Positions 1 to 64,000 of a stretch of 64,000 nucleotides of DNA are shown here, in pieces (the stretch's first letter is position 1; every line of letters starts with the position of its first letter). The notes under the pieces were generated by a model. It searched no databases and was not told the DNA's origin. It was given only the letters and a program-made list of their open reading frames with translations. Where the stretch lies: NCBI GenBank assembly GCA_001793155.1, contig MGHI01000020.1, positions 9,898-73,897 of the forward strand. Direction: 5' to 3'. The translations under genes were made by a program, and so were the position numbers. The DNA comes from Candidatus Woesebacteria bacterium RIFCSPLOWO2_01_FULL_39_61 (GTDB taxonomy: Bacteria > Patescibacteriota > Microgenomatia > UBA8517).

Positions 1-1103
1 TATTTGTTTGCGACAAGTGTTTTTTGGTTCAACTGCCGGAACACGAATCTGCCGAAAATATTTTCAATGACCAATATGCCTATTTTTCGTCATATTCTAC
101 CTCTTGGCTAGAGCATGCTCAAGGATATGTCGACTACATAACTGACAGACTTAAATTGAGTAATAAAAGTCAGGTTATTGAGATTGCAAGTAATGATGGC
201 TACCTGCTTCAATACTTTCTACCTAAAAAAATCCCCGTATTAGGCATTGAACCTGCTAGGAACACAGCAAGGGTTGCAATCGAGAAAGGTATCCCTACTC
301 TAACGGAATTTTTCGGGGTTAAATTAGCAAAAAAACTAGTAAGTAAGAATATGAAAGCAGACCTTTTTATCGGGAATAATGTGTTGGCTCACGTTCCTGG
401 CCTTAACGATTTGGTGGCCGGGATGAAAATAATACTTAAGCCGGAAGGGATTATAACTATGGAATTTCCTCACCTGCTAAGGCTCATTAAAGGTAATCAG
501 TTTGATACTATTTACCATGAACATTTTTCATACTTTTCCTTCACTACGGTGAGAAAGATTTTCGCTAAACATGATCTTACAATTTTTGATGTTGAAGAAC
601 TTCCGACGCATGGCGGCTCACTAAGGATTTTTGCACGGCATACTAAAAATATTAACCTTCCCGAAACAGAACGGGCAAAAGAACTAGTTAAAACAGAAAA
701 AGAATACGGAATTGAAAAGGTTAAATCGTATACTAACTTTCAAAATAGGATAATTCAAACTAAGTTGAATCTACTAGAATTTCTTGTCGCTGAAAAAAAG
801 AAAGGAATGACCTTTGTGGGTTATGGAGCACCCGCAAAGGGAAATACCTTCTTAAACTATTGTGGAATAAGAAGCGATTTTTTGGATTACACGGTTGATA
901 GAAGTCCGCATAAACAAAACCATTTTTTGCCCGGAACAAGGATACCTATTTATTCTCCGGATGAAATACGGAAAACAAAGCCTAATTATGTGTTTATCTT
1001 ACCATGGAATATTAAAGAAGAAGTAATGGAACAGATGGCTGACGTTAGAAAATGGGGTGGTAAATTTTTAATTGCTATTCCAAATTTACAAATATTTGCA
1101 TGA
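1..1103 (+). CDS. NDP-sugar C-methyltransferase (class I SAM MTase with C-terminal C-MT domain), 5'-truncated at window edge
   Basis: ORF 24..1103 starts on TTG and stays open in-frame to position 3; upstream codons encode ..FVCDKCFL.. (CxxC zinc-ribbon of sugar C-methyltransferases); SAM-binding stretch VIEIASNDGYLL and C-terminal GYGAPAKGNTFLNY domain. Confidence 0.6.
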   Translation, partial: FVCDKCFLVQLPEHESAENIFNDQYAYFSSYSTSWLEHAQGYVDYITDRLKLSNKSQVIEIASNDGYLLQYFLPKKIPVLGIEPARNTARVAIEKGIPTLTEFFGVKLAKKLVSKNMKADLFIGNNVLAHVPGLNDLVAGMKIILKPEGIITMEFPHLLRLIKGNQFDTIYHEHFSYFSFTTVRKIFAKHDLTIFDVEELPTHGGSLRIFARHTKNINLPETERAKELVKTEKEYGIEKVKSYTNFQNRIIQTKLNLLEFLVAEKKKGMTFVGYGAPAKGNTFLNYCGIRSDFLDYTVDRSPHKQNHFLPGTRIPIYSPDEIRKTKPNYVFILPWNIKEEVMEQMADVRKWGGKFLIAIPNLQIFA

Positions 1104-1627
1104 TATTTAAAAAAACAAACTTAGATGGAGAATATATTATCTTGCCAGAAAAACTGGAAGATGAGAGGGGTTACTTTGCGAGAGTTTTTAGTATGGATGA
1201 GTTCGCAAAATTAAACCTGAATACTAAGTGGGTTCAGAACAATACTTTTTTCAGTAAAAAAAGAGGAACATTGAGAGGCTTAGTATATCAGGAAAAACCC
1301 AAAGAAGAGGTAAAACTAATTAGATGTACGAGAGGAGAAATTTATGATATTGCCGTTGATCTCCGTCGCAATTCAAAAACGTTTCATAAATTCACTGGAA
1401 TAGTTTTAAGCCATGAAAACGGATATATGCATTATATTCCTAAAGGTTTTGCCCACGGATACATCACACAGAAAGATGAAACAGAAGTTTTGTATCAAGT
1501 ATCAGAGTTCTACTCTCCTGAGCGCGCCAAAGGAGTTAGGTGGGATGATCCCTCCTTTGCGATAAAATGGCCGACGAAACCGGAAGTGATTTCGGAAAAA
1601 GATAATAGTTATCCGGACTACAAATAA
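1100..1627 (+). CDS. rmlC: dTDP-4-dehydrorhamnose 3,5-epimerase-like cupin (RmlC family)
   Basis: 175 aa; N-terminus ..LPEKLEDERGYFARVFSMDEF.. and core ..GEIYDIAVDLRRNSKTFHKFTGIVLS..HYIPKGFAHGY.. match RmlC/RfbC; ATGA overlap with the upstream gene. Confidence 0.7.
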   Translation: MIFKKTNLDGEYIILPEKLEDERGYFARVFSMDEFAKLNLNTKWVQNNTFFSKKRGTLRGLVYQEKPKEEVKLIRCTRGEIYDIAVDLRRNSKTFHKFTGIVLSHENGYMHYIPKGFAHGYITQKDETEVLYQVSEFYSPERAKGVRWDDPSFAIKWPTKPEVISEKDNSYPDYK

Positions 1628-1631
1628 TATT

Positions 1632-2759
1632 ATGAAAATTTGCTTTATCGGGACATACGATAAAAACTACTCGAGAAACCAGATAATTTTTAACGGTCTT
1701 AATGATTTAGGAGTTAAATATGAAGAAATTCATGTTGCCCCGGTCGTTGACAGGCTGGACAATAAGAAACACTTAACTTTCTTGCCTGTTTTAAAAAGAA
1801 TTTTAAATAAACTCAGCCTGGTTCCTATTAGCATAAAAAGTTATAAGAAACTGTTTACATCCGATATTTTATTTGTTGCCTACCCTGGTTACTTGGATTT
1901 TCCATTCGCATTTTTGGTTGCTAAATTAATAAGAAAAAAGCTGGTATTCGACCCTTTAATCACGCTTTACGTCAGTTTTGTTGAAGATTTCGGAATACTT
2001 AAGCAAAATTCGTTATTCGCACGCTTGATTCGCATCTACGAGAGGTTAACATATAATGCTGCGGACCTTTTACTTGCAGATACAAAATTAATAGGAGATT
2101 TCTATAACGGAGTATATAAGGTACCTCTTTCCAAGATAAGGGTTGTTTATCTCGGCGCTAATGACCGAATCTATAAACCGACTATATTTACTAATTACTC
2201 TAAGCAGATAAATGTTGTTTATTACGGTTTATATAATCCTATTCATGGAGTGGAATATATAATTGAAGCTGCCAGAATTTGCAGAGACAACAAAAATATT
2301 AAATTTCTATTTATCGGTGACGGTCAAACTTACGAAAAAAATTATGCTCTCGCCAAGGAATACAATCTTACGAATATAACTTTTTATAAAGATTTAACAG
2401 AGAAAAATTCGATTGAATTACTAAAGGCAGCTGATATTTTTCTCGGGCTCTTCAAAGAAAGTGATACGGTCGACAGGCATATTCCCAATAAAGTTGTTCA
2501 GGGAGCAGCACTCGGAAAAGTTGTGGTAACTCCGAAGAGAAATTCTTTAAAAAATGTCTTCACGCATAAAAAAGATATTTATTTTTGTAAACCTGAAAGT
2601 GGTGAATCAATTGCAGAAGCCATTCTTACGTTACAAAATGACGTTGAGCTTCGTAAGAAAATTTCTCTTAATGCTTCAAAATTGTATCTTGGTAAATTTA
2701 CCTCACGAAGAATAGCTTCTAAGTTATTAAAAGTTTGTAAGGAGTTATATGAAAAATAA
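1632..2759 (+). CDS. glycosyltransferase, GT-B fold (GT1/GT4-like)
   Basis: 375 aa; C-terminal Rossmann half ..VVYYGLYNPIHGVEYIIEAARIC..NIKFLFIGDG.. typical of retaining GT-B enzymes. Confidence 0.5.
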   Translation: MKICFIGTYDKNYSRNQIIFNGLNDLGVKYEEIHVAPVVDRLDNKKHLTFLPVLKRILNKLSLVPISIKSYKKLFTSDILFVAYPGYLDFPFAFLVAKLIRKKLVFDPLITLYVSFVEDFGILKQNSLFARLIRIYERLTYNAADLLLADTKLIGDFYNGVYKVPLSKIRVVYLGANDRIYKPTIFTNYSKQINVVYYGLYNPIHGVEYIIEAARICRDNKNIKFLFIGDGQTYEKNYALAKEYNLTNITFYKDLTEKNSIELLKAADIFLGLFKESDTVDRHIPNKVVQGAALGKVVVTPKRNSLKNVFTHKKDIYFCKPESGESIAEAILTLQNDVELRKKISLNASKLYLGKFTSRRIASKLLKVCKELYEK

Positions 2760-3666
2760 AATAACAATTTCAATTGGTATCCCAACTTATCTAGCCGGTG
2801 AACATTTGGTGTCCACTCTACGAAGTATTTATCGACAAACATTTTATTCTCGGTTAAAAGAAATTCTATTAGTGGTAGACGGAGGTTATCTGGATCCAAA
2901 AATTGTTGGGAAAATAGGGAACAAAAAATTAAAAATAGTTCCTTTTACAAAAAGAAAAGGTCAGTCAACTCGAGTAAATGATATCTTTGCACAAGTTGAT
3001 TCGGACCTACTAATTTTGGCTAACGATGACGTGATTTTAGACGAAAAAGTCGTCGAAAAAATGGTCAGGATGTTTATAAAAGATCGATGTGACCTACTCT
3101 GTACAAAAGTTGAACCTCTTGCTCCCAAAACCAGATTAGAGAAGATTTTGAAACCCTCCCATTATATGAAATATGAAATTCTAAATGGGCTTAAAAATAA
3201 ACACGATAGTTTTTTAGTCAGTAACGGGAGACTTCTGGGTTTGTCAATCCGTTTATATAAGGGTATGAAACTCTCGCGGCAGTTATGGAATGGCGACGCC
3301 TTCATTTATCTGCATGCCAAATTACTCAACTATAAAATTTCATTCGTCGATGAAACCTTATGCTATTTCAGGGACCCTCAAAAACTTGAAGAGTATTTGA
3401 GTCAGTCAAAAAAATTTCGTAATTCACTATCAGAAAACAAGAATTACTTTAAGGGAGAGACTTTTATCAGAAAATATTATGAAATACCTAAATCCGTACT
3501 TGTTAGAGCTTATATATCAACATTCAAAAAACATCCAATCGATTTTATTTTGTACAACATATTATATTTGTGCTCTTATATTTGTTTGAGTTTCTACGAC
3601 CCGGAAAGAAACGTTGCATCAAAAAGGGCTTATTGGGAGGTTGATTACTCAACGAAGCAGATTTAA
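2749..3666 (+). CDS. GT2 family glycosyltransferase (tandem paralog 1, divergent)
   Basis: N-terminus ISIGIPTY..LLVVDGG and C-terminal KKHPIDFILYN shared with the ORFs at 4633, 5547 and 6466; GGAG 5 nt upstream of the ATG. Confidence 0.6.
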   Translation: MKNKITISIGIPTYLAGEHLVSTLRSIYRQTFYSRLKEILLVVDGGYLDPKIVGKIGNKKLKIVPFTKRKGQSTRVNDIFAQVDSDLLILANDDVILDEKVVEKMVRMFIKDRCDLLCTKVEPLAPKTRLEKILKPSHYMKYEILNGLKNKHDSFLVSNGRLLGLSIRLYKGMKLSRQLWNGDAFIYLHAKLLNYKISFVDETLCYFRDPQKLEEYLSQSKKFRNSLSENKNYFKGETFIRKYYEIPKSVLVRAYISTFKKHPIDFILYNILYLCSYICLSFYDPERNVASKRAYWEVDYSTKQI

Positions 3667-3690
3667 AAAGTGTTTCTATCTAGCATAATT

Positions 3691-3798
3691 ATGAATAAAA
3701 TAGCAACGGCTACAATTGGAATACCGGCTTATAACGAGGAAGCAAATATTGGAAAATTCATATATCTACAAAAAAATAAGTTAAAAATATATGAATAA
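3691..3798 (+). pseudogene. 5' remnant of a GT2 paralog (about 35 codons, then frame decays)
   Basis: Encodes MNKIATATIGIPAYNEEANIGK.., about 80-90% nucleotide identity to the first ~70 nt of the GT2 at 4633; runs into the start of the FkbM gene at 3791. Confidence 0.5.
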
Positions 3799-4627
3799 TT
3801 TAATTTATATAAAGTTATTATCAACTGCAATGTTTGAACCAATTTCAAAAAGGATAAAAAAGAGCGCTGAAAATAATCTTAGGAACATAAAAATTTTAGG
3901 CTTAACAATATCATTTCTGAATATTCGGGAACTTTTAGAAATATTCAAAGATATTTTCATCCTGAAAGAGTATGACTTTGTTTCGCGAAAAGCAAACCCC
4001 AAAATTATAGACTGTGGTAGTCATATCGGATTGGGTGTACTGTTTTTTAAGAAAATATATCCTAAGGCAGAGATAACCGCTATAGAGCCAAACCCCAAAA
4101 ATTTTCGCATTCTTAGTCAGAACATAAGCCAAAATAATCTTAAGAAAATTAAACTTGTAAATGCTGCAGTTACAAGAGCGGGCAGCAGGGTCATTTTCTA
4201 CAGGAGTAAACAAGCTACTAATGTTTTTGCTAGGGAAATGAACTTGTGGTCCTGGGGAGATTTTGTAAAAGGTGCAATGAATAAAAATTTAATTAATTAT
4301 GAAGCTTTAGAAGTACCATCTTTACGACTTTCTTCATTAATAACAAAGCAGATTGACTTTTTAAAAATTGATATCGAGGGCTCCGAGAGCGAAGTGCTTA
4401 GTGAAATAAAAGATAAATTATATCTTGTTAAGAAGTTAGTAATAGAATTTCACAATGAAACAAAAGAAGATTTTAAGAAACTCAAGAAAATACTTGAGAT
4501 TTTGGATAAAGAATCATTTAATTTTTATCTCATGCAAAAGAAGAAAATATTAGATGAAAATCTTGTGCAGGAGACTCTGCCGCCAAGACTATTGATAAAA
4601 GCTACAAATTCAATTTTACTCAATTAA
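3791..4627 (+). CDS. FkbM-family SAM-dependent methyltransferase
   Basis: ..IIDCGSHIGLGVLFF..ITAIEPNPKNFRIL..KIDIEGSESEVL.. (Methyltransf_21/FkbM signature). Confidence 0.7.
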   Translation: MNNLIYIKLLSTAMFEPISKRIKKSAENNLRNIKILGLTISFLNIRELLEIFKDIFILKEYDFVSRKANPKIIDCGSHIGLGVLFFKKIYPKAEITAIEPNPKNFRILSQNISQNNLKKIKLVNAAVTRAGSRVIFYRSKQATNVFAREMNLWSWGDFVKGAMNKNLINYEALEVPSLRLSSLITKQIDFLKIDIEGSESEVLSEIKDKLYLVKKLVIEFHNETKEDFKKLKKILEILDKESFNFYLMQKKKILDENLVQETLPPRLLIKATNSILLN

Positions 4628-4632
4628 TATAT

Positions 4633-5550
4633 ATGAGAAAAAAACTAACAGTAACAATTGGAATACCGGCTTACAATGAAGAAGCAAACATTGGAAAATT
4701 GCTGCGTGCATTACTGGCACAAAAGCAAGGCAACTTTGTCCTGAAGAAAATTATAGTTGTTTCCGATGGTGGCACAGATAAAACAGATAACATTGTTACT
4801 TCTTTTAACGGCCGTTTAGTTAAGTTACTAAGAAACACTAAAAGGATAGGTCAGCCAAATGTCCAGAATTTAATAACTAAGAAGGTAAATACAGACGTTT
4901 TGGTTTTAATAAATGCTGATGTTTTACCCAGAAACAAAAACTTCCTAGCGGAAATAATTAGGCCCTTTTATTTAGATAGTAAAGTCGGAATAGTGGGTGC
5001 TGACACATTAAGTACGAAGCCTCGGACCTTTTTTGAGAAGATAATTATTACTGCAAGAGAATTCAAAAAAAGTGTTTATAAGGAAATAAACTATGGTTCG
5101 AATGTATATCTTTGTCATGGAAGAGCAAGAGCATTATCTAAAAAACTATATAAAAAGATAGATTGGCCGGACGATTGCGCTGAAGATGCTTATTCTTATT
5201 TTTATAGTTTAACTAATGGTTTTAGGTTTAAGTTTTCTAGCGAGGCAGCCGTTATATTCAGGTCGCCATCTGATTTGAGTGGGCACAAAAGACAACACGA
5301 TAGATTCTTAGAAGGAAAAAATAATTTAATACTTCATTTTGATGAAGACCTATTAAAACAAGAATATCAAATTCCAAGCTATTTATTCATGCAACAATTC
5401 CTTATTAATTTAGTTAGTAACCCCTTTAGTTTAATTTTATATTCCGTTATCACTCTTTTCCTGGAAATATCAAGACTTATAAATAACTCTGTAGATAAGA
5501 AAATTAATTACTCATTATGGCAGGTGTCAGCATCATCCAAAAAGCTATGA
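4633..5550 (+). CDS. GT2 family glycosyltransferase (tandem paralog 2)
   Basis: ..TVTIGIPAYNEEANIGKLL..IIVVSDGGTDKTD.. GT-A N-terminus; paralogous to neighbours. Confidence 0.7.
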   Translation: MRKKLTVTIGIPAYNEEANIGKLLRALLAQKQGNFVLKKIIVVSDGGTDKTDNIVTSFNGRLVKLLRNTKRIGQPNVQNLITKKVNTDVLVLINADVLPRNKNFLAEIIRPFYLDSKVGIVGADTLSTKPRTFFEKIIITAREFKKSVYKEINYGSNVYLCHGRARALSKKLYKKIDWPDDCAEDAYSYFYSLTNGFRFKFSSEAAVIFRSPSDLSGHKRQHDRFLEGKNNLILHFDEDLLKQEYQIPSYLFMQQFLINLVSNPFSLILYSVITLFLEISRLINNSVDKKINYSLWQVSASSKKL

Positions 5551-6461
5551 AAAGAAAATTACCTACAGCAACAGTTGGCTTGGCTGCTTATAACGAAGAG
5601 GCAAATATCGCAAATTTAATTAGGTCAATATTAGCCCAAAGAGAAGTTGGATTCCGATTGAAACAAATTCTTATCAATTCAGATGGCTCGTCTGACGATA
5701 CGGTAAAAATTATTAAGTCGTTTAAAACACGGAAGGTTAAAGTAATTGATAACAAAGTGCGCCGTGGACAACCTTTCAGAATGAGACAAATTTACAAGAT
5801 TTTTAACAGTGACTACCTAATTCAGACGGATGCAGATACTTTATGGGGACACGAGAATGTAATAAAAACCTTAGTAGCGGCTTTTGAATCTAACGAGAAT
5901 GTTGCGATGTGTGGAGGAAATATTATACCAATTGCGCCGAAAAGCTTAATACAAAAGGCTATTTATTCATCCACCAACGTTTACAGAAAATTCGCCGATG
6001 ATATAAACGAAGGGAACAATATCTTCACAGTACATGGTCTTTTGATGGCTTTTAGAAAGAATTATATAAAAACTATGATGCTTCCTGACGTTATAGCGAA
6101 CGATAAATATTTATATTTAAAGTGTGTTTCAGGCGGTTATGAGTACAAGTTTGTTAGAGATGCGATTGTTTATTTTGAACTTCCGCTGACATTAAAGGAT
6201 CAAATTAAGCAAAACACTAGGTTTAAAGTGGCAAAGAAGCAACTTTTCTTTTACTTCGACAAAGAATTTTTGTTAAAAGAGTACGAGAGACCAAAGACTG
6301 TATTTAAGTTGTTTATTGAAGAATTTATAAAACATCCTATACCTGTCCTTTATGTATTTTTGGTAAATCGTTACTGCAAGATTCTTGCCATTTTTAAAGA
6401 AAAGAAGATATCAAACATTCTTTGGGATAAATTGGAAAGGACTAAGGTTGCAGTAAACTAA
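5547..6461 (+). CDS. GT2 family glycosyltransferase (tandem paralog 3)
   Basis: Start moved to the internal ATG at 5547 (MKRKLPTATVGLAAYNEEANI), giving an ATGA overlap with the upstream stop; C-terminal ..KHPIPVLYVFLVNRYCK.. conserved with paralog 4. Confidence 0.7.
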   Translation: MKRKLPTATVGLAAYNEEANIANLIRSILAQREVGFRLKQILINSDGSSDDTVKIIKSFKTRKVKVIDNKVRRGQPFRMRQIYKIFNSDYLIQTDADTLWGHENVIKTLVAAFESNENVAMCGGNIIPIAPKSLIQKAIYSSTNVYRKFADDINEGNNIFTVHGLLMAFRKNYIKTMMLPDVIANDKYLYLKCVSGGYEYKFVRDAIVYFELPLTLKDQIKQNTRFKVAKKQLFFYFDKEFLLKEYERPKTVFKLFIEEFIKHPIPVLYVFLVNRYCKILAIFKEKKISNILWDKLERTKVAVN

Positions 6462-6465
6462 TCTA

Positions 6466-7377
6466 ATGAAAAAAATTCCGGAAGTAACAATAGCGGTCAG
6501 CGCATATAACGAAGAGAAAAATATTAAAAATTTTCTCGAATCTTTATTGGTACAAAAAGAATTTGGCTTTGTGTTGAAATCAATCTGGGTATTATCTGAC
6601 GGATCGAAGGATAGAACTGTTGAGTTCGCCAAATCTTTCAAGTCTAAAAAAATCAAAGTTTTTGATTACAAAGACAGATTGGGAAAGTCGAGCAGGTTAA
6701 ACCAGATTTATGCAAAGTTAAAAAGCGATATATTGGTACAGTCCGACGCCGATGTACTATTTGCCCATCCATATGTAATCTATGACGTCATTCAACCTCT
6801 TTTGAAAAACAAAAGGGTAGGGATGTGCGGAGGAAACCCTCAACCTCTAAAAGCGAAAACTTTTACAGAAAAGGCAGTTAATAATACTGTCTTTGCATAT
6901 CTTCCACTAAGAGAATCGGTAAGAGGTGGTAATAATATTTTTTCTGTTGATGGAAGATTGTTAGCTTATAAAAAAGCGTTAATAAAACAAATATATGTAC
7001 CCGAGGATATGATTGCAAACGACGCTTTTACTTACTTTGAATGTCTGGTTCATGGGTATGAATACCGTTTTGTTAAAGATGCTTTTGTAAATTTTCGTTC
7101 TCCACAAAATATTAAGGACCAAATTAGGCAAGTTACGAGATTTAAAGCAGCGAGAATCAGGATGTTTAGGCATTTTCCTAAAGATCTAGTTACCAAAGAA
7201 CAATATATTCCCGCAAGTTTACTTATTAAAAATATGCTGGTTCAATTCGTTAAACACCCGATCCACTGTAGTTATATATTTTTAGTCAATAAATTCTGCA
7301 AGTATCAGGCATTAAAAAATGAAAGTAAACTTAATTCCACTTGGGAGATTGCTTTGACGTCTAAAAATTTATCTTGA
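6466..7377 (+). CDS. GT2 family glycosyltransferase (tandem paralog 4)
   Basis: ..VTIAVSAYNEEKNIKNFL..VLSDGSKDRT..; C-terminal ..KHPIHCSYIFLVNKFCK.. Confidence 0.7.
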   Translation: MKKIPEVTIAVSAYNEEKNIKNFLESLLVQKEFGFVLKSIWVLSDGSKDRTVEFAKSFKSKKIKVFDYKDRLGKSSRLNQIYAKLKSDILVQSDADVLFAHPYVIYDVIQPLLKNKRVGMCGGNPQPLKAKTFTEKAVNNTVFAYLPLRESVRGGNNIFSVDGRLLAYKKALIKQIYVPEDMIANDAFTYFECLVHGYEYRFVKDAFVNFRSPQNIKDQIRQVTRFKAARIRMFRHFPKDLVTKEQYIPASLLIKNMLVQFVKHPIHCSYIFLVNKFCKYQALKNESKLNSTWEIALTSKNLS

Positions 7378-7396
7378 TGCCTGCGCTTATTTTATT

Positions 7397-8260
7397 ATGA
7401 AAAACAGAAGAAATATATCAGTAACAATTTGTATAAAAAAGTATTATCCGGTTGTTCTTGAAATTGTTGAGAGCTTTGTTAATCAAACCTTAAGTCCTTC
7501 AGACATCGTAATAGTAGGTGAACTACATGCATTAAATAAAATAAAGAAAAAGTTTGAAAAAGAGAAAAACATTACCTATGAGAGTTTTATTGGAGATAAG
7601 AATGTGGCCCGAAATAAATCTATTTCACTTGCAAAGGGAGATTATGTGATTTTTTCAGATTACGATATGGTTGCTTCCTTAAATTTATTGGAAGAGTGCT
7701 CAAAACTTCTTGGAAAACATAACGCTTTAGTAATTCCCGAAGTTGGTACAAATTCGAGGAATTTTTTCAAAAGAGTATTTAAGCTTGAAAAAGAGATTGC
7801 TAACGACGATAACGATGCAATAACTCCCAGAATGTTTAAAAAGAATTTGTTCGATGACGGAAGTAAACCATTTGATGTTAAATTTGGTGTTTTAGATGAG
7901 TGGGGTTTTTATAAAAACCTTAAAAAGAAAAAGCCTAGTGTTGGATATGTTAAGAATGCATTTTTTACTATAAAAGATAGATTCTCATTTTCAGAAAGAT
8001 TGGATAGAAGTTATAAAAAGGGGTTTTGGTCAAATTATTTAATAAAAGACATGGGCATGGAGGGTGTTAAAAGAATTAATCCAATTAATAGGGGGTTAAT
8101 TGTATATTCCAGAAATTTTAAATTATTTATTAATAATCCTTTTATTTTCCTAACACTTATTGCAATTAAGAATATTGAATTTCTATCCTTTGCTGTCGGT
8201 TACTTTGTTGGCAGTATCCAAAGAATTTCTTTAAAAGATATAGAAAACAATACCGCTTAA
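7397..8260 (+). CDS. GT-A-like glycosyltransferase with C-terminal TM segment (divergent)
   Basis: ..ISVTICIKKY..IVIVGE.. and ..GDYVIFSDYDMV.. (DxD-like) followed by a hydrophobic C-terminus. Confidence 0.4.
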   Translation: MKNRRNISVTICIKKYYPVVLEIVESFVNQTLSPSDIVIVGELHALNKIKKKFEKEKNITYESFIGDKNVARNKSISLAKGDYVIFSDYDMVASLNLLEECSKLLGKHNALVIPEVGTNSRNFFKRVFKLEKEIANDDNDAITPRMFKKNLFDDGSKPFDVKFGVLDEWGFYKNLKKKKPSVGYVKNAFFTIKDRFSFSERLDRSYKKGFWSNYLIKDMGMEGVKRINPINRGLIVYSRNFKLFINNPFIFLTLIAIKNIEFLSFAVGYFVGSIQRISLKDIENNTA

Positions 8261-8270
8261 CGTCAAATAT

Positions 8271-9815
8271 ATGAAAAATATAATTTCAATAATTCTTTTT
8301 GCACTATTTTTATTTTTTATATTAGTTTTGGGATTGCGTGGTCTGCCGGGCAATCCGTCGAGTGTGGAAATTAATCAAGAAAGGTGGAAAGATGAGGGAC
8401 CATTGGAATTATCTCCCGAGAGAGGAAGATATGCTTTGACAATGTCCCTTATTGAAGACAAATCTTTTCATTTTTCTGTACCCATTGCGCGTTTCACAAC
8501 ACCAGATCTAGGTTACAAAAATGGAAAGTATGTATCACTTTTTGCTCCTGCAGTATCTTTCATTGTTATGCCCGGATATATTATTGGACAGTTTTTTGGT
8601 GCGTCACAACTGGGAGCATTCTTTATGATATTAATTTTTGCTTTAATTAATGCACTTTTGGTTCGATCAGTAGCAATTCATTTAGGTGCGAAAGCAAAAG
8701 CTGCAACTATTGCTTCATTATTATTTTTGTTTGCTTCACCTGCGTTTGCATACGCTGTTACCTTATATCAGCACCACATAACGACTTTTCTTATACTTTT
8801 TTCAATTTGGATATTGTTAAAATACAAGAATATTTTCTCTTTGGCTGTTGTCTGGTTTTTGTGTGCTTTATCAATACCGGTTGATTATCCGAATCTTTTT
8901 TTTATGCTGCCGATTGGTATATATGCCTTTGGTAGATTTTTTAATATAGATAAACTTCAAGAAACAGTAAAAATAAGAATTAAACCATTGGCATTTCTTA
9001 CTCTTGCAACCGTTTTAATTCCACTTGTATTTTTCTTATGGTTTAACAAGATGTCGTACGGCGATCCGTTACAGTTTTCAGGAACAGTAGCAAGCGTAAA
9101 AGCAATCGATGAACAAGGTAAATCTACAGTGCCGGGTAGAGCTGGTCAGGATAGGACGGAACAATTTATTAATCCTGATTTACAGAAGAAGTCATCCATT
9201 TTATTTTTCAGTACGAGAGAATTACCAAGCTTACTTTATATTCATTTATTTAGCCTCGACAGAGGAGTGTTGTTTTACACCCCCATTATGTTTTTTGGGA
9301 TAATAGGTATGTTTATTCTCTACAAAAGGAAAGAAAAGACAACTTCCCTGTTAGTGGCGATAATAGGTTTTAATATTTTCCTTTATGCAATGTTTGGCCA
9401 AGGCGGATGGGCATTCGGATCTCGTTACTTAATACCGAGTTACGCGATTCTTTCCATATTCATTGCTATAACCCTGACTCATTTAAGTAAGAAATTTTTA
9501 TTTGTAATACTGTTTTTGTTACTTTCAATTTATTCCGTTTCTGTTAATACTCTGGGGGCAGTTACAACCAATAGAAACCCCCCTAAAGTTGAAGCCGTTG
9601 CTTTGGAGAAAATATCAGGAAGAAAAGAATACTACACTTACCAGAGAAATTGGGAATATTTAAATAATCAAGGTTCTAAGTCATTTGTATTTCAAACATT
9701 TGCCAAGGATTATGTAACCGCGCCTCAATATTATTACTTTGTTGCAGGGTTGATAATTCTAGTTTTGGGCGGGCAAACAATCTTTTTGTACTTGAAGTCT
9801 AGAAAGGAAAAATAA
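8271..9815 (+). CDS. multi-pass membrane protein, putative GT-C-fold glycosyltransferase
   Basis: 514 aa, at least 10 hydrophobic helices, acidic first extracytoplasmic loop (..ERWKDEGPLELSPERGRY..); in a glycosylation operon. Confidence 0.35.
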   Translation: MKNIISIILFALFLFFILVLGLRGLPGNPSSVEINQERWKDEGPLELSPERGRYALTMSLIEDKSFHFSVPIARFTTPDLGYKNGKYVSLFAPAVSFIVMPGYIIGQFFGASQLGAFFMILIFALINALLVRSVAIHLGAKAKAATIASLLFLFASPAFAYAVTLYQHHITTFLILFSIWILLKYKNIFSLAVVWFLCALSIPVDYPNLFFMLPIGIYAFGRFFNIDKLQETVKIRIKPLAFLTLATVLIPLVFFLWFNKMSYGDPLQFSGTVASVKAIDEQGKSTVPGRAGQDRTEQFINPDLQKKSSILFFSTRELPSLLYIHLFSLDRGVLFYTPIMFFGIIGMFILYKRKEKTTSLLVAIIGFNIFLYAMFGQGGWAFGSRYLIPSYAILSIFIAITLTHLSKKFLFVILFLLLSIYSVSVNTLGAVTTNRNPPKVEAVALEKISGRKEYYTYQRNWEYLNNQGSKSFVFQTFAKDYVTAPQYYYFVAGLIILVLGGQTIFLYLKSRKEK

Positions 9816-9817
9816 AA

Positions 9818-11443
9818 ATGAAAATAAAAAATTTCACTATAAATTTTACAATTCAAAACCAAACTTTGGTAAAAGTTCAGAATTGGTTTGAGGAACACGC
9901 CTTAAGTTTAGTCGTCTTTGTTCTTACCGTGATTTCCGGACTTGTCTTTATTTATTACTACCTAAATGGTTTGGGACTTGCATACAACGATGCACGAAGT
10001 CATTTGGATATTGGGCGAAGGGTTGTAGAAGGATTAAAGCCGGGTCTTGCCCAGATCGGTTCTGTTTGGCTTCCTTTAAATCACATTTTAATGATTCCGA
10101 CGGTATGGAGTGATTTTATGTGGCATTCGGGATTGTCTGGAGCCCTGATATCAATGATTTCATTTGTTTTGACTGGGGTTATAGTCTACCTATTTTTAAA
10201 GAAGTTGGGGGTCGGACTCTTGGGCAGATTTTTTGGTGTTTTAGTATTTGCGGCAAATTTGAATATTTTATATTTACAGTCAACTGCGATGACGGAGTTA
10301 CTACTTATAGCGACGATGACTGCCGGGGCTTACTACCTCATGCTTTGGGCAAAAAAGGACACGGTTCTTGACCTTATTAAGGCAGCCTTTTGGATAATGA
10401 TGTCGACGACAGTCAGGTACGACGGCTGGTTTCTGCTATTATTTTCTGCCGGACTGGTTGCTTTAACCGTATTTTTTAAAAAGGGTTATAAAACAACCGA
10501 AGGGATGCTTGTTTTATTTTTGACTCTTGGAGGCTTCGGAATTGCTCTTTGGTTTTTATGGAACTTGGTCATTTTTAAGGATCCTTTATATTTTATTTTC
10601 GGTCCTTTTGCGGCCCACACGCAACAGGAACAATTGTCCGCTGCCGGTAATTTAGCCACTAAAGGAAACTTACTTTTATCGATTAAAGTATATCTTTACG
10701 CCTTGATTTACAACTCCTACGCTTACACCGCCATTGTGGGGTTTTTTGGAGCGATAGCATTATGGGTAAATAAAAAAATTAAGGGTGAGATAAGGGTGGC
10801 AAGCGTCGCTTTAACAACTCCGCTTCTATTTAACGTTATCGCTTTGTTTTTAGGATTTTCTGTACTTTTTATACAAGGTATAGCCGGAAACACTTGGTTT
10901 AATGTTCGCTACGGAATAATGCTTGCTCCCTCGATCGCGATATTTTCCGGTTATTTAGTAGATAAAGTTAAAGATTTAAGATGGATAATAATCGGTCTAT
11001 ATCTGTTTACCACATTTTTTGCATTCACCAGCGGAGATGCTGTAACAATCGACGATGCAAGGGTAGGGTCGAGCCAGAAAAACGTTACTGAGGTTTCTGG
11101 CTGGCTCAAAGCAAATACTTCCAATCGTGAAGGATTTGTTCTCATTTCAGCGGCAAGTCACGACGCAATAATCTTTTCCTCGGGACTTCCAATGAAAAAA
11201 TTTATTCACGAAGGAACTGGAGCGTATTGGCAGTCGGCGACAACGACACCCGATCACTGGGCTCGATGGATTGTGATGAGGACACACGATGACAACGATC
11301 TCGTGTGGAAAAGTGTCAGTCGTTCGGAGGGATTTATTAAGTACGACCTGGTAGACAGCTATCCTTTTGCTGATATATATGTATTAAAACAGGAAAATCT
11401 GCTTGATTTAAACACAAAGCCTGTATTTTCGAAACAAAAATAA
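9818..11443 (+). CDS. multi-pass membrane protein with C-terminal soluble domain, putative GT-C-fold
   Basis: 541 aa; N-terminal polytopic region (..AYNDARSHLDIGRR..), C-terminal ~150 aa hydrophilic. Confidence 0.35.
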   Translation: MKIKNFTINFTIQNQTLVKVQNWFEEHALSLVVFVLTVISGLVFIYYYLNGLGLAYNDARSHLDIGRRVVEGLKPGLAQIGSVWLPLNHILMIPTVWSDFMWHSGLSGALISMISFVLTGVIVYLFLKKLGVGLLGRFFGVLVFAANLNILYLQSTAMTELLLIATMTAGAYYLMLWAKKDTVLDLIKAAFWIMMSTTVRYDGWFLLLFSAGLVALTVFFKKGYKTTEGMLVLFLTLGGFGIALWFLWNLVIFKDPLYFIFGPFAAHTQQEQLSAAGNLATKGNLLLSIKVYLYALIYNSYAYTAIVGFFGAIALWVNKKIKGEIRVASVALTTPLLFNVIALFLGFSVLFIQGIAGNTWFNVRYGIMLAPSIAIFSGYLVDKVKDLRWIIIGLYLFTTFFAFTSGDAVTIDDARVGSSQKNVTEVSGWLKANTSNREGFVLISAASHDAIIFSSGLPMKKFIHEGTGAYWQSATTTPDHWARWIVMRTHDDNDLVWKSVSRSEGFIKYDLVDSYPFADIYVLKQENLLDLNTKPVFSKQK

Positions 11444-11461
11444 GTAATCGTTAATTAATTT

Positions 11462-12715
11462 ATGAAAACAAAGCTATTTATAATTTTATTTATAATTATT
11501 CCTCTAGTATTAGGATTGAAGTTATTGGCAATAAGGGGGAAGTATTTGGGAACTAAGGCAAGCTCTACAAACTGGTGGGAAATTCAATCTATTGACACCG
11601 TTAAATACTCGCGTGATCTGGCTCGGGAAAAAGCGAAAGATTCATCGTTTGACGAAGTAATTGACACGCAAGTCAGATTGATTGCAGAAACAGGCGCAAC
11701 TCATGTTGCAGTAGGTACCCCTTATGCTGAGGAATTTGTGCCATTTTTGAAACGTTGGGTTTCAGCAGCGAGAAAATACGGACTGAAAGTTTGGTTCCGG
11801 GGAAATGTTCCGGGGTGGGAGAGATGGTTCGGTTATCCTAAGATTGATAGGAACGAACATACAAGCCTTGTCAGAGAATTTATTTTGGCAAACGGAGCAC
11901 TTTTTGAAGAAGGCGATATATTTTCTTCCTGTACTGAGTGCGAGAATGGCGGACCCGGAGATCCGAGAAGGTCGGGAGACGTTGCCGGGCATAGGAATTT
12001 CTTAACAGAGGAATATAAGATAACTAATGATGCATTCAGGAAAATCGGTAAAAATGTCCGGTCAAATTTTGCTCCGATGAACGGCGACGTTGCAGCACTT
12101 GTAATGGATGAGGAAACCACCAATTCTCTCGGAAATATAGTAGTTATTGATCACTATGTAGGATCAACCGAGAAATTGGCAAAGGATTTAAAAAATATTG
12201 CAGAAAAAAGTGGTGGCAAGGTTATTCTTGGGGAGTTTGGTGCCCCTATATCAAACATACACGCGAATTTTAATGAAGAAGAACAAGCAACCTGGATTAG
12301 ATTGGCATTAAGCGAAATATCCGACATACCTGAATTGATGGGTGTAAATTACTGGACAAGTTTTGGAGGAAGTACGAGGCTTTGGGATAGTGATTATAGG
12401 CCAAGAAAAGCTGTTGAAGTTATTCGTGGTTATTATAAACCAAGAGTAGTTGAAGGATTGGTAAGCGACGAACGCGGTAAGGCAGTCAAGAAAGCGGATG
12501 TTATAGTCGGTTCAAAACAATTGTTAACAACTAATAGCGGGATTTTTGTACTTCCTGTTAATTCTGAAAAAGTAACAATTACAATACAGGCGGACGGGTA
12601 TATTACTCAGCAATTAGAAATCGACAGCGAAAAAAACATAGAGATTATTCTTATTAAAGGTGAAGAAAATATTCTCTTTAAGATACAGAAGTTTATCTAC
12701 CAGATTACACATTAA
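11462..12715 (+). CDS. secreted/anchored glycoside-hydrolase-like protein with C-terminal Ig/CarbopepD_reg-like domain
   Basis: N-terminal signal/TM; ..ATHVAVGTPYAEEF..KVWFRGNVPGWERW..CTECENGGPGD.. looks like a TIM-barrel hydrolase; C-terminal ..ADVIVGSKQLLTTNSGIFVLPV.. beta-sandwich. Confidence 0.35.
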   Translation: MKTKLFIILFIIIPLVLGLKLLAIRGKYLGTKASSTNWWEIQSIDTVKYSRDLAREKAKDSSFDEVIDTQVRLIAETGATHVAVGTPYAEEFVPFLKRWVSAARKYGLKVWFRGNVPGWERWFGYPKIDRNEHTSLVREFILANGALFEEGDIFSSCTECENGGPGDPRRSGDVAGHRNFLTEEYKITNDAFRKIGKNVRSNFAPMNGDVAALVMDEETTNSLGNIVVIDHYVGSTEKLAKDLKNIAEKSGGKVILGEFGAPISNIHANFNEEEQATWIRLALSEISDIPELMGVNYWTSFGGSTRLWDSDYRPRKAVEVIRGYYKPRVVEGLVSDERGKAVKKADVIVGSKQLLTTNSGIFVLPVNSEKVTITIQADGYITQQLEIDSEKNIEIILIKGEENILFKIQKFIYQITH

Positions 12716-12733
12716 AACTTGCATTATAGGTCC

Positions 12734-12801
12734 TATAATGTTAGAATACAGACATTAAACTCCTGTCCCGTGTGAGATAGTCACTGAGTCATCTCACGGG
12801 A
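12734..12801 (+). promoter_or_regulatory. TATAAT -10 box (about 12734-12739) followed by a bulged 11-bp hairpin (about 12766-12801) in the leader of the sortase-substrate gene
   Basis: tcctATAATg, then TCCCGTGtgAGAT-12 nt loop-ATCTCACGGGA; no U-tract follows, so it is not a classical intrinsic terminator. Confidence 0.3.
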
Positions 12802-12853
12802 TCACGTTAGCTGTAAAAATGCTATCTAACTGTGATCCATCTGCCATCTAAAT

Positions 12854-13720
12854 ATGAAACTTGTTAAAAGAACCTTACTTTCCCTAATCCTTTTACTAGG
12901 CTTGCTTTCCTTTGCCTCTGAAGCTAACGCCCAAAGTGCTCCGCCTGAATTTCCCGCCTGTACTAATCCCGGAGGGACGTTAAGAATATCTTATGCCGAC
13001 GGAGAGCACGCAATAGTCGGGGAGAGCGGGCTTAGGGTCGGAGCCGACGCAGTTTACGATCTTGAAGGAGGAAACGTACAGCAATGTTTCTGTTCGGTGG
13101 ACGGAAGCGGTGTGCAGACAAATTGGTGGAAGATAAGTTCACTTGATCAGGATGAAATTGACACTTTGGTAAAATTAGGCTGGAACTTTGTTCCGAGCGG
13201 AACACCTTGGGGGTTGGATTCAAGCGCCTATATGGCAAAAAATGAAGCTTACGCCTGCGGAGGAGGATTTACTACCACGACCACATCATCCGGAAATCCC
13301 GGAGCACCGTCCTGCACAGCCGATAGGCCCTCATCCCCTCAGATTACTTCTATTGTCAGAAACGGTTCTTCCGCAACTATTTCCTGGACAAAGAGCGATA
13401 AAGCGACCCATTATACAATTGCCTACGGAACAGTAGTCGGAAACTATCCTTACGGAGTGCCCAATACAGGAAATGTAACTTCCTATACAATTAACGCGTT
13501 GGATCCTAACACTTTTTACTACTACGAAGTATATGCGGTCAACATTTGTATGCCATCGGAGCCGTCTTCGGGTGGTCAGGTTTTGGGAGCTCCAACAGGT
13601 GGTGTGCTTGGACTAGCTGCAACCGGAAACCTGGAATTAATTGTTGCATATCTTACTATCGGAGCGGCATCGATTATTGCAGGTATTCTTCTTAAGAAAA
13701 GATCAGACCGTAAGGCTTAA
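12854..13720 (+). CDS. secreted Cys-rich/FN3-domain surface protein with C-terminal LAATG sortase sorting signal
   Basis: Signal peptide MKLVKRTLLSLILLLGLLSFASEANA; FN3-like ..PQITSIVRNGSSATISWTKSDKATHYTIAYG..YYYEVYAVN; C-terminus LAATG + hydrophobic span + KKRSDRKA; GC content and GC3 visibly higher than flanking genes. Confidence 0.6.
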   Translation: MKLVKRTLLSLILLLGLLSFASEANAQSAPPEFPACTNPGGTLRISYADGEHAIVGESGLRVGADAVYDLEGGNVQQCFCSVDGSGVQTNWWKISSLDQDEIDTLVKLGWNFVPSGTPWGLDSSAYMAKNEAYACGGGFTTTTTSSGNPGAPSCTADRPSSPQITSIVRNGSSATISWTKSDKATHYTIAYGTVVGNYPYGVPNTGNVTSYTINALDPNTFYYYEVYAVNICMPSEPSSGGQVLGAPTGGVLGLAATGNLELIVAYLTIGAASIIAGILLKKRSDRKA

Positions 13721-13730
13721 CTTTTTCTTC

Positions 13731-14273
13731 ATGAGAAATTTGCTTGCCAATACCTTTATCACCTTAGGAATAGTATTAATTATAATTGCAGGACTTTTGC
13801 TTTGGCAGAGGTATAATCCCCAAAGACTTGCTTTTTCCGACGTAGGTAACGAAATTAGTGAATCAATAAATGAAGAAAAGAATCTTCCTGTTGCATTAAA
13901 AATAGAAGATTTGGATATAAAGCTTCCGGTATTTCCCGCCAGAAGCCAAACGGGGAAATGGGAAACGACTACAAAGGGTGTTTCCTATCTGGTTTCATCC
14001 GCAATGCCGGGACAGGTTGGAAACAGTATATTTTACGGTCACAACTATAAAAATATTTTGGGGAATTTAAAAAATGCAAAACCAGGTCAGATTATTGAGG
14101 TAAAACTGGCAAACGGGGTTTGGAGAAAATTCAGAATTGAGTATGTTCAGACAGTTGCCCCCAACCAAACCGGAATATTGGATCAGACAGATGATAAGAG
14201 GCTAACCCTCTATACCTGCACCGGATTTTTAGACTCCAAAAGATTAGTTGTTACCGCCCTCTTCACACCTTAG
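13731..14273 (+). CDS. sortase (class E-like)
   Basis: Start at the internal ATG 13731, after the upstream stop; N-terminal TM anchor; catalytic Cys in ..RLTLYTCTGF.. (TLxTC), His in ..IFYGHNY.., Arg in ..KRLVVTA.. Confidence 0.75.
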   Translation: MRNLLANTFITLGIVLIIIAGLLLWQRYNPQRLAFSDVGNEISESINEEKNLPVALKIEDLDIKLPVFPARSQTGKWETTTKGVSYLVSSAMPGQVGNSIFYGHNYKNILGNLKNAKPGQIIEVKLANGVWRKFRIEYVQTVAPNQTGILDQTDDKRLTLYTCTGFLDSKRLVVTALFTP

Positions 14274-14280
14274 AGGTGAA
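14262..14280. repeat. REP-like palindrome (CACCT-TAG-AGGTG core) overlapping the sortase stop codon
   Basis: Perfect 5-bp stem with 3-nt loop and extended arms; the sortase TAG stop is the loop. Confidence 0.55.
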
Positions 14281-14334
14281 AAGGTATTTACACCCTGGGT
14301 AATTTAACATAATCTATATTTAGAGGAAAATCAT

Positions 14335-15009
14335 TTGCCAGGTAGGAAAATTCCACTCGTAAATGGTGAGATATACCATGTAATTAACCGTGGTATTGCT
14401 TCAAGACCCCTTTTTTTAATTAAAAGGGATTATAGGCGAAAACTTTCAACAATATTTTATTATCAGAATGTAAATTTACCTTTCAGATATTCATTCTTCA
14501 TTCGCTTACCGAGAGATAGGAGGCAAGTTATTCTAGACGGATTTAAAGATAAAAGAAATTTTCAAGTCGAAATAATAGCTTATTGTTTAATACCGAATCA
14601 TATACATTTACTATTGAAACAGGTAAGAGATAAAGGAATCTCAACTTTTATGAGTAATGTTACCAACAGTTATACCCGTTATCTTAATTCAAAAAGGCAT
14701 GAGATAGGTCCGATTTATCAAGGAAAATTTAAAGCTGTACGGATAGAAAGCGACGAACAGCTCTTACATGTCCAAAGGTACATACATCTTAACCCTTTCA
14801 GTTCATATGTATTAAAAAGTACGGAAGAGCTTGAGGGTTACCCTTATTCTTCCCTCCCAGAATATTTGAATAAGACTGTCTATGGATATTGTAAAAAAGA
14901 TATAGTTATGCACTTTTTTAAAGATAAAGTCACTTTTAGAGATTTTATTCTGAATCAAGCGGATTACCAAAGGAATCTTGACGAAATTAAACACTTAACC
15001 TTAGAATGA
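14335..15009 (+). CDS. REP-associated tyrosine transposase / IS200-like (Transposase_17, COG1943)
   Basis: TTG start; ..GEIYHVINRGIA..AYCLIPNHIHLLL (HuH) ..LHVQRYIHLNP..YPYSSL.. typical of RayT/IS200 Y1 transposases. Confidence 0.75.
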   Translation: MPGRKIPLVNGEIYHVINRGIASRPLFLIKRDYRRKLSTIFYYQNVNLPFRYSFFIRLPRDRRQVILDGFKDKRNFQVEIIAYCLIPNHIHLLLKQVRDKGISTFMSNVTNSYTRYLNSKRHEIGPIYQGKFKAVRIESDEQLLHVQRYIHLNPFSSYVLKSTEELEGYPYSSLPEYLNKTVYGYCKKDIVMHFFKDKVTFRDFILNQADYQRNLDEIKHLTLE

Positions 15010-15018
15010 CAGTTTTCC

Positions 15019-15048
15019 GAGGTGTGAAGCTATTTCACCTCTAAGGTG
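15019..15048. repeat. REP-like nested palindromes (GAGGTGTGAA..TTTCACCTC and CACCT-CTA-AGGTG)
   Basis: Inverted copy of the upstream element, directly after the transposase stop. Confidence 0.55.
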
Positions 15049-15054
15049 CACAAC

Positions 15055-15483
15055 TTAAAGTTCCATTTCGTCGACTTGTGGGGGCTTTTTAGAATAGTCC
15101 GACAGACGTAACCAACGTGGTGTAATTTTAAAAAAAACCGAATTGGCTTGCCCTCTATACTCGCTTAAATCCGGATGATCGGTAAAATAGGTTTGTTCGC
15201 AACTTGCGTACTCGGGACTGTTTTTGTCAATCAATTTAGCTATTCCGTCGTATTGAATATTCGCCTCTGTAAAAGAAAATCCAAAAACCAAAGATACTTG
15301 GTCGTTTTCCAATAAATTATTCCATTTTCTACTATCACTTTTTGTACTTAGCAAAATTGTCAAATCCTCTTCTATCGTATAAACCAGTGTCGCAGCTTCG
15401 GTTTTTCCGCTTTTGTCAGAAGTTGCTAAAACACAGAGCTTGGGCTCTCTACTTTCAAGAATTTTGTAAACTTCTTCTTTCAT
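15055..15483 (-). CDS. pyridoxamine 5'-phosphate oxidase-like FMN-binding split-barrel protein
   Basis: Start set at the internal Met (MKEEVYKILE..) because GGAGGGGG sits 8-9 nt upstream; ..SLVFGFSFTEANIQYDGIAKL.. is PNPOx-like. Confidence 0.5.
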   Translation of the reverse strand: MKEEVYKILESREPKLCVLATSDKSGKTEAATLVYTIEEDLTILLSTKSDSRKWNNLLENDQVSLVFGFSFTEANIQYDGIAKLIDKNSPEYASCEQTYFTDHPDLSEYRGQANSVFFKITPRWLRLSDYSKKPPQVDEMEL

Positions 15484-15571
15484 ACAATCACCCCCTCCGG
15501 TCAAGTAGCTCCCATTAGGAGTACTTAACAGAGCCACATTAAGCACCTAAGGTTACTCAATTGTGGCATAA

Positions 15572-16279
15572 CTATTGGGCGTTTTTTAATTTAAAAAGTT
15601 TTCCGATTTTATTTACAGATTTTTCTCGCCGCCAGTTTTCTATCTCTTTGTGATTACCGGAAAGTAGAACCTCTGGGACCTTCCAGCCGTGATATTTTTC
15701 GGGACGGGTGTATTGAGGATACTCAGTATAATTTTTAATTTTCAAGTTTCTAGTTTTTAATGAGGAATAGGATTCATCTATTAGAGAATTAGGATTTAGA
15801 ACCCCCGGGATTAAGCGGACTACTGCATCGACAATGACCATGGCAGGTATTTCACCTCCCGTTAAAATATAATCCCCGATGGATATTTCTTCGTCAACCA
15901 GGTGCTCTGCAACCCTTTCATCCACCCCTTCGTAATGACCTGCAATAAGAATAAGATTATCTAATTTAGAAAATTCTTGAGCTCTTTCTTGGTTGAAAGT
16001 CTTACCCTTTGCGGAAAGAAGAATAATTTTAGATTTACGATTTATGATTTTAGATTTAAGAGTCTTCAGTGCTCGGTCGATTATATCGACTCGGAGTATC
16101 ATTCCTGCTCCACCTCCGTATGGTCTACCGTCAACGGTCTTGTGTTTGTCAGTTGCCCAGTTCCGAAGATCGTGGATGCTAATTTCAACCAAACCATTAT
16201 CTTGTGCCTTTTTGAGCATGCTGGTTGCAAAAGGCCCGGAAAACATATCGGGAAAGAGTGTCAAAATGTCGATTTTCAT
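15572..16279 (-). CDS. trmD: tRNA (guanine37-N1)-methyltransferase
   Basis: [50 protein letters not shown].. canonical TrmD motifs. Confidence 0.9.
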
Positions 16280-16299
16280 GAGTATAGTATACTGCTTCT
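16280..16299. promoter_or_regulatory. 20-bp divergent gap with palindromic AGTATACT giving overlapping TATACT -10 boxes on both strands, each 6 nt from its start codon
   Basis: gagtatagtatactgcttct lies between the trmD start (16279, - strand) and the pgeF start (16300, + strand); symmetric spacing implies leaderless transcripts. Confidence 0.3.
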
Positions 16300-17085
16300 A
16301 TGTACCAAATTCCTGGACTCCTGAAATATCCGAAGCTATTCCACGCTTTTTCGGAGAAAACGGATGGCAATATGGCTAATTCGATATTAGGGAAAGTGGT
16401 GGACTTCGATAAAGTTTTGGATAATCGAAAACGATTTCTTTCTTCAATTAAGGTGCTGATAGATACTTGTGTATGTATGTGGGTGTTGGGAGAAGATGGA
16501 GTGCTCAAGGCTGACGAAGCGTTTGCAGGAGTAAGTATGGAAAATTATAAAAAGGCTATTAAAATTGATGCTTTAATTACTAATCAAACAGGATTGTACC
16601 CTTTTTTACTTACTGCTGATTGTGAACCCGTAATAATTTTTGATACTAGTAAGAAAGCTATCGGCTTGGTTCATGTTGGTTGGAAAGGGGCTGATTTGGA
16701 AATAGTGAAAAAAGTTATTGGAAGAATGAAGGACGAATACGGAGCGGTAGCCGAAGACTTAATAGTTGGAATCGGCCCCCATGCGTCCAGAGACTCTTTC
16801 GTAAAAGACAATCCGTCTCAAATCGATGATTCCAAATGGCAGCCGTTTTTAGAGAAAGTGATTAAAGATCTTCCTGAGCGAGCTCCGAGAGCCCAAGGAT
16901 ATAAAGTAGATTTTGCGGGATTGGTCAGACAACAGCTAATTCAAAGTGGAATAAGAAAAGAGAATATATTTGAAAGTAATATCGATACGGTTAAAGACAG
17001 TAGATTTTTTTCGCACGTTCGAGAAGGAAATTTACCTCTAAGTAAACAGGGCAGGTTTGCTTGTGTTGTGGGATTAAAGAGTTAA
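16300..17085 (+). CDS. pgeF: YfiH/PgeF-family (DUF152, purine nucleoside phosphorylase / peptidoglycan editing factor)
   Basis: ..LLTADCEPVIIFD..IGLVHVGWKGADLEIV..GIGPHA.. conserved His/Cys/His triad context. Confidence 0.7.
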   Translation: MYQIPGLLKYPKLFHAFSEKTDGNMANSILGKVVDFDKVLDNRKRFLSSIKVLIDTCVCMWVLGEDGVLKADEAFAGVSMENYKKAIKIDALITNQTGLYPFLLTADCEPVIIFDTSKKAIGLVHVGWKGADLEIVKKVIGRMKDEYGAVAEDLIVGIGPHASRDSFVKDNPSQIDDSKWQPFLEKVIKDLPERAPRAQGYKVDFAGLVRQQLIQSGIRKENIFESNIDTVKDSRFFSHVREGNLPLSKQGRFACVVGLKS

Positions 17086-17135
17086 CTCCTGGTGGTTGAT
17101 ATGCTACAATTCAAATACACCATAATGGTGTTTTT

Positions 17136-18188
17136 TTGTGCTGGGCTGATATTAGTATGAAACAAAAATTTTCTAAAATAACCCAATTTTTATTCAGACA
17201 AAAAAAACTCACTTTATTAATAATTGTTATTCTTGTAATAGCCGGTTATTTTATACGACGCACTTATTTTCCTTCAACCAGCGGGATTGAATCAACGAAA
17301 GTAGAAAAGGGAGTGGTACGGGAAGAACTAATTCTTTCCGGCGAAATTAAAGCAGAAGAGCATGCAAATTTATCATTCCTGACCCCAGGGAGTTTGGATT
17401 ATGTCGGTGTGACTGAAGGTCAAGAAGTAAAAAAAGGTCACGTTTTAGCAAAACTCGATACTGCGATACTCTATCAAACTTATCTTTCGGCTGAAGCTGA
17501 CCTTAGGCGCTATGGTGCATCGCGCGATAAAACCTATGACGATGTTCAGGGCCACGCAAAAGATGAAACCTTTGCCCAGAAAGAAACAAGAACGATTGCA
17601 GAGACAAATCGCGACAAGGCGTATAGAGCTTATGTTGCCGCCCAAGAGAACTTAGCTAACGCTTCACTTCGTGCCCCCTTTGATGGAGTCATTACTTCGA
17701 TTACACATCCTTATACGGGAGTAAATACGAGTTTGACAGAATCTCAAATAGAAATAGTCAATCCGGAAACTCTCTACTTTGAGGTGAGTGCAGATCAGAC
17801 CGAGGTTACGGATTTAAAAATGGGACAAAAGGTAAATGTAGTTCTTGATTCGTTTGCTTCCGAGGAGCTTCAGGGTGAGATTGCCTACATCGGCTATACC
17901 CCTAAAATCGGAGAAGTTGGTACAGCCTACAGGGTTAAAGTAAAAATGGTAAGTCAAACTGACACTGAAAAAATTCGGATAGGTATGAGCGGCGATTCAA
18001 AATTTGTTCTTTCAGAAACAGGCGACGTTTTATACGTTCCGCCTAAATTCATTAAAACTGATGTTAAAGGGAAATATGTAAAAAAGCATCGGAAAAATAA
18101 TAAAATTTATGTGGAAGTTGGAGTAGAAGGCGAAGATAGGGTGGAGATAAAAGGTGATATTAAAGAAGGCGATCTTGTGTATGATTAA
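17136..18188 (+). CDS. HlyD/MacA-family periplasmic adaptor (membrane fusion protein)
   Basis: TTG start (alternative ATG at 17157); N-terminal TM, coiled-coil, ..LRAPFDGVITSI.. beta-barrel/lipoyl motifs; possible TTGATA-17/19-CATAAT promoter at about 17096-17126. Confidence 0.65.
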   Translation: MCWADISMKQKFSKITQFLFRQKKLTLLIIVILVIAGYFIRRTYFPSTSGIESTKVEKGVVREELILSGEIKAEEHANLSFLTPGSLDYVGVTEGQEVKKGHVLAKLDTAILYQTYLSAEADLRRYGASRDKTYDDVQGHAKDETFAQKETRTIAETNRDKAYRAYVAAQENLANASLRAPFDGVITSITHPYTGVNTSLTESQIEIVNPETLYFEVSADQTEVTDLKMGQKVNVVLDSFASEELQGEIAYIGYTPKIGEVGTAYRVKVKMVSQTDTEKIRIGMSGDSKFVLSETGDVLYVPPKFIKTDVKGKYVKKHRKNNKIYVEVGVEGEDRVEIKGDIKEGDLVYD

Positions 18189-18858
18189 GCTAGAAAACGT
18201 ATGCAAATCTTACTTTCTTGGAGAAGAAGAGGTTAAAGCAGTAGATTCTGTAAGCCTTCAGATAAAAGAAAAAGAATTTATCGGAATTCAGGGATCTTCG
18301 GGCAGCGGGAAATCGACATTGATGTACCTTATCGGCCTTTTAGAAACTCCTACTTCTGGGAAAATTATTCTCGAAGGCAAAGACGTATCCAAGTTATCAG
18401 ACGACGATCTTTCAAAAATAAGAAACCGAAAAGTAGGATTTGTCTTTCAGTCATTCAATCTAATAAATCGTTTTACAGTTTTTGAAAACGTCTTGCTTCC
18501 AACTAAATATGCGAAATCCGGGCTGGATTTTGATCCGGTAAAAAGCGCTGAAGAACTTTTAAAAAGGTTCGGAATATATGACCGGCGGAATTTCTTTCCA
18601 AATAAAATATCGGGTGGACAACAGCAAAGAGTTTCTATAGCCCGTGCTCTTATTATGAAACCCAAGATAATACTTGCCGATGAACCGACGGGTAATTTAG
18701 ACAGCAAAACAGGAGACGAAATCATTAATATTTTGGAAGATTTGAACAAAGATTTGGGGGTAACGGTGATTATCGTGACTCACGAGAGTGAAATTGCGAA
18801 AAAAACCAAAAGAAAAATTTATATTAAGGACGGTCGTCTGGCGGAGAAATATTTGTAA
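18181..18858 (+). CDS. ABC transporter ATP-binding protein (MacB/LolD-like)
   Basis: Walker A GSSGSGKST, signature LSGGQQQRVSIARAL, Walker B ILADEPTGNLD, H-loop VTHE. Confidence 0.85.
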   Translation: MIKLENVCKSYFLGEEEVKAVDSVSLQIKEKEFIGIQGSSGSGKSTLMYLIGLLETPTSGKIILEGKDVSKLSDDDLSKIRNRKVGFVFQSFNLINRFTVFENVLLPTKYAKSGLDFDPVKSAEELLKRFGIYDRRNFFPNKISGGQQQRVSIARALIMKPKIILADEPTGNLDSKTGDEIINILEDLNKDLGVTVIIVTHESEIAKKTKRKIYIKDGRLAEKYL

Positions 18859-18962
18859 ATTTTTAATTTGCAATTTTGAATTTCTAATGAATTTTTAATT
18901 AGATAATTCAGTAAATTGAAATCAAATAAAAGTTAAGAATTAAAAAAAATAAAATTATTAAA

Positions 18963-20180
18963 ATGAAAATTCAAAACGGTTATATTCACCTTGCCAAATC
19001 TGCTCTTGAAGATTTTAGAAGAAACAAAGTACGCACATTTTTGACTTCGCTGGGAATAATGATTGGAGTTCTTTCCGTGGTTTTGTTGATTTCATTAGGG
19101 TTAGGACTCAAAAATTATTTAAAACAACAGTTTGAGAGTTTGGGTGCGAATCTGATAATTATATTTCCGGGAAACATTTCATCAAGCGAGGAGGGAGGTG
19201 GTCTAGCGAATTTTGGTGCGGGGTTTGCGGGAGGAGCTAATTTTGACGAAAGAGATTATGAGAGCTTGAAAAGATCTGTTGAAGCGGATTATGTTGTTCC
19301 GCTTTTCATGAAAAGTAGTGTAGTTGAAAGCAATGGTAAAAGGAAATTAGGTTATTTAATGGGATCGAATGAGGAGTCTTTTAAAATTCTTAATTTGGAA
19401 ATTCTTGCCGGTGATTTTTTTCTGAAAGGGGATGTTTCCGCAAGGGCCAAAAAAGCCGTGCTGGGTTATAATTTGGCCGATGCCTTATACGAAAAACCAG
19501 AAGATGCAATCGGAAAAACCATAAGGGTTGCAGATCAAAGATTTAAAGTAATAGGTGTTTATAAGAAAAAGGGAGACAGGGAACAGGATGGTGCAGCGGT
19601 AGTTCCATATCGGAGTACGTTCGGTACTTTAAATCCCGATAAAACATTTTTTACGATTTATCTTGGAACCATAAATGAGGATAAAGTGGAGTCAATAAAA
19701 ATTCAAGCGAAAGAAGTGCTCCTCAAAAGGTATAAGGCGGATGATTTTACTGTTACCGAGCAGTCTGAACTTTTATCAACGGTTAATCAAATATTCAACA
19801 TTGTAAACGGAGTATTAGTTGCCATCGGTTCGATTTCGTTAATCGTAGGGGGTATCGGAATAATGAATATTATGTATGCAACTGTCACTGAAAGGACAAA
19901 AGAGGTTGGTATTAGGCGTGCGGTAGGTGCGACCCAAAAAGATATTTTAAAGCAATTTCTGACAGAAGCAGTAATGCTTTCGGTTTTTGGAGGACTTTTA
20001 GGATTAATTCTTTCATCATTAATCGTTTTGGGCATACGTGTATTTTTTCCGGCGTCAATAAATCTTTTTTCTGTTGTCATCACTTTGGTTATTTCTTCAG
20101 GCATAGGAATATTTTTCGGAGTTTTTCCTGCACGACGTGCCGCTAAGCTTTCCCCGATTGAGGCGATAAGATATGAATAA
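18963..20180 (+). CDS. ABC transporter permease, FtsX/MacB-type
   Basis: N-terminal TM, large periplasmic domain, then 3 C-terminal TMs with ..ERTKEVGIRRAVGATQKDIL.. FtsX motif. Confidence 0.8.
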   Translation: MKIQNGYIHLAKSALEDFRRNKVRTFLTSLGIMIGVLSVVLLISLGLGLKNYLKQQFESLGANLIIIFPGNISSSEEGGGLANFGAGFAGGANFDERDYESLKRSVEADYVVPLFMKSSVVESNGKRKLGYLMGSNEESFKILNLEILAGDFFLKGDVSARAKKAVLGYNLADALYEKPEDAIGKTIRVADQRFKVIGVYKKKGDREQDGAAVVPYRSTFGTLNPDKTFFTIYLGTINEDKVESIKIQAKEVLLKRYKADDFTVTEQSELLSTVNQIFNIVNGVLVAIGSISLIVGGIGIMNIMYATVTERTKEVGIRRAVGATQKDILKQFLTEAVMLSVFGGLLGLILSSLIVLGIRVFFPASINLFSVVITLVISSGIGIFFGVFPARRAAKLSPIEAIRYE

Positions 20181-20274
20181 AATCCAAAGTGGAGGTGTGA
20201 TAGTATAAAACGAAATCTGGTATGTCATTCTCTTTTAAGATGAAAAACTCCGCGTATAATTCGGAAAGAATGTC

Positions 20275-21216
20275 ATGAAAAAAATTGCAATTTGTGGAAG
20301 TATGTTTTTCTACAATAAAATGGTAAGTCTTCGGGCACAACTTGAAGCCCTCGGTTTTGCAGTTGATATACCTACATCTTTTGAGGAAATGGGTTTAATA
20401 AAATATGACAGATACACGCAAGAAGAGGGAAGGAAGTTGAAACTGGAGCATAATTTAATAGAAGGCTATTACAAAAAAATATGCGCGTCCGAAGGAATTT
20501 TAGTAGCCAACTATAAGAAAAAAGGGATCGAAGGTTACGTTGGGGGGAATACCTTGTTAGAGATTGGTTTTGCGTATGTAAATAGACGGGATATTTTTAT
20601 GGTAAACACCACTCCTGACATACAATATAAGGCTGAAATAGAAGCTATGAAACCTATTGTGGTTGGTGAGGAAATCAAGAAAATAAAAAATTACTATAGA
20701 AATCTTCCTAAAGTTTTTGTGAGCTCGAAAAATCAAATTAAACTTGACTCGGTTTGCTTCGGTTTTAGGAAAATCGGTAAGACATTTGATGTAAATGGGT
20801 TTAAAACTAAGTCGGGTGTTGCCGAGCAGCCAACGTCTATTGAAGAAACTTACCTCGGAGCAAAAAACAGGTTAGAGGATTTAAGAAAGAAAGTGAAAGG
20901 TAAAAAATATTCCTATTTAGTATCTATTGAAAGCGGGTTAGCAACACTTCTTTCAAATCATAATTACTTTGGATTTAGTGTTTGCGTTATTGTAAACACC
21001 AAGGGATTAGAAAAATTAAGCATAACTACAGAATTAGAAATTCCAAAAAGTATGACAAGCCTTGTTCCGAATCCCTACCCCGACTTAGGTGTTTTAGTTC
21101 AGGAAAAATATGGATCAAGGATTAAGGATCCTTATTTTTATATTACTAAGGGTAAGGTTTCAAGAGTAGATTTGCTTACTCAATCGGTAGCAAACACTGC
21201 CTCTTTGTTTAAATAA
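20275..21216 (+). CDS. fusion: nucleoside 2-deoxyribosyltransferase-like domain + YjjX-like non-canonical NTPase (PF01931)
   Basis: N-terminal KIAICGSMFF..GGNTLLEIGFAYV (NDT/Rcl-like Glu motif); C-terminal ..KSGVAEQPTSIEETYLGAKNRLEDL.. matches the inosine/xanthosine triphosphatase signature. Confidence 0.5.
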   Translation: MKKIAICGSMFFYNKMVSLRAQLEALGFAVDIPTSFEEMGLIKYDRYTQEEGRKLKLEHNLIEGYYKKICASEGILVANYKKKGIEGYVGGNTLLEIGFAYVNRRDIFMVNTTPDIQYKAEIEAMKPIVVGEEIKKIKNYYRNLPKVFVSSKNQIKLDSVCFGFRKIGKTFDVNGFKTKSGVAEQPTSIEETYLGAKNRLEDLRKKVKGKKYSYLVSIESGLATLLSNHNYFGFSVCVIVNTKGLEKLSITTELEIPKSMTSLVPNPYPDLGVLVQEKYGSRIKDPYFYITKGKVSRVDLLTQSVANTASLFK

Positions 21217-21285
21217 CGGCTTAACGAGGGTTAAATAAGCTTCCACTTGTTATTTCAAATGATAATCTGCTAGGATTGAAACTAT

Positions 21286-22446
21286 ATGGAAAAGATAGTT
21301 ATTGTCATGGCTGCGTGGAACGAGGCAGAGAACATTAAGAAAATGATTGATACTTTATTTGACGAAGTTTTCCCCAAAATCGGTGCGGAAGTGCACCTTT
21401 TGGTTGCCGATAATCACTCGACCGACGGAATGACCCAGATTGTTGAGGAAGAGATGAAAAAGCGAAACAATCTTCATATTGTTCAGCAAACAAAAACAGG
21501 TTTAGGATATGCGTACGTAGACGGTTTTAAGTATGCAGTGGAAAAACTCGGCGCGGATGCAGTAATGGAGATGGATGCCGATGGCCAACATCCTCCGGAG
21601 TTCGTAAAACCCATGGTTGAAGCATATCTGTCTGGCGCGGAATATGTCATCGGATCAAGGTACATTCCCGGAGGATCTATTCCGAAAGAGTGGGCGTTTT
21701 TCAGAAAGTTTGTAAGCTATTTTGGGAATTTATACATTAGGCTGGTTTTACTTAAACCTTCGATTCACGATTTGACAACAGGATTCCGTCTTACTAGAGT
21801 GAAGGGTGTTTTGGATAAGATCAATCTCGATAATTTAATGGAGAAGGAAAGATTTGCTTATAAAGTCGATTTACTCTATCAAAGTATCAAAAATTCAAAA
21901 AAGACGGTTGAAGTACCCCTTGAATTTAAACCGCGAACAACCGACAAATCGAAATTTAATATAACGGAGACATTAGCTACTCTTAAAGTTGCAACTATAT
22001 TAGGTGTTAAGGATAAACAAAGATTTATTAAATTCGGGACGGTTGGGTTTATCGGTTATATTGTTAATGCAATCGGTCTTGAAGTATTCGCAAAGTTGAC
22101 TTTTCCCGAATGGGCTATATGGGCAGCAGCAACAGAACTTGCGATTATCAGCAACTTTATCTTAAATAATATTTGGACTTTTAAGGCAGAAAAAATTACA
22201 GGACTTACTCAATTATTAAGAAAATTTTTACAGTTTAACGGGACCAGCGTTGGGGCTTTGATAATTCAGGCGGTTTTCGGCACTCTCGGTGTTTTAGTCT
22301 TTGGCCCCGGCGCAAGACAGTTAATATTACCGTTTATCATACTGTTTTTGGTGTTACCGTATAACTACTTTATGTATAACGCGGTTATCTGGAAGACTTG
22401 GAAACTTCCTTTCCTCGAAAAGATTAAAAGTAAATCCTCAAATTGA
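21286..22446 (+). CDS. polyprenol-phosphate glycosyltransferase (GT2, DPM1/Ppm1-like) fused to a GtrA-like 4-TM domain
   Basis: ..IVIVMAAWNEAENI..LLVADNHSTDG..MDADGQHPP.. then C-terminal ..FGTVGFIGYIVNAIGL..ISNFILNNIWTFK.. (GtrA family motif). Confidence 0.7.
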   Translation: MEKIVIVMAAWNEAENIKKMIDTLFDEVFPKIGAEVHLLVADNHSTDGMTQIVEEEMKKRNNLHIVQQTKTGLGYAYVDGFKYAVEKLGADAVMEMDADGQHPPEFVKPMVEAYLSGAEYVIGSRYIPGGSIPKEWAFFRKFVSYFGNLYIRLVLLKPSIHDLTTGFRLTRVKGVLDKINLDNLMEKERFAYKVDLLYQSIKNSKKTVEVPLEFKPRTTDKSKFNITETLATLKVATILGVKDKQRFIKFGTVGFIGYIVNAIGLEVFAKLTFPEWAIWAAATELAIISNFILNNIWTFKAEKITGLTQLLRKFLQFNGTSVGALIIQAVFGTLGVLVFGPGARQLILPFIILFLVLPYNYFMYNAVIWKTWKLPFLEKIKSKSSN

Positions 22447-22471
22447 GAGTTTTTGATAGATTATTAAAAGT

Positions 22472-23386
22472 ATGATTTTTTCAAGGAATATTTTAGGTAA
22501 AATGATCGAAATGGGTGTAAGTTCGGAAGAAAGAGAAAAAGAATTTGAGAGATTTATAGTAGCCCAATATTTAAGATACACTTCGGTTGACGAAGTATTC
22601 CGTAAAAATAATTATGATCTGCCGATATCCTACCCTGGTGTTCATCGACTTCTTGATCGCTGGGGAATCATTAAGGCTGCCGGTCCGAATTCAAAATTAT
22701 CGGAAGCCATTTGTTTTTTGACATGCCTTTCAGACCGAAAAATTCCTCTGGAGCGACTTTATAAGAATATGCCCCCTAGCTTTAAGACTTCAATGGCTAC
22801 AATGCACAGGATTATGCATAACGTAAAAAAGGGTGTTGTAAGAAGAGCTGGTACTGCTTTAATTGTTACACCGCACGATAGCCCGGATTCGTTTTTGGTC
22901 GGTAATGATATTTCCACTCCCAGAATCGAGTTCGGTAAACCATATGGCTCTGTTTCCGTACCCATGACATTTTCTAAGCGAAGAGAACCGGTTAAAGAGT
23001 CGATATTAAGGATACTTCAGCAGGAAGTTTTTACGGAAAATGTTCTTAGCGGACGAACTCCGTTTGAGGTTATACCTCAAAACCCCGAACCTTTTATGTA
23101 TCTTGATATTGCCGATGTCAGAGTGGGAGTATATAATATCCGGCTTCCGAAGGAGCTTTCCGATACACAGGCATTTTCAAGTTATAAACTCGAGAATTTC
23201 CGTTACATAAACTTTTCAGAAGTACAGGACAATCCCGAACAAAACTACAGGTCAGGAATTACCGAAATGGCGACGGGATACAATAATTATCTGCAGAAAG
23301 ATGCGCATGGATTTTCGTCTAAGCCGGTCTTTGAAATATCACTCCTGAATCAGCAATTAGCACTGCTCCCGCTGTACTCTCAATGA
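22472..23386 (+). CDS. hypothetical protein (possible N-terminal HTH)
   Basis: 304 aa, no recognisable catalytic motifs; ..YTSVDEVFRKNNYDLPISYPGVHRLLDRWGI.. is helix-turn-helix-like. Confidence 0.3.
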   Translation: MIFSRNILGKMIEMGVSSEEREKEFERFIVAQYLRYTSVDEVFRKNNYDLPISYPGVHRLLDRWGIIKAAGPNSKLSEAICFLTCLSDRKIPLERLYKNMPPSFKTSMATMHRIMHNVKKGVVRRAGTALIVTPHDSPDSFLVGNDISTPRIEFGKPYGSVSVPMTFSKRREPVKESILRILQQEVFTENVLSGRTPFEVIPQNPEPFMYLDIADVRVGVYNIRLPKELSDTQAFSSYKLENFRYINFSEVQDNPEQNYRSGITEMATGYNNYLQKDAHGFSSKPVFEISLLNQQLALLPLYSQ

Positions 23387-23596
23387 CAAGGTCTTCATTA
23401 TTAGTTGGCACCCGATTGACTTCTGGGAAAAATTTTGGGCGTGCAGGTTCATGAAATAGGCTTACCGAACCATCGAGGTGTATCTTTCCAGTTAGGTTAT
23501 ATCTTTCTTTGTAGATAGTTTGCATCCTCCAATGTCTCGGTACTTCGGACATAAGATACATAGTAAACGAATTTTACTTGCACTAACTATCAAGAA

Positions 23597-24754
23597 TTAG
23601 AGAAGAGGACCCCAATCGGAGATGGGCATCACATTTTGGGAGATATAGGTTATTGAGAAAAGATATATAGGTATGATAAGTACCATCATGACCAGTTTAA
23701 ATTCCTTTTTTAAGATCGTGTCAGAAAAAGCAATAAATAAAAACGGAACTATTGGAAGCGAGTATCTTATTAAATCCCTGTGAGACACAAAAAGGGTGGA
23801 GGCAAAAAATATTGCAGTAAACCAAGCGATTTCGAATTCTTTCATTTTAATTAATTTCAATATCCCCAAAATACCAAAAAGGTATACAAATATGATTTCT
23901 TCTAGCCAGTAAGTCCCGACCCAGGGTTGGCTGTAATTAAAAATTTGAAAAGGCGGAAAAAAAAGATGAATATTGTCCCCAGAATGAAAATAAGCAAAAA
24001 AATCATTTAATCTTACTTTGTATAAAACAAAAACAAGGATAAGTGACGAGGGTATTAGGAGTATTGATAGCAAGGCCTTGATATTCACGACCTGTTTCCA
24101 TTTTGAAAACGTTGCCGTTGCCGCATATTTTAAGTTCGGTAATAAAAGTATCATTAAATAAGCAATAAAAAGCAGAATTCCTGGGGACTTGGTCAGTTGG
24201 GCAATAACACCCCAAACTCCGGCCCTGAAATATTTTTTCTTTCTAAAATAAAAGACAGATGCAATAATGGCAGCTACAAAAAGAGGTTCGGGAGATCCTA
24301 CCGATCTGACTATTAACCATCGGGCTGGAAGTAGCGCAAAAACGGTTGTAATCCAGACAATACCCTTTTTGTCAACGAACTCGGAGACAATTCTTGAGAA
24401 GAAATATAAAGCCAATATTGAGGACAATAAGGTAATGCCAAGCATTGCATACGGAAAACCGGTATATTTGCCGATTAATCTAATAAGGACTGGATAAAGA
24501 GGGAGATGAGCAGCATAATAACCTGAGGGAAGTCCGAATTCGAAGTTATTAATCTCTGCGGGGTCATATAAACTTTTGGCAACTGCGATAAAAAGCGGTC
24601 CGTCGTAGTTTGCAACAATTGTTGCCATACCGCCCTTCGACAATGGGATTCCCCAAATACTTGGTAGTCTAAAAAAGAACGGAAACCAGATAAAAAGAGT
24701 GGGGATTAGCGATATGAGAATGATTGCGGCTAAATTCTTAAAATTTTTGCCCAT
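23597..24754 (-). CDS. multi-pass membrane protein (putative GT-C-like/unknown)
   Basis: 385 aa, about 10 predicted TM helices; diverges from the GT2 at 24852. Confidence 0.35.
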   Translation of the reverse strand: MGKNFKNLAAIILISLIPTLFIWFPFFFRLPSIWGIPLSKGGMATIVANYDGPLFIAVAKSLYDPAEINNFEFGLPSGYYAAHLPLYPVLIRLIGKYTGFPYAMLGITLLSSILALYFFSRIVSEFVDKKGIVWITTVFALLPARWLIVRSVGSPEPLFVAAIIASVFYFRKKKYFRAGVWGVIAQLTKSPGILLFIAYLMILLLPNLKYAATATFSKWKQVVNIKALLSILLIPSSLILVFVLYKVRLNDFFAYFHSGDNIHLFFPPFQIFNYSQPWVGTYWLEEIIFVYLFGILGILKLIKMKEFEIAWFTAIFFASTLFVSHRDLIRYSLPIVPFLFIAFSDTILKKEFKLVMMVLIIPIYLFSITYISQNVMPISDWGPLL

Positions 24755-24851
24755 GTAGCCAAATAATATACCGTTTAGTTGTGTGAGACAAGCTTACTTG
24801 AGCCGATGGAAGTGTCAGCTTCATTTGTGCTAGACTTCAAATGTTAGATAT

Positions 24852-25562
24852 ATGGCTTATTTACTTAAAGAACTATCGGTTTTTTTCCCGGTATATAACT
24901 TAGAAGCCCAGATTAAGGACACACTTGTTAATGCACTTGAGACGATTCCTAATTTGGCTGAAAAATACGAAATTATCGTAGTCAACGACGGGAGTTATGA
25001 TAGAACGGGCGAAATCCTATCCGAAATTGCTAAGAAAAATACAAATATACGAATAATTACCCACAAAAATAATCGCGGGTATGGAGGGGCATTAAAATCA
25101 GGGTTTTATGGTTCCAAATATGAATGGATTGCGTTTACCGATGCCGACGGACAGTTTGACATTTCCGAACTTCCTAACTTGATTAATTTACAGAAGCGAA
25201 CCAAGGCAGATTTGGTTGTCGGATACTATATGAAAAGAGCCGTTAAGTTTTACAGAAAAGTAAACACTTGGCTTTGGCAGCTTGTTGTGAGAATACTTTT
25301 CGGATTAAACGTAAAGGATATTGATTGCGGTTTTAAGTTAATTTCAAAAAAGGTACTCTCCGGAATTGACCCACTGGAGTCGGAAAGGGGAGCCTTTGTT
25401 TCGAGCGAATTTTTAATTAAGGCGCAAAAAGCAGGATTTAAGATAGTGGAAATAGGAGTCCATCATTATCCCAGAACCGAAGGAAGGGGAACCGGAGCGG
25501 ATTTAAATGTAATAATCAGGAGCTTTATTGACCTTTTCAAATTATGGAAAAAACTCAGATGA
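24852..25562 (+). CDS. polyprenol-phosphate sugar synthase-type GT2 (DPM1-like)
   Basis: ..FPVYNLEAQI..IVVNDGSYDRTGEIL..FTDADGQFD..DCGFKLISKK.. DPM1/GtrB-type motifs, 236 aa soluble. Confidence 0.75.
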   Translation: MAYLLKELSVFFPVYNLEAQIKDTLVNALETIPNLAEKYEIIVVNDGSYDRTGEILSEIAKKNTNIRIITHKNNRGYGGALKSGFYGSKYEWIAFTDADGQFDISELPNLINLQKRTKADLVVGYYMKRAVKFYRKVNTWLWQLVVRILFGLNVKDIDCGFKLISKKVLSGIDPLESERGAFVSSEFLIKAQKAGFKIVEIGVHHYPRTEGRGTGADLNVIIRSFIDLFKLWKKLR

Positions 25563-25566
25563 AGAT

Positions 25567-27177
25567 ATGTTATCGTACCTTAGTAAATTGATTAATAAGA
25601 TAAGGCTTTGGATTAAAGATAATCCCAGAGAGGCTTTTTTGATTTTTATAATTCTTCTTATTGGAGCTTCTTTCAGGCTTTATAGGATCGGTGAGTATAT
25701 GATTTTTTTGGGCGATGAGGGGAGAGATGCAATTGTCGTGAGGCGTCTTTTGGTGAATTTTGATCCGATACTTATTGGACCTGGAACTTCTATAGGCAAC
25801 ATGTACCTGGGGCCTTTGTATTACTATATGATCGCTCCGGCACTTTTACTCGCTAATTTTTCACCGGTGGGGCCGTCGGTTTTGGTAACCCTTTTTGGAA
25901 TTGCAACTATATTTTTGGTTTGGATGATGGGACGCGAGTGGTTTGGAAATACCGCCGGAATGATAGCCTCGTTTTTTTATTCGATAGCGCCAGTAGTTAT
26001 TACTTTTTCAAAGTCTTCCTGGAACCCTAATATAATGCCTTTTTTTGCTCTGATATCCATATATTCGATTTGGAGAGTTTGGCAATACAAAGAATTTAAG
26101 TGGCTTTTTGCACTTGGAGTATTTTTCGCAATTATTCTTCAATCGCATTATTTAGGTCTGCTTTTAGCTCCCACACTTGGACTATTCTGGGTTTTAACTT
26201 ATTTAAAAAATAGAAAATCAAGTTCTGAAATTAAGAATTTTACAAAATATTCCATATTGGGTATCGGAACTTTTGCTATTCTTATGTCTCCGTTGGTAAT
26301 TTTTGATGCCCGGCACGAATGGCGCAATTTCGGGGCGATAAAATTATTTTTCTTAGAGAGACAAACGACTGTGTCAGCGCGTCCCTGGAGCGGAATTTCA
26401 AAAATACCTGAATTGATCGACCAGGTAAATTTATCTCTCCTTAGTTCACAAAACGCGGATATATCCTGGATTTACACTTATCTTTTTTACCCAGGATTTA
26501 TTGTATTATTCTTATTTATTCTTTTGAAAAGTACCCGGAAGATTTCCCCGGATAAGAAATCTTGGTTAAATATTTTTAAAAAACTAGATTCAAAATACGT
26601 GGCCTCTTACTTTTTACTCGTTGCATGGCTTGGCGTATCTTTTGTAGGCTTATCTTTGTACAAACAACACATATACGACCACTACTATGGTTTTTTCTTT
26701 CCGGCACCCTTTTTATTGGCCGGAGCAGTGAGTCAATATGTAGTTAAAAACTCCAGCCGGTTGGTTAAAATAACACTAGCTGTATTTTTGATATATGCAG
26801 TCTATATAAATTTATCCAATAGCCCAATAAAATACTCACCGAATAGACAAATGCAGAGGGCGGTTGGTGTTGCCAGGGAAATCCAAAAACAGGCAAACGG
26901 TGAGAAATTTAATCTCGCAGTACTGGCTGAGCGAAATTATGAAGACGGATACCAATATTTTTTGGAAAAATGGGGTGAGCCGGTTTACGATATTGACCCC
27001 TTAAAACTCGAGGAAACTTTGGCAAGTCAACTTTTTGTCGTTTGCGAAATGCCGAAGGAAAAATGCGATCCAACCCATAGCCCAAAAGCAGAAGTAGCAA
27101 ATTTCGGCTGGAGCAAGATTGAAGAAGAATGGGAAGTTAACGGAGTAACTGTCTATAAATTAATCCACGCGCAATGA
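25567..27177 (+). CDS. GT-C-fold membrane glycosyltransferase, ArnT/PMT (GT39/GT83)-like, paralog A
   Basis: Start at the internal ATG just after the upstream stop; ..RLYRIGEYMIFLGDEGRDAIVVRR..GPLYYYMIAP.. with about 11 TM; C-terminal Cys-containing soluble domain. Confidence 0.65.
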   Translation: MLSYLSKLINKIRLWIKDNPREAFLIFIILLIGASFRLYRIGEYMIFLGDEGRDAIVVRRLLVNFDPILIGPGTSIGNMYLGPLYYYMIAPALLLANFSPVGPSVLVTLFGIATIFLVWMMGREWFGNTAGMIASFFYSIAPVVITFSKSSWNPNIMPFFALISIYSIWRVWQYKEFKWLFALGVFFAIILQSHYLGLLLAPTLGLFWVLTYLKNRKSSSEIKNFTKYSILGIGTFAILMSPLVIFDARHEWRNFGAIKLFFLERQTTVSARPWSGISKIPELIDQVNLSLLSSQNADISWIYTYLFYPGFIVLFLFILLKSTRKISPDKKSWLNIFKKLDSKYVASYFLLVAWLGVSFVGLSLYKQHIYDHYYGFFFPAPFLLAGAVSQYVVKNSSRLVKITLAVFLIYAVYINLSNSPIKYSPNRQMQRAVGVAREIQKQANGEKFNLAVLAERNYEDGYQYFLEKWGEPVYDIDPLKLEETLASQLFVVCEMPKEKCDPTHSPKAEVANFGWSKIEEEWEVNGVTVYKLIHAQ

Positions 27178-28199
27178 AATTTAAAGAAACAACTTCAAAA
27201 TATCAAACTTTACATTCTCATACTATAGTATCTGATGGATTAATGTCCTACAAGGAAGTTTTGGAAGTTTGTGAATCTAACAATATTGGTGTAGTTGCAT
27301 TTACTGATCATGACAGTGTCCCGAAAGAGTCACGGGTAAAGGAGTTAGTTGATAGGAAAAATAATAAGACTAAGTGGATAATCGGAATTGAAATTTCTGC
27401 TGATAAACCGGATGATTTTGATAAAAAATTTACTCCTCATATTGTCGGTTTGTTTGTGAATCCTTATGACGCAAATCTTCTCAAGCATTGTAAATTAGCT
27501 CAAGAAGCAAGAAAAGAAAGAATGAGCCGTATTGTAAAAAATCTAAATAAAATAGGTTTTATAGTGACTGAGAAAGATTGTTTAGCAGCTTCTAAAGGTG
27601 AAGCAGTTGGTAGTCCGCACATTGTTCAGGCGATTAAATCTAAAAAGGAGAATATTATTTTAATAGAGAAACTAAGAGTTCAAATGAAAAGAGACGCTAA
27701 GGATAACAAAATATTAAAAGAGAAATACGATAAAATGATTAAAAGAGGTGTGGATCAATATCCATATGTTCTGTTTTTAAGTAGTGATTCATATATTCAA
27801 GGAATATATGTTAATTACCTTTATCGAATTGATTTGGATACAAGCGTCAAACTGATTAGAGACGCAGGAGGTCTGGCATTCTTTGCCCATTGGTTCACAG
27901 AAATTGAAGATTGCGATGCATATTTGATGGAGAAATTATTAAAAGAAAACCGTATTGACGGCGCCGAAACTATTTACGGATTTTATGACAATATTAAAAA
28001 AGATTTTATAAAACAAAGAGAAATACTACAGTCTTTAATTAAAAAATATAATAGACTGGAAAGCGGTGGAGTAGACGCACATAATAAAAACCAAATAGAA
28101 GATTTTGCCAAAGACGAATGGTATGCTGGACTGACTATCGGAATGACAGAAAGAATATTATCCAGCGGTAAGGTTGATAAGAAATGGAGCTCTTTATGA
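27174..28199 (+). CDS. PHP-domain metal-dependent phosphoesterase
   Basis: ..LHSHTIVSDGLMSYKEVLEVCESNNIGVVAFTDHDSV.. PHP motif I/II; ATGA overlap with the upstream gene. Confidence 0.65.
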   Translation: MKFKETTSKYQTLHSHTIVSDGLMSYKEVLEVCESNNIGVVAFTDHDSVPKESRVKELVDRKNNKTKWIIGIEISADKPDDFDKKFTPHIVGLFVNPYDANLLKHCKLAQEARKERMSRIVKNLNKIGFIVTEKDCLAASKGEAVGSPHIVQAIKSKKENIILIEKLRVQMKRDAKDNKILKEKYDKMIKRGVDQYPYVLFLSSDSYIQGIYVNYLYRIDLDTSVKLIRDAGGLAFFAHWFTEIEDCDAYLMEKLLKENRIDGAETIYGFYDNIKKDFIKQREILQSLIKKYNRLESGGVDAHNKNQIEDFAKDEWYAGLTIGMTERILSSGKVDKKWSSL

Positions 28200-28254
28200 T
28201 TTATTATTTTCCTTATGATCAAGCTGTAGAAAAAAACAGATGTTTCCAAAAAAT

Positions 28255-28659
28255 ATGCCAAAAAAAATCAGAAAATTTAAATTTGAAAAATTGGCCAGAG
28301 ATGAAATAGTGCAGGGGATTATCGGAGCCGGTAATAAACCCACACTCCGTACGTTGATGACCGACGAGTATATAGAAGAGCTTAAGAAAAAGATTCTGGA
28401 AGAAGCAATGGAGCTAAATAAAGCAAAAGAAAAGGAGGAGATTTTGGAGGAATTGGCAGACATAGAGGAAGTTACCGAAAATATTCTCAGAGCATTCGGG
28501 TTGAGAAAATACGAAATCCTGAAAATCCAGCGAAAGAAAAATGCCAAAAGAGGGTCGTTCAAGAAAAGACATTACGTGGAAAAAGTCGAAGTGGAAGATG
28601 GGAATGAATGGCTCGACTATTATCTTTCAAACCCCGATAAATATCCTGAAATTAAATAA
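28255..28659 (+). CDS. MazG/HisE-like nucleotide pyrophosphohydrolase (tentative)
   Basis: Small helical protein with ..EEAMELNKA..EEILEELADIEEV.. EExxE-type motifs. Confidence 0.35.
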   Translation: MPKKIRKFKFEKLARDEIVQGIIGAGNKPTLRTLMTDEYIEELKKKILEEAMELNKAKEKEEILEELADIEEVTENILRAFGLRKYEILKIQRKKNAKRGSFKKRHYVEKVEVEDGNEWLDYYLSNPDKYPEIK

Positions 28660-28707
28660 TTTAGCCTCTCTGGTTATCTTCGGTCGATTTAGTGGTAAAA
28701 TTTTAGC

Positions 28708-30261
28708 GTGAAGTCTAAGTTTGCAGGTCTGCAAAAAAAATTTACTAATTGGCGAAAAAGTTTTGGTGTGGAAATAAATTCTCATCTGGCTTTGTACATT
28801 ATATTGGTATTTATATTTATCACCGCCTTTTTTGTCAGAGTTTATAGGGTCGGGGATTTGATGTGGTTTTATTACGATCAAGGCAGGGACGCACTCAGGA
28901 TTTGGGAATTTTGGCATCAGGGAAAACCATTTTTGGTTGGACCAGTCACCGGTTTGGCCGGAATATTTTTGGGACCATTCTATTATTATTTGATAGCCCC
29001 CTTTTATTTATTGGGGGGAGGGAATCCAGTATACCCGGCGGTATTTTTAGCATTTCTTTCGACAATCGCTCTGGCCCCCCTTTATATTTTGGGCTGGAAG
29101 ATGCACTCCAGGGCGACGGGACTTATTGCCACTATTATCGTCGGATTTTCCTATTATCTTGTTCTTGCCGGGAGATGGTTAGCTAATCCCACACCAATTC
29201 TTTTAACCAGCATACTGCTTTTGTTTTCAATGTGGAGAATAAGTCTCGGAAAAAATAAATATTGGTGGCTAGTTATAACCTTACTTATCGGAATTTCGCT
29301 GCAGCTTGAGGCGGCTAGTGCGGTCTTTTATCTTCCGATGATTCTGATTTTCGCTGTTTGGCAAAGAAAAAACTTACCTAATGTCAAAACCGCTGTTGTT
29401 TTGGGAATTCTTTTTTTGGTTACACTTTTACCCCAAATTGTATTTGATTTTCGGCACGAACATATATTATTAAATAATTTCAAAAGAGTTTTATTAGAGG
29501 AAAAAAGTTTCAGGACACCTTTATACAGTGTTTTGGATACCCGTCTCAGGTATTTTTGGAATGTTTACAATTCAAAGATATTTCCCGGAAGAGAGGGTTA
29601 TGCGAAACTTTTCACAACCGTATCTTTAATTGCGCTGATTTCTTCGTTTAAAAAAAAGAAAACGCCGTTAACGTTGCTAATAATTTTTCTAGGGATTCCA
29701 ATGTTGGGTTACATCTTTTTCCAGGGTAATTTCGGAAATATTTATGACTATTACATGACTGGATATTTTTTACCGATGATGCTACTTCTATCTTTGGGTT
29801 TTGGAATTTTGTGGGAAGATAAGCTGGGAAAAATTGCAGTCACAGCTTTTTTTGTCTTATTTCTAATGATAAACGTTACGAATTTAAAGAATTATTTAAT
29901 TGCCGGAGTTGATGGGCCCACACACATAACTCTGGGGAATGAGAAACAAGCGGTCAATTGGATCTTTGATGACGCTGGAAAAAAGAGATTGCAAGAGTTT
30001 AATGTTGAAACATATGTCCCGCCTGTTATCTCTCACTCATACGACTATCTTTATTTGTGGTTGGGTACCAAAAGGTGCGGAAAAGGTTTATGCGGACTGG
30101 TAAAAGATCGAAATACAGAGATTTTTTATGCCCTGTACGAAGTAGATCCACCTCACCCTGAAAGACTGGCAGAATGGTTGGGTAGATACGGGAATAGCAC
30201 CATTATTGAAGAACAAGAAAAGTTTGGAGGAATTACTGTCGAGCGGAGAAAAAGAATTTAG
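28708..30261 (+). CDS. GT-C-fold membrane glycosyltransferase, ArnT/PMT-like, paralog B
   Basis: ..RVYRVGDLMWFYYDQGRDALRIWEF..GPFYYYLIAPFYLL.. clearly paralogous to 25567 and 32817; DE becomes DQ in the loop motif. Confidence 0.6.
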   Translation: MKSKFAGLQKKFTNWRKSFGVEINSHLALYIILVFIFITAFFVRVYRVGDLMWFYYDQGRDALRIWEFWHQGKPFLVGPVTGLAGIFLGPFYYYLIAPFYLLGGGNPVYPAVFLAFLSTIALAPLYILGWKMHSRATGLIATIIVGFSYYLVLAGRWLANPTPILLTSILLLFSMWRISLGKNKYWWLVITLLIGISLQLEAASAVFYLPMILIFAVWQRKNLPNVKTAVVLGILFLVTLLPQIVFDFRHEHILLNNFKRVLLEEKSFRTPLYSVLDTRLRYFWNVYNSKIFPGREGYAKLFTTVSLIALISSFKKKKTPLTLLIIFLGIPMLGYIFFQGNFGNIYDYYMTGYFLPMMLLLSLGFGILWEDKLGKIAVTAFFVLFLMINVTNLKNYLIAGVDGPTHITLGNEKQAVNWIFDDAGKKRLQEFNVETYVPPVISHSYDYLYLWLGTKRCGKGLCGLVKDRNTEIFYALYEVDPPHPERLAEWLGRYGNSTIIEEQEKFGGITVERRKRI

Positions 30262-30331
30262 GAAATATTCAAATTCCCCTGCTTACATCTTTTGGAGCCT
30301 ACAAAATTTTTTATAGAAAATTTCAAGAAAA

Positions 30332-30351
30332 CCCCGATATTTCTATCGGGG
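30332..30351. terminator. bidirectional intrinsic terminator candidate between convergent genes
   Basis: Perfect 8-bp stem CCCCGATA-tttc-TATCGGGG flanked by A/T-rich sequence on both sides. Confidence 0.45.
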
Positions 30352-30364
30352 ATGAATTGAACTT

Positions 30365-32725
30365 TTATATGTCATCCTCCTTAGTGGACGCTCCGCATTG
30401 AAATGCGGCGTGGATATCATCATTAAATTTTTCAATATATTCCGGTCGCATCAAAGTCGAGTTATTTCTAAAGGTTCTTAACAAAAAGTATTCTGTTATT
30501 GGCCTGTCGTCGGAAACTGCTTCTGCTCCATCGACAAATTTGCTGATAACCTCTCTGTCGCCCAAAATCCTTTCGCATATGCTTTCTATCGTAATAAGAG
30601 GAATGTTAATTTTTATCGTTCCATCTAAAAGTGTTTTGTTATTATCTGCATAAACTATTGGGTCTGTGAGTTTCACGGCAATTATTTTTTGATCAAAAGG
30701 GATGGGTTTTTCGCTTCCGATCAAATAGAAACCGCTAGTAATCACCGAGTTAATAGCAAGAACATTCGGAAACTCATCAATAAAACTTCTAAAAAGATGA
30801 GTAAAATCATCAACTGATGCACCGGTATAAAACCAGGCGACAAATAATCCGCCGTCGTTTAAAATTCTTTTACTATCGTGATAAAACTCTCTCGAATACA
30901 AAACCGTTGTTCCTGCTGCATTTACAGGGGGAGGAGGGTCAACCACGATAATGTCATATTTTTCCTTGGTTGTACGGGCATAATTTCTCCCATCGTCAAT
31001 AAAAATTCTTCCGCGGGGATTAGTAAGTACTGTCTCAGCATCAGCGTGGAAAAGATGAAACATTTTGGGTACCGAGGGAACAAGATCTACTGCATCAACT
31101 GAGAGATTAGGATGAATAAGTGCCGAGCGGTAGGTCCCCCCCATACCAAAAGCAATAACAAGCATCTTTTGAGGATTCGGGTGTATCGAAATTGGCAAAT
31201 GTGCCAGAAGCGTAGTATCCGGACCGGGAGAGGTTGTCTGAACTCCGTCGATAAGCAATGCTTTATCAGTTCCTCCTATTTGGCTATAACCCAAAACAGT
31301 TGCAACTTCATCTTCTAAGAACATTTCTTCATAGTTACCCCGTTCCCGAATCACTTGAATCCTTTGTTTGATTTTTGCACTTTGGAGAGTAAGGGGGTCC
31401 AACTTTATAAGCCAATAGGAAAATACAATTAGAATAGCTAAAGACACGACTGAAATTTTCTGTAAAGATCTAGAAATGATATTGTCACTTAAAGTAAGTA
31501 TGAGTGCCAGTACAAAATTAAAAATTCCTAAAATAACAATTCCTTTTATTGTCCCAAAGATCGGTATGACCAAATAAGCGGCGGCAACAGAACCAAATAT
31601 TGACCCGATAGTGTTCCCGGCATACGAAATCCCGACAGTCTCGCCGATTTTTTTCTTCTTGGAAAAATATTTAATAACAACAGGAAACGTCATACCCATT
31701 AAGAGGGTTCCCGGAATAATCGTTAAAAACACTTTTATCAGAGTGGGAATATTTATAAAGTTTGAATTTACGAGAATCGATGCAATTGCCGACAGTCCGA
31801 TTCCTGCCTCAAATAATCCGAATATAAAAACAGGACTTTTACTCTTTTCAAATAAAAATTCAAATAAATAACTTCCTATTGCAATACCCAATAAATAAAC
31901 ACTTAAAACGCCGGCAAAAGCGTAAATAAAGGTTCCTGTGGATGGCGTCAAAAGCCGTGTCCACAAAACCTCGTAGCATAAGGAAATGAGGCCCGATGCT
32001 CCGAAAGCAACTAAAACAAGTCTGTCCTTATTCGTAAAATCTATTTTATCAACTAGTTTGGGGGGTGTTTCTTTTCGATACACCGGTACAAAAAATCTAC
32101 TTTTCGAGAGTGTTACGATAACAATAGAAATGAGTATATTTATGCTTACGGATAAAATTAAGGATAGCTTCAAACCCAGAATTTCTATTAAGAAATAGGC
32201 AGTCAGTATGGTTCCAACTACTGCTCCGAGCGTATTTATTGCATAGAGGCGGCTTGTGGCAGAGACAAGTTTCTTGTCACGTTTGGCGAAAAAAGTAATT
32301 AATGTAGGCAAAGTGCCTCCCATTGCAACCGTCGCCGGCAAGATTGCTAAGGATGCGAGAATAAACTTATAAGCTAGCACGAGCTGTAATGAATTTGAAA
32401 AAAGTGAATGAGTACTCTTGTAAATATCTCTAATTGCGGGAAACATAAATAAAGTAGAAAAAGAAAAGATACCTATTAAAAACTCCAGGACTCCATAAAC
32501 TAAAAGTAGGTTTTTCGCCCTGTCAGAAAATTTACCAATTAGATAACTCCCGAGTGCTAGTCCAGCCATGAATGACGCTAAAACCGCGACAGTAGAGTGA
32601 GTGGTGCTTCCGAAGATAACCAGTAGTTGACGAATCCAAACAACTTGGTAAACAAGACCTGTCCCACCGGATGCAAAGAATATGATGTACATTGTAAAGG
32701 TCAGGGTTTTATTTTTTTTCACCAT
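30365..32725 (-). CDS. fused MFS-like transporter / spermidine synthase-like domain protein
   Basis: 786 aa; about 12 TM N-terminal half, then ..VIAFGMGGTYRSAL..VDAVDLVP..IIVVDPPPP.. (SpeE-like class I MTase fold). Confidence 0.7.
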   Translation of the reverse strand: MVKKNKTLTFTMYIIFFASGGTGLVYQVVWIRQLLVIFGSTTHSTVAVLASFMAGLALGSYLIGKFSDRAKNLLLVYGVLEFLIGIFSFSTLFMFPAIRDIYKSTHSLFSNSLQLVLAYKFILASLAILPATVAMGGTLPTLITFFAKRDKKLVSATSRLYAINTLGAVVGTILTAYFLIEILGLKLSLILSVSINILISIVIVTLSKSRFFVPVYRKETPPKLVDKIDFTNKDRLVLVAFGASGLISLCYEVLWTRLLTPSTGTFIYAFAGVLSVYLLGIAIGSYLFEFLFEKSKSPVFIFGLFEAGIGLSAIASILVNSNFINIPTLIKVFLTIIPGTLLMGMTFPVVIKYFSKKKKIGETVGISYAGNTIGSIFGSVAAAYLVIPIFGTIKGIVILGIFNFVLALILTLSDNIISRSLQKISVVSLAILIVFSYWLIKLDPLTLQSAKIKQRIQVIRERGNYEEMFLEDEVATVLGYSQIGGTDKALLIDGVQTTSPGPDTTLLAHLPISIHPNPQKMLVIAFGMGGTYRSALIHPNLSVDAVDLVPSVPKMFHLFHADAETVLTNPRGRIFIDDGRNYARTTKEKYDIIVVDPPPPVNAAGTTVLYSREFYHDSKRILNDGGLFVAWFYTGASVDDFTHLFRSFIDEFPNVLAINSVITSGFYLIGSEKPIPFDQKIIAVKLTDPIVYADNNKTLLDGTIKINIPLITIESICERILGDREVISKFVDGAEAVSDDRPITEYFLLRTFRNNSTLMRPEYIEKFNDDIHAAFQCGASTKEDDI

Positions 32726-32816
32726 ACAAAGAATATCACAAAATCTAAACCAGCTATATCAGTTCATTGAATCAGTTCACGTTTGGTGTAAAAATAGATT
32801 ATATCAACCGAAAAAA

Positions 32817-34298
32817 ATGAAAATTAGATACGACCTAAGAAGGAATTGTCTTATTTTAATTATCTTAATTTTAGGACTATTTTTGAGACTTTATAAGGCA
32901 CAAGAATTATTTTTATACGGCCACGATCATGATCTTGCCGGGTGGTTTGTTAGAGACGTAGTAGAAAACATGCACTTTCGTTTAATAGGCCAAGAAACTT
33001 CAACACAAGGAATTTTTATAGGGCCAGTTTACTACTATTTGTTGGTTCCTTTTTACCTTTTATCAGGAATGGACCCGATAGGAGGAGTTATTTTAGTGAC
33101 GTTTTTGGGCCTTATTAGTATCTGGAGTGTTTACTGGATTTTTTCAAAAATTTTTGACAAAAACACTGGATTAATCGGTGCATTTATTTACGCTACTTCT
33201 TTCTATTTAGTTTTTAACGACAGGGAAGTTGTTCCGACAATGCCTGTAATACTATGGACTTTATGGCTTTTGTATGCTATCCACTTATTATTAAAAAGAA
33301 ACATAGGGCGTGGACTTATCTTGTCGGGAATTTTAATCGGGTTAATTTGGAATTTAAATTTTGCTCTCATACTTACCGTTCCACTTTTGGTGGTTGCGCT
33401 CTTGTTGCAAGGGAAAAAGTTCGATAAGTTCGTAATTATTCCCGGTGCTTTAACCCTTTTAGGTACCTTACTACCCTTATTGCTTTTTGAAGTAAAACAC
33501 GGATTTATCCAGACAAAGGCTTTTTTTGTCGCCCTCACAACTCCGCAGCGTGATATTTTTTCCGGTTCGGAAAAGTTGCAAAGAGTGATCCACCTCGCAA
33601 GCAAAAACATTTCGGGATTCCTGTGGGGTGATGTTGGGATAAATTACACTTGGGCGGCAATCACAATTCTTCTTATATTCTTATTCTTGACAATTAAGAA
33701 AATAATAAAAAGAGAGTGGATAATTCTGTTTTCCCTTTGGATCATCACCTACGTAGTATTTTTTTCTTTGTATTCAAAGGCGGTTTCCGAGTATTACCTA
33801 AACGGAATTACCGTTATTTGGATTACGCTACTCTCACTTTTCCTGTCTTATCTTTTTTCACTTAAAAAATATAAAATACTTGGGATCATATGCTTGAGTA
33901 TTTTTCTTATATCTAATGTATATCGCATTTTAAGTGTACACGTAAATAAAAGTGGTTACGTCTATAGAAAAGAGCTGGTAAAAGAAATAAAAGCCGATGC
34001 CCGACTTCATAGTTATCCCTGTGTTGCGGTTTCTTATATTACAAATCCCGGATATGACTTAGGATATAGATACTTTTTCTACTTAGAAAATATGCATGTA
34101 AATAAACCTAATTCAGGAAGTCCAGTATATACTATTGTTTTTCCCCTTAACGAAAACCTTTTTCCGGCTGGTAAAACATTTGGCGCATTAGGATTAATTT
34201 ATCCGGATTATGGAAAGTATGATGGCGGTCAAGTTACAATAAGCTGTTCCGGTGCGAATTCCAATTTAACAGATCCTATGTTCGGGTTCACAAAATAA
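32817..34298 (+). CDS. GT-C-fold membrane glycosyltransferase, ArnT/PMT-like, paralog C
   Basis: Start at the internal Met (MKIRYDL..) to avoid overlap with the divergent gene; ..RLYKAQELFLYGHDHDLAGWFVRD..GPVYYYLLVPFYLL.. Confidence 0.6.
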   Translation: MKIRYDLRRNCLILIILILGLFLRLYKAQELFLYGHDHDLAGWFVRDVVENMHFRLIGQETSTQGIFIGPVYYYLLVPFYLLSGMDPIGGVILVTFLGLISIWSVYWIFSKIFDKNTGLIGAFIYATSFYLVFNDREVVPTMPVILWTLWLLYAIHLLLKRNIGRGLILSGILIGLIWNLNFALILTVPLLVVALLLQGKKFDKFVIIPGALTLLGTLLPLLLFEVKHGFIQTKAFFVALTTPQRDIFSGSEKLQRVIHLASKNISGFLWGDVGINYTWAAITILLIFLFLTIKKIIKREWIILFSLWIITYVVFFSLYSKAVSEYYLNGITVIWITLLSLFLSYLFSLKKYKILGIICLSIFLISNVYRILSVHVNKSGYVYRKELVKEIKADARLHSYPCVAVSYITNPGYDLGYRYFFYLENMHVNKPNSGSPVYTIVFPLNENLFPAGKTFGALGLIYPDYGKYDGGQVTISCSGANSNLTDPMFGFTK

Positions 34299-34300
34299 AA

Positions 34301-35068
34301 ATGAAAAAAATATTTTTGTCGGTTATTATCCCCTGTTATAACGAAAGCGAGAATCTTAAAAGAGGAGTTTTAACTCAGGTGTATGAATTTTTGAAAACTG
34401 AAAAATTTGACTGGGAAGTGCTGGTTTCTGATGACGGAAGTTCCGACGAGAGTAAAATTATTGTTAAAAAACAAATAAAAAACTGGAAGAATTTCAGATT
34501 CTTGGAAAATCCTCACGGTGGAAAACCATCCGCGCTTTGGTATGGAATAAAGAAAGCTGGGGGTAAGTTCGTTCTTTTTTCCGATATGGACCAGTCAACA
34601 CCCATTGATCAACTGACAAAACTTCTTCCTTTTATTAGCGAAAAAGTTGGGGCAGTCATAGGTTCCAGAGGTTTAGTGCGTAAAAACTTCCCTTTATACC
34701 GCAAGATTGGCTCCATTGTTTTTATGGCAGTGAGAAAACTTTTTATTTTACCCGAGATAGACGATACCCAGTGCGGTTTTAAACTTTTCCAAACAAAAGT
34801 TGTTAAAAAAGTGTTTCCGATGCTGGAATTTTTCAGAAAAATGACTAAGGCTAAAGGCTGGACGGTAACAAGTTGGGATGTGGAACTTTTGCATATTATT
34901 AAGAAAATGGGGTATACAATTGAAGAAGTACCGGTTTTTTGGGAAGATATAGATATAAGCAAAGGTAAAGGAGGATCGTTAAAAAGATACCTTCGCGAAT
35001 CCAAAGAAATGATAATCCAAATAACTAAAGTAAAATTAAATGATATACGGGGAATTTATGGACCTTAA
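34301..35068 (+). CDS. polyprenol-phosphate sugar synthase-type GT2 (DPM1/CsbB-like)
   Basis: ..SVIIPCYNESENL..VLVSDDGSSDES..FSDMDQSTP..QCGFKLFQTK.. Confidence 0.75.
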   Translation: MKKIFLSVIIPCYNESENLKRGVLTQVYEFLKTEKFDWEVLVSDDGSSDESKIIVKKQIKNWKNFRFLENPHGGKPSALWYGIKKAGGKFVLFSDMDQSTPIDQLTKLLPFISEKVGAVIGSRGLVRKNFPLYRKIGSIVFMAVRKLFILPEIDDTQCGFKLFQTKVVKKVFPMLEFFRKMTKAKGWTVTSWDVELLHIIKKMGYTIEEVPVFWEDIDISKGKGGSLKRYLRESKEMIIQITKVKLNDIRGIYGP

Positions 35069-36638
35069 GAAATTAATAAAACTCTGGCGGAAAGAAATAT
35101 TTTTTGGTATTGGAATTTTTTCGCTTGCACTTATTCTTCGCCTAGCAAAAGTACTTTTCGATCAGCAACCGATATTCGGGGACGAGGCAATTTATATCCG
35201 TTGGGCGCAAATTATGCGTGCCGAGCCGACATTGAGGTTTATTCCGCTATCCGACGGTAAACAGCCTCTCTACATGTGGGCGATTATACCTTTGCTTAAA
35301 TTAATTTCAAACCCTCTTTTTGCCGGAAGAATTATGTCAGTATTTACCGGAATGGGATCTTTAGTAGGGGTATTCGTTCTGACACAAATTCTTTTTCGCT
35401 CAACCAAAGCGTCTCTTTTGGCATCATTGGTTTATGCAATTTCGCCGTTTGTAGTCTTTTTTGACAGCATGGCGCTAGTCGACTCGATGCTGACAATGTT
35501 CGGAATTTGGACGCTGGTTTTTTCGGTACTAAGTGTTAAAGCATTACGCTTGGACTTTGCTATGATCGCCGGATTTTTCCTTGGTGGTGCTATGTTGACC
35601 AAGTCTCCGGCAGTATTTTTTAGCATCTTACTTCCCCTCGATCTTCTTTTCTTAAATTTAGCTAAGGATAAAGGCAAAAAAGCAATTATCTTGATTAAAT
35701 TCTTAATCTTATTAATGGTCACTTATTTGATTGCATTCGGTTTATATAATATCCTCCGCCTCGGCCCCAACTTTCATCTGATTGCGTTAAGAAACCAAGA
35801 CTATATTTTCCCTTTAAGTCATCTTTGGATAAATCCCAAAGATCCGTTTATTTTCCATATTAAAGAAATTTTCCAATGGCTTTGGATTTTAGGGCCATCG
35901 GTGCTGCCCCTTTTGGTAGCAATCGGAATTATATTGAGATTTAATAAATTCAAAAAAGAGATTTTTCTGCTTTCTTTCTGGATACTCTTACCACTTTTAG
36001 CCAATGCAATGTACGCCAAAGTTTTTACAGTACGCTACATTTTGTTTGTTCTGCCTTATCTTTTTATTTTTGTGGGGGTTTTATTTAAGAACGATCTGAA
36101 AAAATCTTTTATTACTCTTCTTTTGGCAATCTTTATAGTTCACGCTCTAATAATAGATTTAACCTTGATAACAAAAATTGAAGCAGCCCCTTTGCCCAGA
36201 AACGAAAGAAGCGGATACCTGGAAGAGTGGACGGCGGGCTATGGTATAAAGGAAACTGCCAAATATCTTGAGGAATATCACAAAGATAATCCCGACAAAA
36301 AAATAGTTGTCGGAACCGAAGGGTATTTTGGAACGTTACCCGATGGGCTTCAGATGTACTTAAGTCGTTTTCCTGAAATTACGGTAATAGGTGTGGGATT
36401 GGATTTGAACCAATTACCTTCCAGTCTAATCGAATCCAAAAAGGCGGGAAATAGCACATTTCTGGTTATAAACGATTCGAGACTTAGGGTGAACTACGAA
36501 GATTTGGATTTGAAAGTCGTCGCAGCTTATCCCAAAGCCTTTAGGAAAGTGGGTACCAAAGAGTATAATACACTCGGTCCCAGAGAAACGCTTTATCTTT
36601 TCGAAGTAATTGGAGATAAAAATACCGATAAAAAATGA
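35058..36638 (+). CDS. GT-C-fold membrane glycosyltransferase, ArnT-like
   Basis: ..LFDQQPIFGDEAIYIRWAQIM..DGKQPLYMW.. then about 11 TM and a C-terminal soluble domain. Confidence 0.65.
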   Translation: MDLKKLIKLWRKEIFFGIGIFSLALILRLAKVLFDQQPIFGDEAIYIRWAQIMRAEPTLRFIPLSDGKQPLYMWAIIPLLKLISNPLFAGRIMSVFTGMGSLVGVFVLTQILFRSTKASLLASLVYAISPFVVFFDSMALVDSMLTMFGIWTLVFSVLSVKALRLDFAMIAGFFLGGAMLTKSPAVFFSILLPLDLLFLNLAKDKGKKAIILIKFLILLMVTYLIAFGLYNILRLGPNFHLIALRNQDYIFPLSHLWINPKDPFIFHIKEIFQWLWILGPSVLPLLVAIGIILRFNKFKKEIFLLSFWILLPLLANAMYAKVFTVRYILFVLPYLFIFVGVLFKNDLKKSFITLLLAIFIVHALIIDLTLITKIEAAPLPRNERSGYLEEWTAGYGIKETAKYLEEYHKDNPDKKIVVGTEGYFGTLPDGLQMYLSRFPEITVIGVGLDLNQLPSSLIESKKAGNSTFLVINDSRLRVNYEDLDLKVVAAYPKAFRKVGTKEYNTLGPRETLYLFEVIGDKNTDKK

Positions 36639-37885
36639 TTAAACACAGAATCATATATAACGATGCCTCGGACTGGTTATTCGATATAGTGAAAGCTAGT
36701 GGGGTTTACATCTGGGCCAAAAAAGGAGAAAAACTTCTGGATTTTACTTCCGGTTGGAATGTAACAAATTTGGGTTGGAACAATAACGAAATTGCTGAAG
36801 CTATGATTAAACAAATTAATGACAACGTCTATGCACCTATGGAAACTGCCGAAAATATACAATTACAGCTGGCGGAGTTGTTGACTGATAATCTACCAAA
36901 AGAATTAGACGCAGTGGGTAGAACAACAGGAGGAATGGAAGCAAATGAGGAAGCTATTAAAACGGCACGTGCATACACTAAAAGATCAAAGATTTTAGGT
37001 TTTCGTCACGCATATCATGGTCAATCTTTAACAATGATGTCAATAATTTTAGATGATAACGAAATGAGAGCTGTCGGGTCTCGTTTTGGAGAAATGTTAA
37101 AAATGGAGTTCCCCGCAACATACAAGTCAAATATGAAAGAAGATAATCTGTTAAAATATTTCGAAAGTAATCTGGAGGAAATATTGAATAAAGAGGATGT
37201 TGCCGCTTTGATAACAGAAGCGGGGATAATTACCGGTTGGGGATCTACATATGTGGCTCCAAAAGGATATTTAAAATTAGTTAGAAATTTAACGAGAAAA
37301 TATAATACATTATTGATTTTAGATGAAGTGGGCACAGGATTTTCAAGATGTGGCGAGTTATTTGGAATGAATATCGAAGATGTTGTGCCTGATATAGCAA
37401 CTTTTGCGAAAGGTTTTTCTAATGGCGCATCAGCTATAGGGGCAATGGTGACGACGAATAAAATAGCAGATAAAACATGGCCTTATACCAACTTGCAATC
37501 AACGTTTGGTTGGAACCTGGTTGGCTGTGCGGCTGCCAAAAAAAATTTGGAAATTCACTTAAGGGATAATATTTGGCAAAAATCAAAATCTGATGGCGAA
37601 TATGTGAGAGATGTTCTAATCAGCGAAATCATGAAGTTGGAATACATCGGTGATGTTAGAGGTTTTGGGATGGAAATCGGAATTAGCTTTGTAAAAAACA
37701 AAGAAACCAAAGAAGCCGATATTGATTTAGCTCGGAAAGTAATGTATGAATGTAGAAAAAGGGGATTGTATATTCTTTATGGCGATGATGGAAATATTCA
37801 ACTAATGCCACCCTTAATTATAAAACGACAAGATTTAGATTACGGTTTGAATATATTAATAGATACGGTAAAAACATTAAATTGA
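36635..37885 (+). CDS. class III (fold type I) PLP-dependent aminotransferase
   Basis: ..LLILDEVGTGFSRCGELFGMNIEDVVPDIATFAKGFSNG.. (PLP lysine in TFAKG). Confidence 0.75.
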   Translation: MIKHRIIYNDASDWLFDIVKASGVYIWAKKGEKLLDFTSGWNVTNLGWNNNEIAEAMIKQINDNVYAPMETAENIQLQLAELLTDNLPKELDAVGRTTGGMEANEEAIKTARAYTKRSKILGFRHAYHGQSLTMMSIILDDNEMRAVGSRFGEMLKMEFPATYKSNMKEDNLLKYFESNLEEILNKEDVAALITEAGIITGWGSTYVAPKGYLKLVRNLTRKYNTLLILDEVGTGFSRCGELFGMNIEDVVPDIATFAKGFSNGASAIGAMVTTNKIADKTWPYTNLQSTFGWNLVGCAAAKKNLEIHLRDNIWQKSKSDGEYVRDVLISEIMKLEYIGDVRGFGMEIGISFVKNKETKEADIDLARKVMYECRKRGLYILYGDDGNIQLMPPLIIKRQDLDYGLNILIDTVKTLN

Positions 37886-38041
37886 TTACACACTTATTTA
37901 ATATTTATTTAATTCCCACATCACTTTTTTCTCCCACACTCCATCTCTTGTGAAATAAATTTATTGCTTAAAAATTCTTAAGGTAGCATGCAATATTCAT
38001 AAATTAGCTTCTGCGATTTTTTTTGTGCTAATATCAGTGGA

Positions 38042-39316
38042 ATGGTAATCGGTATGTTTAGAAAATGGTGGTTTAAATGGCTCGTCGTCGGAATTTTAAT
38101 AAGACTAATTTTGATGCCGATCACTGTTCATCCCGATCTTTGGGTATTTACTTCAGCAGGTTATTTTTCAGCCTACGAGGGACGCCTGAGTATTTACGAG
38201 GATCTTGCTAATTTAAGTACCAACGAGCCGAACCATCCGTTAATAAAGATTGCGGGTAATATTAACGACTATTTTATATATCCGCCATTAGCCTATTTTA
38301 CTTTCGGTACCTTCCAAACTTTCCTGAAGCCGTTATTGGACCCTAATTTTATTCCCCAATACTGGAGTAATCCGGATTCTGTTTTTACCAATCCGTCCCT
38401 GCCCTGGCATTTGTTTTTATACAAACTTCCCTCACTTTTTATAGATATAGCTACAGCATTTTTATTAGCTGGTCTTTTTGAGAAACAATCAAGAAAAAAG
38501 TTAGCTTTTATTTTTTGGATGTTTAACCCGCTGACTGTTTACTCGACTTTTATGATGGGACAATTCGATATAATTCCGGTTTTATTTACTGTATTTGCTC
38601 TCGCTTTAGCCAAAAAGAAAAATTACTTTTGGGCGATATTATCACTGGGAGTCGCAGGAAGCTTTAAAATATATCCTCTTTTATTAATTCCGCCAATAGC
38701 TTTTTTGTCCGATAAGGATTTGTGGTCACGACTAAAATATCTGGTACTGGGATTTTTGCCTTTTTTAATAACAATCGCCTCATATATTTCCTCACCTGCC
38801 TTTAGACAGATGGTTTTATTTTCTTCCAAGAATCAAAAGATGCTCTTTTTGGGATTGCCTGTGTCGGGTGCAGAAGTTCTTTATCCATTTCTGATCATTT
38901 TGTTTTTAATATACTTTCACTCTCTTTATTCGAAGAAAACATTTGAATTATATGAATACTTTTTGATCATTCTTCTGACTATGTTTTCCGTTTCGAATTA
39001 CCACCCACAATGGTTTTTGTGGATCACTCCCTTCTTAATAATTTACTTAATAAAATATAATTTTAAATACGCTCTTTTGGTAGTGTCCTTATTCGGAGTC
39101 TGGTTAGTTTTAACACTTTTATTTGAAAGTTCACTTTCATACGGTCTTTTTAATCCGATATTCCCTAAATTAAAAGACGCAAAGAGTTTTGCCGATGTAT
39201 TTATTTCGTCTGATTTACTTTTTAAATTTAAAAGTATTATCAGAAGTATTTTTGCGGCCGTATCAATTTATATTTTTATATCCATCAATCAAAAGGAAGG
39301 AAACTATACCTCCTAA
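38042..39316 (+). CDS. multi-pass membrane protein, DUF2029/GT87-like putative GT-C glycosyltransferase
   Basis: ..FNPLTVYSTFMMGQFDIIPVLFTVFALALAKKK..LGVAGSFKIYPLLL.. resembles mannosyltransferase-type GT-C cores; TGcTAATAT extended -10 immediately upstream. Confidence 0.4.
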   Translation: MVIGMFRKWWFKWLVVGILIRLILMPITVHPDLWVFTSAGYFSAYEGRLSIYEDLANLSTNEPNHPLIKIAGNINDYFIYPPLAYFTFGTFQTFLKPLLDPNFIPQYWSNPDSVFTNPSLPWHLFLYKLPSLFIDIATAFLLAGLFEKQSRKKLAFIFWMFNPLTVYSTFMMGQFDIIPVLFTVFALALAKKKNYFWAILSLGVAGSFKIYPLLLIPPIAFLSDKDLWSRLKYLVLGFLPFLITIASYISSPAFRQMVLFSSKNQKMLFLGLPVSGAEVLYPFLIILFLIYFHSLYSKKTFELYEYFLIILLTMFSVSNYHPQWFLWITPFLIIYLIKYNFKYALLVVSLFGVWLVLTLLFESSLSYGLFNPIFPKLKDAKSFADVFISSDLLFKFKSIIRSIFAAVSIYIFISINQKEGNYTS

Positions 39317-39362
39317 AGTATTTCCAATCACCGAACTATTTAGGTAGAATATTGAAGTAGTT

Positions 39363-40091
39363 ATGGCAAAAAATCCGGATTTGAGTATAGTTATTCCCGC
39401 TTACAATGAAGAAAAGATTATTCAAAGTACTATAGCAAAAGTTATTTCCTATTTGAAGCGAAAAAGATTCGACTGGGAAATAATAGTTGGTGACGACGGA
39501 AGTAAGGATAGAACTTCCAAGATTGTTGGTAGTGTAAAAGACAAGAAGGTACGATTGGTCAGGCTGGTAAAAAACAGAGGCAAAGGCGCCGCATTGCGAG
39601 AAGGAATTTTAAACGCAACAGGAAAGTATATTATATTTATGGATGCAGATTTATCTGTTCCTCTTGAAAATATAGAAATATTTTTTAACACTCTCAATAA
39701 AGGAGCGGACTTGGCCATCGCCTCGAGGAGGGTTAAAGGTGCAAAGATTTTAATACACCAGCCTTGGTATAGGGAGACAATGGGAAGGGTATTTACTTTG
39801 TTAACACAATTGGTTACCGGGACCGATGTTGCGGATTTTACCTGCGGATTTAAGGGTTTCAAAAAAGAATCTGCCAAAAAAATTTTCCGCGCATCTTTAA
39901 TCGACCGCTGGGCATATGATGCCGAGATTATTTTTTTGGCAAAAAAGTTTGGTTTAAAGATTAGGGAAATTCCGATTGTTTGGAAAAATAGGGAAGACAC
40001 CAGGGTTCGGTTGAAAAGCGTGGTTTTGGAGACATTCCGAGACCTTCTTAAGATAAGGTGGAACGATTTATCGGGCAAGTATGAAAATTAG
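39363..40091 (+). CDS. polyprenol-phosphate sugar synthase-type GT2 (CsbB/DPM1-like)
   Basis: ..LSIVIPAYNEEKII..IIVGDDGSKDRT..FMDADLSVP..FTCGFKGFKK.. Confidence 0.75.
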   Translation: MAKNPDLSIVIPAYNEEKIIQSTIAKVISYLKRKRFDWEIIVGDDGSKDRTSKIVGSVKDKKVRLVRLVKNRGKGAALREGILNATGKYIIFMDADLSVPLENIEIFFNTLNKGADLAIASRRVKGAKILIHQPWYRETMGRVFTLLTQLVTGTDVADFTCGFKGFKKESAKKIFRASLIDRWAYDAEIIFLAKKFGLKIREIPIVWKNREDTRVRLKSVVLETFRDLLKIRWNDLSGKYEN

Positions 40092-41763
40092 ATTATTTTC
40101 CAAAGATAGATTTTTAGTACTCCTTCTTTTGATATTAGCTGTACCAACTTTTTCCTCTTTGCTCCGGCCGGGATTTTTCCCGATGCACGACGATATGCAG
40201 GCAATGAGACTTCTTCAGATCGATAAGTGCGTAAAAGATCTACAAATTCCATGCCGTTGGGTGCCGGATATGGGCTACGGTTACGGATACCCGCAGTTTA
40301 ATTTTTACGCACCAATGCCGTACTACATCATGGAAGCATTTCACTTGGTTGGACTAGGATTTTTGGATAGCGTGAAGGCAGGATTTATTGCAAGCACGAT
40401 TTTTGCGCTAGTAGGCATGTATCTCTTGGGTAGATTTTTATGGGGGAAGATGGGGGGGGCGGTAAGCTCTTTTCTATATATTTATGCACCGTACAGAGCA
40501 GTCGATTTTTATGTTAGGGGAGCGGTGGGGGAGCTTTGGGCATTAGCGTTTCTACCGTTTATTTTTTTATATTCTGCGAAAAGTCTAGAGGATGGAAAAA
40601 AATATAAAGTTTTATTTGCATTATCACTCGCCTCTCTCCTAACGTCGCACAATATTAGTGCTTTAATTTTTATTCCGATACTTCTTCTTTGGTTTATTTT
40701 TCTACTTTGGTATAAAAAAGACTCTACTTCTCTGAAACTAAAAGCAAAGGGTTTTAATTTTTTTACAGGGCTTTTTTGGGGGTTTGCAATTTCTGCCTTT
40801 TTCGTAATTCCAGCTTGGTTTGAAAAAAATTTTGTTCATATAGAATCACTTTTAGGTGGGTACTTTAACTATATAAACCATTTTGTCGGAGTCAGGCAGC
40901 TTCTTTTTGAAAACCAATGGGGTTATGGGACTAGTGAAGTTGGTCCATACGACGATATCCTGCTTTCCGTCGGACTAATACAATGGCTTTTACCTTTGGT
41001 TGTCTTAATTTTGCTTTTGATTCTTAAAAGGAAAAAGAGTTTTTTTCTCGTTTTATTTTTTACGTTGTTGGGATGGATAGCTCTTTTTATGGCGCACTCC
41101 CGCTCAAGTTTTATCTGGGATAAATTGTACTTTTTAGCTATCCTGCAATTTCCCTGGAGATTTTTAATAATTGCGACTTTTCTTTTTTCACTGGCTTCTG
41201 GAAGTGTATCGCTTTTATTTAAAAAAGTAACGGCAGGATACAAATTAACCTTTATTTTATTGATAGTTATCGGTTTTATGCTGTATCGGAGTAATTTTGT
41301 TCCAAGGATTTGGATTGACATTTCCGACTCCGAAAAATTTTCCGGCGATTCCTGGCAAAGGCAGCAGACAATAAGTATATTTGATTATCTGCCGATTTAT
41401 GCAGAAAAACCTCCGGGGAGTGCGGCACCCAATAAACCGGTGGCAATTGAAGGCAGGGTAGGATCGATTGAAGGACAAAAGGGAACTGATTGGCAGATAT
41501 GGAATGTAGAAATTGAGAGTGAAACTGCGATACTGCAACTACCTTTGTATTATTTTCCTAACTGGGAAGTTTTTGTTAACGGAGTTAAAACTCCAATTAA
41601 CTACACTAACAAACTTGGTTTAATAACTTTTTTCCTAAATCAGGGGAGTCATGAAGTCAAGGCAGAGTTAAGAAATACTCCGGTTAGGGTAGCAGGGAAT
41701 ACCATAAGCATAGCAGGGGTTATAGCAGTACCAATTTACCTTAAAAAGAAGAAGAAAACATGA
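40081..41763 (+). CDS. GT-C-fold membrane protein, YfhO/PTPS-related family, tandem paralog 1
   Basis: ..LLRPGFFPMHDDMQAMRLLQIDKC..IPCRWVPDMGYGYGYPQFNFY..; C-terminal beta-sandwich ..LPLYYFPNWEVFVNG..; contains a G8 tract. Confidence 0.55.
   Translation: MKIRLFSKDRFLVLLLLILAVPTFSSLLRPGFFPMHDDMQAMRLLQIDKCVKDLQIPCRWVPDMGYGYGYPQFNFYAPMPYYIMEAFHLVGLGFLDSVKAGFIASTIFALVGMYLLGRFLWGKMGGAVSSFLYIYAPYRAVDFYVRGAVGELWALAFLPFIFLYSAKSLEDGKKYKVLFALSLASLLTSHNISALIFIPILLLWFIFLLWYKKDSTSLKLKAKGFNFFTGLFWGFAISAFFVIPAWFEKNFVHIESLLGGYFNYINHFVGVRQLLFENQWGYGTSEVGPYDDILLSVGLIQWLLPLVVLILLLILKRKKSFFLVLFFTLLGWIALFMAHSRSSFIWDKLYFLAILQFPWRFLIIATFLFSLASGSVSLLFKKVTAGYKLTFILLIVIGFMLYRSNFVPRIWIDISDSEKFSGDSWQRQQTISIFDYLPIYAEKPPGSAAPNKPVAIEGRVGSIEGQKGTDWQIWNVEIESETAILQLPLYYFPNWEVFVNGVKTPINYTNKLGLITFFLNQGSHEVKAELRNTPVRVAGNTISIAGVIAVPIYLKKKKKT
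40452..40459 (+). repeat. poly-G homopolymer (G8) inside the paralog-1 coding region
   Basis: aagATGGGGGGGGCGgta codes ..KMGGA..; longest G/C run noticed, in an AT-rich genome; currently in-frame. Confidence 0.6.
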
Positions 41764-43424
41764 AAGACAAAATTGTGATTTTAATACTATTATTAGTTAT
41801 TTTACCGTCGAGCTTTTACCTTTTAGGCCGTGGATATTTCAATATGCACGATGATCTTCAGGTAATGAGGGTTTATCAAATGGATAAATGTTTTGCCGAC
41901 GGACAAATTCCCTGCCGCTGGTCCCCGGATATGGTTTACGGATACGGTCAAGCGATGTTTAATTTCTATAGCGCATTTCCTTATTATCTTGGAGCACTGA
42001 TCAGACTCGCAACTCCCCTTTCGATTATGGCAACGGTAAAGACCCTTTTTCTTATCTCACTAGTTCTATCTGCAATCGGGATGTATTTGCTTGCCAAAGA
42101 ATTTTGGGGAAAACTCGGAGGAATCCTTTCGGCGGTCTTATATTCCTATGCCCCTTATCACGCACTGGACATCTTTGTGAGAGGTGCTTTGTCAGAGAGC
42201 TTTGCCTTAAGCATCCTGCCTTTTTTGTGGCTTTCATTTTATCGGTTAGTGAAAAATCCAGGATATAAATATTTAGCTACTACTTCCATAGCCCTTTTTT
42301 TTCTATTGACGACCCATAATATTTCCAGTCTTATTTATGCTCCTTTTACAATCTTGTGGGTTTCGTTTTGGATAATAACCAGTAAAAATTGGAAAAGCGT
42401 CAAGTATATTTTTTTGTCGGGAATGTTGGGAGTCGGACTTTCTTCGTTTTTCCTTTTGCCTGCGATTTTTGAACAGTCTTTAATTCAAACGGAGTATTTG
42501 ACCAGTGAGTATTCGGATTATCACGCCCACTTCGTTTCTTTAAAACAGCTGTTTCTTCAAAGAAGTTGGGGTTTCGGACCATCTATTTTCGGTCCATATG
42601 ATGATCTGTCTTTTCAAATCGGCTGGCCACATTGGTGGTTAGCAGTGCTAACATCTTTCATCGCATTTTTCTGGATTTACAAAAGAAGATTTCTCCAAGC
42701 TCTGATAGTTTTCGGGCTACTATCGTTTTTTCTTTTATCTGCATTTTTGACTCACCCACGCTCTTTCTTTATTTGGGACGCTTTGCCACTACTGAAATTT
42801 GTTCAGTTTCCATGGAGATTTTTGAGTCTTGTCATTTTCTTTCTATCGTTCGCCTGCGGAACCTTAGCCAGACCAAACTGGTTTTTTAGAAAGGGTTTAA
42901 TTATTTTCATAATAATATTAACAATAGGATTAAATTTAAAATTCTTTAAACCTTTTAATTTTTCGAGAGGAGCAAAAGATGTAGATAAGTTAACCGGAAT
43001 TGGTTATGAGCTCCAGGAGAAAGCCGCGATTTTAGATTATTTGCCCAAAACCGCTAAGACCGCTCCTCCGGCATCCGCGCCTACAACACCCAAGCTTGTT
43101 TCCGGAGAAGGGATTATTAGCGGTTTCACAAAACAGACCAATAGGTTTAGTTTTGACGCCGATATTTATCAGGATGCGGAAGCAGTGATTCCTGTGATGT
43201 ATTTTCCCGGTTGGATTACCATTCTTGATAACGAGAGGGTGAGTAGCGGGACATATGGGGCTCATGGAGTTATTAGCGTCAAAATTCCAAAAGGAAAGCA
43301 TATCATAAGAGGTAGGTTTATTAATACCCCCATACGTTCTTTTGCCAATTCCATAACTGTTTTTTCCTTAGTATTACTTTTGTCCGGGATGATTCTTCGG
43401 GATAATCGCAAACTTAAAATATGA
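41760..43424 (+). CDS. GT-C-fold membrane protein, YfhO/PTPS-related family, tandem paralog 2
   Basis: ..LLGRGYFNMHDDLQVMRVYQMDKC..IPCRWSPDMVYGYGQAMFNFY..; ATGA overlap. Confidence 0.55.
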   Translation: MKDKIVILILLLVILPSSFYLLGRGYFNMHDDLQVMRVYQMDKCFADGQIPCRWSPDMVYGYGQAMFNFYSAFPYYLGALIRLATPLSIMATVKTLFLISLVLSAIGMYLLAKEFWGKLGGILSAVLYSYAPYHALDIFVRGALSESFALSILPFLWLSFYRLVKNPGYKYLATTSIALFFLLTTHNISSLIYAPFTILWVSFWIITSKNWKSVKYIFLSGMLGVGLSSFFLLPAIFEQSLIQTEYLTSEYSDYHAHFVSLKQLFLQRSWGFGPSIFGPYDDLSFQIGWPHWWLAVLTSFIAFFWIYKRRFLQALIVFGLLSFFLLSAFLTHPRSFFIWDALPLLKFVQFPWRFLSLVIFFLSFACGTLARPNWFFRKGLIIFIIILTIGLNLKFFKPFNFSRGAKDVDKLTGIGYELQEKAAILDYLPKTAKTAPPASAPTTPKLVSGEGIISGFTKQTNRFSFDADIYQDAEAVIPVMYFPGWITILDNERVSSGTYGAHGVISVKIPKGKHIIRGRFINTPIRSFANSITVFSLVLLLSGMILRDNRKLKI

Positions 43425-45079
43425 AACAGTATTTCAGAACTTATTTATTTCAGATTTTACTTTTAGTCTTTTCAGTTCCGGCTCTTTATTACTTAATAAC
43501 TCCGGGATTCTACGAACCACACGATTTGCATCATCTTGCCGATATATACCAAATGGCGAGAGCAATCACTTCGAGTCAATTCCCGCCGCGCCTTGGCCCT
43601 GATTTTACCTTCGGATTCAGTTATCCCCTTTTCAATTTTTACTACGTACTTCCTTTCTATATTGGCAGTTTGTTTTATTTTCTTTTCGGAAGTCTGACGG
43701 CTAGCTTAAAATCCGTTTTTTTACTATCCTGCCTTCTATCGGTATTCGGAATGTATCTTTTTCTAAAGGAGTTTGTAGGAAAAGTAGCGAGTTTAGCGGG
43801 AGCCGTGCTTTTTTTGTACACTCCCTACAGGGCTGTACAACTCTACGTCCGAGGTGCAATCGGCGAAGCTTTGGCGTTGGCACTCCTTCCATATGTGGCA
43901 CTTTTTATTATTAAAGTCCTAAAAAGACCAAAGCCTATTTATATTTTTTGCTCCGCCATAATGTTTTCTTCATTTATTCTTTCTCATAACTACTTCTTTG
44001 CATTAAGTACGCCATTTTTAATATTTTTATTTTTACTAATTTTTCCAGAGTCAGAAGATAAAAAAAACGCGGTGTCGGGATTGATAATTGCTGCAGTATT
44101 ATCAATAGGCCTGACGGCATACTGGTGGTTGCCGGCCTTAATTGAGCAAGGTCTTGTTGCCTCGATAACCCCCTTTCCGTTAGTAGATCATTTCCCTTTT
44201 ATTAAACAGTTAATACTCCCCAGTTGGGGATACGGAAGCAGCGTTTGGGGACCCGACGATCAGATTTCTTTTCAAATCGGTATTGTGAATCTTTTGGCGG
44301 TACTTGCATCGGTCGTCATTTTTATTTTTAAAAGAAGTTTGTTTAAAAATTCCAGAGTTTTTATTTGGGCAATCGGAGGATTTTTTATAAGTATTTTTTT
44401 TATGAATATACGCTCGCTGCCTATTTGGAAGATGTTGCCTTTCTATAATTTTATCCAATTTCCCTGGAGGCTTTTAAGTTTTACTGCATTTTTTTCTTCA
44501 ATACTTTTAGCTTTGGTCATAGAGGCACTACCAAAAGCTAGAAAAGTTTTGTTTACTACTCTTACTTTGGCGATGGCGACCCTTTTGACTTACGGTTATT
44601 TCCGACCGAGTAAAATTGTTTACAAAAGTGATTCCGACTACTTAAATTATTTTTTCAGTGACCCGACTTATAGCGAAGATTATTTGCTACTGCCCAAATG
44701 GGTTGGTGTCAGGCCGACAAAAAAGCCCGATCACAAAGTAGAAGTTGAAAACGGAACTGTAGAAGAAATTAAAGAAATCACTCCAATTAAATGGTCCTCG
44801 AGAGTTTCATTGGATCAAAATTCAAAAGTTAAATTTAACACATATTATTTTCCAGGCTGGACGGCTTCGGTTGACGGGACCGCGGTGCAAATTACTTCCG
44901 GAGAACCTTACGGGCAGATTGAATTAAGTGTTTCTGAAGGTAAACACACGCTTGAATTTATATGGAAAGAGACGAAACTAAGAAGGGCAGCAGATATTAT
45001 AAGCTTTATTTCTCTGGTCGCGACCTTTTTATTACTGACGGAAAAAGGAAAGGCCGTGTTCAGAAGATCATATGTTTAA
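43421..45079 (+). CDS. GT-C-fold membrane protein, YfhO/PTPS-related family, tandem paralog 3 (N-terminal motif substituted)
   Basis: ..LITPGFYEPHDLHHLADIYQMARA..FPPRLGPDFTFGFSYPLFNFY..; HDD becomes HDL and PCRW becomes PPRL; ATGA overlap. Confidence 0.5.
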   Translation: MKQYFRTYLFQILLLVFSVPALYYLITPGFYEPHDLHHLADIYQMARAITSSQFPPRLGPDFTFGFSYPLFNFYYVLPFYIGSLFYFLFGSLTASLKSVFLLSCLLSVFGMYLFLKEFVGKVASLAGAVLFLYTPYRAVQLYVRGAIGEALALALLPYVALFIIKVLKRPKPIYIFCSAIMFSSFILSHNYFFALSTPFLIFLFLLIFPESEDKKNAVSGLIIAAVLSIGLTAYWWLPALIEQGLVASITPFPLVDHFPFIKQLILPSWGYGSSVWGPDDQISFQIGIVNLLAVLASVVIFIFKRSLFKNSRVFIWAIGGFFISIFFMNIRSLPIWKMLPFYNFIQFPWRLLSFTAFFSSILLALVIEALPKARKVLFTTLTLAMATLLTYGYFRPSKIVYKSDSDYLNYFFSDPTYSEDYLLLPKWVGVRPTKKPDHKVEVENGTVEEIKEITPIKWSSRVSLDQNSKVKFNTYYFPGWTASVDGTAVQITSGEPYGQIELSVSEGKHTLEFIWKETKLRRAADIISFISLVATFLLLTEKGKAVFRRSYV

Positions 45080-46427
45080 ATTTAAGCCGCTATCAAAAAG
45101 GGAAACTCGGTTAATATTATTTTTTTTTCTCCTTTTGGGTTTTTCAGTCAGAATCATTTTTGTACCTTACTGGGTAAAAATTGACGGAGACTTGCTTCTC
45201 TTTTCCGATTGGGGAATAAAATTCTGGCAGTATGGTACAAAAGACTTTTACTTTGTTAAAGATTGGCACTACGCGACCCCCAACTATCCTCCGATAATTT
45301 CTTTAGTATACGGAGCGAGTTACTGGCTCTTTGATCACAAGTTCTATTTAGCACAGCTGCATAACCTAATAAGAATTCCGCCAGCCGTATTTATTATTTA
45401 TTTTTATCGAGAAGGTTATTGGCTACTTCTTAAAATGCCCTCAATATTGTCGGATCTCGGTATCGCAGCTATTATTTACAAGCTGGTTAAGGATTTTACT
45501 AAATCTTTCAAAGTGGCTTTTGCTGCATCTTTGTTTTATCTATTTAACCCCATTTCAATTTTTTTAAGCGGAGTTTGGGGACAGTCCGATAGTATGGTGT
45601 CACTTTTGGGTATGGGAGCATTTACCTTGCTGATCAGGGGAATGCCTGGAGCTTCAATCCTTTTTTACTTTAGCAGTCTCTATATAAAACCTAACTGGTT
45701 GATTTTTGCTCCGCTTTATCTTTTTATATTTTACAAGCTTCGTCCAAAGTTAAGGAGCTTGGTCATAGGAAGTGTTTCAACTATCGCACTTTTTGTCGTT
45801 TCTACCGCTCCTTTTGCGAAAGAAGGAATTCTACCCTTTTCCTGGTGGTTACTTAGGGAGAGGATAATTCCTACGGCAACGGTCGCCGGAAAACTTTCAG
45901 TCTCTGCTTTTAATTTCTACACCATTTTTTTTACTATCGACAAACACCCGGTCACGACTCAAGTTTTGGGTTTACCATTGGGAATGGCGGGGTGGATTTT
46001 GTTTCTGACGGTAAATTTGATAGTCATCTCCGGTCTTGTTAAAAAGAAGTTATCTGAACCCGACGTGGTTTATTCCCTTTTTACAATCGGATTTGCCGGG
46101 TTTTTGTTTTTGCCGAATATGCTGGAAAGATACTTTTTTCCCTCCTTCATTCCGATGATTATTCTGATATTTTCCCAACCGAGGTTGCTAACCTACGGTC
46201 TGATTATCAATATGTCGCTATTTATGAATATAGTCTGGGCGTTTTTCAGAAGAACCAAAGGCGAGATTAATGATTTTTTTACCGAAAATAACTTTTTAGT
46301 CATCAGGATTTTGTCGTCGTTAGTAGCACTGTCTTGGCTTTTCATTGTCACACGAGGGGAATTTCAAACAAAACATGTTACATCTCTGAAAAACAAGCTT
46401 CTCATGTTAAAATTTAGTCGTGGCTGA
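45072..46427 (+). CDS. multi-pass membrane protein, DUF2029-like putative GT-C
   Basis: ..FNPISIFLSGVWGQSDSMVSLLGMGAFTLLIRG.. parallels the motif in the 38042 protein. Confidence 0.35.
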   Translation: MFKFKPLSKRETRLILFFFLLLGFSVRIIFVPYWVKIDGDLLLFSDWGIKFWQYGTKDFYFVKDWHYATPNYPPIISLVYGASYWLFDHKFYLAQLHNLIRIPPAVFIIYFYREGYWLLLKMPSILSDLGIAAIIYKLVKDFTKSFKVAFAASLFYLFNPISIFLSGVWGQSDSMVSLLGMGAFTLLIRGMPGASILFYFSSLYIKPNWLIFAPLYLFIFYKLRPKLRSLVIGSVSTIALFVVSTAPFAKEGILPFSWWLLRERIIPTATVAGKLSVSAFNFYTIFFTIDKHPVTTQVLGLPLGMAGWILFLTVNLIVISGLVKKKLSEPDVVYSLFTIGFAGFLFLPNMLERYFFPSFIPMIILIFSQPRLLTYGLIINMSLFMNIVWAFFRRTKGEINDFFTENNFLVIRILSSLVALSWLFIVTRGEFQTKHVTSLKNKLLMLKFSRG

Positions 46428-47919
46428 AGTAACTAATGAAGAAGAACATTTGGACCCAACCAGCGAGATATCGCTCACCGCAGTAAAGGAAAGGGCTGTC
46501 AAAGGAGTTGCTGTATTAACTGGAAGGACATTTGTTTTAAGTTTAATCTCTTTAGTAGCGACTGGATTTTTGACTGTTTTTTTGGAACCCAGCGAGTTCG
46601 GAGTTTTTTGGATCGTTTCGGCCGTAGTCAATTTCCTGGTTTATTTTTCAGATATCGGGCTTGCCGCTGCACTCATTCAGAAGAAAGAAAAATTAAAAAA
46701 AAGCGAACTAAATACAACTTTTTTAGTTCAGCAAAGTCTGGTTATATCGCTTTTAATCATTTTATATTTATCGACCCCCTTTTTAAAAAGATATTATTCG
46801 TTAAGTGACGAAGGGGAATTTTTATTTTATGCCCTTGGTGCCTCACTTTTTCTATCGTCCCTAAAGACAATCCCCTCGGTTTTAATGGAGAGGCGATTGG
46901 AATTCGGAAAACTGGTGATTCCCCAAGTCCTTGAAAATCTTGTCTATAACCTGGTCGCCGTTTTTTTGGCTTGGAGCGGGTTCGGAATCAGGAGCTTTAC
47001 CTATTCGGTTCTTGCCAGGGGAATAGTTGGGCTTATCGTAATTTATATGCTAAGGCCGTGGTTTCCGGCTTTAAATTTTTCGAGAAAATCCCTCAGGAAG
47101 TTGCTAACATTTGGGATACCTTATCAGGTTAATACTTTTTTGGCCACGATTAAGGACGATGGCATGACCGCATATCTGGGCGGGATTTTGGGACCTACCG
47201 GAATCGGATTTTTGGGTTGGGCCCAAAAATGGGCCTACATGCCGCTTAGACTTTTCCTGGACCACGTTTTAAAGGTAACTTTCCCGGCGTTCTCCCGTAT
47301 GCAGAATGATAAGAAAGAACTCGAATACGCCGTTACCAGATCAATCTTTTTTGTATGTTTTCTGGTTTTTCCAAGTGTTGCCGGTCTTATTATCCTGGCT
47401 CCGATTTTAATAAAAATTATCCCGCGCTACGAAAAATGGGAACCGGCTCTTTTTCCTTTAGCTTTGATAAGTATTAATACCCTGTTTGCGGCAGCAACCA
47501 CGCAATTGACAAATTTACTCAATGCCATAGGAAAGATAAAAGTGACCTTTAAACTAATGGTGATGTGGACTGTCTTAACCTGGATATTCGTACCTTTTCT
47601 GACGATAAAATACGGGGTTAACGGGGCGGCTTTCGGATATGCAATGGTCGGAGCCAGTTCCATAATTGCTATTTATATAGTAAGAAAAATTATTAATTTT
47701 TCCCTTTACCGAAGTGTTTTTACACCCGCCGTTGCCGCCATAATAATGGCTTTGGTACTTTTACTATTTAAAGGATTCCTTCCAGTTAATATTACTTCCG
47801 TATGGCTTTTGGTGTTTGCAGGGACATTAGTTTATATGATATCCATGTACTTTTTGGTGGGTCCTTTAATACTCGCTGATGCTAAAAAAGGTATTCGGGC
47901 CGTTTTTTCAAGGAATTAA
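46420..47919 (+). CDS. wzx: oligosaccharide/polysaccharide flippase, MOP superfamily (Wzx-like)
   Basis: 499 aa; about 12-14 TM; N-terminus ..VKGVAVLTGRTFVLSLISLVATGFLTVFLEPSEFGVFW..DIGLAAALIQ.. typical of Polysacc_synt flippases. Confidence 0.65.
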   Translation: MAEVTNEEEHLDPTSEISLTAVKERAVKGVAVLTGRTFVLSLISLVATGFLTVFLEPSEFGVFWIVSAVVNFLVYFSDIGLAAALIQKKEKLKKSELNTTFLVQQSLVISLLIILYLSTPFLKRYYSLSDEGEFLFYALGASLFLSSLKTIPSVLMERRLEFGKLVIPQVLENLVYNLVAVFLAWSGFGIRSFTYSVLARGIVGLIVIYMLRPWFPALNFSRKSLRKLLTFGIPYQVNTFLATIKDDGMTAYLGGILGPTGIGFLGWAQKWAYMPLRLFLDHVLKVTFPAFSRMQNDKKELEYAVTRSIFFVCFLVFPSVAGLIILAPILIKIIPRYEKWEPALFPLALISINTLFAAATTQLTNLLNAIGKIKVTFKLMVMWTVLTWIFVPFLTIKYGVNGAAFGYAMVGASSIIAIYIVRKIINFSLYRSVFTPAVAAIIMALVLLLFKGFLPVNITSVWLLVFAGTLVYMISMYFLVGPLILADAKKGIRAVFSRN

Positions 47920-49606
47920 TCGATACGGATGGGCGCTAATTGGGCTCGGGACCATTGCGTGGTCGGCAACAATGGTAAAAAGCGGGTTGGTTTATTCCTT
48001 TGGAATGGGTTTTTGGGGACCGAATGGTCACGATGGTGTGTGGCATATTTCTTTAGCCCAAGGGTTGGCACATGGATCTTTGAAAATGCTCATTTTTTCC
48101 GGGGAGAAAATAAAAAATTATCATATCGGATACGATCTTATTCTAGCAGCACTTCATAAACTAACCCTTCTTCCCATTCACACTTTATATTTTCAGATAC
48201 TCCCACCCATACTTGCTATACTAGCCGGCTCGCTTTGCTATCTTTTTATTCTAAGGTGGACGCGCTCGACAAAGAGTGCTTTTTGGGCGACATTCTTTGT
48301 CTATTTCGGGGGAAATTGGGGTTGGGTTATTTCCTACCTAAGAAACCATGATTTAGCGGGCGAGTCGATGTTTTGGTCGCAGCAGTCCATATCGACACTT
48401 CTTAATCCGCCCTTTGCTTTGTCGCTTTTCCTCATCTTTTTAGGACTTAGATTTTTGCTATCCGGTATCGAAAACGAGAACAAAAAATCCCTGGTAATTT
48501 CGACTTTACTTTTCGGAATATTAGTTCAGATAAAAGTTTACGCCGGAGTACTTTGTTTGGGCGCGCTTTTCATTTCCGGAATTTGGCGAATGCTTCAAAA
48601 AAAAGGAACGTCGGCAATAAAGATGTTCACTGGCGTAATTTCGGTCTCGGTATTAGTGTTGGCACCTCTGACGACGAATACAAATAATATTTTGGTTTTT
48701 AAACCGTTTTGGTATTTGGAGACAATGATGACTTTTTCCGACCGCCTCAATTGGCCGAGATTCGGCGAAGCAATGATAAATTATCAACTTGCCGGAAACT
48801 GGATTAAGGGAATCCCAGCATATCTTATTGCACTATTTATTTTTTGGTTCGGTAACCTGGGTACGAGGGTTTTCAAAGAAGTTTTATTTATTCGCCACAT
48901 TAAAAACCCCAGTAAGATGGATTTTATAACGGTATTTATTTTCTCTGTTATTGGAGGAGGTTTGGTACTGCCTTTACTTTTTATTCAAAATGGAACCGCC
49001 TGGAATACCATTCAGTTTATGTATTATTCCTTGATGTTTTCAGGAATCTTAGCCGGAATCAGTCTGGGAAACTTTTTGGAAAAAACTAAGTCTGGAGTAA
49101 GTCGATTTTTGGTCGGAGGGGTCGTATTTATACTGACTATTCCGACAACCATAGGAACGCTGAGACACTATTTACCTTCGAGACCGCCGGCAAAGATTTC
49201 GTTAGAAGAGCTTCAGGCATTGAAATTTTTAGCCAAAGAGGCCGATGGAGTTATTTTAACTTTACCTTTCGATAGGATAGCTGCTGATGCTGCCGCAGGA
49301 AATCCCCCGAGGCCTCTCTACTTATACGAATCAACTGCCTACGTTTCGGCTTTTACAGCTAAACCTGTTTTTATGGAAGACGAAGTAAATTTGGAAATAA
49401 CCGGATTCGACTGGAGAGGAAGAAAAGAAAAAATTTTGGATTTTATTTCAACACCAAGCCAGGAAAAAGCTAAAGCTTTTCTAAAAAAAGAGGGAATAAC
49501 TTATGTTTATTGGATAAAGGAAGGGAGGGGAAGAATCGATCAAAAGCAGGATGTGCTTCAGTCAATTTATGAAAACAGTGAAGTTCAAATTCTAAAAACA
49601 AAGTGA
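47879..49606 (+). CDS. polytopic membrane protein with C-terminal extracytoplasmic domain (Wzy-like polymerase/GT-C candidate)
   Basis: 575 aa, at least 12 TM, ..GFWGPNGHDGVWHISLAQ.. loop; adjacent to Wzx; start uncertain (41-nt overlap). Confidence 0.3.
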   Translation: MLKKVFGPFFQGINRYGWALIGLGTIAWSATMVKSGLVYSFGMGFWGPNGHDGVWHISLAQGLAHGSLKMLIFSGEKIKNYHIGYDLILAALHKLTLLPIHTLYFQILPPILAILAGSLCYLFILRWTRSTKSAFWATFFVYFGGNWGWVISYLRNHDLAGESMFWSQQSISTLLNPPFALSLFLIFLGLRFLLSGIENENKKSLVISTLLFGILVQIKVYAGVLCLGALFISGIWRMLQKKGTSAIKMFTGVISVSVLVLAPLTTNTNNILVFKPFWYLETMMTFSDRLNWPRFGEAMINYQLAGNWIKGIPAYLIALFIFWFGNLGTRVFKEVLFIRHIKNPSKMDFITVFIFSVIGGGLVLPLLFIQNGTAWNTIQFMYYSLMFSGILAGISLGNFLEKTKSGVSRFLVGGVVFILTIPTTIGTLRHYLPSRPPAKISLEELQALKFLAKEADGVILTLPFDRIAADAAAGNPPRPLYLYESTAYVSAFTAKPVFMEDEVNLEITGFDWRGRKEKILDFISTPSQEKAKAFLKKEGITYVYWIKEGRGRIDQKQDVLQSIYENSEVQILKTK

Positions 49607-49638
49607 AACAACTTGTTCCGTATCAGGTTCACTTTGTT
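49597..49638. terminator. 12-bp (one bulge) hairpin overlapping the stop codon of the upstream gene; no U-tract
   Basis: AACAAAGTGAAAC...17 nt...GTTCACTTTGTT; the TGA stop lies in the left arm. Confidence 0.3.
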
Positions 49639-49668
49639 GCGGTAATAATCCCTCCTGCATGGTAAAAT

Positions 49669-50574
49669 TTGAATGTGGGAAAGATTTCTGTAGTAATTAA
49701 TACCCTAAACGAAGAGAAAAATCTTCCAAGAGCATTAGCTTCTGTAAAATACTTTGCGGATGAAATAGTGGTTTGTGACATGTACTCGGACGATAAGACA
49801 GTGGAAATTGCCAAAAATGCGGGTGCAAAAATTTATGAGCATGAGAAAACCGGGTATGTAGAACCGGCAAGAGACTATGCAATAGGAAAAGCTCAGAGAG
49901 ATTGGGTTTTGATACTCGACGCCGATGAAGAAATTTCTTCATCACTCAAAACGGAGTTAAAAAGTATCACCGCCAAACCCAGTGCCGATTTTTATCGGCT
50001 ACCCAGGAAGAACATAATTTTCGGTAAGTGGATTAAGCACTCTCGCTTCTGGCCTGACTACAACATTCGTTTTTTCCGGAAAGGTTATGTTGCCTGGAGT
50101 GAAATAATTCATTCCGTTCCGGAAACAAAAGGAAAAGGATTTGATTTGGAGGCAAAGGAAGAAAATGCCATTATCCATCATCATTATGAGACTATCGAAC
50201 AATTTGTGGAGAGATTAAACCGCTACACTACGGAGCATGCCAAGTTACTGTCTAAGGAGGGATACAATTTTAACTGGACCGATCTTATACAAAAACCAAC
50301 CAACGAATTTTTGGGCAGATATTTTCAGGGAGAAGGTTACAAGGACGGTTTGCACGGTCTTGCACTTTCCGGACTCCAAGCTTTCTCGGAGTTTGTAATG
50401 TACTTAAAGCTCTGGCAAATGCTAGGTTTCAAGGCAGACCATGTCGATATAGAGGAAACAGTCAATGAAATGAAGGAGATTGAGGCGGATTTGCATTATT
50501 GGCAATCCGATGCTCTTCTTAAAGAGGTGGGAGGATTGAAGCATCGTGTTAAGAGGAAATTCAGGCTTCCATGA
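49669..50574 (+). CDS. GT2 family glycosyltransferase (WaaE/KdtX-like)
   Basis: TTG start; ..ISVVINTLNEEKNL..LILDADEEIS..WPDYNIRFFRKG.. Confidence 0.7.
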   Translation: MNVGKISVVINTLNEEKNLPRALASVKYFADEIVVCDMYSDDKTVEIAKNAGAKIYEHEKTGYVEPARDYAIGKAQRDWVLILDADEEISSSLKTELKSITAKPSADFYRLPRKNIIFGKWIKHSRFWPDYNIRFFRKGYVAWSEIIHSVPETKGKGFDLEAKEENAIIHHHYETIEQFVERLNRYTTEHAKLLSKEGYNFNWTDLIQKPTNEFLGRYFQGEGYKDGLHGLALSGLQAFSEFVMYLKLWQMLGFKADHVDIEETVNEMKEIEADLHYWQSDALLKEVGGLKHRVKRKFRLP

Positions 50575-50667
50575 CAGCATCTTTCTATGAAGTGGTTTCG
50601 AAACACTTCATACAACTTACCGCTAAGCTTAAAAAAGAGCAGGCAGGCGAGGTTTGAAATAAGTTTT

Positions 50668-51474
50668 ATGGAAAAGGTTTCAAATAAAGGTGTAAAAGGT
50701 AAAACTTCCGTAACGGTTATAGTTATTGCAAAAAACGAAGAAAAAAAAATAACTGACTGTCTAAAGTCGGCTAAATGGGCTAATGAAGTTTTGGTTATCG
50801 ACACAGGCTCCAGTGACTCCACTCCTCTGTTAGCAAAAAAGTACGGGGCAAAAGTCTCGGTTTTTACAAAAGGGGGATATAGTGATTGGCGAAATAGGGG
50901 TAATGCCCTTGCAAATTTTGAGTGGGTTTTTTACGTAGATGCCGACGAACGTGTAACTCCGGAATTAAAAGAAGAAATCCTTGAAGTAATTGATTCCGAT
51001 ACAAAGACGAGTAAATATTCTGCCTATGCGATTCCGAGAAAAAATATTATTTTGGGAAAAGAATTAAGGCACGGTGGATGGTGGCCTGATTATGTAAAAA
51101 GGTTATATCTGAAAAATAAACTAAAAAGGTGGAGGGGAGAACTGCACGAGGAACCGGTTTTTGAAGGAGAACTTGGACATTTGAAAAATCCCCTAGTACA
51201 TATAAAACACGATAATCTGTCCGAAATGGTTGATAAAACTAACATATGGTCGGAAATAGAAGCAAAACTGATGTTAGAGGCAAATCATCCGCAAATGAAC
51301 CCCATTCGTTTTTTATCGGCAATGCACAGAGAATTTACTCTGAGAATGTTGAAACAAAGAGCCTTTTTAGACGGACCCGAAGGTATAATTTATGCTCTCT
51401 ACCAAGTCTATAGCAGATTTATCACTTACGCAAAATTGTGGGAAATGCAAATACAAAGTCAAAATTCAAAGTAA
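50668..51474 (+). CDS. GT2 family glycosyltransferase (paralog of the 49669 gene)
   Basis: Start at the internal ATG; ..VTVIVIAKNEEKKI..FYVDADERVT..WWPDYVKRLYLKN.. Confidence 0.7.
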   Translation: MEKVSNKGVKGKTSVTVIVIAKNEEKKITDCLKSAKWANEVLVIDTGSSDSTPLLAKKYGAKVSVFTKGGYSDWRNRGNALANFEWVFYVDADERVTPELKEEILEVIDSDTKTSKYSAYAIPRKNIILGKELRHGGWWPDYVKRLYLKNKLKRWRGELHEEPVFEGELGHLKNPLVHIKHDNLSEMVDKTNIWSEIEAKLMLEANHPQMNPIRFLSAMHREFTLRMLKQRAFLDGPEGIIYALYQVYSRFITYAKLWEMQIQSQNSK

Positions 51475-51476
51475 AT

Positions 51477-52508
51477 ATGCACGCGGCAATTTATAATCCC
51501 TACCTGGATACTTTGGGTGGGGGCGAAAGATACACAATAAGTTTTGCTAAGGTTTTAAGTGATGTGGGTTATGATGTGGATGTTGAATGGAAGAATCCAA
51601 AAATTAAAAATAAATTAGAGGAACGTTTTGGAATTAAACTGCAGGGGATTAACTTCATTAACGACATAAAAAGAGGAGACGGTTATGACATATGTTTCTG
51701 GCTATCGGATGGGAGTATACCTCTTCTTCGCGCAAGGAAAAATTTTTTGCATTTCCAATTTCCTTTCAAGGACGTTAAAGGCGGGTCTTTGCTTAACAGG
51801 ATGAAACTTTTTCGGGTAAGTAAAATTATTTGCAACTCGCGCTTTACAAAATCTTATATAGATAAAGAATACCAGTCAGATAGCCTAGTCATTTACCCTC
51901 CGGTAGATACCAAGTCTATTAGACCCAAAAGAAAGGAAAATATTATACTTTTTGTCGGTCGTTTTTCGCAGCTGACGCAAAGTAAAAATCAGCAAATATT
52001 GATTGACGCTTTTAAATCCTTTTACAAATCAGGCCCGACAGACTGGAGACTGATATTGGCAGGAGGAATCGAAGTCGGAGTTGATGATTATATGAAAAAA
52101 TTGGTCAAATCTTCACGGAATTATCCGGTGGAAATTGTTAAAAGTCCGGGTTATGAGGAAATTAAAAATCTTTATGGTATATCAAAACTTTTCTGGTCTG
52201 CGGTTGGTTACGGTGTTGAAGAGGAAAAAGACCCCAAAAAAGTAGAGCACTTTGGGATAGCAGTAGTCGAAGCGATGAGGGCGGGTGCGGTACCTATTGT
52301 TTATAATGCGGGAGGCCATAAAGAAATCATCAAGGATGGGGATAATGGCTTTCTCTGGTCAACTAAAAGAGAATTAATTAAAAAAACTAAAGATCTGATT
52401 AAAGATTCTAAAAAACTGAAACTCTACTCCCGAAATGCAACAAAGGCGAGTCTTAAATACGGTTATGAAAGGTTTAGAAAAGAAATTCTACAGCTTGTCG
52501 AAAATTAG
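51477..52508 (+). CDS. GT4 family glycosyltransferase (GT-B)
   Basis: ..ILFVGRFSQLTQSKNQQILIDAF..EHFGIAVVEAMRAGAVPIV.. (EX7E-type motif). Confidence 0.7.
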   Translation: MHAAIYNPYLDTLGGGERYTISFAKVLSDVGYDVDVEWKNPKIKNKLEERFGIKLQGINFINDIKRGDGYDICFWLSDGSIPLLRARKNFLHFQFPFKDVKGGSLLNRMKLFRVSKIICNSRFTKSYIDKEYQSDSLVIYPPVDTKSIRPKRKENIILFVGRFSQLTQSKNQQILIDAFKSFYKSGPTDWRLILAGGIEVGVDDYMKKLVKSSRNYPVEIVKSPGYEEIKNLYGISKLFWSAVGYGVEEEKDPKKVEHFGIAVVEAMRAGAVPIVYNAGGHKEIIKDGDNGFLWSTKRELIKKTKDLIKDSKKLKLYSRNATKASLKYGYERFRKEILQLVEN

Positions 52509-54921
52509 TATCGTTTTTTCCACCTGGAAGTATTTACCAGTTTTCGGAATACTTTTACTGGACTTAATATTTTTTTATCCGGTAATTTTTCAAAACAAAA
52601 TTCCTCTTCCTGTTGATGCCTTGGTCGGTGCTCACGTTCCTTGGACCGAAGTTAAGTGGGAAGGTTTTCCTGCGGGCGTACCCATAAAAAACCAAGAAAT
52701 TACCGATTCCATTTCCCAGTTTTTTCCTTGGAGGTCTTTAGTTGGAGAATTTTGGAGGGCGGGCAAACCGCCTTTATGGAATCAGTATATGTTATCCGGT
52801 GCTCCACTCTTGGCCAGCTGGCATTCGGCTAGTTTGTACCCGCTTAATGTTATCTATTTACTTTTTTCTGATACGAATTCATGGACGATTCTAATCTTTC
52901 TGCAAATTTTTTTGAGCGGGGTATTTATGTATATTTTTTTATATCATTTGAATCTATCAAAGCTAGCCTCATTTTTCGGTTCAATTGCTTTTTCTTTTTC
53001 AGGCTATATGATCGCATGGCTGGAATTTGCTACGGGTGGACATGCGGGTTTGTGGTTACCCCTTCTCTTATTTGTTGAATTGCAACTTTTCGAAACAAAG
53101 CAAATTAAATGGTTAATTTTTAGTTCTTTAGTATTTTTCTTTATTTTTACGGCCGGGGATTTTCAAGTCCCTTTCTATATAACGATTACTTATATTCTTT
53201 TTGGCCTATATCTTTCTTTCCGAAAAAGAAGCAACATTTCGCGTTTTAAAAATATTGGATTGCTTTTTTCGGGCTTATTTTTTGGACTATTACTTTCACT
53301 ACCCCAACTTCTACCTACTATCGAATTGTATTTAAAATCTGTCAGAGTTGCCGATCCTTATATAAAGGAATATTTTTATGGGATAATGCATTGGGAAAAG
53401 ATCGTAAATTTTATCTGGCCGGATTTCTTCGGGAATGTTGTTACCAGAAACTACTGGGGCAAGTTTGGTTATCACGAGTATCTATCCTTTGTCGGAACAG
53501 TAACTTTAGCATTTGTTATATTTAGTTTTTTTAGAAGGAAAGGGAGGATAGAAAATTTTTTTTGGATTTTACTTTTCATCTCTTTAGTATTTCTTTTCCC
53601 AACACCCTTTGCATTTTTACCTTATAAATTATCAATACCGGCACTTGGAACAAGTTCAGCGAGCAGAATCATTTTTTTGGTCGATTTTTGCTTGGCGACT
53701 CTAGGAGCATTCGGATTTAATAAATTCCAGGAAACTAACGATAAAAATATCTTAAAAACCTTCTTTTGCCTTTTAGTAATAAGTTTCGGTACGGTATTAG
53801 GGATCTTAGTCTCAATTTATCAGATGACGAATTCCACGCTAGTTCCGGAAATGGTCAAAAATTTGAAAGTAGCACTTAGAAATATGGTTCCTTCTACCTT
53901 AGTTTTACTGGTACTATGGATCGCATTTATTTTTTATATAAATTTCCCTATCAAAAGTAAAAACAAGACGTTAATAAAGTTTATCGACAAAAGCTTTATT
54001 CTGTTAATTATTTTAGTGACCTCGTTTGAACTGTTGCATTTCGCATGGAAAAACACACCTTTTTCAAATCGTGAGTTTGTTTTCCCAACGACAAGAATAA
54101 TAGAGTTTTTACAGAAACAGCAAAAGCCGTTTAGAATTGCTGGGGGTATTCCCTTAAATCTATTTATGCCCTACCAGATAAATTCGGCGGAGGGTTATGA
54201 CCCCTTATATCCTGCCAGAAATAGCGAATGGTACTCTTTAGTCAACTCAGATAGCTTAGATGCCTTAAGCGGCAGATATGGTTTAATTCATAGGTTTGAC
54301 TCAAAACTTATTGACCAGGCAAACGTAAAATATGTAATTGATTATAAGAAAGACGCAAATAAGAATATGTCTGATACAGGCGCATATGAAGTGGGAATAG
54401 ACCCTGAAAAATATAAGGAAGTTTATTCCGAAGGAAGAATCAAAGTTTTTGAAAACTTGGATGTGCTCCCCAGAATTTGGATCACAACAATTTACACGGT
54501 TGCCAAGGATAATAAGGAGTTGATGGCCAAACTAGTTAATAAATCGAACCCGGGAAAACATATTGTCTTAGAAAAAAAACCAGATATAGTACTTGAAGAC
54601 AAAAATGTCAGTTATGAGCTAACGGATTTTAATCAAAAAATGAATAAAATTAGTTTTAATGTTGATGTGTCTGATGATGCTTTGCTTTTCTTATCCGAAT
54701 CCTTTGACCAGGGATGGACTTTGAAAATTGATAATTCTAGTCAAGAAATATTACGAGCAAACTATATTTTCCAAGCTACCCCTATTACGAAAGGGAAACA
54801 TTTTATACAATTCACTTATAGAACGCGGTCTTATTATTTTGGTTTGATCGTCTCGTTTATGTCTGTTTTATTTCTGGCTGGATTTATGACTTTTCGGAAA
54901 CGTAGTTCAAATAGAAATTAA
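52465..54921 (+). CDS. yfhO: YfhO-family GT-C membrane glycosyltransferase
   Basis: ..YPVIFQNKIPLPVDALVGAHVPW..GKPPLWNQYMLSGAPLLASW.. canonical YfhO N-terminus; about 800 aa; start uncertain (ATG 52465 or TTG about 52495). Confidence 0.7.
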   Translation: MKGLEKKFYSLSKISIVFSTWKYLPVFGILLLDLIFFYPVIFQNKIPLPVDALVGAHVPWTEVKWEGFPAGVPIKNQEITDSISQFFPWRSLVGEFWRAGKPPLWNQYMLSGAPLLASWHSASLYPLNVIYLLFSDTNSWTILIFLQIFLSGVFMYIFLYHLNLSKLASFFGSIAFSFSGYMIAWLEFATGGHAGLWLPLLLFVELQLFETKQIKWLIFSSLVFFFIFTAGDFQVPFYITITYILFGLYLSFRKRSNISRFKNIGLLFSGLFFGLLLSLPQLLPTIELYLKSVRVADPYIKEYFYGIMHWEKIVNFIWPDFFGNVVTRNYWGKFGYHEYLSFVGTVTLAFVIFSFFRRKGRIENFFWILLFISLVFLFPTPFAFLPYKLSIPALGTSSASRIIFLVDFCLATLGAFGFNKFQETNDKNILKTFFCLLVISFGTVLGILVSIYQMTNSTLVPEMVKNLKVALRNMVPSTLVLLVLWIAFIFYINFPIKSKNKTLIKFIDKSFILLIILVTSFELLHFAWKNTPFSNREFVFPTTRIIEFLQKQQKPFRIAGGIPLNLFMPYQINSAEGYDPLYPARNSEWYSLVNSDSLDALSGRYGLIHRFDSKLIDQANVKYVIDYKKDANKNMSDTGAYEVGIDPEKYKEVYSEGRIKVFENLDVLPRIWITTIYTVAKDNKELMAKLVNKSNPGKHIVLEKKPDIVLEDKNVSYELTDFNQKMNKISFNVDVSDDALLFLSESFDQGWTLKIDNSSQEILRANYIFQATPITKGKHFIQFTYRTRSYYFGLIVSFMSVLFLAGFMTFRKRSSNRN

Positions 54922-54923
54922 AG

Positions 54924-55586
54924 ATGGTAAAAACTGATGAAAGAAAATTAGCCGAAGAACTTCACGAAAAGGTACCCGCCAATTGGTATTATCAGTCTTT
55001 GAAAGTAGACCCCTTGCAAAGATATTGGCATATGCGAAGATTTAAAGAGATAGGGAAATTAATAGAACCTGCCAGAGGAAAAGTTTTAGATGTTGGTAGC
55101 GCGGACGGCGTGTTTTCAAACGTAATTTTAAAAAAAAGCGGAGCTAAAGAATTAGTTGGATTAGAGGTATTGAAAAAATCCGTCGATTGGGCGAATAAGC
55201 ATTGGAGGACAAATAAGAAAATGAAGTTTATGGTTGGTGATGCCCACGATTTGAATTTTAAATCCAATTCCTTTGATGCGGTTTTTTGTCTTGAAGTCTT
55301 AGAACATGTAAAAAATCCCACGAAAGTACTTAAAGAATTTAAAAGGGTAATGAAAAAAGGAGGATATGGCGTATTTTTGGTTCCATCGGATAACGACCTT
55401 TTTAAAATAATCTGGTATTTGTGGCTCCATTTTTATCCAAGGGGATGGGTTTGGAGAGATACGCACATCCAAACTTATAGAAACGATTTTCTACCCAAGA
55501 TGTGTAAAAAGACAGGATTTAAGGTTGAAACCGAAAAGAAATTTTTATTGGGAATGTTGTACGTTGTAAAAGTAAGAAAGATTTAG
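54924..55586 (+). CDS. class I SAM-dependent methyltransferase
   Basis: ..KVLDVGSADGVFS..FDAVFCLEVLEHV..GGYGVFLVP.. Confidence 0.7.
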   Translation: MVKTDERKLAEELHEKVPANWYYQSLKVDPLQRYWHMRRFKEIGKLIEPARGKVLDVGSADGVFSNVILKKSGAKELVGLEVLKKSVDWANKHWRTNKKMKFMVGDAHDLNFKSNSFDAVFCLEVLEHVKNPTKVLKEFKRVMKKGGYGVFLVPSDNDLFKIIWYLWLHFYPRGWVWRDTHIQTYRNDFLPKMCKKTGFKVETEKKFLLGMLYVVKVRKI

Positions 55587-55587
55587 A

Positions 55588-56496
55588 ATGAAAAAAAATT
55601 TAAGTAAGGATTTTACGGTATCGGTGATTATTCCGAATTATAACGGCTTTGAACTTCTGGAGAAGAATTTACCCAAGGTTATTAGTGCATTTCATAATAC
55701 TAAAAATAAAATCACTCAAATTATAATCATCGATGATGGCTCGACCGATAATAGCATCAAACTGATTAAGGAGAAATTTAAGGAGGTCACTCTCGTTAGG
55801 CATAAAATTAATAGGGGATTTATTGCCAGTGTAAATACTGGTGCAAGGACGGCATCGGGAGAGCTGTTGGCGCTACTTAATAACGACGTTGCACCCAGTG
55901 AGAACTTCCTGGAGTCGGTAAATTTAGTCTTTGAAAATCCAAAGGTCTTTGCAGTTTCGCTGCACGAAAAGGGTTATGCCTGGGCAAAGGGTTATTTTAA
56001 AGATGGTTTTATAGTCCATGCATCCGGCAGAGAAACTGATCAAGTTCGTGAAACGTTTTGGGTTAGTGGCGGGACTGGAGTTTTCAGAAGGGAATATTGG
56101 ATGAAATTGGGGGGAATGGATGAAAAGTTGTTAAGTCCTTTTTATTGGGAAGATGTAGATATTTCATATCGGGCAATGAAACGAGGATGGGTGAACCTTT
56201 GGGACCCGGAGGCTAAAGTAGTCCATGAGCATGAATCAACAGTTAAGAACATCGACAAAGTTTACAGAACAAGAATACAGGAAAGAAACCAGCTTATTTT
56301 TATTTGGAAGAATTTAACCTCGGGTAATTTAATCAAGAAACATATTTTAGGTTTAGTTTCCAGATTATCCGGACACCCAAAATATTTTATAATCGTTGCG
56401 ATGGCTCTAGGTAAGATTAGATTGATATTGAAAGCCAGAAGAAGAGAATTAAAGGAGTCTAAAGTCTCAGACGAGGCAATTTTAGGTAAATTTTGA
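55588..56496 (+). CDS. GT2 family glycosyltransferase (WbbL/rhamnosyltransferase-like)
   Basis: ..VSVIIPNYNGFELL..IIIDDGSTDNS..LLNNDVAPS.. Confidence 0.75.
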   Translation: MKKNLSKDFTVSVIIPNYNGFELLEKNLPKVISAFHNTKNKITQIIIIDDGSTDNSIKLIKEKFKEVTLVRHKINRGFIASVNTGARTASGELLALLNNDVAPSENFLESVNLVFENPKVFAVSLHEKGYAWAKGYFKDGFIVHASGRETDQVRETFWVSGGTGVFRREYWMKLGGMDEKLLSPFYWEDVDISYRAMKRGWVNLWDPEAKVVHEHESTVKNIDKVYRTRIQERNQLIFIWKNLTSGNLIKKHILGLVSRLSGHPKYFIIVAMALGKIRLILKARRRELKESKVSDEAILGKF

Positions 56497-56526
56497 AGAA
56501 ATTGTCTATAATTCTAATGGACAACT

Positions 56527-57135
56527 ATGAATAATAAAATTAAATTTATATTCTTTGATGTCGGAGGAGTTTTTTGCGACACAGAACTCATATACGATGA
56601 ACTTTCTTTAAAGTTTGGAAGAAATAGGGATCATATGAAAGCATCGCATGTCAAATATGTAAACCTGGCATGCCTGGGGGGTCTTTCCGTGCACGATGTT
56701 TGGGATTTAATCAGGGAAGATTTGGAAATAAATCCTAAAGACAACTTCAATTTTTTAGAATTTTCTACAGATAAACTTATCCCGATACCGTTAGCCCATG
56801 AATTAGCAAAAGAGTTAGCCCACAGTTATAAGATTGGACTTATTACCGACGTAGAGCGCGATGTGTTTGAAAAAAGTCTGGAAAAGGGAAATGTTCCTGA
56901 TATAAACTACTCGGCTATCATAAAGTCTTCTGACCATAAAATTATTAAACCTGATGTTAGAATTTATCAGATTGCAGAGGAAAAATCCGGTGCGACAGGA
57001 CCCGAGATATTATATGTGGAGGATGTAGCAGAAAATGTGGAAGCCGCACAAAAATTCGGATGGAAGGCAGTAAGGTTCTTGACTAACGATCCGGAAGCTT
57101 CAATTAAACAAATCAAAAGTATATTATCCGGATAA
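56527..57135 (+). CDS. HAD-superfamily hydrolase (subfamily IA-like)
   Basis: Motif I ..FIFFDVGGVF.., motif II ..IGLITDV.., C-terminal ..YVEDVAENVEAAQKFGW.. Confidence 0.6.
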   Translation: MNNKIKFIFFDVGGVFCDTELIYDELSLKFGRNRDHMKASHVKYVNLACLGGLSVHDVWDLIREDLEINPKDNFNFLEFSTDKLIPIPLAHELAKELAHSYKIGLITDVERDVFEKSLEKGNVPDINYSAIIKSSDHKIIKPDVRIYQIAEEKSGATGPEILYVEDVAENVEAAQKFGWKAVRFLTNDPEASIKQIKSILSG

Positions 57136-57137
57136 AA

Positions 57138-58874
57138 GTGTTTAAAAAAAAGATAAACTTGTATCTTTTGATAACCCTTTTGTTAGCAGGTTTATTAAGA
57201 ATTTGGAAATTAAATAAGGTTCCTGTTTCCTTATTTGCGGACGAATTAGACGTTGGATATCAAGCTTATTCGATTATTCACACGGGCCGGGATTACTTTG
57301 GCAATCTCTTACCTCTTCATTTTCACTCTTATGCGGATTTTCGCGCACCTTTTTATATTTATTCTGCAATTCCGACTGTCGCGATATCCGGAATTTCTGC
57401 CTGGGGAGTCCGTCTTCCTGCAGCCATATTTGGGACTTTAGGTGTTTTGGGAATATATTTACTGGTTGAAGAAATTTTAAAAATTGAAAAATTTAAAGCA
57501 ATCAACGGCCGGAAATTGGCATTTGTTTCGGCTTTAGTATTAACTTTTTCCCCCTGGCACATTCAATATTCCCGCGCAGCATTTGAGGTTACAGAGCTAT
57601 TGTTTTTTTACCTTATCGGCTTTTATTTTTTCTTTAAGTTTTTACGATCCAGAAAATATCTATGGGCATCGGTTCTGTCTTTTTCAATTACTCCCTGGAT
57701 TTATTCAACGGCAAAGCTTTTTACATCTTTGATTTTTATATTCCTTTTTTTAGCTTGGCGAAAAGACTTAATTAAGTTGTCTATGAGACAGAAATTGAAT
57801 ACAATAATTATCGCAGGAGTTTTGTGGCTTCCTTTGTTATATGCAAACCTTTTCGGAGGAGCATCCTTTCGGTTTAACTACATTAGCATTTTTACGAATC
57901 CTACAACACCCGGTGAAGTTCAAAACCTAAGACTTAATGACGCTCGGGTAAGAGAAAGATATGGAGGAGGTATCTTACAAAAAGTGGCAAGCCGGCTGAT
58001 CCATAATAAATATCTATTCTGGAGTGAAAGGATTGTCGATAATTATTTTAAAACCGCCTCATCCGAGTTTCTTTTCGTAGAAGGCGATCCGAATTTACGG
58101 CATTCGATAAACAAAATCGGACAATTTTATAAAATCGAGGCAATCGCACTAATTTTGGGAGCGATTTTCTTTTTCGTATCAAAAACTGGGAGAAAATTAA
58201 AATTACTGATTTCCTTCTGGATATTCGCTGGTATTTTTCCTTCAGCTCTGACGCGCGATGGGGGAAACCACGCAACTCGTCTAATTTTAATTCTCCCGCC
58301 TTTGATATTTTTGATTTCGTTTGGAATTATCGACTCTATAGATAAGCTTAAAGGGAAGTTGAAATATATTATTGTAGTGCTTTATTTAGGGTTTTGGCTT
58401 TTGGATTTCGGTCTTTACCAACACCTTTACTGGATTCACAATCCCTGGTATAGCGAACGATCTTGGCACGCCGGCTATAAAGAGGCAGTATTGGCAGCTA
58501 AAAAATTTGAAGACGATTACGGAAAGATAATATTTTCCAACGCCAGCGACGACCCGCGAATCTTTTTAGCATCTTATTATCCTTATTACCCCCAGCTTTG
58601 GCAAAATGGAATGTTAGAAGAAACAGTTCCAGGTTTCGGAAACATAGAGCATATGGGTAAATTCTACTTTGGACAGGTTGACGGTGAGATTGGCATAGAT
58701 AAAATTTCTGATTTCTTAGCTATGGATACCTTATATATCGCTGCGTCCAGAGAAATTCAAGGGAATTTAATAAGGGATCCAGGTAAAGTTCCGCAAGGGC
58801 TTAAACTCGTTGAATCAGTTTCTTATCCTTCTGGAGAACCCGCTTTTTATCTTTTCGAGCGAAGCGAGAAATGA
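57138..58874 (+). CDS. GT-C-fold glycosyltransferase, ArnT/PMT (GT39/GT83)-like, paralog I
   Basis: GTG start; ..KVPVSLFADELDVGYQAYSIIHTGRDYFGNLLP..; about 12 TM. Confidence 0.7.
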   Translation: MFKKKINLYLLITLLLAGLLRIWKLNKVPVSLFADELDVGYQAYSIIHTGRDYFGNLLPLHFHSYADFRAPFYIYSAIPTVAISGISAWGVRLPAAIFGTLGVLGIYLLVEEILKIEKFKAINGRKLAFVSALVLTFSPWHIQYSRAAFEVTELLFFYLIGFYFFFKFLRSRKYLWASVLSFSITPWIYSTAKLFTSLIFIFLFLAWRKDLIKLSMRQKLNTIIIAGVLWLPLLYANLFGGASFRFNYISIFTNPTTPGEVQNLRLNDARVRERYGGGILQKVASRLIHNKYLFWSERIVDNYFKTASSEFLFVEGDPNLRHSINKIGQFYKIEAIALILGAIFFFVSKTGRKLKLLISFWIFAGIFPSALTRDGGNHATRLILILPPLIFLISFGIIDSIDKLKGKLKYIIVVLYLGFWLLDFGLYQHLYWIHNPWYSERSWHAGYKEAVLAAKKFEDDYGKIIFSNASDDPRIFLASYYPYYPQLWQNGMLEETVPGFGNIEHMGKFYFGQVDGEIGIDKISDFLAMDTLYIAASREIQGNLIRDPGKVPQGLKLVESVSYPSGEPAFYLFERSEK

Positions 58875-58930
58875 CAAGACTTACTTATTTTTTTGAACGC
58901 ATTGAGAAATAATATGCTTTGCTTACGCTT

Positions 58931-58959
58931 TTATTAAGAAATGATCTATAATTTCTTAA
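58931..58959. promoter_or_regulatory. perfect TATAAT -10 (58947-58952) inside a 9-bp A/T palindrome, 8 nt before the ATG of the GtrB-like gene
   Basis: TTAAGAAAT-gatctata-ATTTCTTAA; geometry implies a very short or absent leader. Confidence 0.3.
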
Positions 58960-58960
58960 T

Positions 58961-59911
58961 ATGCACACCCTTTCCGTTATAGTTCCCTTTTTCAACGAAG
59001 TAGAGAATTTACCAATTTTACATAAAGAATTAGTAGAGGTTTTGAAAAAGTTAGGTATTGAAAGCGAAATTGTCTATGTCAACGATGGGAGTTCCGATGA
59101 TTCCCTAAATGTTTTGAAAAAAGAAGTCGGCAGGACCAAAGGTAGTATACCGACAAAAGTAATTGAATTTAAAAAGAATTTTGGCCAGACCGCGGCTGTA
59201 GTTGCCGGGATAGACAACGTAGATGGAAAATATGTTTCTTTTCTTGATGCAGATTTGCAAAATGATCCTCATGATATTCCGAGGTTTATGCAAAAATTGA
59301 ATGAAGGGTATGACGCAGTATTCGGCTGGAGAAAAGAAAGAAAAGATACAAACTTAAGAAGTTTTTTATCAAGGATGGCAAATACTATAATTAATGTCGT
59401 GTTTGCCTATCCTTATCATGACGTCGGTTGTTCGGCAAGAATAGTAAAAAAAGAATATTTAAACAATTTACAACTTTACGGAGAACTTCACAGGATAATG
59501 CCTGTTCTTATTTATTTAAAAGGTGCCAAGATTGGAGAGATTGTTGTCACTCATAGGGCAAGAAAGGCGGGTAAGTCAAAATACGGTTTCGAAAGAATAG
59601 TTAAGACGATAATTGATATTATTACTGTAAAGTTTTTGACTTCCTATGGGACCAGACCGGCTTATGTATTTGGTTCTTTTGGTTTAGTCAGTTTGTTTAT
59701 AAGCGGCACAGCGCTACTGGGTTCGGCTTACAAAAAGATTTTTTTAGGAGTGTTTGTCCATACAGACCCTCTTTTCATGATTGCCATATTTTTTGGATTA
59801 GTCGGAATACAGTTTGTTTTGATGGGACTTCTTGCCGAACTCCAAGTCCGTACCTACTTCGAATCGCAAAAAAAATCTATTTATGAAATTAAGACTGTCA
59901 GTAAACTTTAA
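58961..59911 (+). CDS. polyprenol-phosphate glycosyltransferase, GtrB/ArnC family (GT2 with C-terminal TM pair)
   Basis: ..LSVIVPFFNEVENL..VYVNDGSSDDS..FLDADLQNDP..; C-terminal 2 TM ..GLVGIQFVLMGLLAE.. typical of GtrB/ArnC. Confidence 0.8.
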   Translation: MHTLSVIVPFFNEVENLPILHKELVEVLKKLGIESEIVYVNDGSSDDSLNVLKKEVGRTKGSIPTKVIEFKKNFGQTAAVVAGIDNVDGKYVSFLDADLQNDPHDIPRFMQKLNEGYDAVFGWRKERKDTNLRSFLSRMANTIINVVFAYPYHDVGCSARIVKKEYLNNLQLYGELHRIMPVLIYLKGAKIGEIVVTHRARKAGKSKYGFERIVKTIIDIITVKFLTSYGTRPAYVFGSFGLVSLFISGTALLGSAYKKIFLGVFVHTDPLFMIAIFFGLVGIQFVLMGLLAELQVRTYFESQKKSIYEIKTVSKL

Positions 59912-61755
59912 TGTGTGGGATAGCAGGTTATGTGGATTTTGAAGGTGAGACCGACCCAAAAGTATTGGGTAGAATGACTGACTCGATCGCTTATCGCGGG
60001 CCGGACTCTTCAGGAAAATACTTCAATAAAGATAAATCAGTCGGGCTGGGCATTAGGAGATTGAGTATCATTGATTTAGCAACAGGTGACCAGCCGATAA
60101 AAAATGAGGACGGGAACGTTGTTGTCGTTTACAACGGCGAGATTTATGGTTATAAAAATCTTCGCGACGATCTTATCAAAAACGGACATAAGTTAAAAAC
60201 AAAAAGCGACACCGAAACGCTGGTGCATTTATATGAGCAATACGGCGAAAAAATGGCGGGTATGTTAAACGGTATGTTTGCATTCGTGATTTGGGACGAA
60301 AAAAATCAAAAGCTTTTCATTGCAAAAGACAGATACGGAATTAAACCGTTGTATTATACCGTAGTCGGCAAAAAGTTGATTTTTGGTTCCGAACCCAAAT
60401 CAATTTTGAGTAACTCCGGATTTAAAAAAGCTGTCTCCGACGAAGGTCTGAGTTCATATTTTTATTTAGGGTACACCCTAGGTGAAAAGTCGATCTACAG
60501 GAATATTTTTAAATTACTTCCCGGTCACTATTTGACTTTCGATAAGTGGGGGTTGAAAGTCCAAAGCTATTTTGAGCTAGGACAAAATAAAGAACTAGAA
60601 AATGCTAATTTGGATTCGCTTTTGGAAAAGTCAGTCCAAACTCAATTAATTTCTGATGTTCCGGTTGGTGTTTTTCTAAGCGGAGGATTAGATTCAAGCT
60701 TAATAGCTTACTATATTTCGAAGTTTAAAAAACTAAAATCCTTTTCAATCGGGTTTAAGGAGGAAGGATATGATGAATCCTTCCATGCCCACTATGTAGC
60801 GAAAAAAATAGGGACGGAACACTATAGCGAAGAATATTCACCTGAAGATGTTATCGATTCTTTTAATCAAATTACCTCAAGACTGGATGAACCATTTGCG
60901 GACGCGTCTTTGTTTCCTACATTCAAAGTCAGTAAGCTTGCCAGGCAATATGTAAAGGTTGTTTTATCTGGCGACGGTGGAGATGAGCTTTTCGGTGGTT
61001 ATCCGACATATCAAGCGCACTTGTTTAAAAATTACGTGGATAAACTTTACTTTCTTAACGGCGATACGCTTTTAAGTTTCCTGAATTTTACTCCGGATTT
61101 TTTGCTTAATCTTTTGCCGGTATCGTTTAAAGACTATCCGAAAAAAAAATTGGCTAAAATTGTCCTTAATGGATTGAAAATAAAAGATTCGGATCAGAGG
61201 CACTTTTACTGGATGAGAACTTTTTTCTTGGGCGAAGAGCGTATTTACCAGAAGGACCATAATAAAAGCGAATTAAAATTAAGCTTAAGTTATAAACTTG
61301 ATGATACGCATATAAATGTCGGACAGTTGATTGATTTCCATTCTTATTTGCCGGATGATTTTTTCTTTAAAGTCGATAGAGCCTCCATGTATAACTCTCT
61401 CGAGGTAAGGGTTCCATTTATGGATAATAATGTAGTTGACTATGCCTTTTCCACAAAAAAAACACACCTTAATTTACTTAAAACAAAAATTCAATTGAGA
61501 TCTTTGCTTAAAGAAAAACTGCCCGAAATAGCAAAAAGACCAAAAAAAGGCTTTGGTATACCTTTGGAAATCTGGCTTAAGGGGGATCTGAAGGAGCTGG
61601 GAAAGGCAGCGATTTCCAACGAAAAAATGTATGAATATGTAAATGAAAAAAAGATCAAAAAACTGTGGGATGATCATCAAAGCGGGGAGAAGAATAACTC
61701 GGGAAATTTGTGGCTTCTGATTATGTTTTCTGGATGGCTCAAAAATTGGAGTTGA
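59911..61755 (+). CDS. asnB: asparagine synthase (glutamine-hydrolysing)-family amidotransferase
   Basis: N-terminal MCGIAGY (Ntn Cys2), ..SGGLDSS.. PP-loop; starts with a 1-nt overlap (TAATG) on the preceding stop. Confidence 0.85.
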   Translation: MCGIAGYVDFEGETDPKVLGRMTDSIAYRGPDSSGKYFNKDKSVGLGIRRLSIIDLATGDQPIKNEDGNVVVVYNGEIYGYKNLRDDLIKNGHKLKTKSDTETLVHLYEQYGEKMAGMLNGMFAFVIWDEKNQKLFIAKDRYGIKPLYYTVVGKKLIFGSEPKSILSNSGFKKAVSDEGLSSYFYLGYTLGEKSIYRNIFKLLPGHYLTFDKWGLKVQSYFELGQNKELENANLDSLLEKSVQTQLISDVPVGVFLSGGLDSSLIAYYISKFKKLKSFSIGFKEEGYDESFHAHYVAKKIGTEHYSEEYSPEDVIDSFNQITSRLDEPFADASLFPTFKVSKLARQYVKVVLSGDGGDELFGGYPTYQAHLFKNYVDKLYFLNGDTLLSFLNFTPDFLLNLLPVSFKDYPKKKLAKIVLNGLKIKDSDQRHFYWMRTFFLGEERIYQKDHNKSELKLSLSYKLDDTHINVGQLIDFHSYLPDDFFFKVDRASMYNSLEVRVPFMDNNVVDYAFSTKKTHLNLLKTKIQLRSLLKEKLPEIAKRPKKGFGIPLEIWLKGDLKELGKAAISNEKMYEYVNEKKIKKLWDDHQSGEKNNSGNLWLLIMFSGWLKNWS

Positions 61756-61792
61756 TCTGGTTGTCAGCTCTTCTTTGAGTTAAAATTAGACA

Positions 61793-63487
61793 GTGACGTC
61801 AAAGAATTTCAAAAATAAAGCCCTTTTTCTTTTGGTTATATTTTGTTTTACGGTGGGGATTTTTTTGAGAGTTTGGAAAATTAATCGAGTGCCTCCCGAG
61901 CTCTTCGGCGATGAACTAGACGTCGGACTCCAGGCTTATTCTATAGCTACAACAGGCAAAGATTATTTAGGAAATAAACTGCCTGTAATGTTTCACTCCT
62001 TCTCAGAATATCGTCTGCCCATGCAGCTTTATTTTGACGTCCCCTTCGTGAAGTTATTCGGTTTAAACGAAATCGGAGTAAGAAGCCCCTCGGTTTTTAT
62101 GGGTTTTTTGAGTTTAATTTTCATTTACTTACTAGCTAAGGAAATTTTCACTAAAAGGTTGGCTTTAATAACGACCGTTTTTTTAATGATTTCACCATGG
62201 CATTTTAATTTTTCCCGTCAGGCTAATGACGCAGGCATTTTACTTCCTTTTTTATTAGCCGGGACGTGGTTATTTATAAAAGGTCTCAAAAATTACAAGT
62301 ATTTATTTGCCTCAGTCGTAACGTTTGCCTTGAGTATTTATTCATACACAATTGCCACCGCTTTTACCCCGCTTTATTTTCTGTCTTTGGTAATAATTTT
62401 CAGAAAGGAATTGCAAAAATACCCCTTCACAAAGCTTTTTTGGATCGGAATCGTGGGTCTTTTGTTAATCTTTCCTTACATTAACTTCACGCTTAAAGGT
62501 ATTTCAACCCAACGCTTTTCCTATATAAGCTCTATTTCGGAAGATAAACTTATGGAAGAAATAGTTGCGAAAAGGAGATGGTCAAAGTCATTTTTAACAA
62601 GAGCGCTATATAACAAAATTACCGTGGGAACGGAAATAGTGTTTAAAAATTATTCCAGAAGTATGTCTTTTAACTTTCTTTTTACCGAGGGGGATCCTAA
62701 TATGCGACAGGGAATAGAGGGTTTTGGACAGTTTTATCATTATGATGCCGTACTGATATTTTTGGGTCTAATTTATTCCTTTTGGAATATAAGGAAGGGT
62801 TCTAAAAACACTAAATTCTATTTATTAATATTTCTTTGGCTACTCTTTTCACCTTTACCTTCCGCTCTGACAAAAGACGGCGGTTACCACGCCTCGCGTC
62901 TTATTTTAATGCTTCCACCTTTAATTTTACTTTCGGCGTTGGGATTTCAATCACTGATCAAAAGTGCAACTAAGATTAAAATGAAAGCATTATTCGGGGT
63001 TTTTATCATCTTCATGCTTTTGGACTTTACCAGGTTTGTCCACAGGTATTTTACTATTTGGCCTAAAGAGGGCTGGCGATTTTGGCAGACCGGTTTTAAG
63101 GAAACTTTAGCTTTTGTAAAATCTCAGGACAACAAATATCAAAGAATATTTTTAAACAATACCTACGAACCGATGCTGCCGCGTTTCCTTTTTTGGTATG
63201 GGTACGACATGGATCTTTTCCAAAAACAATTTGTGAAAGATGTACCCACAGAGAATATTTACCCCGGGTTTAACGGTTTTAAGCTTGGGGATAAATATTA
63301 TTTTGGAGAAATCCTGAAGCCGGTAGAGGGGTTGGCCAATAATGACAATTTGATCATAGCTTCCGGAGAAAAAGATATAACAAATCCCGCTATTTTTGAT
63401 AACGGAGGACTTGAGCTGCTTGAGGTTGTCTCTTCGCCAACCAAAATTCCAATTTTTTATGTATTTACAACCAAACAAACACCCTGA
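61793..63487 (+). CDS. GT-C-fold glycosyltransferase, ArnT/PMT-like, paralog II
   Basis: ..RVPPELFGDELDVGLQAYSIATTGKDYLGNKLP..; probable GTG start. Confidence 0.7.
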   Translation: MTSKNFKNKALFLLVIFCFTVGIFLRVWKINRVPPELFGDELDVGLQAYSIATTGKDYLGNKLPVMFHSFSEYRLPMQLYFDVPFVKLFGLNEIGVRSPSVFMGFLSLIFIYLLAKEIFTKRLALITTVFLMISPWHFNFSRQANDAGILLPFLLAGTWLFIKGLKNYKYLFASVVTFALSIYSYTIATAFTPLYFLSLVIIFRKELQKYPFTKLFWIGIVGLLLIFPYINFTLKGISTQRFSYISSISEDKLMEEIVAKRRWSKSFLTRALYNKITVGTEIVFKNYSRSMSFNFLFTEGDPNMRQGIEGFGQFYHYDAVLIFLGLIYSFWNIRKGSKNTKFYLLIFLWLLFSPLPSALTKDGGYHASRLILMLPPLILLSALGFQSLIKSATKIKMKALFGVFIIFMLLDFTRFVHRYFTIWPKEGWRFWQTGFKETLAFVKSQDNKYQRIFLNNTYEPMLPRFLFWYGYDMDLFQKQFVKDVPTENIYPGFNGFKLGDKYYFGEILKPVEGLANNDNLIIASGEKDITNPAIFDNGGLELLEVVSSPTKIPIFYVFTTKQTP

Positions 63488-63496
63488 ATAAATTAA

Positions 63497-64000
63497 GTGA
63501 AAGATAAAATACTATTATTTTTGATTATCATATCAGCACTTACCTTAAGAGTGGTTGGGATTTCAAAGTATCCGGTTGGATTGACGCAGGACGAAGCCGC
63601 CCAGGGATATGATACCTATTCACTACTCTTAACTGCTAAAGATCAGTGGGGAAACAGTTTTCCGTTGACTTTTAGATCATTGGGTGATTTTAAGCTTCCT
63701 CTTTATACCTATTTGAGCATACCTTCCGTAGCTGCCTTCGGATTAAACGAGTTTGCAGTAAGACTTCCGAACGCGCTACTTGCCACAGTTTCCGTTTTAG
63801 TAACTTATTTAATGGTGAATAAATTGACGGGTAAAAAACAATTAGCTCTCTTGTCAGCATTATTATTCTCTATTTCTCCCTGGCACATAGCATTATCTAG
63901 AGGTGCTTTTGAAGCCAACTTAACTACTCTATTAATACCGATCGGAATCCTGGCTTTTTATAAGGGTTTAGAAAAACCGAAGTGGATGATTTTAGCGGCG
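63497..64000 (+). CDS. GT-C-fold glycosyltransferase, ArnT/PMT-like, paralog III (3'-truncated at window end)
   Basis: Open frame from GTG 63497 to the window end: ..GLTQDEAAQGYDTYSLLLTAKDQWGNSFP..SPWHIALSRGAFEAN.. colinear with paralogs I and II. Confidence 0.55.
   Translation, partial: MKDKILLFLIIISALTLRVVGISKYPVGLTQDEAAQGYDTYSLLLTAKDQWGNSFPLTFRSLGDFKLPLYTYLSIPSVAAFGLNEFAVRLPNALLATVSVLVTYLMVNKLTGKKQLALLSALLFSISPWHIALSRGAFEANLTTLLIPIGILAFYKGLEKPKWMILAA

Follow-up and report, generated by a model that had tools for sequence, protein, structure and literature searches.

We found that a bona fide sortase gene in a Candidatus Woesebacteria genome adjoins the gene for a surface protein that is probably its anchoring target, and that the two genes are native to the lineage, not foreign DNA, and part of an ancient module that has stayed beside sugar-transfer genes throughout a group of ultra-small bacteria from groundwater. 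We consider it likely that the sortase and the surface protein (the cargo) form a dedicated, vertically inherited pair that is a trait of the Microgenomates (Microgenomatia) and makes up the last two genes of a five-gene envelope cluster. The analysis was centered on a 64-kb stretch of that genome (the window; Table 1). An initial annotation of the window had described a sortase with an adjacent LAxTG-tailed substrate, and both genes and the signal were confirmed here.

We compared the locus with its counterparts at 78 species-level Microgenomates loci, the assessable subset varying from one neighboring gene to the next. Residue conservation in the cargo and the sortase was judged on 68 homologs of each, and the three proteins encoded upstream (of 514, 541 and 417 aa, the last called p417) were compared over 35 orthologs each. 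The window alone served as the reference for codon usage and GC3. A Candidatus Woesebacteria protein matches the cargo at 100% identity, and among 255 cargo and 395 sortase homologs, all of those with a source name came from Microgenomates or Patescibacteria. No copy of the pair was found in the plasmids and phages searched, and we did not find the family described in the literature on sortase substrates of CPR bacteria/Patescibacteria or on LAxTG.

Table 1. Features of the sortase-cargo locus and its surroundings (positions in the window; residue numbers are those of the protein named).
Feature	Position	Strand	Evidence
514-aa polytopic membrane protein, GT-C-like paralog 1, first gene of the cluster	8271..9815	+	NCBIfam, hhalign
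541-aa polytopic membrane protein, GT-C-like paralog 2	9818..11443	+	relatives pass PMT_2
p417, 417 aa: N-terminal membrane anchor, glycoside-hydrolase-like core, CarboxypepD_reg beta-sandwich	11462..12715	+	Pfam, hhalign
Promoter-like site, TTAAAA-16-TATAAT	12712..12739	+	consensus scan, 10/12 matches; weak
Two adjacent hairpins, putative 5' leader of the cargo gene	12771..12838	+	RNA fold
Cargo ORF	12854..13720	+	288 aa, secreted
Cargo signal peptide, residues 1-26, MKLVKR...ANA/QS	12854..12931	+	read from sequence, model helix
Cargo N-domain, residues 27-140	12932..13273	+	invariant columns, AlphaFold model
Cargo FN3 domain, about residues 154-239	13313..13570	+	Pfam fn3, Foldseek
LAATG sorting motif, residues 254-258, inside VLGLAATGN	13613..13627	+	conservation
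Hydrophobic span (259-280) and basic tail KKRSDRKA (281-288)	13628..13717	+	sequence reading; model helix 260-287
Sortase, 180 aa, N-terminal membrane anchor	13731..14273	+	Pfam Sortase, invariant triad
Sortase catalytic residues H104, C163 (in TLYTC), R171	14040-14042, 14217-14219, 14241-14243	+	alignment
Y1/RAYT-like transposase	14335-15009		Pfam Y1_Tnp

The cargo has the architecture of a small secreted protein. Its N-terminus reads as a signal-like segment with a basic start, a hydrophobic core and a putative cleavage site, a pattern that recurs in the 68 homologs; the structure model places a helix at residues 2-24, in keeping with the signal peptide proposed in the initial annotation. 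The domain that follows is the core of the cargo family and is common to its long and short forms. It was originally described as having six cysteines. Four invariant cysteines (C36, C78, C80 and C135) lie in the N-domain, and two more (C154 and C232, also invariant) bracket the FN3 domain. The N-domain also has a conserved Trp cluster (QTNWWK, GW and WGL). It was modeled by AlphaFold with a pLDDT of 93 and a pTM of 0.86. A Foldseek search of the PDB with the N-domain gave nothing at E ≤ 0.001 (best E 0.5, TM ≤ 0.38), and there was no match to it in Pfam or NCBIfam; as modeled, the core domain is without a solved structural relative.

The FN3-like repeat that had been read from the sequence was borne out. 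Residues 162-239 match Pfam fn3 (E 2e-10; 41.1 bits against a cutoff of 25), the region was modeled with pLDDT > 90, and Foldseek returned FN3 structures at TM 0.69-0.76 (for example 3mpc, TM 0.76, rmsd 2.0). FN3 was seen at 20 of the 78 species-level loci and is therefore accessory to the cargo family. The extra FN3 is a feature of the Woese- and Amesbacteria cargo.

The cargo ends in the tripartite sorting signal reported initially, LAATG followed by a 22-residue hydrophobic span and KKRSDRKA. This was the sole signal of its kind among the 172 ORFs of at least 50 aa scanned in the window, and it is conserved in the homologs: T257 and G258 were invariant, V251, L252, G253, L254 and A255 were at least 90% conserved, and the extended form (V/I)LGLAxTG is kept across the family. 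A motif of the [LF]AxTG type was present at 75 of the 78 loci. Cleavage is predicted between T257 and G258 because of the chemistry of sortases. At two Daviesbacteria loci, the LAxTG signal is replaced by SISLPKTGA, and the sortase beside that cargo belongs to another clade (27% identity, with TLMTCTPPG). The motif and the enzyme were swapped together, which represents one evolutionary event in two related Daviesbacteria genomes. We infer that the sortase processes the LAATG cargo because the genes are adjacent and because motif and enzyme changed together.

The enzyme itself belongs to the sortase superfamily (PF04203 / MEROPS C60). It scored 82.1 bits against Pfam Sortase PF04203 (cutoff 26.6) and 44.3 bits against TIGR01076 (cutoff 39.35), its His, Cys and Arg were invariant in the 68 homologs, and a hydrophobic segment at about residues 8-25, read from the sequence, provides the N-terminal anchor. 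The TLxTC active site given in the initial annotation reads TLYTC, and its Cys belongs to the invariant triad. Translation most likely starts at the ATG at 13731 and not at the TTG at 13641, which overlaps the cargo gene, because the homologs align from that Met, which is also the start in two of three gene calls.

Judged by sequence comparison, the sortase is not the class E enzyme first proposed; it appears to belong to a distinct clade outside classes A-F, set apart by class-model scores and alignment. None of the class models came near its cutoff. Of the five models of classes A-F that matched, the class E one (NF033747, cutoff 160) had the lowest score, 29.3 bits; 56 of the 68 family members matched it at E ≤ 0.001 (best E 6.5e-13). 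The best PDB relatives, with E values of 1e-9 to 1e-11, belong to classes A, C and D; the class E structure 5utt reached 6e-4. Compared with class A, class E sortases have an insertion of about 21 residues in the beta6/beta7 loop. This insertion is absent here, the sortase aligning to S. aureus SrtA with gaps of 1-3 residues, and the His-to-Cys spacing is 59 residues, shorter than in both S. aureus SrtA (64) and SrtE1 (69). Class E enzymes also have a conserved Tyr in the S3 subsite of the beta3/beta4 loop, Tyr229 of SrtE1 (PMC5148588). By sequence alignment, this site (A104 in S. aureus SrtA, F92 in C. perfringens SrtD) corresponds to Leu87, which is invariant in the family; the residue before it varies among Y, F and W.

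There are real similarities to class E, whose substrates carry Ala at P3 (PMC5148588). Like SrtE1 and SrtE2 of S. coelicolor, which act on LAXTG chaplins (PMC5148588), the pair described here has a signal with Ala, not Pro, at P3 and with its scissile bond between Thr and Gly, and it has a membrane-anchored enzyme with a His/Cys/Arg triad and a short Cys-to-Arg spacing (8 here, 9 in SrtE1). The differences, besides the model score, Leu87 and the missing loop insertion, are that this sortase is without a long cytoplasmic N-terminal extension, that it occurs in CPR bacteria, and that the signal is extended upstream to (V/I)LG-LAxTG. Since Ala at P3 would be read without the class E Tyr, the likeness to class E would therefore be convergent.

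In minimal size of the catalytic domain and in aligning without large insertions, the enzyme resembles class A. The top PDB sequence matches were SrtA of S. aureus and B. anthracis (1ija, E 2e-9; 2kw8, E 3e-11), but these matches are weak, about 40-46 bits. Class A also differs in its Cys-to-Arg spacing, in its motif (LPxTG, compared to the LAxTG inferred here), and in serving many dispersed substrates, whereas the sortase here lies beside a single one. The pairing of one sortase with one adjacent cargo, and the covariation of motif and enzyme between loci, are shared with the dedicated pairs of class D/F and B. anthracis SrtC. Unlike those, the pair described here has a cargo domain without a solved or annotated relative and is embedded, lineage-wide in the Microgenomates, in a cluster with two GT-C-like proteins and a glycosidase-like protein.

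The cluster consists, in order, of the genes for the two GT-C-like membrane proteins, the glycosidase-like p417, the cargo and the sortase. The 514-aa and 541-aa proteins of the window had no significant Pfam match, and their assignment as GT-C-like comes from sequence relatives and a profile-profile match. The 514-aa protein matched the NCBIfam LA_3751/LA_3752 putative glycosyltransferase below cutoff (E 3.5e-14), and Pfam PMT_2 matched 4 of its 35 orthologs (best E 5e-6). Its family and that of the 541-aa protein are distant paralogs (hhalign 88%, E 3e-6). The 541-aa protein is the most conserved product of the cluster, with a mean column identity of 65% over 35 orthologs and an invariant YNDARSH...GRRVVE near its N-terminus. 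Full-length relatives of it (35-43% identity) pass the PMT_2 gathering score (30-35 bits against 26.1) and occur fused to GT2, GH5 or p417-like domains. The upstream proteins resemble GT-C enzymes of the PMT_2/ArnT/PMT type with partner hydrolases in that they are polytopic, conserve an acidic motif close to the first loop, and have relatives that pass PMT_2 and occur in fusions with GT2 or GH5-type domains; they differ in that the window's own proteins fall below the Pfam thresholds.

The assignment of p417 as a hydrolase comes from one fused relative and from reading of its motifs. Its family profile matched P0371, a fusion protein, over residues 526-876 (hhalign E 8e-83), a region that carries Pfam Glyco_hydro_cc above cutoff, and two motifs, E159-C-E161-N-G-G and G-E258-F-G-A-P, were invariant. 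We suggest that p417 has a TIM barrel with Glu as the putative catalytic residue. Residues 330-385 form a CarboxypepD_reg domain, found in 23 of the 35 orthologs. The GH5 domain of P0370 had no detectable homology to p417. The link of the cluster to GT-C and glycosidase families was obtained through distant fused relatives; Pfam scans of the three upstream families gave sporadic weak matches, and searches of PDB sequences with their profiles gave nothing usable. One match in these searches, to FliY (E 0.006), was judged spurious.

Gene order around the pair is widely but incompletely conserved. The sortase gene lies immediately downstream of the cargo gene at 71 of 75 assessable loci, and p417 immediately upstream at 54 of 70. 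The 541-aa and 514-aa genes were found upstream at 44 and 42 of 55 assessable loci, respectively, and all three upstream genes were present at 39 of the 55. The order is kept across Woese-, Ames-, Roizman-, Levy-, Davies-, Shapiro- and Chisholmbacteria, and genes called independently in four divergent genomes form the same cluster. Extra sortases at other loci each lie beside their own substrate. In one MAG (CAZVJU010000001.1), cargo and sortase appear as a single in-frame ORF. The nearest relatives were the same for all five genes of the cluster. Sortase distances correlated with those of the 541-aa protein and of p417 (Mantel p 0.001), pairwise correlations between cluster genes were weak (rho 0.0-0.4), and the correlation between cargo and 541-aa distances was not significant. 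Congruence of distance matrices is weakly informative here because the divergences are saturated.

The base composition of the cargo gene had been taken as a sign of foreign origin. It is indeed GC-richer than its neighbors and ranks first in GC among the 52 long ORFs scored (0.471, compared to 0.369 for the window). The further claim, that its codons end preferentially in G or C, did not hold. GC3 was 0.401, within the range of the window (0.24-0.42) and close to the expected 0.364 (z 1.33, rank 13 of 53), codon fit was typical (z -0.17, rank 25 of 53), and the excess sits in GC2 (0.516) and GC1. The GC content expected from the protein sequence and the codon usage of the window was 0.459, and 0.473 was observed. 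The high GC is due to the amino-acid content of the protein, in which Gly, Ala, Ser, Thr and Pro abound. Because the cargo gene is GC-richer than its own locus in 76 of 78 genomes, the excess is a trait of the protein family.

The Y1/RAYT-like gene begins 62 nt downstream of the sortase gene. It scored 38.8 bits against Pfam Y1_Tnp (cutoff 23) and 50.6 bits, below the cutoff of 80, against NCBIfam REP_Tyr_transpos. Two perfect 16-nt hairpin-bearing inverted copies flank it (14266-14281 and 15033-15048); no further copies of this repeat were found within the 64 kb. Such a gene lies close downstream at 3 of the 78 loci, and the RAYTs near other loci are without such inverted repeats. The transposase neighbor noted in the initial annotation is a separate unit and is not evidence that the pair is mobile. 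We rejected it as a vehicle for the pair, since the inverted repeats enclose the RAYT alone and are lacking from RAYTs near other loci.

In the mechanism that we propose, the cargo would be exported via Sec, and its C-terminal hydrophobic span and basic tail would keep it in the membrane. The membrane-anchored sortase, using H104, C163 and R171, would recognize (V/I)LGLAxTG, cut between Thr257 and Gly258 to give a thioacyl intermediate, and pass the cargo to an amine of the envelope, most likely in a peptidoglycan precursor, which is the presumed acceptor. The outcome would be surface display of a small disulfide-stabilized domain on a stalk rich in Gly, Ser and Thr. Judging from synteny, an extracytoplasmic glycan is probably the partner of the cargo, which would either accept it (on its Ser/Thr stalk) or bind it (through its Trp-rich N-domain), because the pair is co-inherited with two GT-C-type paralogs and a glycosidase-like protein. 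The same gene order makes a functional link of the pair to the surrounding glycosylation genes plausible. A more specific version is doubtful and is put forward tentatively: that this is a Microgenomates-specific module in which the GT-Cs and the glycosidase-like enzyme make or trim an extracytoplasmic glycan, and a sortase outside classes A-F, having come to read Ala at P3 independently of class E, installs a cargo of new fold that carries or binds that glycan.

Three other explanations were weighed against the dedicated, vertically inherited pair. The initial annotation favored a horizontally acquired cassette of an actinobacterial-type class E sortase and its LAxTG substrate, brought in next to a RAYT and inserted in a glycosylation island. 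The idea fits the Ala at P3, which class E substrates also have (PMC5148588), the top-ranking GC content of the cargo gene and the transposase next door. Nearly everything else speaks against it, and we consider it very improbable: codon usage is native and GC3 ordinary, the GC excess recurs at 76 of 78 orthologous loci, the five-gene synteny is lineage-wide with congruent nearest relatives, the class E model is the weakest and 5utt a far poorer match than structures of classes A, C and D, the Tyr of class E is replaced by Leu87, the RAYT is enclosed by inverted repeats of its own and at most loci is missing from that position, and the plasmid and phage searches were negative.

It also seems quite unlikely that the enzyme is a class C-like pilus or fiber sortase that polymerizes the cargo head-to-tail via a lysine nucleophile instead of anchoring it singly. 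Class C is among the best PDB and NCBIfam matches, the cargo is small and disulfide-bonded with an Ig-like FN3, and CPR bacteria build unusual pili (bioRxiv 10.64898/2026.03.03.709456). However, there is no invariant Lys among the 68 cargo homologs, so no pilin-motif lysine is evident, FN3 is missing from most family members, and each cluster has a single substrate and a single sortase, with no tip or base pilins. [quoted passage not shown] Somewhat less improbable, though still unlikely, is that the sortase acts on the cargo without attaching it to peptidoglycan, either releasing it (by hydrolysis or shedding) or passing it on to a glycan or a glycolipid that the neighboring GT-C and glycosidase-like proteins produce. 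The synteny with two GT-C-like proteins and one glycosidase-like protein is in its favor. Against it, no gene for an amino sugar or amine donor was identified in the cluster, and all characterized sortases, to our knowledge, use peptide or amine nucleophiles.

Few surface-protein gene sets in the sampled loci are as widely conserved as this module. Microgenomates are uncultured, ultra-small bacteria that are probably attached to other cells, and we know of almost no experimental work on their cell envelope. If the tentative version with a glycan-linked cargo of new fold is correct, the module would be an undescribed, lineage-defining surface structure of these bacteria. The conserved linkage of the cargo domain to GT-C genes suggests a role in a CPR-specific surface glycan. 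The enzyme would represent a further sortase clade, one whose signal has no proline and which might be useful for ligation orthogonal to LPXTG enzymes, and would offer a second, independent solution to the recognition of Ala at P3. For annotation, the locus illustrates that a gene can be fully native despite being GC-rich within an AT-rich genome, if Gly, Ala, Ser, Thr and Pro abound in its product.

The spacer ahead of the cargo gene is 138 nt long. Promoter-like matches in it were, overall, not enriched over shuffles. We considered a riboswitch or leader RNA and dropped the idea, because the hairpins had no Rfam match (nor did a scan of the whole window give one) and the leader is not conserved at related loci. 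The predicted fold of the segment that contains the two hairpins (12716-12860) has an energy of -35.8 kcal/mol, with a z of -3.35 compared to shuffles.

The window encodes an LAATG-tailed surface protein (the cargo) that matches, at 100% identity, a hypothetical protein of Candidatus Woesebacteria bacterium RIFCSPLOWO2_01_FULL_39_61, a member of the Microgenomates group of the CPR/Patescibacteria. The cargo, encoded beside the sortase gene (coordinates in the table), begins with a signal-peptide-like segment (MKLVKR, a hydrophobic core and ANA|QS), followed by a domain of ~110 residues (the N-domain) in which four cysteines (C36, C78, C80, C135) are invariant and a Trp cluster is conserved, a Thr/Ser/Gly linker, and an FN3 domain (Pfam E 2e-10) between the invariant C154 and C232. 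After a Gly-rich segment, it ends in a sorting signal made up of LAATG (residues 254-258), a 22-residue hydrophobic span and KKRSDRKA. This tripartite signal occurred once among the 172 ORFs of ≥50 aa in the window, and the association of sortase and cargo is therefore real and not a chance pattern. AlphaFold modelled the full cargo confidently (pLDDT 84.8), and the N-domain alone gave a pLDDT of 93 and a pTM of 0.86; the modelled FN3 region resembled solved FN3 domains.

Coordinates of the five-gene cluster and related features (window positions unless a locus, L0xx, is named)
Feature	Position	Remark
514-aa protein gene	8271-9815	
541-aa protein gene	9818-11443	
417-aa protein gene	11462-12715	
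Spacer (138 nt)	12716-12853	Promoter-like TTAAAA-16-TATAAT; two stable hairpins (fold z -3.35)
Cargo gene	12854-13720	288 residues
GQVLGAST-like segment	13565-13612	
Sortase gene	13731-14273	180 residues
Left repeat arm	14266-14281	Overlaps sortase stop codon
Transposase ORF	14335-15009	
Right repeat arm	15033-15048	
Further PMT_2/PTPS_related/Polysacc_synt_3 genes	25528-27177, 28708-30261, 32682-34298, 35040-36638, 41760-45079, 46420-47919	
Daviesbacteria variant pairs	L060:449-1611; L071:7902-9063	Cargo tail SISLPKTGA
Cargo-sortase single ORF	L028:7938-9179	MAG CAZVJU010000001.1
Second sortase, substrate signal QVLGLSATA	L026:14600-15792	
Second sortase, substrate signal GASTMAGTG	L070:9120-10818	

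We scanned one genome per species and recovered 80 loci from Woese-, Ames-, Roizman-, Levy-, Davies-, Shapiro- and Chisholmbacteria and WWE3. The FN3-bearing form of the cargo was present at 20 of 78 species-level loci; at the other 58 a shorter protein (~190-230 aa) joins the N-domain to the signal through a low-complexity Ser/Thr/Gly stalk. The restriction of FN3 to 20 loci indicates that the N-domain is the conserved core and FN3 a lineage-specific addition. Across homologues the conserved signal is longer than the pentapeptide: it reads (V/I)LGLAxTG, with N, D or T as the next residue. Its T257 and G258 never vary, V251, L252, G253, L254 and A255 each reach ≥90% conservation, and position x is taken by T, A, S, N, D, G, F or Y. 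No invariant lysine was found in the aligned cargo homologues, which argues against pilin-type polymerisation. Just before VLGLAxTG, many cargo proteins have a GQVLGAST-like segment, once or twice, as if the signal had been partly duplicated. Some species have ASTFAGTG or STGFAPTG as the signal.

The sortase gene begins at an ATG 10 nt past the cargo stop codon. Its product has an N-terminal membrane anchor and a Pfam score of 82 bits, and H104, C163 (within TLYTC) and R171 are invariant in 68 homologues. The initial annotation was correct in placing a TLxTC sortase next to the LAATG protein. A longer reading frame that opens at 13641 would overlap the cargo gene, and the alignment of homologues gives it no support.

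The enzyme had been likened to class E sortases, which its signal resembles in having Ala at P3. The class E model scored 29.3 bits (cutoff 160), less than the other four class models (A-F) with a match, and the best E-values of the 68 family members to any class model were ~1e-12 to 1e-14. Compared with solved structures, the family profile matched class A, C and D entries at E 1e-9 to 1e-11, and matched 5utt, which we take to be the class E SrtA of Actinomyces oris, only at E 6e-4. The Ala preference of class E has been proposed to stem from an S3-subsite residue, Tyr229 in SrtE1, which corresponds to F92 of C. perfringens SrtD (PMC5148588). By sequence alignment, this site is an invariant Leu87 in the window sortase family, preceded by a variable residue (Y, F or W). 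In S. aureus SrtA, the position is reportedly A104 (Dorr et al.). The spacing from His to Cys is 59 residues, compared to 69 in SrtE1, so the class E beta6/beta7 insertion is absent. By model score, profile match to solved structures, Tyr site and loop spacing, the sortase is not a member of class E. It is best described, judging from its sequence, as a separate CPR sortase clade with a signal that probably resembles that of class E by convergence.

The cargo gene had also been read as compositionally foreign, with G/C-ending codons, and the pair as a horizontally acquired cassette. The cargo gene does have the highest GC among the long ORFs of the window (0.471; window, 36.9%). The excess lies at codon positions 2 (0.516) and 1 (0.495), and GC3 (0.401) is within the range of the window (0.24-0.42). 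[quoted passage not shown] Expected GC was 0.459 (observed 0.473) and expected GC3 was 0.364 (z = 1.33, rank 13 of 53). In an amino-acid-conditioned simulation the codon fit of the cargo was unexceptional (z -0.17, rank 25 of 53), and the sortase scored +1.42. Gly (11.5% vs 6.3%), Ala, Ser, Thr and Pro are frequent in the cargo, and Lys, Ile and Phe are scarce. The cargo gene is GC-richer than its surroundings in 76 of the 78 orthologous loci of other species (mean +0.040), so the excess characterises the protein family and is no sign of transfer.

Distribution and gene order also contradict recent acquisition. A large protein collection contained 255 cargo and 395 sortase homologues, many on shared contigs, and all those with a source name came from Woese-, Ames-, Roizman- or Gottesmanbacteria or other Patescibacteria. 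Gene calls at four divergent cargo homologues (43-54% identity; one locus partial) gave a common order: membrane proteins of ~500 and ~530 aa, a ~420-aa protein, cargo and sortase. We then called ORFs in the scan loci and searched them with the window proteins, counting assessable loci. The sortase was immediately downstream of the cargo in 71/75 loci and the 417-aa protein immediately upstream in 54/70; 541-like and 514-like proteins were upstream in 44/55 and 42/55, respectively, and all three upstream genes were present in 39/55. All five window genes have their nearest relatives in the same loci (L008, L028, L029, L031). Sortase distances correlated with those of the 541-aa and 417-aa proteins (Mantel p 0.001); other correlations within the cluster were weak because divergence is saturated. 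Our search found no cargo copies on plasmids or phages. Together with the native codon usage, this shared history leaves little room for a cassette of recent origin.

Nor does the neighbouring transposase mark one. The gene does adjoin the pair; it encodes a Y1 transposase domain that matches the NCBIfam RAYT model below cutoff. It is enclosed by its own perfect 16-nt inverted repeat, CACCTTAGAGGTGAAA, each arm of which forms a small (5-bp) hairpin, and there are no copies in the window other than these two arms. The unit lies between the 3' ends of the sortase gene and a convergent PNPOx gene, and a RAYT-like gene is found within 1.5 kb downstream in only 3 of 78 loci. It stands as an insertion of its own next to the pair and is not the pair's carrier. 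RAYT-like genes near the sortase in three other loci (L012, L059, L035) lack flanking repeats of the window type. On the other side of the pair, the spacer before the cargo matched nothing in Rfam, and related loci do not conserve it.

Two of the upstream genes encode polytopic membrane proteins, of 514 and 541 aa, that are distantly paralogous to each other (hhalign 88%, E 3e-6). Neither had a significant Pfam match, and the 514-aa protein matched an NCBIfam 'putative glycosyltransferase' family below cutoff. An exhaustive search with the 541-aa protein yielded ~2060 representative clusters; among the fused relatives scanned against Pfam, those at 33-43% identity passed the PMT_2 gathering score. 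Fusions in this family (P0370, P0371, P0416, P0455, P0465, P0502) add GT2, GH5 cellulase or 417-aa-like domains. In P0371 the added domain is a homologue of the 417-aa protein (hhalign E 8e-83) with Pfam matches to Glyco_hydro_cc and CarboxypepD_reg, a Rosetta-stone link that ties the 541-aa and 417-aa proteins functionally. The 417-aa protein has invariant E-C-E-N-G-G and G-E-F-G-A-P motifs, and the data support a membrane-anchored, extracytoplasmic enzyme of probable glycosidase-like activity. The window also contains at least five further PMT_2-type GT-C paralogues, a Polysacc_synt_3 flippase-like gene, one further PTPS_related membrane protein (of the two ORFs with a PTPS_related match, one also matches PMT_2) and five GT2 genes upstream of the cluster. 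This envelope glycosylation gene set is unusually dense for a small genome. Given the many GT2 and PMT_2-type genes, 'glycosylation island' is a fair description, although the pair is a conserved part of the island and was not inserted into it.

Variation among loci bears on the pairing of enzyme and substrate. At two Daviesbacteria loci, the same cargo N-domain has a different tail, and the sortase is of another clade (27% identical to the window enzyme; FLFSHS...TLMTCTPPG; best match, class C model). Motif and enzyme appear to have been swapped jointly in one evolutionary event, the co-variation expected of a cognate pair. At L028, a short-form cargo and the sortase occupy one 413-aa ORF with no stop between them (...ILGLAATGD...KKKTQRVN-MRSISKFF...TLYTCTGF). 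The predicted membrane topology is consistent with such a fusion; the ORF may reflect either a genuine fusion or a fault in sequencing or assembly. Second sortases at L026 and L070 each lie beside their own variant-signal substrate, which suggests that a one-sortase-one-cargo pattern is general in Microgenomates.

We propose that Sec would export the cargo and that the C-terminal span would keep it in the membrane. The adjacent sortase would recognise (V/I)LGLAxTG, presumably cleave between T257 and G258, and pass the cargo to an amine in the envelope, most likely that of a peptidoglycan precursor. A flexible Ser/Thr/Gly stalk would then display the N-domain, together with FN3 where present. 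Given its conserved linkage to two putative GT-C enzymes and a glycosidase-like protein, the cargo may be glycosylated on its stalk, or may bind the glycan that these proteins would make. Sortases in Microgenomates were already known at the level of family presence; our literature search found no description of their substrates, the (V/I)LGLAxTG signal, the cargo family or the five-gene cluster. The module is more conserved than first thought, and offers a better experimental way into the CPR envelope. Many TPA MAGs with this Microgenomates-specific cluster (L009, L014, L015, L018, L023 and others) are titled 'uncultured Gammaproteobacteria', 'Pseudomonadales' or 'Weeksellaceae', and are probably mislabelled records.

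Follow-up and report, generated by a model that had tools for sequence, protein, structure and literature searches.

An inverted-repeat cassette, probably of the REPtron/TIRtron type, around a RAYT-like Y1 HuH gene in a Candidatus Woesebacteria genome

The window, the whole stretch of 64 kb that was analysed, contains a transposase-like gene between a sortase gene (Pfam Sortase, 82.7 bits) and a convergent PNPOx gene. It is bracketed by two inverted copies of a short unit, and the features are as follows.

14261..14309, + strand: left-end unit, made of hairpin, spacer and third half-site (covariance model R1, 43.0 bits, E = 1.9e-10)
14266..14278, + strand: hairpin of the left-end unit, CACCT-TAG-AGGTG (stem covariation across loci)
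14287..14315, + strand: promoter-like element (-35 TTTACA at 14287-14292, 17-nt spacer, -10 TAATCT at 14310-14315)
14335..15009, + strand: Y1 HuH transposase-like gene, 224 aa, TTG start (Pfam Y1_Tnp, NCBIfam and fold match)
15006..15053, - strand: right-end unit, inverted copy of the left-end unit (R1, 41.6 bits, E = 4.9e-10)
20184..20206, + strand: decayed unit relic, CCAAAGTGGAGGTGTGATAGTAT (third half-site and spacer kept, hairpin lost)

The left end reads cTTCACACCT-TAG-AGGTGAAAAGG at 14261-14284 and the right end GAGGTGTGAAgctaTTTCACCTCTAAGGTG at 15019-15048. A repeat search of the window identifies a perfect inverted repeat of 16 nt (100% complementary) between 14266-14281, CACCTTAGAGGTGAAA, and 15033-15048, TTTCACCTCTAAGGTG, in agreement with the initial annotation, which had described the sequences bracketing the gene as reverse complements of each other. 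That annotation also placed the sortase stop codon in the left hairpin, and the 3-nt loop is indeed the sortase TAG (14271-14273). The third half-site of the left unit, CACCC at 14291-14295, overlaps the -35 box, and the Shine-Dalgarno sequence of the transposase-like gene, AGAGGA, lies at 14322-14327. In the right unit the hairpin is CACCT-CTA-AGGTG (15036-15048), and the nested palindrome noticed earlier downstream of the gene is real: it is the conserved third half-site, GAGGTGTGAA, at 15019-15028. This unit ends 2 nt short of the stop codon of the PNPOx gene (15055-15057). Allowing up to two mismatches, the 15-mer occurs exactly twice in the 64 kb, on opposite strands; shuffled sequences give 0.11 copies on average, and none of 100 shuffles reaches two. 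Rfam has no match, either at the gathering threshold on the window or at E <= 1 on 14150-15150. An R1 match inside an fn3 gene (13135-13180, 13.8 bits, E = 0.07) was taken as chance.

The clade to which this locus belongs comprises 441 confirmed loci among GTDB species representatives, and 80 homologous loci from Microgenomates-type CPR genomes were compared. They show the same layout. In the window the unit, of about 45-48 nt, consists of a hairpin of the form CACCT-NNN-AGGTG, a spacer, and a third CACCT half-site. In general the hairpin has a stem of 5-9 bp and a loop of 3 nt, the third copy of the stem word lying about 12 nt off. No gaps are needed to align the left-end unit of the window with 93 other cassette ends, and the resulting alignment of 94 ends (A2) is essentially gap-free, with one gap column. 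Upstream units lie at about -56 to -69 relative to the start codon, downstream units at +22 to +45 relative to the stop codon. Of the 80 loci, R1 places an upstream (+) unit in 62 and a downstream (-) unit in 52, with 50 having the two together; these counts are partly circular because R1 was trained on flanking units. An exact flanking inverted repeat is present in 46 of 77 testable loci, with a length matched by at most 1 in 100 shuffles. Because many left ends have the loop in the other orientation, this exact test under-counts, and the covariance model was therefore used instead.

Stem and half-site substitutions are compensated across loci. Stem pair 5/19 is CG in 29 ends, AU in 19, and UA in 16, and pair 10/14 is UA in 83 and CG in 11; the inner five stem pairs of A2 were chosen for pairing, so that the pairing counts are in part circular, and it is the solo matches (see below) and stem pairs 3-5 that are independent of this. 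The third half-site follows the stem: complementarity is 95.7%, and double changes number 13 vs 1.5 in shuffles. The hairpins of the window are weak, with a 5-bp stem, about -3.6 kcal/mol, and z-scores of -0.4 to -1.3. As the folding energy of both ends, computed as DNA on both strands, is no better than that of shuffles, it was dropped as evidence, and the case for the putative hairpins rests on conservation and covariation.

The product of the 14335-15009 ORF matches Pfam Y1_Tnp (PF01797, 'Transposase IS200 like') with 38.8 bits. The HuH histidines H89 and H91 (14599-14607) and the tyrosine Y149 in RYIHLNP (14779-14781) do not vary among 62 homologs whose identity is about 60%. The gene had been described as a Y1 HuH transposase, to be taken as a degenerate remnant if the motif were unique to the site and the catalytic tyrosine missing from an alignment; the tyrosine is there. 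The enzyme is intact and presumably active. The protein scores 50.6 bits with NCBIfam REP_Tyr_transpos (NF047646), under the equivalog cut-off of 80, and 14.5 bits with transpos_IS200 (NF033573), under the cut-off of 55. The family consensus is PNHFHLL, LFQGKF, and RYIHLNP, and the window protein has NHIH, YQ, and YIHLNP. The signature of TnpA-Y1 subclass 2.1 is NHVH or NH[YF]H, W[EQ] or FQ, and YIELNP or Y[IV]HLNP (PMC6006769), and the motifs NH[FILV]H, (L/I)(F/Y)QGKF, RYIHLNP, and YPYSS fit it (Table 1 of PMC6006769). Subclass 2.1 proteins, with a median length of about 238 aa, also have a C-terminal extension with a conserved SS motif and, at the distal C-terminus, an HTH-like domain (Bac_DnaA_C, HTH_23 or HTH_28). 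YPYSS occupies residues 169-173; S173 does not vary, and S172 is conserved in at least 90% of the 62 homologs. Searches with whole proteins found no credible C-terminal HTH-like Pfam domain at E <= 1 among the 62 members; the AF2 model (pLDDT 87) has three short predicted C-terminal helices at 189-223. Hence, by its motifs NHxH, FQ, YIHLNP, and SS, the protein appears nearest to subclass 2.1.

The closest solved structure is E. coli TnpAREP (4er8_A), with E = 0.06 and 15% identity at the sequence level and E = 1.3e-5 and TMt 0.70 in a Foldseek comparison with the AF2 model, which the TnpA structures of IS608 and ISDra2 fit less well (TMt 0.40-0.57). The protein has 26-29% identity to proteobacterial plasmid 'transposases' bearing the other 2.1 signature. 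An insertion of 29 aa (residues ~42-70) sets the CPR clade apart from these relatives, which lack it.

Units devoid of a neighbouring gene of this family occur in related genomes, mostly in intergenic regions and often adjoining stop codons. There are about 22 such solo sites in 17 of the homologous loci, and 29 unique solo units in JGI metagenome contigs, and in 20 of the latter 900 nt or more is available on the side of the gene and includes no RAYT. The hypothesis that these are orthologous copies of one site was rejected, only 3 being at the permease site. The L001 genome has four or more solo sites, spread over two contigs, and locus L084 has three near-identical units within 7.3 kb of one metagenome contig. 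The check proposed earlier, whether the motif recurs elsewhere, comes out both ways: close relatives have the unit as dispersed gene-less copies, but the ~77 kb covered of this genome (the 64-kb window and ~13 kb of contig past it, which has no further unit) contain the two flanking copies, one decayed relic, and no intact extra unit. The metagenome pattern scan is non-exhaustive, having missed the window's own JGI contig though the pattern matches it, and absence in this genome is therefore not provable from the scan. The relic lies directly 3' of an ABC-permease stop codon (20178-20180), and GAGGTGTGA has just two occurrences in the 64 kb, at 15019 and 20192. At the orthologous position L001 has an intact solo unit, and L003 the left end of the cassette; as R1 does not detect the relic in the window, the evidence for it is moderate.

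Relatives that are otherwise syntenic have the cassette at other sites. L001-L003 share the window's neighbourhood, but there the cassette sits after the ABC permease, at the site where the window has the relic. No clean empty site was found; in L002 another gene follows the sortase ortholog. There is no second cassette in the window, and paralogs sharing one locus are 34-56% identical to the query protein. A protein 100% identical to that of the window (P0001) is on record in 39 contigs. A TrmD look-up gave no presence/absence polymorphism: all 23 population contigs that were read have the cassette in the same place, and hence nothing points to present-day activity here. The system is resident in this genome as one fixed copy of low activity.

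TTGACA or TTTACA followed by TAnnnT at 16-18 nt is found in 43 of 50 left ends vs 12 of 44 right-end controls. It is on this comparative count that the promoter claim rests, the generic scanner having given no score to 14287-14315 in the window, and it suggests that the left unit carries a -35/-10 promoter-like element of the transposase-like gene. At the right end, a generic scan finds no terminator, and there is no T-run after the hairpin. The sortase of the window ends in VVTALFTP*, its ortholog without the element in VVTAEII*. Insertion or retention of the cassette re-wrote the last 3-4 sortase codons, which accounts for the different C-terminus and is in line with the earlier proposal that the element abuts or created the 3' end of that gene.

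In our opinion the locus is most probably a REPtron/TIRtron-type cassette, that is, a class-2 Y1 HuH gene of the RAYT kind between two inverted cognate units of ~48 nt. The name TIRYT/TIRtron (Di Nocera et al. 2013, PMC3733652) corresponds to TnpA-Y1 subclass 2.1 (Quentin et al. 2018, PMC6006769) and to Group 1 RAYT (Bertels et al. 2017, PMC5581495). With these the protein shares the NH[YF]H-type HuH, FQ replacing WQ/WE, Y[IV]HLNP, a C-terminal extension bearing the conserved SS, and a size of about 225-238 aa. As in TIRtrons, copy number is low and paralogs are diverged, the terminal inverted repeats are long, in some cases self-complementary, and lie at fixed distances from the gene, and some genomes have moderately abundant families of solo or dimer TIRs. 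Two proteobacterial relatives, from R. rubrum and P. aeruginosa plasmids, have the same layout, with 19-38-nt TIRs containing GGGGWSAS (PMC3733652). Unlike the majority of described TIRtrons, the CPR units lack GGGGWSAS, and have the CACCT hairpin and half-site. Other differences are the lack of a detected HTH/DnaA_C-like Pfam domain in the C-terminus, the promoter-like element in the left TIR, the insertion, and the low identity to proteobacterial relatives. Patescibacteria hosts are outside the surveys of Di Nocera 2013, Quentin 2018, and Bertels 2017. The cassette would be a CPR addition to an already known kind.

The initial annotation compared the arrangement with the REP-RAYT-REP of proteobacteria. 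The comparison holds for the bracketing by inverted units and the 4er8 match, but these are not canonical GT[AG]G REPs, nor does the protein match in its motifs subclasses 2.2 or 2.5, to which E. coli TnpAREP/YafM (4ER8) and the Pseudomonas REPIN-RAYT systems belong; since the motifs are those of subclass 2.1, 'TIRtron/REPtron-like' is more exact. As in REP/RAYT systems, there is a Y1 HuH protein with Y-x3-NP encoded by a single-copy gene between inverted palindromic units, and gene-less extragenic units often lie just past stop codons. Paralogs have their own repeat variants, the hairpins being CACCC-CTG-GGGTG, GATC-CCG-GATC, and CACCT-TGG-AGGTG in a single genome (JAFGMK), and symmetric doublets resembling REPINs are found at L033, L035, and L055. 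Unlike REPs, neither A2 nor the solo units show a 5' GT[AG]G foot, the positions before the stem being variable (TTG, TCA, ATC), and the stems are far shorter. Copy number is at best a few units per 50 kb, compared with hundreds per genome. The absence of an intact extra unit in ~77 kb, the unchanging position of the cassette in the population, the 5-bp stems with shuffle-level energy, and the score below the equivalog cut-off all speak against the REPtron/TIRtron-type interpretation.

An unlikely alternative is that the gene is a domesticated cellular one that mobilises nothing now and the hairpins are only regulatory, the left one an operator over the -35 box and the right one a 3' mRNA stabiliser or terminator, with solo units recruited as RNA or operator elements. 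The overlap of the -35 box with the third half-site, the conserved -10 box, the fixation of the cassette in the population, and the presence of exactly two units per 20 kb in most loci are all consistent with this, as is the fact that about 10 of 23 solo units overlap the stop codon of the gene reading into them, like REPs that serve as 3' RNA elements. However, near-identical solo units at many unrelated sites, as at L084, require copying. Also against it are the invariance of the two histidines and the tyrosine, the relocation of the cassette between close relatives, the 26-fold enrichment of tandem partial duplications at the outer hairpin arm, and the lack of a T-run after the right hairpin.

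Very improbable is that an ordinary autonomous insertion sequence of the IS200/IS605 family has recently arrived between the sortase and PNPOx genes. The Pfam family, the HuH/Tyr core with its ferredoxin-like fold, the small recognition hairpins near both ends, and the differing position among relatives recall IS608 and ISDra2, and in 18 of 30 loci of the TAG/CTA type both hairpins are identical on the top strand, as in IS608. But subclass 1.1 proteins are core-only, of about 150 aa, with Y-x3-Q, whereas this one has Y-x3-NP and, with its extension, 224 aa. The transpos_IS200 score, the lack of a tnpB partner and of a second copy in the 77 kb, paralogs too diverged within one locus, ends that are inverted 45-nt units, and a fold nearer to TnpAREP also argue against such an element. 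Finally, the idea that the flanking repeat is a chance likeness, or a sortase terminator and an unrelated palindrome, finds some comfort in the short stem and insignificant folding z-scores, but is already refuted by the shuffles and by the recurrence of this layout, at these distances and with compensatory changes, in dozens of independent loci.

If the locus is a REPtron/TIRtron-type cassette, the single-strand 'peel and paste' chemistry of IS200/IS605 elements provides a model for its mechanism. If it acts like E. coli TnpAREP and the TnpA of IS608, the protein would bind the hairpin on single-stranded DNA, e.g., on the lagging-strand template, and Y149 and the H89/H91 metal site would cut and rejoin near it. 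In this way single units might now and then be copied or moved and, on rare occasions, the cassette as a whole. The protein could in addition autoregulate the promoter by binding to the left unit.

A bolder version, which we regard as possible but doubtful, is that this is the first REPIN/RAYT-like replicator of CPR bacteria, with a new tripartite repeat (stem, stem, third half-site) that would be a portable promoter in left-type units and a stop-codon-adjoining 3'-end element in right-type ones. Nicking by its enzyme may take place in the loop or beside it, in the manner of Rep-type HuH proteins, and not outside the hairpin, as with IS608 TnpA.

Catalogues of RAYT/REP systems and TIRtrons mainly cover Proteobacteria, Cyanobacteria, Bacteroidetes, and Acidobacteria. 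Within them, subclass 2.1 is the largest RAYT group, for which one survey reported that a REP-like partner is lacking and another reported TIRs only. The CPR clade offers an alignable pair of enzyme and repeat, with covariation and paralog-specific variants, and a compact test bed for DNA recognition by subclass 2.1: a protein of 224 aa and a substrate of 48 nt. Such elements are maintained even in very small, streamlined genomes. For annotation, they account for the recurrent 'transposase' of Microgenomates bins and for the short palindromes adjoining stop codons.

Two observations on the units hint at nicking in or next to the loop: the junctions of the outer-arm duplications fall within it, and at the left end it occurs in either orientation.

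The transposase gene and its inverted flanking units form a cassette that is a new CPR representative of the known REPtron/TIRtron kind. The initial annotation, which read a REP-RAYT-REP arrangement here, was essentially right, and the finding is real. The cassette comprises:

14261-14309, + strand: left unit
14287-14292: TTTACA, predicted −35 hexamer
14310-14315: TAATCT, predicted −10 box
14335-15009: Y1 HuH transposase-like gene (Pfam Y1_Tnp, 38.8 bits, residues 74-151), TTG start with AGAGGA 5′ of it
15006-15053, − strand: right unit

The inverted repeats proposed to bracket the gene are borne out, as 14266-14281 and 15033-15048 form a 16-nt repeat of perfect complementarity, the sole pair of matches in 64 kb with up to two mismatches allowed (no shuffle reached two). 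The upstream gene codes for a sortase (Pfam Sortase) and, as first described, its TAG stop codon is the loop of CACCT-TAG-AGGTG, its last codons TTC ACA CCT TAG being hairpin arm and loop. The right unit ends 2 nt short of the stop codon (15055-15057) of a convergent PNPOx gene. Hence, the ~0.8-kb cassette is wedged exactly between convergent genes. The window hairpins are weak when taken in isolation. Upstream of the sortase, an fn3-domain protein (12854-13720) has a C-terminal LAATG, a hydrophobic helix, and KKRSDRKA; because this tail resembles a sorting signal, the protein is probably a substrate of the adjacent sortase.

The 224-aa product matches, at 100% identity, a protein of the Woesebacteria RIFCSPLOWO2_01_FULL_39_61 bin recorded on 39 contigs. 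It scores 50.6 bits with NCBIfam REP_Tyr_transpos, under the 80-bit cut-off, and only 14.5 bits with transpos_IS200, and its sole PDB sequence match is 4er8, the E. coli TnpAREP (E = 0.06). The AlphaFold2 model (pLDDT 87, pTM 0.85) has 4er8_A as its top structural match (E = 1.3e-5, TMt 0.70), followed by the IS608, ISDra2, and IS200 TnpA structures (TMt 0.40-0.57). Alignments of 19 and 62 homologs (56-67% identity) show no variation at H89, H91, R148, Y149, H151, N153, or P154. The catalytic core is thus intact, and the initial reading as a Y1 HuH transposase stands.

TnpA-Y1 proteins were split into subclasses by Quentin et al. 2018 (PMC6006769), and the family of the 224-aa protein bears the signature placed second under subclass 2.1 (NH[YF]H, FQ, Y[IV]HLNP, C-terminal SS, about 238 aa; PMC6006769). 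This subclass is Bertels' Group 1 (PMC5581495) and includes 20 of the 26 described Di Nocera TIRYTs (PMC6006769). TIRtrons are tyrosine-transposase genes with flanking terminal inverted repeats, some of them self-complementary and moderately repeated (PMC3733652). The nearest plasmid-borne relatives, in R. rubrum and P. aeruginosa (26-29% identity; NH[IV]H, LW[QE], YIELNP, WSS), have flanking perfect or near-perfect TIRs of 19-38 nt with GGGGTCAG and GGGGACAG. In contrast, the CPR clade has a 29-aa insertion (residues ~42-70), a shorter C-terminus in which no HTH family is detected, a different repeat word, and an embedded promoter. CPR units also differ from canonical REPs in lacking the 5′ GT[AG]G and in their short stems. 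The TnpA-Y1, RAYT, and TIRYT surveys (PMC6006769, PMC5581495, PMC3733652) do not mention Patescibacteria, and a full-text search yields a single paper with both terms, which treats a different subject. The cassette is of moderate interest for mobile-DNA specialists and otherwise ordinary for the locus.

Scanning a single genome for each GTDB species turned up 441 confirmed relatives, of which the best 80 loci were analysed. All 80 lie in Microgenomates-type Patescibacteria, with 2-3 diverged paralogs each in several genomes. Read towards the gene, the unit consists of a hairpin xCACCT-NNN-AGGTGx, a spacer of ~9 nt, and a third half-site GACACCT(T/C)(T/G)GG(T/A)A. Only one gap, one column wide, is needed to align the 94 left ends and reverse-complemented right ends (alignment A2). 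As the inner five stem pairs were chosen to pair, their 100% pairing is no proof. Compensated changes occur within this selected stem (UA 83, CG 11 at pair 10/14; CG 87, AU 4, UA 3 at pair 9/15), and the unselected pair 5/19 is CG 29, AU 19, and UA 16. The third half-site tracks the stem: its complementarity to the 3′ arm is 95.7%, and double changes number 13 versus 1.5 in shuffles. Whole variant sets are found, for example CATTC-CGG-GAATG with GACATTCCGG at L067 and GATC-CGG-GATC with GACGATCCGG at L045. Hairpin variants differ between paralogs of one genome, and CPR paralogs with their own variants resemble RAYTs and cognate REPs, for which paralog-specific repeats have been described (PMC6006769). 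By these alignments, the hairpin unit at both ends behaves as cognate to the enzyme and co-evolves with it.

Several variants of this design exist. Symmetric units (half-site, hairpin, half-site), flanking or solo, occur at L033, L035, and L055 and resemble REP doublets. Among the 30 loci of A2 with TAG/CTA-type loops, the left-end loop is TAG in 12 and CTA in 18, and the reverse-complemented right-end loop is TAG in 23/26; hence, at many loci the hairpins are identical on the top strand and the tails inverted. The 15 loci without a match to the covariance model of the unit (R1) have mostly a Beckwithbacteria-type variant, with a longer hairpin immediately adjacent to the gene on either side, in direct orientation. 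In this subfamily (L020, L027, L029-L031, L040, L064, L074-L076), the third half-site is absent and the hairpins are ATCACACCT-CTA-AGGTGTGAT or ATCACACAC-CCG-GTGTGTGAT, mostly as a direct repeat that includes AGAGGTA (as at L029:4815-4850 and 5555-5590). One contig (L018, JBMORX010000009.1) has three diverged paralogs within 17 kb (3385-4047, 10001-10660, and 19234-19899, with 37%, 56%, and 44% identity to the query), the last two with R1 flanking units.

The left unit also carries the predicted promoter of the gene. At left ends, the third half-site overlaps the −35 hexamer (TTGACA in most loci, TTTACA in the window), and in 43 of 50 left ends TAnnnT lies 16-18 nt further on, versus 12 of 44 mirrored right-end controls. 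At the left ends of 43 loci, a median of 8 nt separates the end of the −10 box from the start codon, so the mRNAs of most family members seem to be leaderless or near-leaderless. The window copy (14310-14337) differs, with a 19-nt gap after the −10 box, a Shine-Dalgarno, and a TTG start; a generic promoter scanner gave no score to its site (14287-14315).

Over the 80 loci (1.17 Mb), R1 has 172 matches. An upstream (+) unit is found in 62, a downstream (−) one in 52, and both in 50, counts that are partly circular since R1 was trained on flanks. The solo matches are not circular: about 22 sites in 17 of the 80 loci, mostly intergenic or at gene edges. A scan of JGI metagenome contigs with the exact pattern of the Woesebacteria-type unit, not exhaustive since it missed the window's own JGI contig, found 36 loci, only 4 with the gene. 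Duplicate removal leaves 29 solo units, 20 of them with ≥900 nt of gene-side sequence and the gene absent. Among the solo units, about 10/23 overlap a stop codon whose gene reads in from the half-site side, and the genome supplying L001 has at least four solo sites on two contigs. One metagenome contig has three near-identical units within 7.3 kb; orthologous solo copies at the ABC-permease site number only three. Gene-less copies thus occur elsewhere in relatives, as judged from these matches. The recurrence that the initial annotation set as a check is seen among relatives; in the window, R1 detects the two flanking units alone (43.0 and 41.6 bits), and another ~13 kb of its contig gave no unit. 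The next match (13135-13180, including AAATTGACACTTTGGTAAAA; 13.8 bits, E = 0.07) lies inside the fn3 coding sequence and is probably due to chance. Left-type solo units at L034:1009-1057, L037:3939-3987, L023:841-889, and L055:4145-4193 retain the TTGACA half-site together with a plausible −10 box, so dispersed units of this type might donate outward-reading promoters.

The window and its closest relatives, L001-L003 (65-67% identity), have these neighbouring genes in common: glycosyltransferase, hypothetical protein, TrmD, laccase-like protein, HlyD, and ABC transporter. In the relatives, the cassette lies 3′ of the ABC permease instead of separating sortase from PNPOx. Directly 3′ of the permease stop codon, L003 has the left end of its cassette, L001 an intact solo unit, and the window (20184-20206) a half-unit relic, CCAAAGTGGAGGTGTGATAGTAT, with half-site and spacer and no hairpin. 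GAGGTGTGA occurs in the window only in this relic and the right end. In L002 (8740-8834), the permease gene has its last ~48 nt in duplicate and hence two ...IEAIRYE* ends; as relatives have a unit or cassette at this site, the duplication may mark a past excision or insertion. The sortase ends, whose comparison had been proposed, differ (VVTAEII* in the L002 ortholog, VVTALFTP* in the window). The cassette is in place on 23/23 contigs read for the neighbouring TrmD. Taken together, the relocation, the relic, and these contigs indicate a cassette that moved on an evolutionary time scale, yet is fixed and quiet in this population.

Paradigms for such enzymes are IS608 and TnpAREP (4er8, 2vjv-type complexes). 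By analogy, the enzyme would bind the hairpin on single-stranded DNA and carry out Tyr-mediated cleavage and rejoining, by which units would be copied occasionally and the cassette moved rarely; when occupying the left unit, it may repress its own promoter. At 13/93 ends (in L008, L009, L013, L015, L019, L023, L037, L055, L057, L059, and L073), a tandem duplication comprises the outer hairpin arm and 5-10 nt of the flank outside it, versus a 0.5% background for random 8-mers. In examples inspected by eye, the junction is at or inside the 3-nt loop (see L015:10700-10745 and L019:5150-5200 for duplications). These duplications may have been left by nicking or slippage at the loop, a hint on the DNA-processing site.

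Follow-up and report, generated by a model that had tools for sequence, protein, structure and literature searches.

Mycobacterial lipoglycan synthesis, in which Ppm1 feeds several GT-C enzymes (PimE, MptA-C and Pmt), is the closest in its logic to the locus described here. Precedents for the donor synthase/GT-C scheme have been published (PMC11127046, PMC12041528, PMC5836110). For other CPR genomes there are passing remarks on several copies of dolichol-phosphate mannosyltransferase (PMC4736985, PMC6031116), and the literature searched gave only these remarks for the lineage. This agrees with the initial annotation, which held the system to be undescribed in this lineage; absence from that literature is no proof.

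We analyzed a 64,000-nucleotide stretch of DNA (the window) from a Candidatus Woesebacteria (CPR/Patescibacteria) genome, in which a gene set of more than 40 kb comprises five predicted donor-synthase GT2s and at least 15 predicted GT-C transferases (Table 1; genes are designated by their first position). We judge it likely, from the sequence, that the locus is a supercluster for cell-envelope glycans, conserved within its lineage, and that glycosylation takes place mainly on the outer side of the cytoplasmic membrane. As in mycobacteria, one donor would serve several GT-C enzymes, and a multi-donor assembly is predicted. The chemistry is of a known kind; what is notable is the scale, the conservation and the presence of three unclassified enzyme families. 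The identical arrangement was found in independent ENA, JGI and NCBI assemblies, and an assembly artefact therefore is excluded. The host is a groundwater bacterium with a tiny genome.

Intergenic gaps are at most 210 nt, the GT2-to-GT-C junctions measure +4, -29 and -11 nt, and 39363 opens a seven-gene run (to 49606) in which stops overlap starts. Together with the families and folds of the GT-C proteins, these junctions bear out the proposal of GT2/GT-C modules for extracytoplasmic glycosylation. GT-C genes occupy 54% of the bases in 21286 to 64000, but about one-third of the genes form a conventional set (cytoplasmic GT2/GT4, Wzx and tailoring functions), so an extracytoplasmic island describes the region only in part. 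The array also is not strictly co-directional, as had been claimed, since two of its genes (23597 and 30365) lie on the minus strand. "Island" is misleading: GC content is uniform, and three other Woesebacteria genomes maintain the gene order although identity between orthologues is only 50 to 55%. The shared order is GT2, PMT_2, phosphoesterase, PMT_2, PMT_2, GT2, PMT_2, (GT87), GT2, three PTPS_related genes, unknown, Wzx, unknown and GT2s. We rejected a mobile island on these two grounds, and conservation of order at this level of identity argues that the supercluster is an inherited, lineage-conserved core cluster. In these three distant relatives the slot of the phosphoesterase 27174 is filled by a DHH-DHHA1 protein, and aminotransferase 36635 is missing from its position.

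Table 1. Predicted features of the window (TM, transmembrane helix)
Position	Strand	Assignment	Evidence or remarks
8271-9815	+	Probable GT-C, upstream	11 TM; hhalign
21286-22446	+	DPMS-type polyprenyl-phosphate sugar synthase, GT2 domain and 4-helix GtrA/DPMS TM domain	PF00535 5e-22, PF04138 4e-12
22472-23386	+	Soluble protein, 304 aa	No predicted TM
23597-24754	-	Probable GT-C, 385 aa, no Pfam family	About 7 TM; hhalign
24852-25562	+	Polyprenyl-phosphate sugar synthase-like GT2, short, 236 aa	PF00535 7e-30; no TM
25528-27177 (likely start ATG 25567)	+	GT-C, PMT_2	PF13231 3e-11; 8 TM; GDEGRD after TM1
27174-28199	+	PHP-domain phosphoesterase	PF02811
28240-28659	+	139-aa protein	Pfam sub-threshold only
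28708-30261	+	GT-C, PMT_2	PF13231 1.6e-6; 9 TM; YDQGRD after TM1
30365-32725	-	Fused MFS/spermidine-synthase-like membrane protein	PF01564, PF07690; NF037959
32682-34298 (likely start 32817)	+	GT-C, PMT_2	PF13231 7e-11; HDHD after TM1
34301-35068	+	Polyprenyl-phosphate sugar synthase-like GT2, short, 255 aa	PF00535 6e-26; no TM
35040-36638	+	GT-C, PMT_2/PMT	PF13231 1e-10; PF02366 25.7 bits; GDE after TM1
36635-37885	+	Class-III aminotransferase	PF00202 6e-79
38042-39316	+	GT-C, GT87 (PimE)-like	PF09594 23.6 bits, just under cut-off of 25
39363-40091	+	Polyprenyl-phosphate sugar synthase-like GT2, short, 242 aa	PF00535 2e-37; no TM
40081-41763	+	GT-C, PTPS_related	Weak PF10131; HDD after TM1
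41760-43424	+	GT-C, PTPS_related	PF10131 2e-11; invariant H30 and D31
43421-45079	+	GT-C, PTPS_related	PF10131 1e-15; sub-threshold PMT_2 5.6e-5 (23.8 bits)
45072-46427	+	GT-C without Pfam family; ALG6/GPI-mannosyltransferase/PimE-like fold	Predicted structure, pLDDT 91.8
46420-47919	+	Wzx-type MOP flippase	PF13440 1.5e-52; NCBIfam MOP flippase/O-glycosylation flippase
47879-49606	+	GT-C without Pfam family; STT3/AglB/PglB/AftA-like fold, C-terminal globular domain	Predicted structure
49669-50574	+	Ordinary GT2	PF00535
50587-51474	+	Ordinary GT2	PF00535
51438-52508	+	GT4 (GT-B fold) glycosyltransferase	PF00534 2e-25
52435-54921 (likely start 52465)	+	GT-C, YfhO, 828 aa	PF09586 2.7e-22
54924-55586	+	SAM methyltransferase	Pfam, NCBIfam
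55588-56496	+	Ordinary GT2	Pfam, NCBIfam
56527-57135	+	HAD phosphatase	Pfam, NCBIfam
57138-58874	+	GT-C, PMT_2-like	PF13231 23.8 bits (below cut-off); DELD after TM1
58961-59911	+	GtrB/ArnC-type polyprenyl-phosphate sugar synthase, 2 C-terminal TM	PF00535; PDB and NCBIfam matches
59911-61755	+	AsnB-type glutamine amidotransferase, EPS-locus kind	PF00733 2e-86
61793-63487	+	GT-C, PMT_2	PF13231 3e-15; DELD after TM1
63497-64000 (cut by window end)	+	GT-C, PMT/PMT_2	PF13231 3e-10, PF02366 3e-9

All five donor GT2s match PF00535 strongly, and the closest relatives of each among solved structures are polyprenyl-phosphate sugar synthases (P. furiosus DPMS [PfDPMS], GtrB and ArnC), with alignments that span the whole catalytic domain. 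Alignment to PfDPMS revealed that the DxD motif, the equivalent of IFH1 R131 and a D..G/S-F/A (D..GF-like) loop are kept in all five, R117 and R202 in four each, and that the S135 position holds Ser in three of them and Thr in a fourth (residue roles are from PMC5526996). The IFH1 and acceptor-loop (lipid-phosphate-binding) motifs are common to the five and absent from the window's eight other GT2s. Pfam, structural relatives and motifs agree on the five polyprenol-phosphate-sugar synthases of the initial annotation, and the short members group with polyprenyl-phosphate sugar synthases, as proposed. No GT2 reached an NCBIfam equivalog cut-off.

The product of 21286 aligns with PfDPMS (5mlz) over its full length (9e-34, residues 3 to 370 against 24 to 373) and retains DADxQH and equivalents of R117, R131, S135, R202 and K208. 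It had been described as a GT2 fused to a GtrA-like flippase; the PF04138 domain is present, but this is the native, ordinary architecture of archaeal DPMS, in which catalysis does not require the transmembrane domain and any flippase role of that domain is putative (PMC5526996). PfDPMS without this domain (residues 230 to 352 deleted) is membrane-targeted and active (PMC5526996), which makes the three catalytic-domain-only GT2s (24852, 34301 and 39363) plausible as enzymes. The top PDB matches of 24852 are ArnC (3e-13), GtrB and DPMS (residues 5 to 215), and its motifs are DADGQ, YRK (IFH1) and D..GF. 39363 matches DPMS at 2.5e-20 (residues 6 to 231) and has DAD, R117, YRE and D..GF. The weakest of the five, 34301 (top PDB match DPMS, 9e-10), shares 30% identity with 39363 along its entire length; it has DMD, R117, YRK..S and D..GF, lacks an R202 equivalent, finds its best NCBIfam matches in ordinary EPS GT2s and is only weakly DPMS-like. 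Full-length matches of 58961 are to ArnC (1e-43) and GtrB (about 1e-30 to 2.5e-30); it carries DADLQND, as does GtrB, and scored 180 bits for ArnC and 130 bits for PgfS in NCBIfam, both under the equivalog cut-offs.

Fourteen well-supported GT-C genes lie in 21286 to 64000. Twelve match the Pfam families PMT_2, PMT, PTPS_related, GT87 or YfhO (seven PMT_2, three PTPS_related, one GT87-like and one YfhO; cut-offs, 26.1 bits for PF13231 [PMT_2] and 22.7 bits for PF02366 [PMT]), and two have no Pfam family. For most members GT-C status is a prediction from Pfam, profile or fold evidence. A D/E motif directly follows TM1 in every GT-C and is invariant across four family alignments. Full-length identity between 57138 and 61793 is 35%, and 40081 and 41760 are 36% identical. 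In hhalign comparisons, scored as probabilities, the PMT_2 paralogues were matched by the family profile of 41760 at 98.3% and by 52435 at 75% (the latter also has a PgfM1 match at its C-terminal part), and 38042 matched the 45072 family at 89%; an orthologue of 38042 in one Woesebacteria relative has an unmarked GT87 match. Public gene calls for 32682 begin at the equivalent of 32817.

In sequence searches, no PDB entry matched the PMT_2 or PTPS_related families or those of 45072 and 47879. The top structural matches of the confident 45072 and 47879 models were exclusively GT-C enzymes (Foldseek with 45072: ALG6, 1e-6; GPI-MT-I, 4e-5; then PIG-U, PglB and PimE), and on these models both are well-supported GT-C transferases. 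D40 is invariant in the 45072 family, relatives of which bear the JGI label "Gpi18-like mannosyltransferase"; 47879 is the most conserved among three families searched, and WWDxG is absent. A 15th GT-C is probable in 23597, whose family matched that of 45072 (hhalign 90.7%, E 1.2e-6); it has an NxDGP motif after TM1 with D51 invariant, and 6 of 53 homologues match PMT_2. That the polytopic proteins might be transporters was weighed with two negative controls, Wzx and the MFS/spermidine-synthase fusion. Both stayed below 1% against the GT-C profiles, which rules out 30365 as a GT-C, and the polytopic proteins fell into GT-C families or folds.

We infer from sequence and structure homology that, on the cytoplasmic side, the five GT2s, one of DPMS architecture, one of GtrB/ArnC architecture and three catalytic-domain-only, charge polyprenyl phosphate with a monosaccharide taken from a nucleotide sugar. 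The lipid-linked sugars would then be flipped; candidates are the GtrA-like domain of 21286, Wzx 46420 or the product of a gene in another part of the genome. No stand-alone GtrA gene is present in the window, and for four of the five modules we found no dedicated flippase. The classical three-component scheme invoked earlier therefore holds for synthase and GT-C, with only two components per module. As family, fold and motif suggest, these donors would serve at least 15 GT-C enzymes from six sequence families, which would glycosylate acceptors on the far side of the membrane; the predicted first outside loop of each GT-C carries an acidic motif. A synthase gene has two to four different GT-C genes behind it, so one donor likely feeds several linkage- or acceptor-specific transferases. 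As acceptors, a wall-associated polysaccharide or lipoglycan, Ser/Thr-rich surface proteins, or both, are the most likely candidates.

A conventional branch (three ordinary GT2s, GT4, methyltransferase, HAD phosphatase, AsnB-type amidotransferase and Wzx) may supply a lipid-linked oligosaccharide, which the neighbouring 47879 (STT3/AglB-like, without WWDxG) and/or 45072 (ALG6/Gpi18-like) would transfer or extend. GT2s 49669 and 50587 lack IFH1 YRK..S and D..GF and have no ArnC or DPMS match, and 59911 scored 464 bits for TIGR01536 (above cut-off) and 480 bits for TIGR03108. The window yielded neither an initiating phosphoglycosyltransferase nor a Wzy, an LCP ligase or a chain-length regulator; the Wzx branch thus is incomplete here. 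Among the remaining genes, 22472 has no Pfam match even at E<5, 28240 has no NCBIfam match, 36635 did not reach NCBIfam equivalog cut-offs, and 27174 scores best in NCBIfam against RNase RNM and 3',5'-nucleoside bisphosphate phosphatase.

About 17 GT-C genes had been counted in the region, where we find 14 solid and one probable; 16 to 17 is reached only with an off-window PMT_2 and one or two upstream polytopic genes (8271 and 9818). On the whole contig, 63497 encodes 554 aa and is followed by a 285-aa protein and then by another PMT_2. The 8271 family matched the PMT_2 paralogues at 93.3% over 220 columns (hhalign). Gene 9818, also upstream, is polytopic and a second possible addition to the count. 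Synteny of 8271, 9818 and 11462 is conserved.

The five genes that the initial annotation had singled out as GT2-type polyprenyl-phosphate sugar synthases (21286, 24852, 34301, 39363 and 58961, named by their start in the window) were borne out, each with a PF00535 match. Alignments to the structures of dolichol-phosphate mannose synthase (DPMS), GtrB and ArnC extend to residues 171-370 across the five candidates, into the interface-helix and acceptor half. The complete set of 13 GT2 proteins in the window was aligned with the Pyrococcus furiosus enzyme (PfDPMS), with residue roles taken from the published work (PMC5526996). The DxD motifs of the five candidates read DADGQH, DADGQF, DMDQST, DADLSV and DADLQN. 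An equivalent of R131, in interface helix 1 and usually part of 'YRK', was found in all five, which also have a D..G/S-F/A (D..GF-like) loop in common; equivalents of R117 and of the acceptor-loop R202 were each present in four, and the S135 position is occupied by Ser in three, Thr in one and Gly in one. All four of these PfDPMS residues are retained in 21286. Partial conservation of the lipid-phosphate residues is indecisive, since GtrB itself has no clear counterparts of S135 and R131 (PMC5526996). The helix-1 and loop motifs were absent from the remaining three GT2s in the region (49669, 50587 and 55588) and from the five upstream GT2s (2749-8260), and these eight proteins align with NCBIfam ArnC over the first ~100 residues at most, or not at all.

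Genes of the glycosylation cluster (21286-64000) and of the upstream part of the window
Position	Assignment	Evidence or remark
1-8260	Second glycan block: C-methyltransferase, RmlC (dTDP-sugar epimerase), GT4, five paralogous GT2s, FkbM methyltransferase	Three of the five GT2s share 33-44% identity; two polytopic genes (8271, 9818) follow the block
8271-9815	Probable GT-C	
9818-11443	Polytopic protein	
12854-13720	Secreted fn3 protein	Signal peptide, TTTTTSS linker, C-terminal sorting signal (LAATG, hydrophobic stretch, KKRSDRKA)
13641-14273	Sortase	Adjoins the fn3 protein gene; 8 kb upstream of the cluster
14335-15009	IS200/Y1-transposase-like ORF	PF01797, 1e-9; between sortase and housekeeping genes
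15572-16279	TrmD	Upstream of the region; closest relatives encoded in Patescibacteria and Candidatus Woesebacteria genomes
20275-21216	NTPase_I-T (DUF84, inosine/xanthosine triphosphatase) domain	~150-aa N-terminal extension; directly upstream of the first synthase, 21286
21286	Candidate synthase (GT2)	Best solved relative PfDPMS, end to end, 9e-34 (residues 3-370 vs 24-373)
23597-24754 (minus)	Probable GT-C	
24852	Candidate synthase (GT2)	Best solved relative ArnC, 3e-13 (residues 5-215)
25528	GT-C, PMT_2 (ArnT/PMT-like)	Pfam
27174-28199	PHP-domain protein	Between the first two PMT_2 genes; best NCBIfam matches RNase RNM, 3',5'-nucleoside bisphosphate phosphatase
28708	GT-C, PMT_2	Pfam
30365-32725 (minus)	786-aa fused MFS/spermidine-synthase-like membrane protein	NF037959; present in near-identical assemblies, not at that position in distant Woesebacteria
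32682	GT-C, PMT_2	Pfam
34301	Candidate synthase (GT2)	Best solved relative DPMS, 9e-10; weakest of the five
35040	GT-C, PMT_2	Pfam
36635-37885	Class-III aminotransferase	Separates the GT87-like gene from a PMT_2 gene; overlaps the upstream gene by 4 nt; absent at that position in L087-L089; DegT-type enzymes are the usual sugar aminotransferases
38042	GT-C, GT87	Just under the Pfam cut-off; orthologue in another genome matches significantly
39363	Candidate synthase (GT2), 242 aa	Best solved relative DPMS, 2.5e-20 (residues 6-231)
40081	GT-C, PTPS_related	Pfam
41760	GT-C, PTPS_related	Pfam
43421	GT-C, PTPS_related	Pfam
45072	ALG6-like GT-C	Predicted fold
46420	Wzx-type MOP flippase	
47879	STT3/AglB-like GT-C	Predicted fold
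49669	Ordinary GT2	
50587	Ordinary GT2	
52435	GT-C, YfhO	Pfam
55588	Ordinary GT2	
57138	GT-C, PMT_2	Pfam
58961	Candidate synthase (GT2)	Solved relatives ArnC (1e-43) and GtrB (2.5e-30), end to end; 2 C-terminal TM helices
61793	GT-C, PMT_2	Pfam
63497	GT-C, PMT_2	Pfam; cut by the window end
	GT4	Within the region
	SAM methyltransferase, HAD phosphatase, AsnB-type amidotransferase of EPS-locus kind	Tailoring-type genes within the region
	Two small or soluble proteins of no assigned family	Within the region

None of the five candidates reached an NCBIfam equivalog cut-off (ArnC, PgfS, AglJ, PpgS), the best being 58961 with 180 bits against 529 for ArnC. By sequence, they are members of the family and not orthologues of any named enzyme. 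Because no cut-off was reached, a donor sugar is not assignable to them; neither the equivalogs nor the guanine and mannose contacts of PfDPMS named one, and 21286 has Asn in place of D39. The closeness of 58961 to ArnC could mean that the PMT_2 genes, whose family includes ArnT, are ArnT-like transferases fed by an ArnC-like synthase and place aminoarabinose-type sugars on lipid A or other lipids, and an aminotransferase and an amidotransferase are indeed encoded nearby. However, the ArnC score is far below its cut-off, the DxD motif of 58961 (DADLQND) closely resembles that of GtrB, no ArnA, ArnB (DegT-type) or ArnD is present, and the aminotransferase is a class III enzyme, absent at that position from the relatives on L087-L089 (contigs of three distant Woesebacteria). 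The window also encodes a sortase and its substrate, and CPR bacteria are generally regarded as single-membraned and without lipid A. We therefore rejected this idea, which we regard as extremely improbable.

C-terminal transmembrane (TM) helices were found in 21286 and 58961 and were lacking in 24852, 34301 and 39363. PfDPMS deprived of residues 230-352 is still membrane targeted and has activity like that of the wild type (PMC5526996); because its TM domain is dispensable, the three TM-less proteins are compatible with function. The GtrA-like flippase domain claimed to be fused to 21286 was confirmed as a domain (PF04138, the GtrA/DPMS transmembrane domain, in addition to PF00535), but this is the native architecture of archaeal DPMS, which 21286 resembles in having the full PfDPMS layout and catalytic residues, and a flippase role for it is putative. 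No separate GtrA- or GtcA-type gene was found near the synthases, the fused domain being the only PF04138 match among ORFs of at least 100 aa in the window. Since intergenic gaps in the region do not exceed 210 nt, no such gene has been overlooked.

Pfam places 12 polytopic genes in PMT_2, PMT, PTPS_related, GT87 or YfhO, families that we take to be members of the GT-C clan of membrane glycosyltransferases. The PF02366 cut-off (22.7) is exceeded by 35040 (25.7) and 63497 (37.1) and missed by 57138 (17.9); the other PMT_2 genes match PMT_2 only. Three assignments (38042, 40081 and 57138) lie under Pfam cut-offs, and two of these genes have paralogues above them (40081 and 41760 are 36% identical, 57138 and 61793 35%). 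In local profile comparisons, PTPS_related and the PMT_2 paralogues were homologous at 98.3%, whereas the controls, Wzx and the MFS/spermidine-synthase fusion, remained below 1% against every GT-C profile. A hydropathy scan gave 6 to 11 TM helices in all full-length candidates and 2 in the cut 63497 fragment. In every candidate, the first TM helix is soon followed by an Asp/Glu motif (GDEGRD, YDQGRD, HDHD, GDEA, DELD twice, QDEA, HDD twice, HD, HPD, GD, GHDG and NYDGP), which is a hallmark of GT-C enzymes (PMC11127046, PMC12041528). By the inferred topology, the motif would sit in extracytoplasmic loop 1, where it takes the form DE in five PMT_2 genes; family alignments revealed invariant acidic positions at D52 (47879), D40 (45072), D51 (23597) and H30/D31 (41760, PTPS_related). 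Solved structures searched by sequence with 61793 and with the family profiles of 45072, 47879 and PTPS_related returned no match, and GT-C status was therefore drawn from Pfam, profile-profile or fold comparison.

The two genes flanking Wzx, 45072 and 47879, have no Pfam or NCBIfam match, and a relaxed Pfam scan (E<5) of six unassigned proteins gave nothing usable. Homologues of both were gathered and aligned, and structures were predicted. The 45072 model (pLDDT 91.8) is an all-helical membrane bundle that is closest to yeast ALG6 (E 1e-6, TM-score 0.65), followed by GPI mannosyltransferase I, PIG-U, PglB and PimE; its relatives in JGI are annotated 'Gpi18-like mannosyltransferase'. The 47879 model, also an all-helical membrane bundle, resembles STT3/AglB in both domains, with a GT-C membrane domain and an AglB-type C-terminal globular domain. 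The gene adjoins that of a Wzx flippase. Unlike the STT3/AglB/PglB oligosaccharyltransferases, 47879 has no WWD-type motif, no Pfam match at E<5 and no solved-structure match with its family profile; an invariant YxPxRPP follows the last TM helix, where STT3 enzymes have WWDxG. Its sequence thus sets it outside the STT3 family. N-X-S/T sequon-directed activity appears unlikely, and we have not filed the protein as an oligosaccharyltransferase, although it may act like one on a different acceptor. The 47879 family has 1,449 detected homologues, yet no Pfam model; identity is 53-66% among the matches listed (n=120), the tightest of the three families searched, and 56 sequences share 97 invariant columns, an unusually high number, with invariant stretches after TM1 (GPNGHDG), after the last TM helix (YxPxRPP) and in the C-terminal domain (PPRxLxxYESTA).

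On the minus strand, 23597-24754 has no Pfam match. A HMMER search yielded 473 representatives; the resulting family profile matched that of 45072 (90.7% probability, E 1.2e-6, 240 columns), and PMT_2 matches were obtained with 6 of 53 members taken one by one, so that the gene probably encodes a GT-C. Upstream of the cluster, 8271-9815 is likewise a probable GT-C, its family profile matching the PMT_2 paralogues at 93%; the polytopic 9818-11443 reached 33% against GT-C profiles even with a family profile. Single-sequence hhalign of 23597, 8271 and 9818 against GT-C profiles gave 5-21%. The order 8271, 9818, 11462 is kept in metagenome contigs (L093-L107).

That the best NCBIfam matches of 34301 are EPS GT2s, that three GT-C assignments fall under Pfam cut-offs and that 9818 has no class might be taken to mean that the resemblance is superficial, the short GT2s being ordinary glycan-elongating enzymes and many of the polytopic proteins not glycosyltransferases at all. 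We consider this very improbable. The motifs separate the five candidates from the eight other GT2s, and their alignments to DPMS or ArnC span the full domain; asked whether the short GT2s group with soluble ones, we found DPMS, GtrB and ArnC closest and the lipid-synthase motifs kept. The sub-threshold GT-Cs are paralogous to supra-threshold ones or have orthologues that match significantly. A check for transporter families returned GT-C families and folds instead, in line with the low scores of the transporter controls.

The cluster contains 14 solid GT-C genes and a probable one, fewer than the roughly 17 of the initial annotation, and one more PMT_2 gene lies just past the window end. GT-C genes make up 54% of the bases in 21286-64000. 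The GT2-to-GT-C junctions measure +4, -29 and -11 nt, and from 39363 to 49606 seven genes run with overlapping stop and start codons (GT2, three PTPS_related, ALG6-like GT-C, Wzx, STT3-like GT-C), which suggests one translationally coupled operon. Simple promoter and terminator scans performed at chance level and did not delimit transcription units.

An identical copy of 39363-40091 with the same neighbours was found on independent ENA and JGI contigs and in GCA_001792385.1 and GCA_001793265.1, and the arrangement is therefore no assembly artefact. Named homologues of the cluster proteins are almost all from Woesebacteria, which, with the relatives of TrmD, places the organism in Candidatus Woesebacteria (CPR/Patescibacteria, Microgenomates). 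To follow conservation, the neighbourhoods of three PTPS_related orthologues (50-57% identical) were compared in the three Woesebacteria genomes of L087-L089. Gene order was essentially kept in all three, one having the block split and partly inverted. The shared order runs short GT2, PMT_2, phosphoesterase, PMT_2, PMT_2, short GT2, PMT_2, (GT87), and then short GT2, three PTPS_related, 45072-like, Wzx, 47879-like and GT2s. Since this order is conserved in distant Woesebacteria, the cluster is an inherited core feature of the lineage and not a horizontally acquired island. The earlier term 'island', in the sense of a mobile element, was also contradicted by a uniform GC content of 0.35-0.40, in a window that runs at 0.32-0.41 throughout with no compositional break at 21286-64000, and by the position of the sole transposase-like gene (14335) outside the cluster; the mobile-island idea was thus ruled out. 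Paralogues within the window are 24-36% identical and, on this evidence, old.

Of the Wzx/Wzy pathway, Wzx alone was found in the locus. The window ORFs of at least 100 aa included no initiating phosphoglycosyltransferase, Wzy, chain-length regulator, LCP ligase or stand-alone GtrA, and Bac_transf, MraY/WecA-type, Wzy_C and Wzz were missing both there and from the L087-L089 gene tables. An ordinary Wzx-dependent surface polysaccharide locus, in which GT2/GT-C pairs of Gtr type add side-chain sugars after polymerisation and have multiplied under phage or host-recognition pressure, would account for finding Wzx, three ordinary GT2s, a GT4, a methyltransferase, a HAD phosphatase and AsnB in the same array, and for the upstream block with RmlC, a GT4, five GT2s and methyltransferases; three-component schemes that add side chains are found widely (PMC11127046). 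We find this reading doubtful, however, because the paralogues are old, the order is conserved across Woesebacteria (the opposite of strain-variable serotype-conversion modules), the window lacks the initiating, polymerising and chain-length functions, and the region has more GT-C genes than cytoplasmic glycosyltransferases.

The cluster might instead serve chiefly protein O-glycosylation of the actinobacterial Ppm1/Pmt or streptococcal Pgf/GtrB-PgtC2 type, decorating Ser/Thr-rich surface proteins (S-layer, pili or sortase-anchored). Two genes, 35040 and 63497, exceed the cut-off of the protein-O-mannosyltransferase family PF02366, five PMT_2 genes have the loop-1 DE motif, and the C terminus of the YfhO-family protein 52435 matches PgfM1. 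A sortase gene and the fn3 protein gene, with its TTTTTSS linker and LAATG signal, lie 8 kb upstream; class E sortases go with motifs of the LAxTG type. The fn3 protein is the sole candidate protein acceptor in the window, and its link to the cluster is speculative. Streptococcal YfhO-type GT-Cs glycosylate Ser/Thr-rich regions of this sort (PMC12041528). Against this, 15 GT-Cs of six families far exceed known systems of the kind, no acceptor protein gene lies within the cluster, and PMT_2, YfhO and GT87 members elsewhere also use lipids and polysaccharides. We regard a chiefly protein-directed role as possible though on balance unlikely; it is compatible with our main explanation, the two not being mutually exclusive.

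That main explanation, which we consider likely, is a multi-donor glycosylation assembly on the outer face of the membrane, with lipid-linked sugars feeding the GT-Cs. What can be seen directly is that five synthase-like GT2s and some 15 proteins with a GT-C fold lie next to one another and are conserved. From what is known of the named families, the GT2s would charge polyprenyl phosphate with a monosaccharide at the cytoplasmic face, the lipid-sugars would be flipped across the membrane (four of the five modules have no component assigned to this step), and the GT-Cs, with their acidic loop outside, would pass the sugar to outer-face acceptors. Since a synthase gene precedes two to four different GT-C genes, it would be parsimonious for one donor to serve several linkage- or acceptor-specific transferases. 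Wzx, the ordinary GT2s and GT4 and the tailoring enzymes are the probable source of a lipid-linked oligosaccharide, which the adjacent 45072 and/or 47879 may extend or transfer.

This class of mechanism, lipid-monophosphate sugar plus GT-C chemistry, is already known from Gtr, CsbB/GtcA/YfhO, Pgf, GtrB/PgtC2, Ppm1 with Pmt/PimE/Mpt, and the pentofuranose three-component systems (PMC11127046, PMC5836110, PMC7389260, PMC12041528, PMC3485146). The closest analogue of the cluster is not a one-step decoration scheme but mycobacterial Ppm1, which feeds PimE, MptA-C and Pmt. In mycobacteria and corynebacteria, Ppm1 with PimE, MptA/B/C, Emb, Aft and Pmt makes LM/LAM, arabinogalactan and O-mannosylated proteins (PMC3485146). 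There as here, a lipid-monophosphate sugar from a DPM1-like GT2 feeds many GT-Cs that build or extend outside glycoconjugates, and GT87 (PimE)-like, PMT-like and AftA-like folds occur in the Woesebacteria cluster. The two differ in that five synthases are encoded here, compared with one mannose synthase and a DPA pathway there, and in that the genes are clustered here and dispersed there. The cluster also has PTPS_related, YfhO and three Pfam-less families and no PRPP-based pentofuranose branch, and it belongs to a CPR bacterium that has a tiny genome and lacks a mycolate envelope. A synthase consisting of the catalytic domain only, without TM helices, is a mycobacterial feature too.

The GtrA/GtrB/Gtr* systems of Shigella and Salmonella phages, which glucosylate O antigen (PMC11127046), likewise combine a GtrB-type synthase with GT-Cs using the lipid-monophosphate sugar outside, and 58961 is as long as GtrB, has 2 TM helices like it, and carries DADLQ(N)D where GtrB has the similar DADLQD. 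Unlike them, the Woesebacteria cluster has no GtrA gene and many GT-Cs per synthase, and it is conserved and vertically inherited whereas Gtr is phage borne and strain variable; neither O antigen nor an outer membrane is expected in Woesebacteria. The systems of monoderms, CsbB/GtcA/YfhO (Bacillus, Listeria; teichoic-acid glycosylation) and PgfS/PgfM1/PgfM2 and GtrB/PgtC2 (streptococci; protein O-glycosylation), share with the cluster the monoderm setting and the pairing of a GtrB/CsbB-type GT2 with a YfhO GT-C, here 52435 (PMC5836110, PMC7389260, PMC12041528). PgfS is among the best NCBIfam matches of 58961 and 39363, but scores are far under the equivalog cut-offs, YfhO accounts for one of 15 GT-Cs, and the window has no GtcA/GtrA and no teichoic-acid synthesis genes.

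What sets the cluster apart is the concentration of at least 15 GT-Cs of six families and five synthases in ~43 kb of a genome of probably ~1 Mb, an order kept across a CPR class, the absence of GtrA, three catalytic-domain-only synthases apparently coupled in translation to a GT-C, and three GT-C families without Pfam models (47879, 45072 and 23597), including a WWD-less STT3/AglB look-alike adjoining Wzx. CPR genomes are typically about 1 Mb, and the related Woesebacteria contig L087 measures 925 kb; at ~1 Mb, the >40 kb of the cluster would amount to roughly 4% of the genome. Given this outlay and the order conserved across the class, the surface glycan is probably central to the biology of the organism, for instance in recognising hosts, escaping phages or keeping the envelope intact. 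Were it merely a large Gtr-type decoration system, it would still be the densest GT-C cluster that we know of.

In line with the earlier view that the system is undescribed in this lineage, full-text searches of the literature on glycosyltransferases of CPR, Patescibacteria, Woesebacteria and Microgenomates turned up passing remarks and general papers on three-component systems, but no description of the cluster. Dolichol-phosphate mannosyltransferase genes have been counted in Peribacteria ('possibly 8') and in a Saccharibacterium (three) (PMC4736985, PMC6031116), and Saccharibacteria glycosylation has been called "unexplored" (PMC11623550). CPR/Patescibacteria are ultrasmall and mostly uncultivated, the cultivated ones living attached to host cells (PMC11623550). 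With CPR surface chemistry almost unknown, the cluster offers a conserved, experimentally approachable lead, in which the five synthases are assayable targets and 47879 may prove to be a transferase of new specificity. A joint reading, which we offer as a speculation and think rather improbable as a whole, is that the main glycoconjugate of the envelope is assembled almost wholly outside the membrane in Woesebacteria, possibly in Microgenomates as a whole, on a GT-C line fed by five different polyprenyl-phosphate sugars; the CPR-wide and highly conserved 47879, lacking the WWDxG motif with which sequons are read, would be an en-bloc transferase of a new kind, moving the oligosaccharide flipped by Wzx to an acceptor that is either a protein or part of the wall, and the three TM-less synthases may dock directly on downstream GT-Cs, replacing a dedicated flippase.

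The phosphoesterase slot of the shared order is filled differently in the relatives. In place of the PHP-domain protein at 27174-28199, they encode a DHH-DHHA1 protein (L087 103-1089, L088 302-1297, L089 18634-19623). This looks like an in-place non-orthologous replacement, since both of these unrelated phosphoesterase folds include pAp-phosphatase/nanoRNase enzymes.
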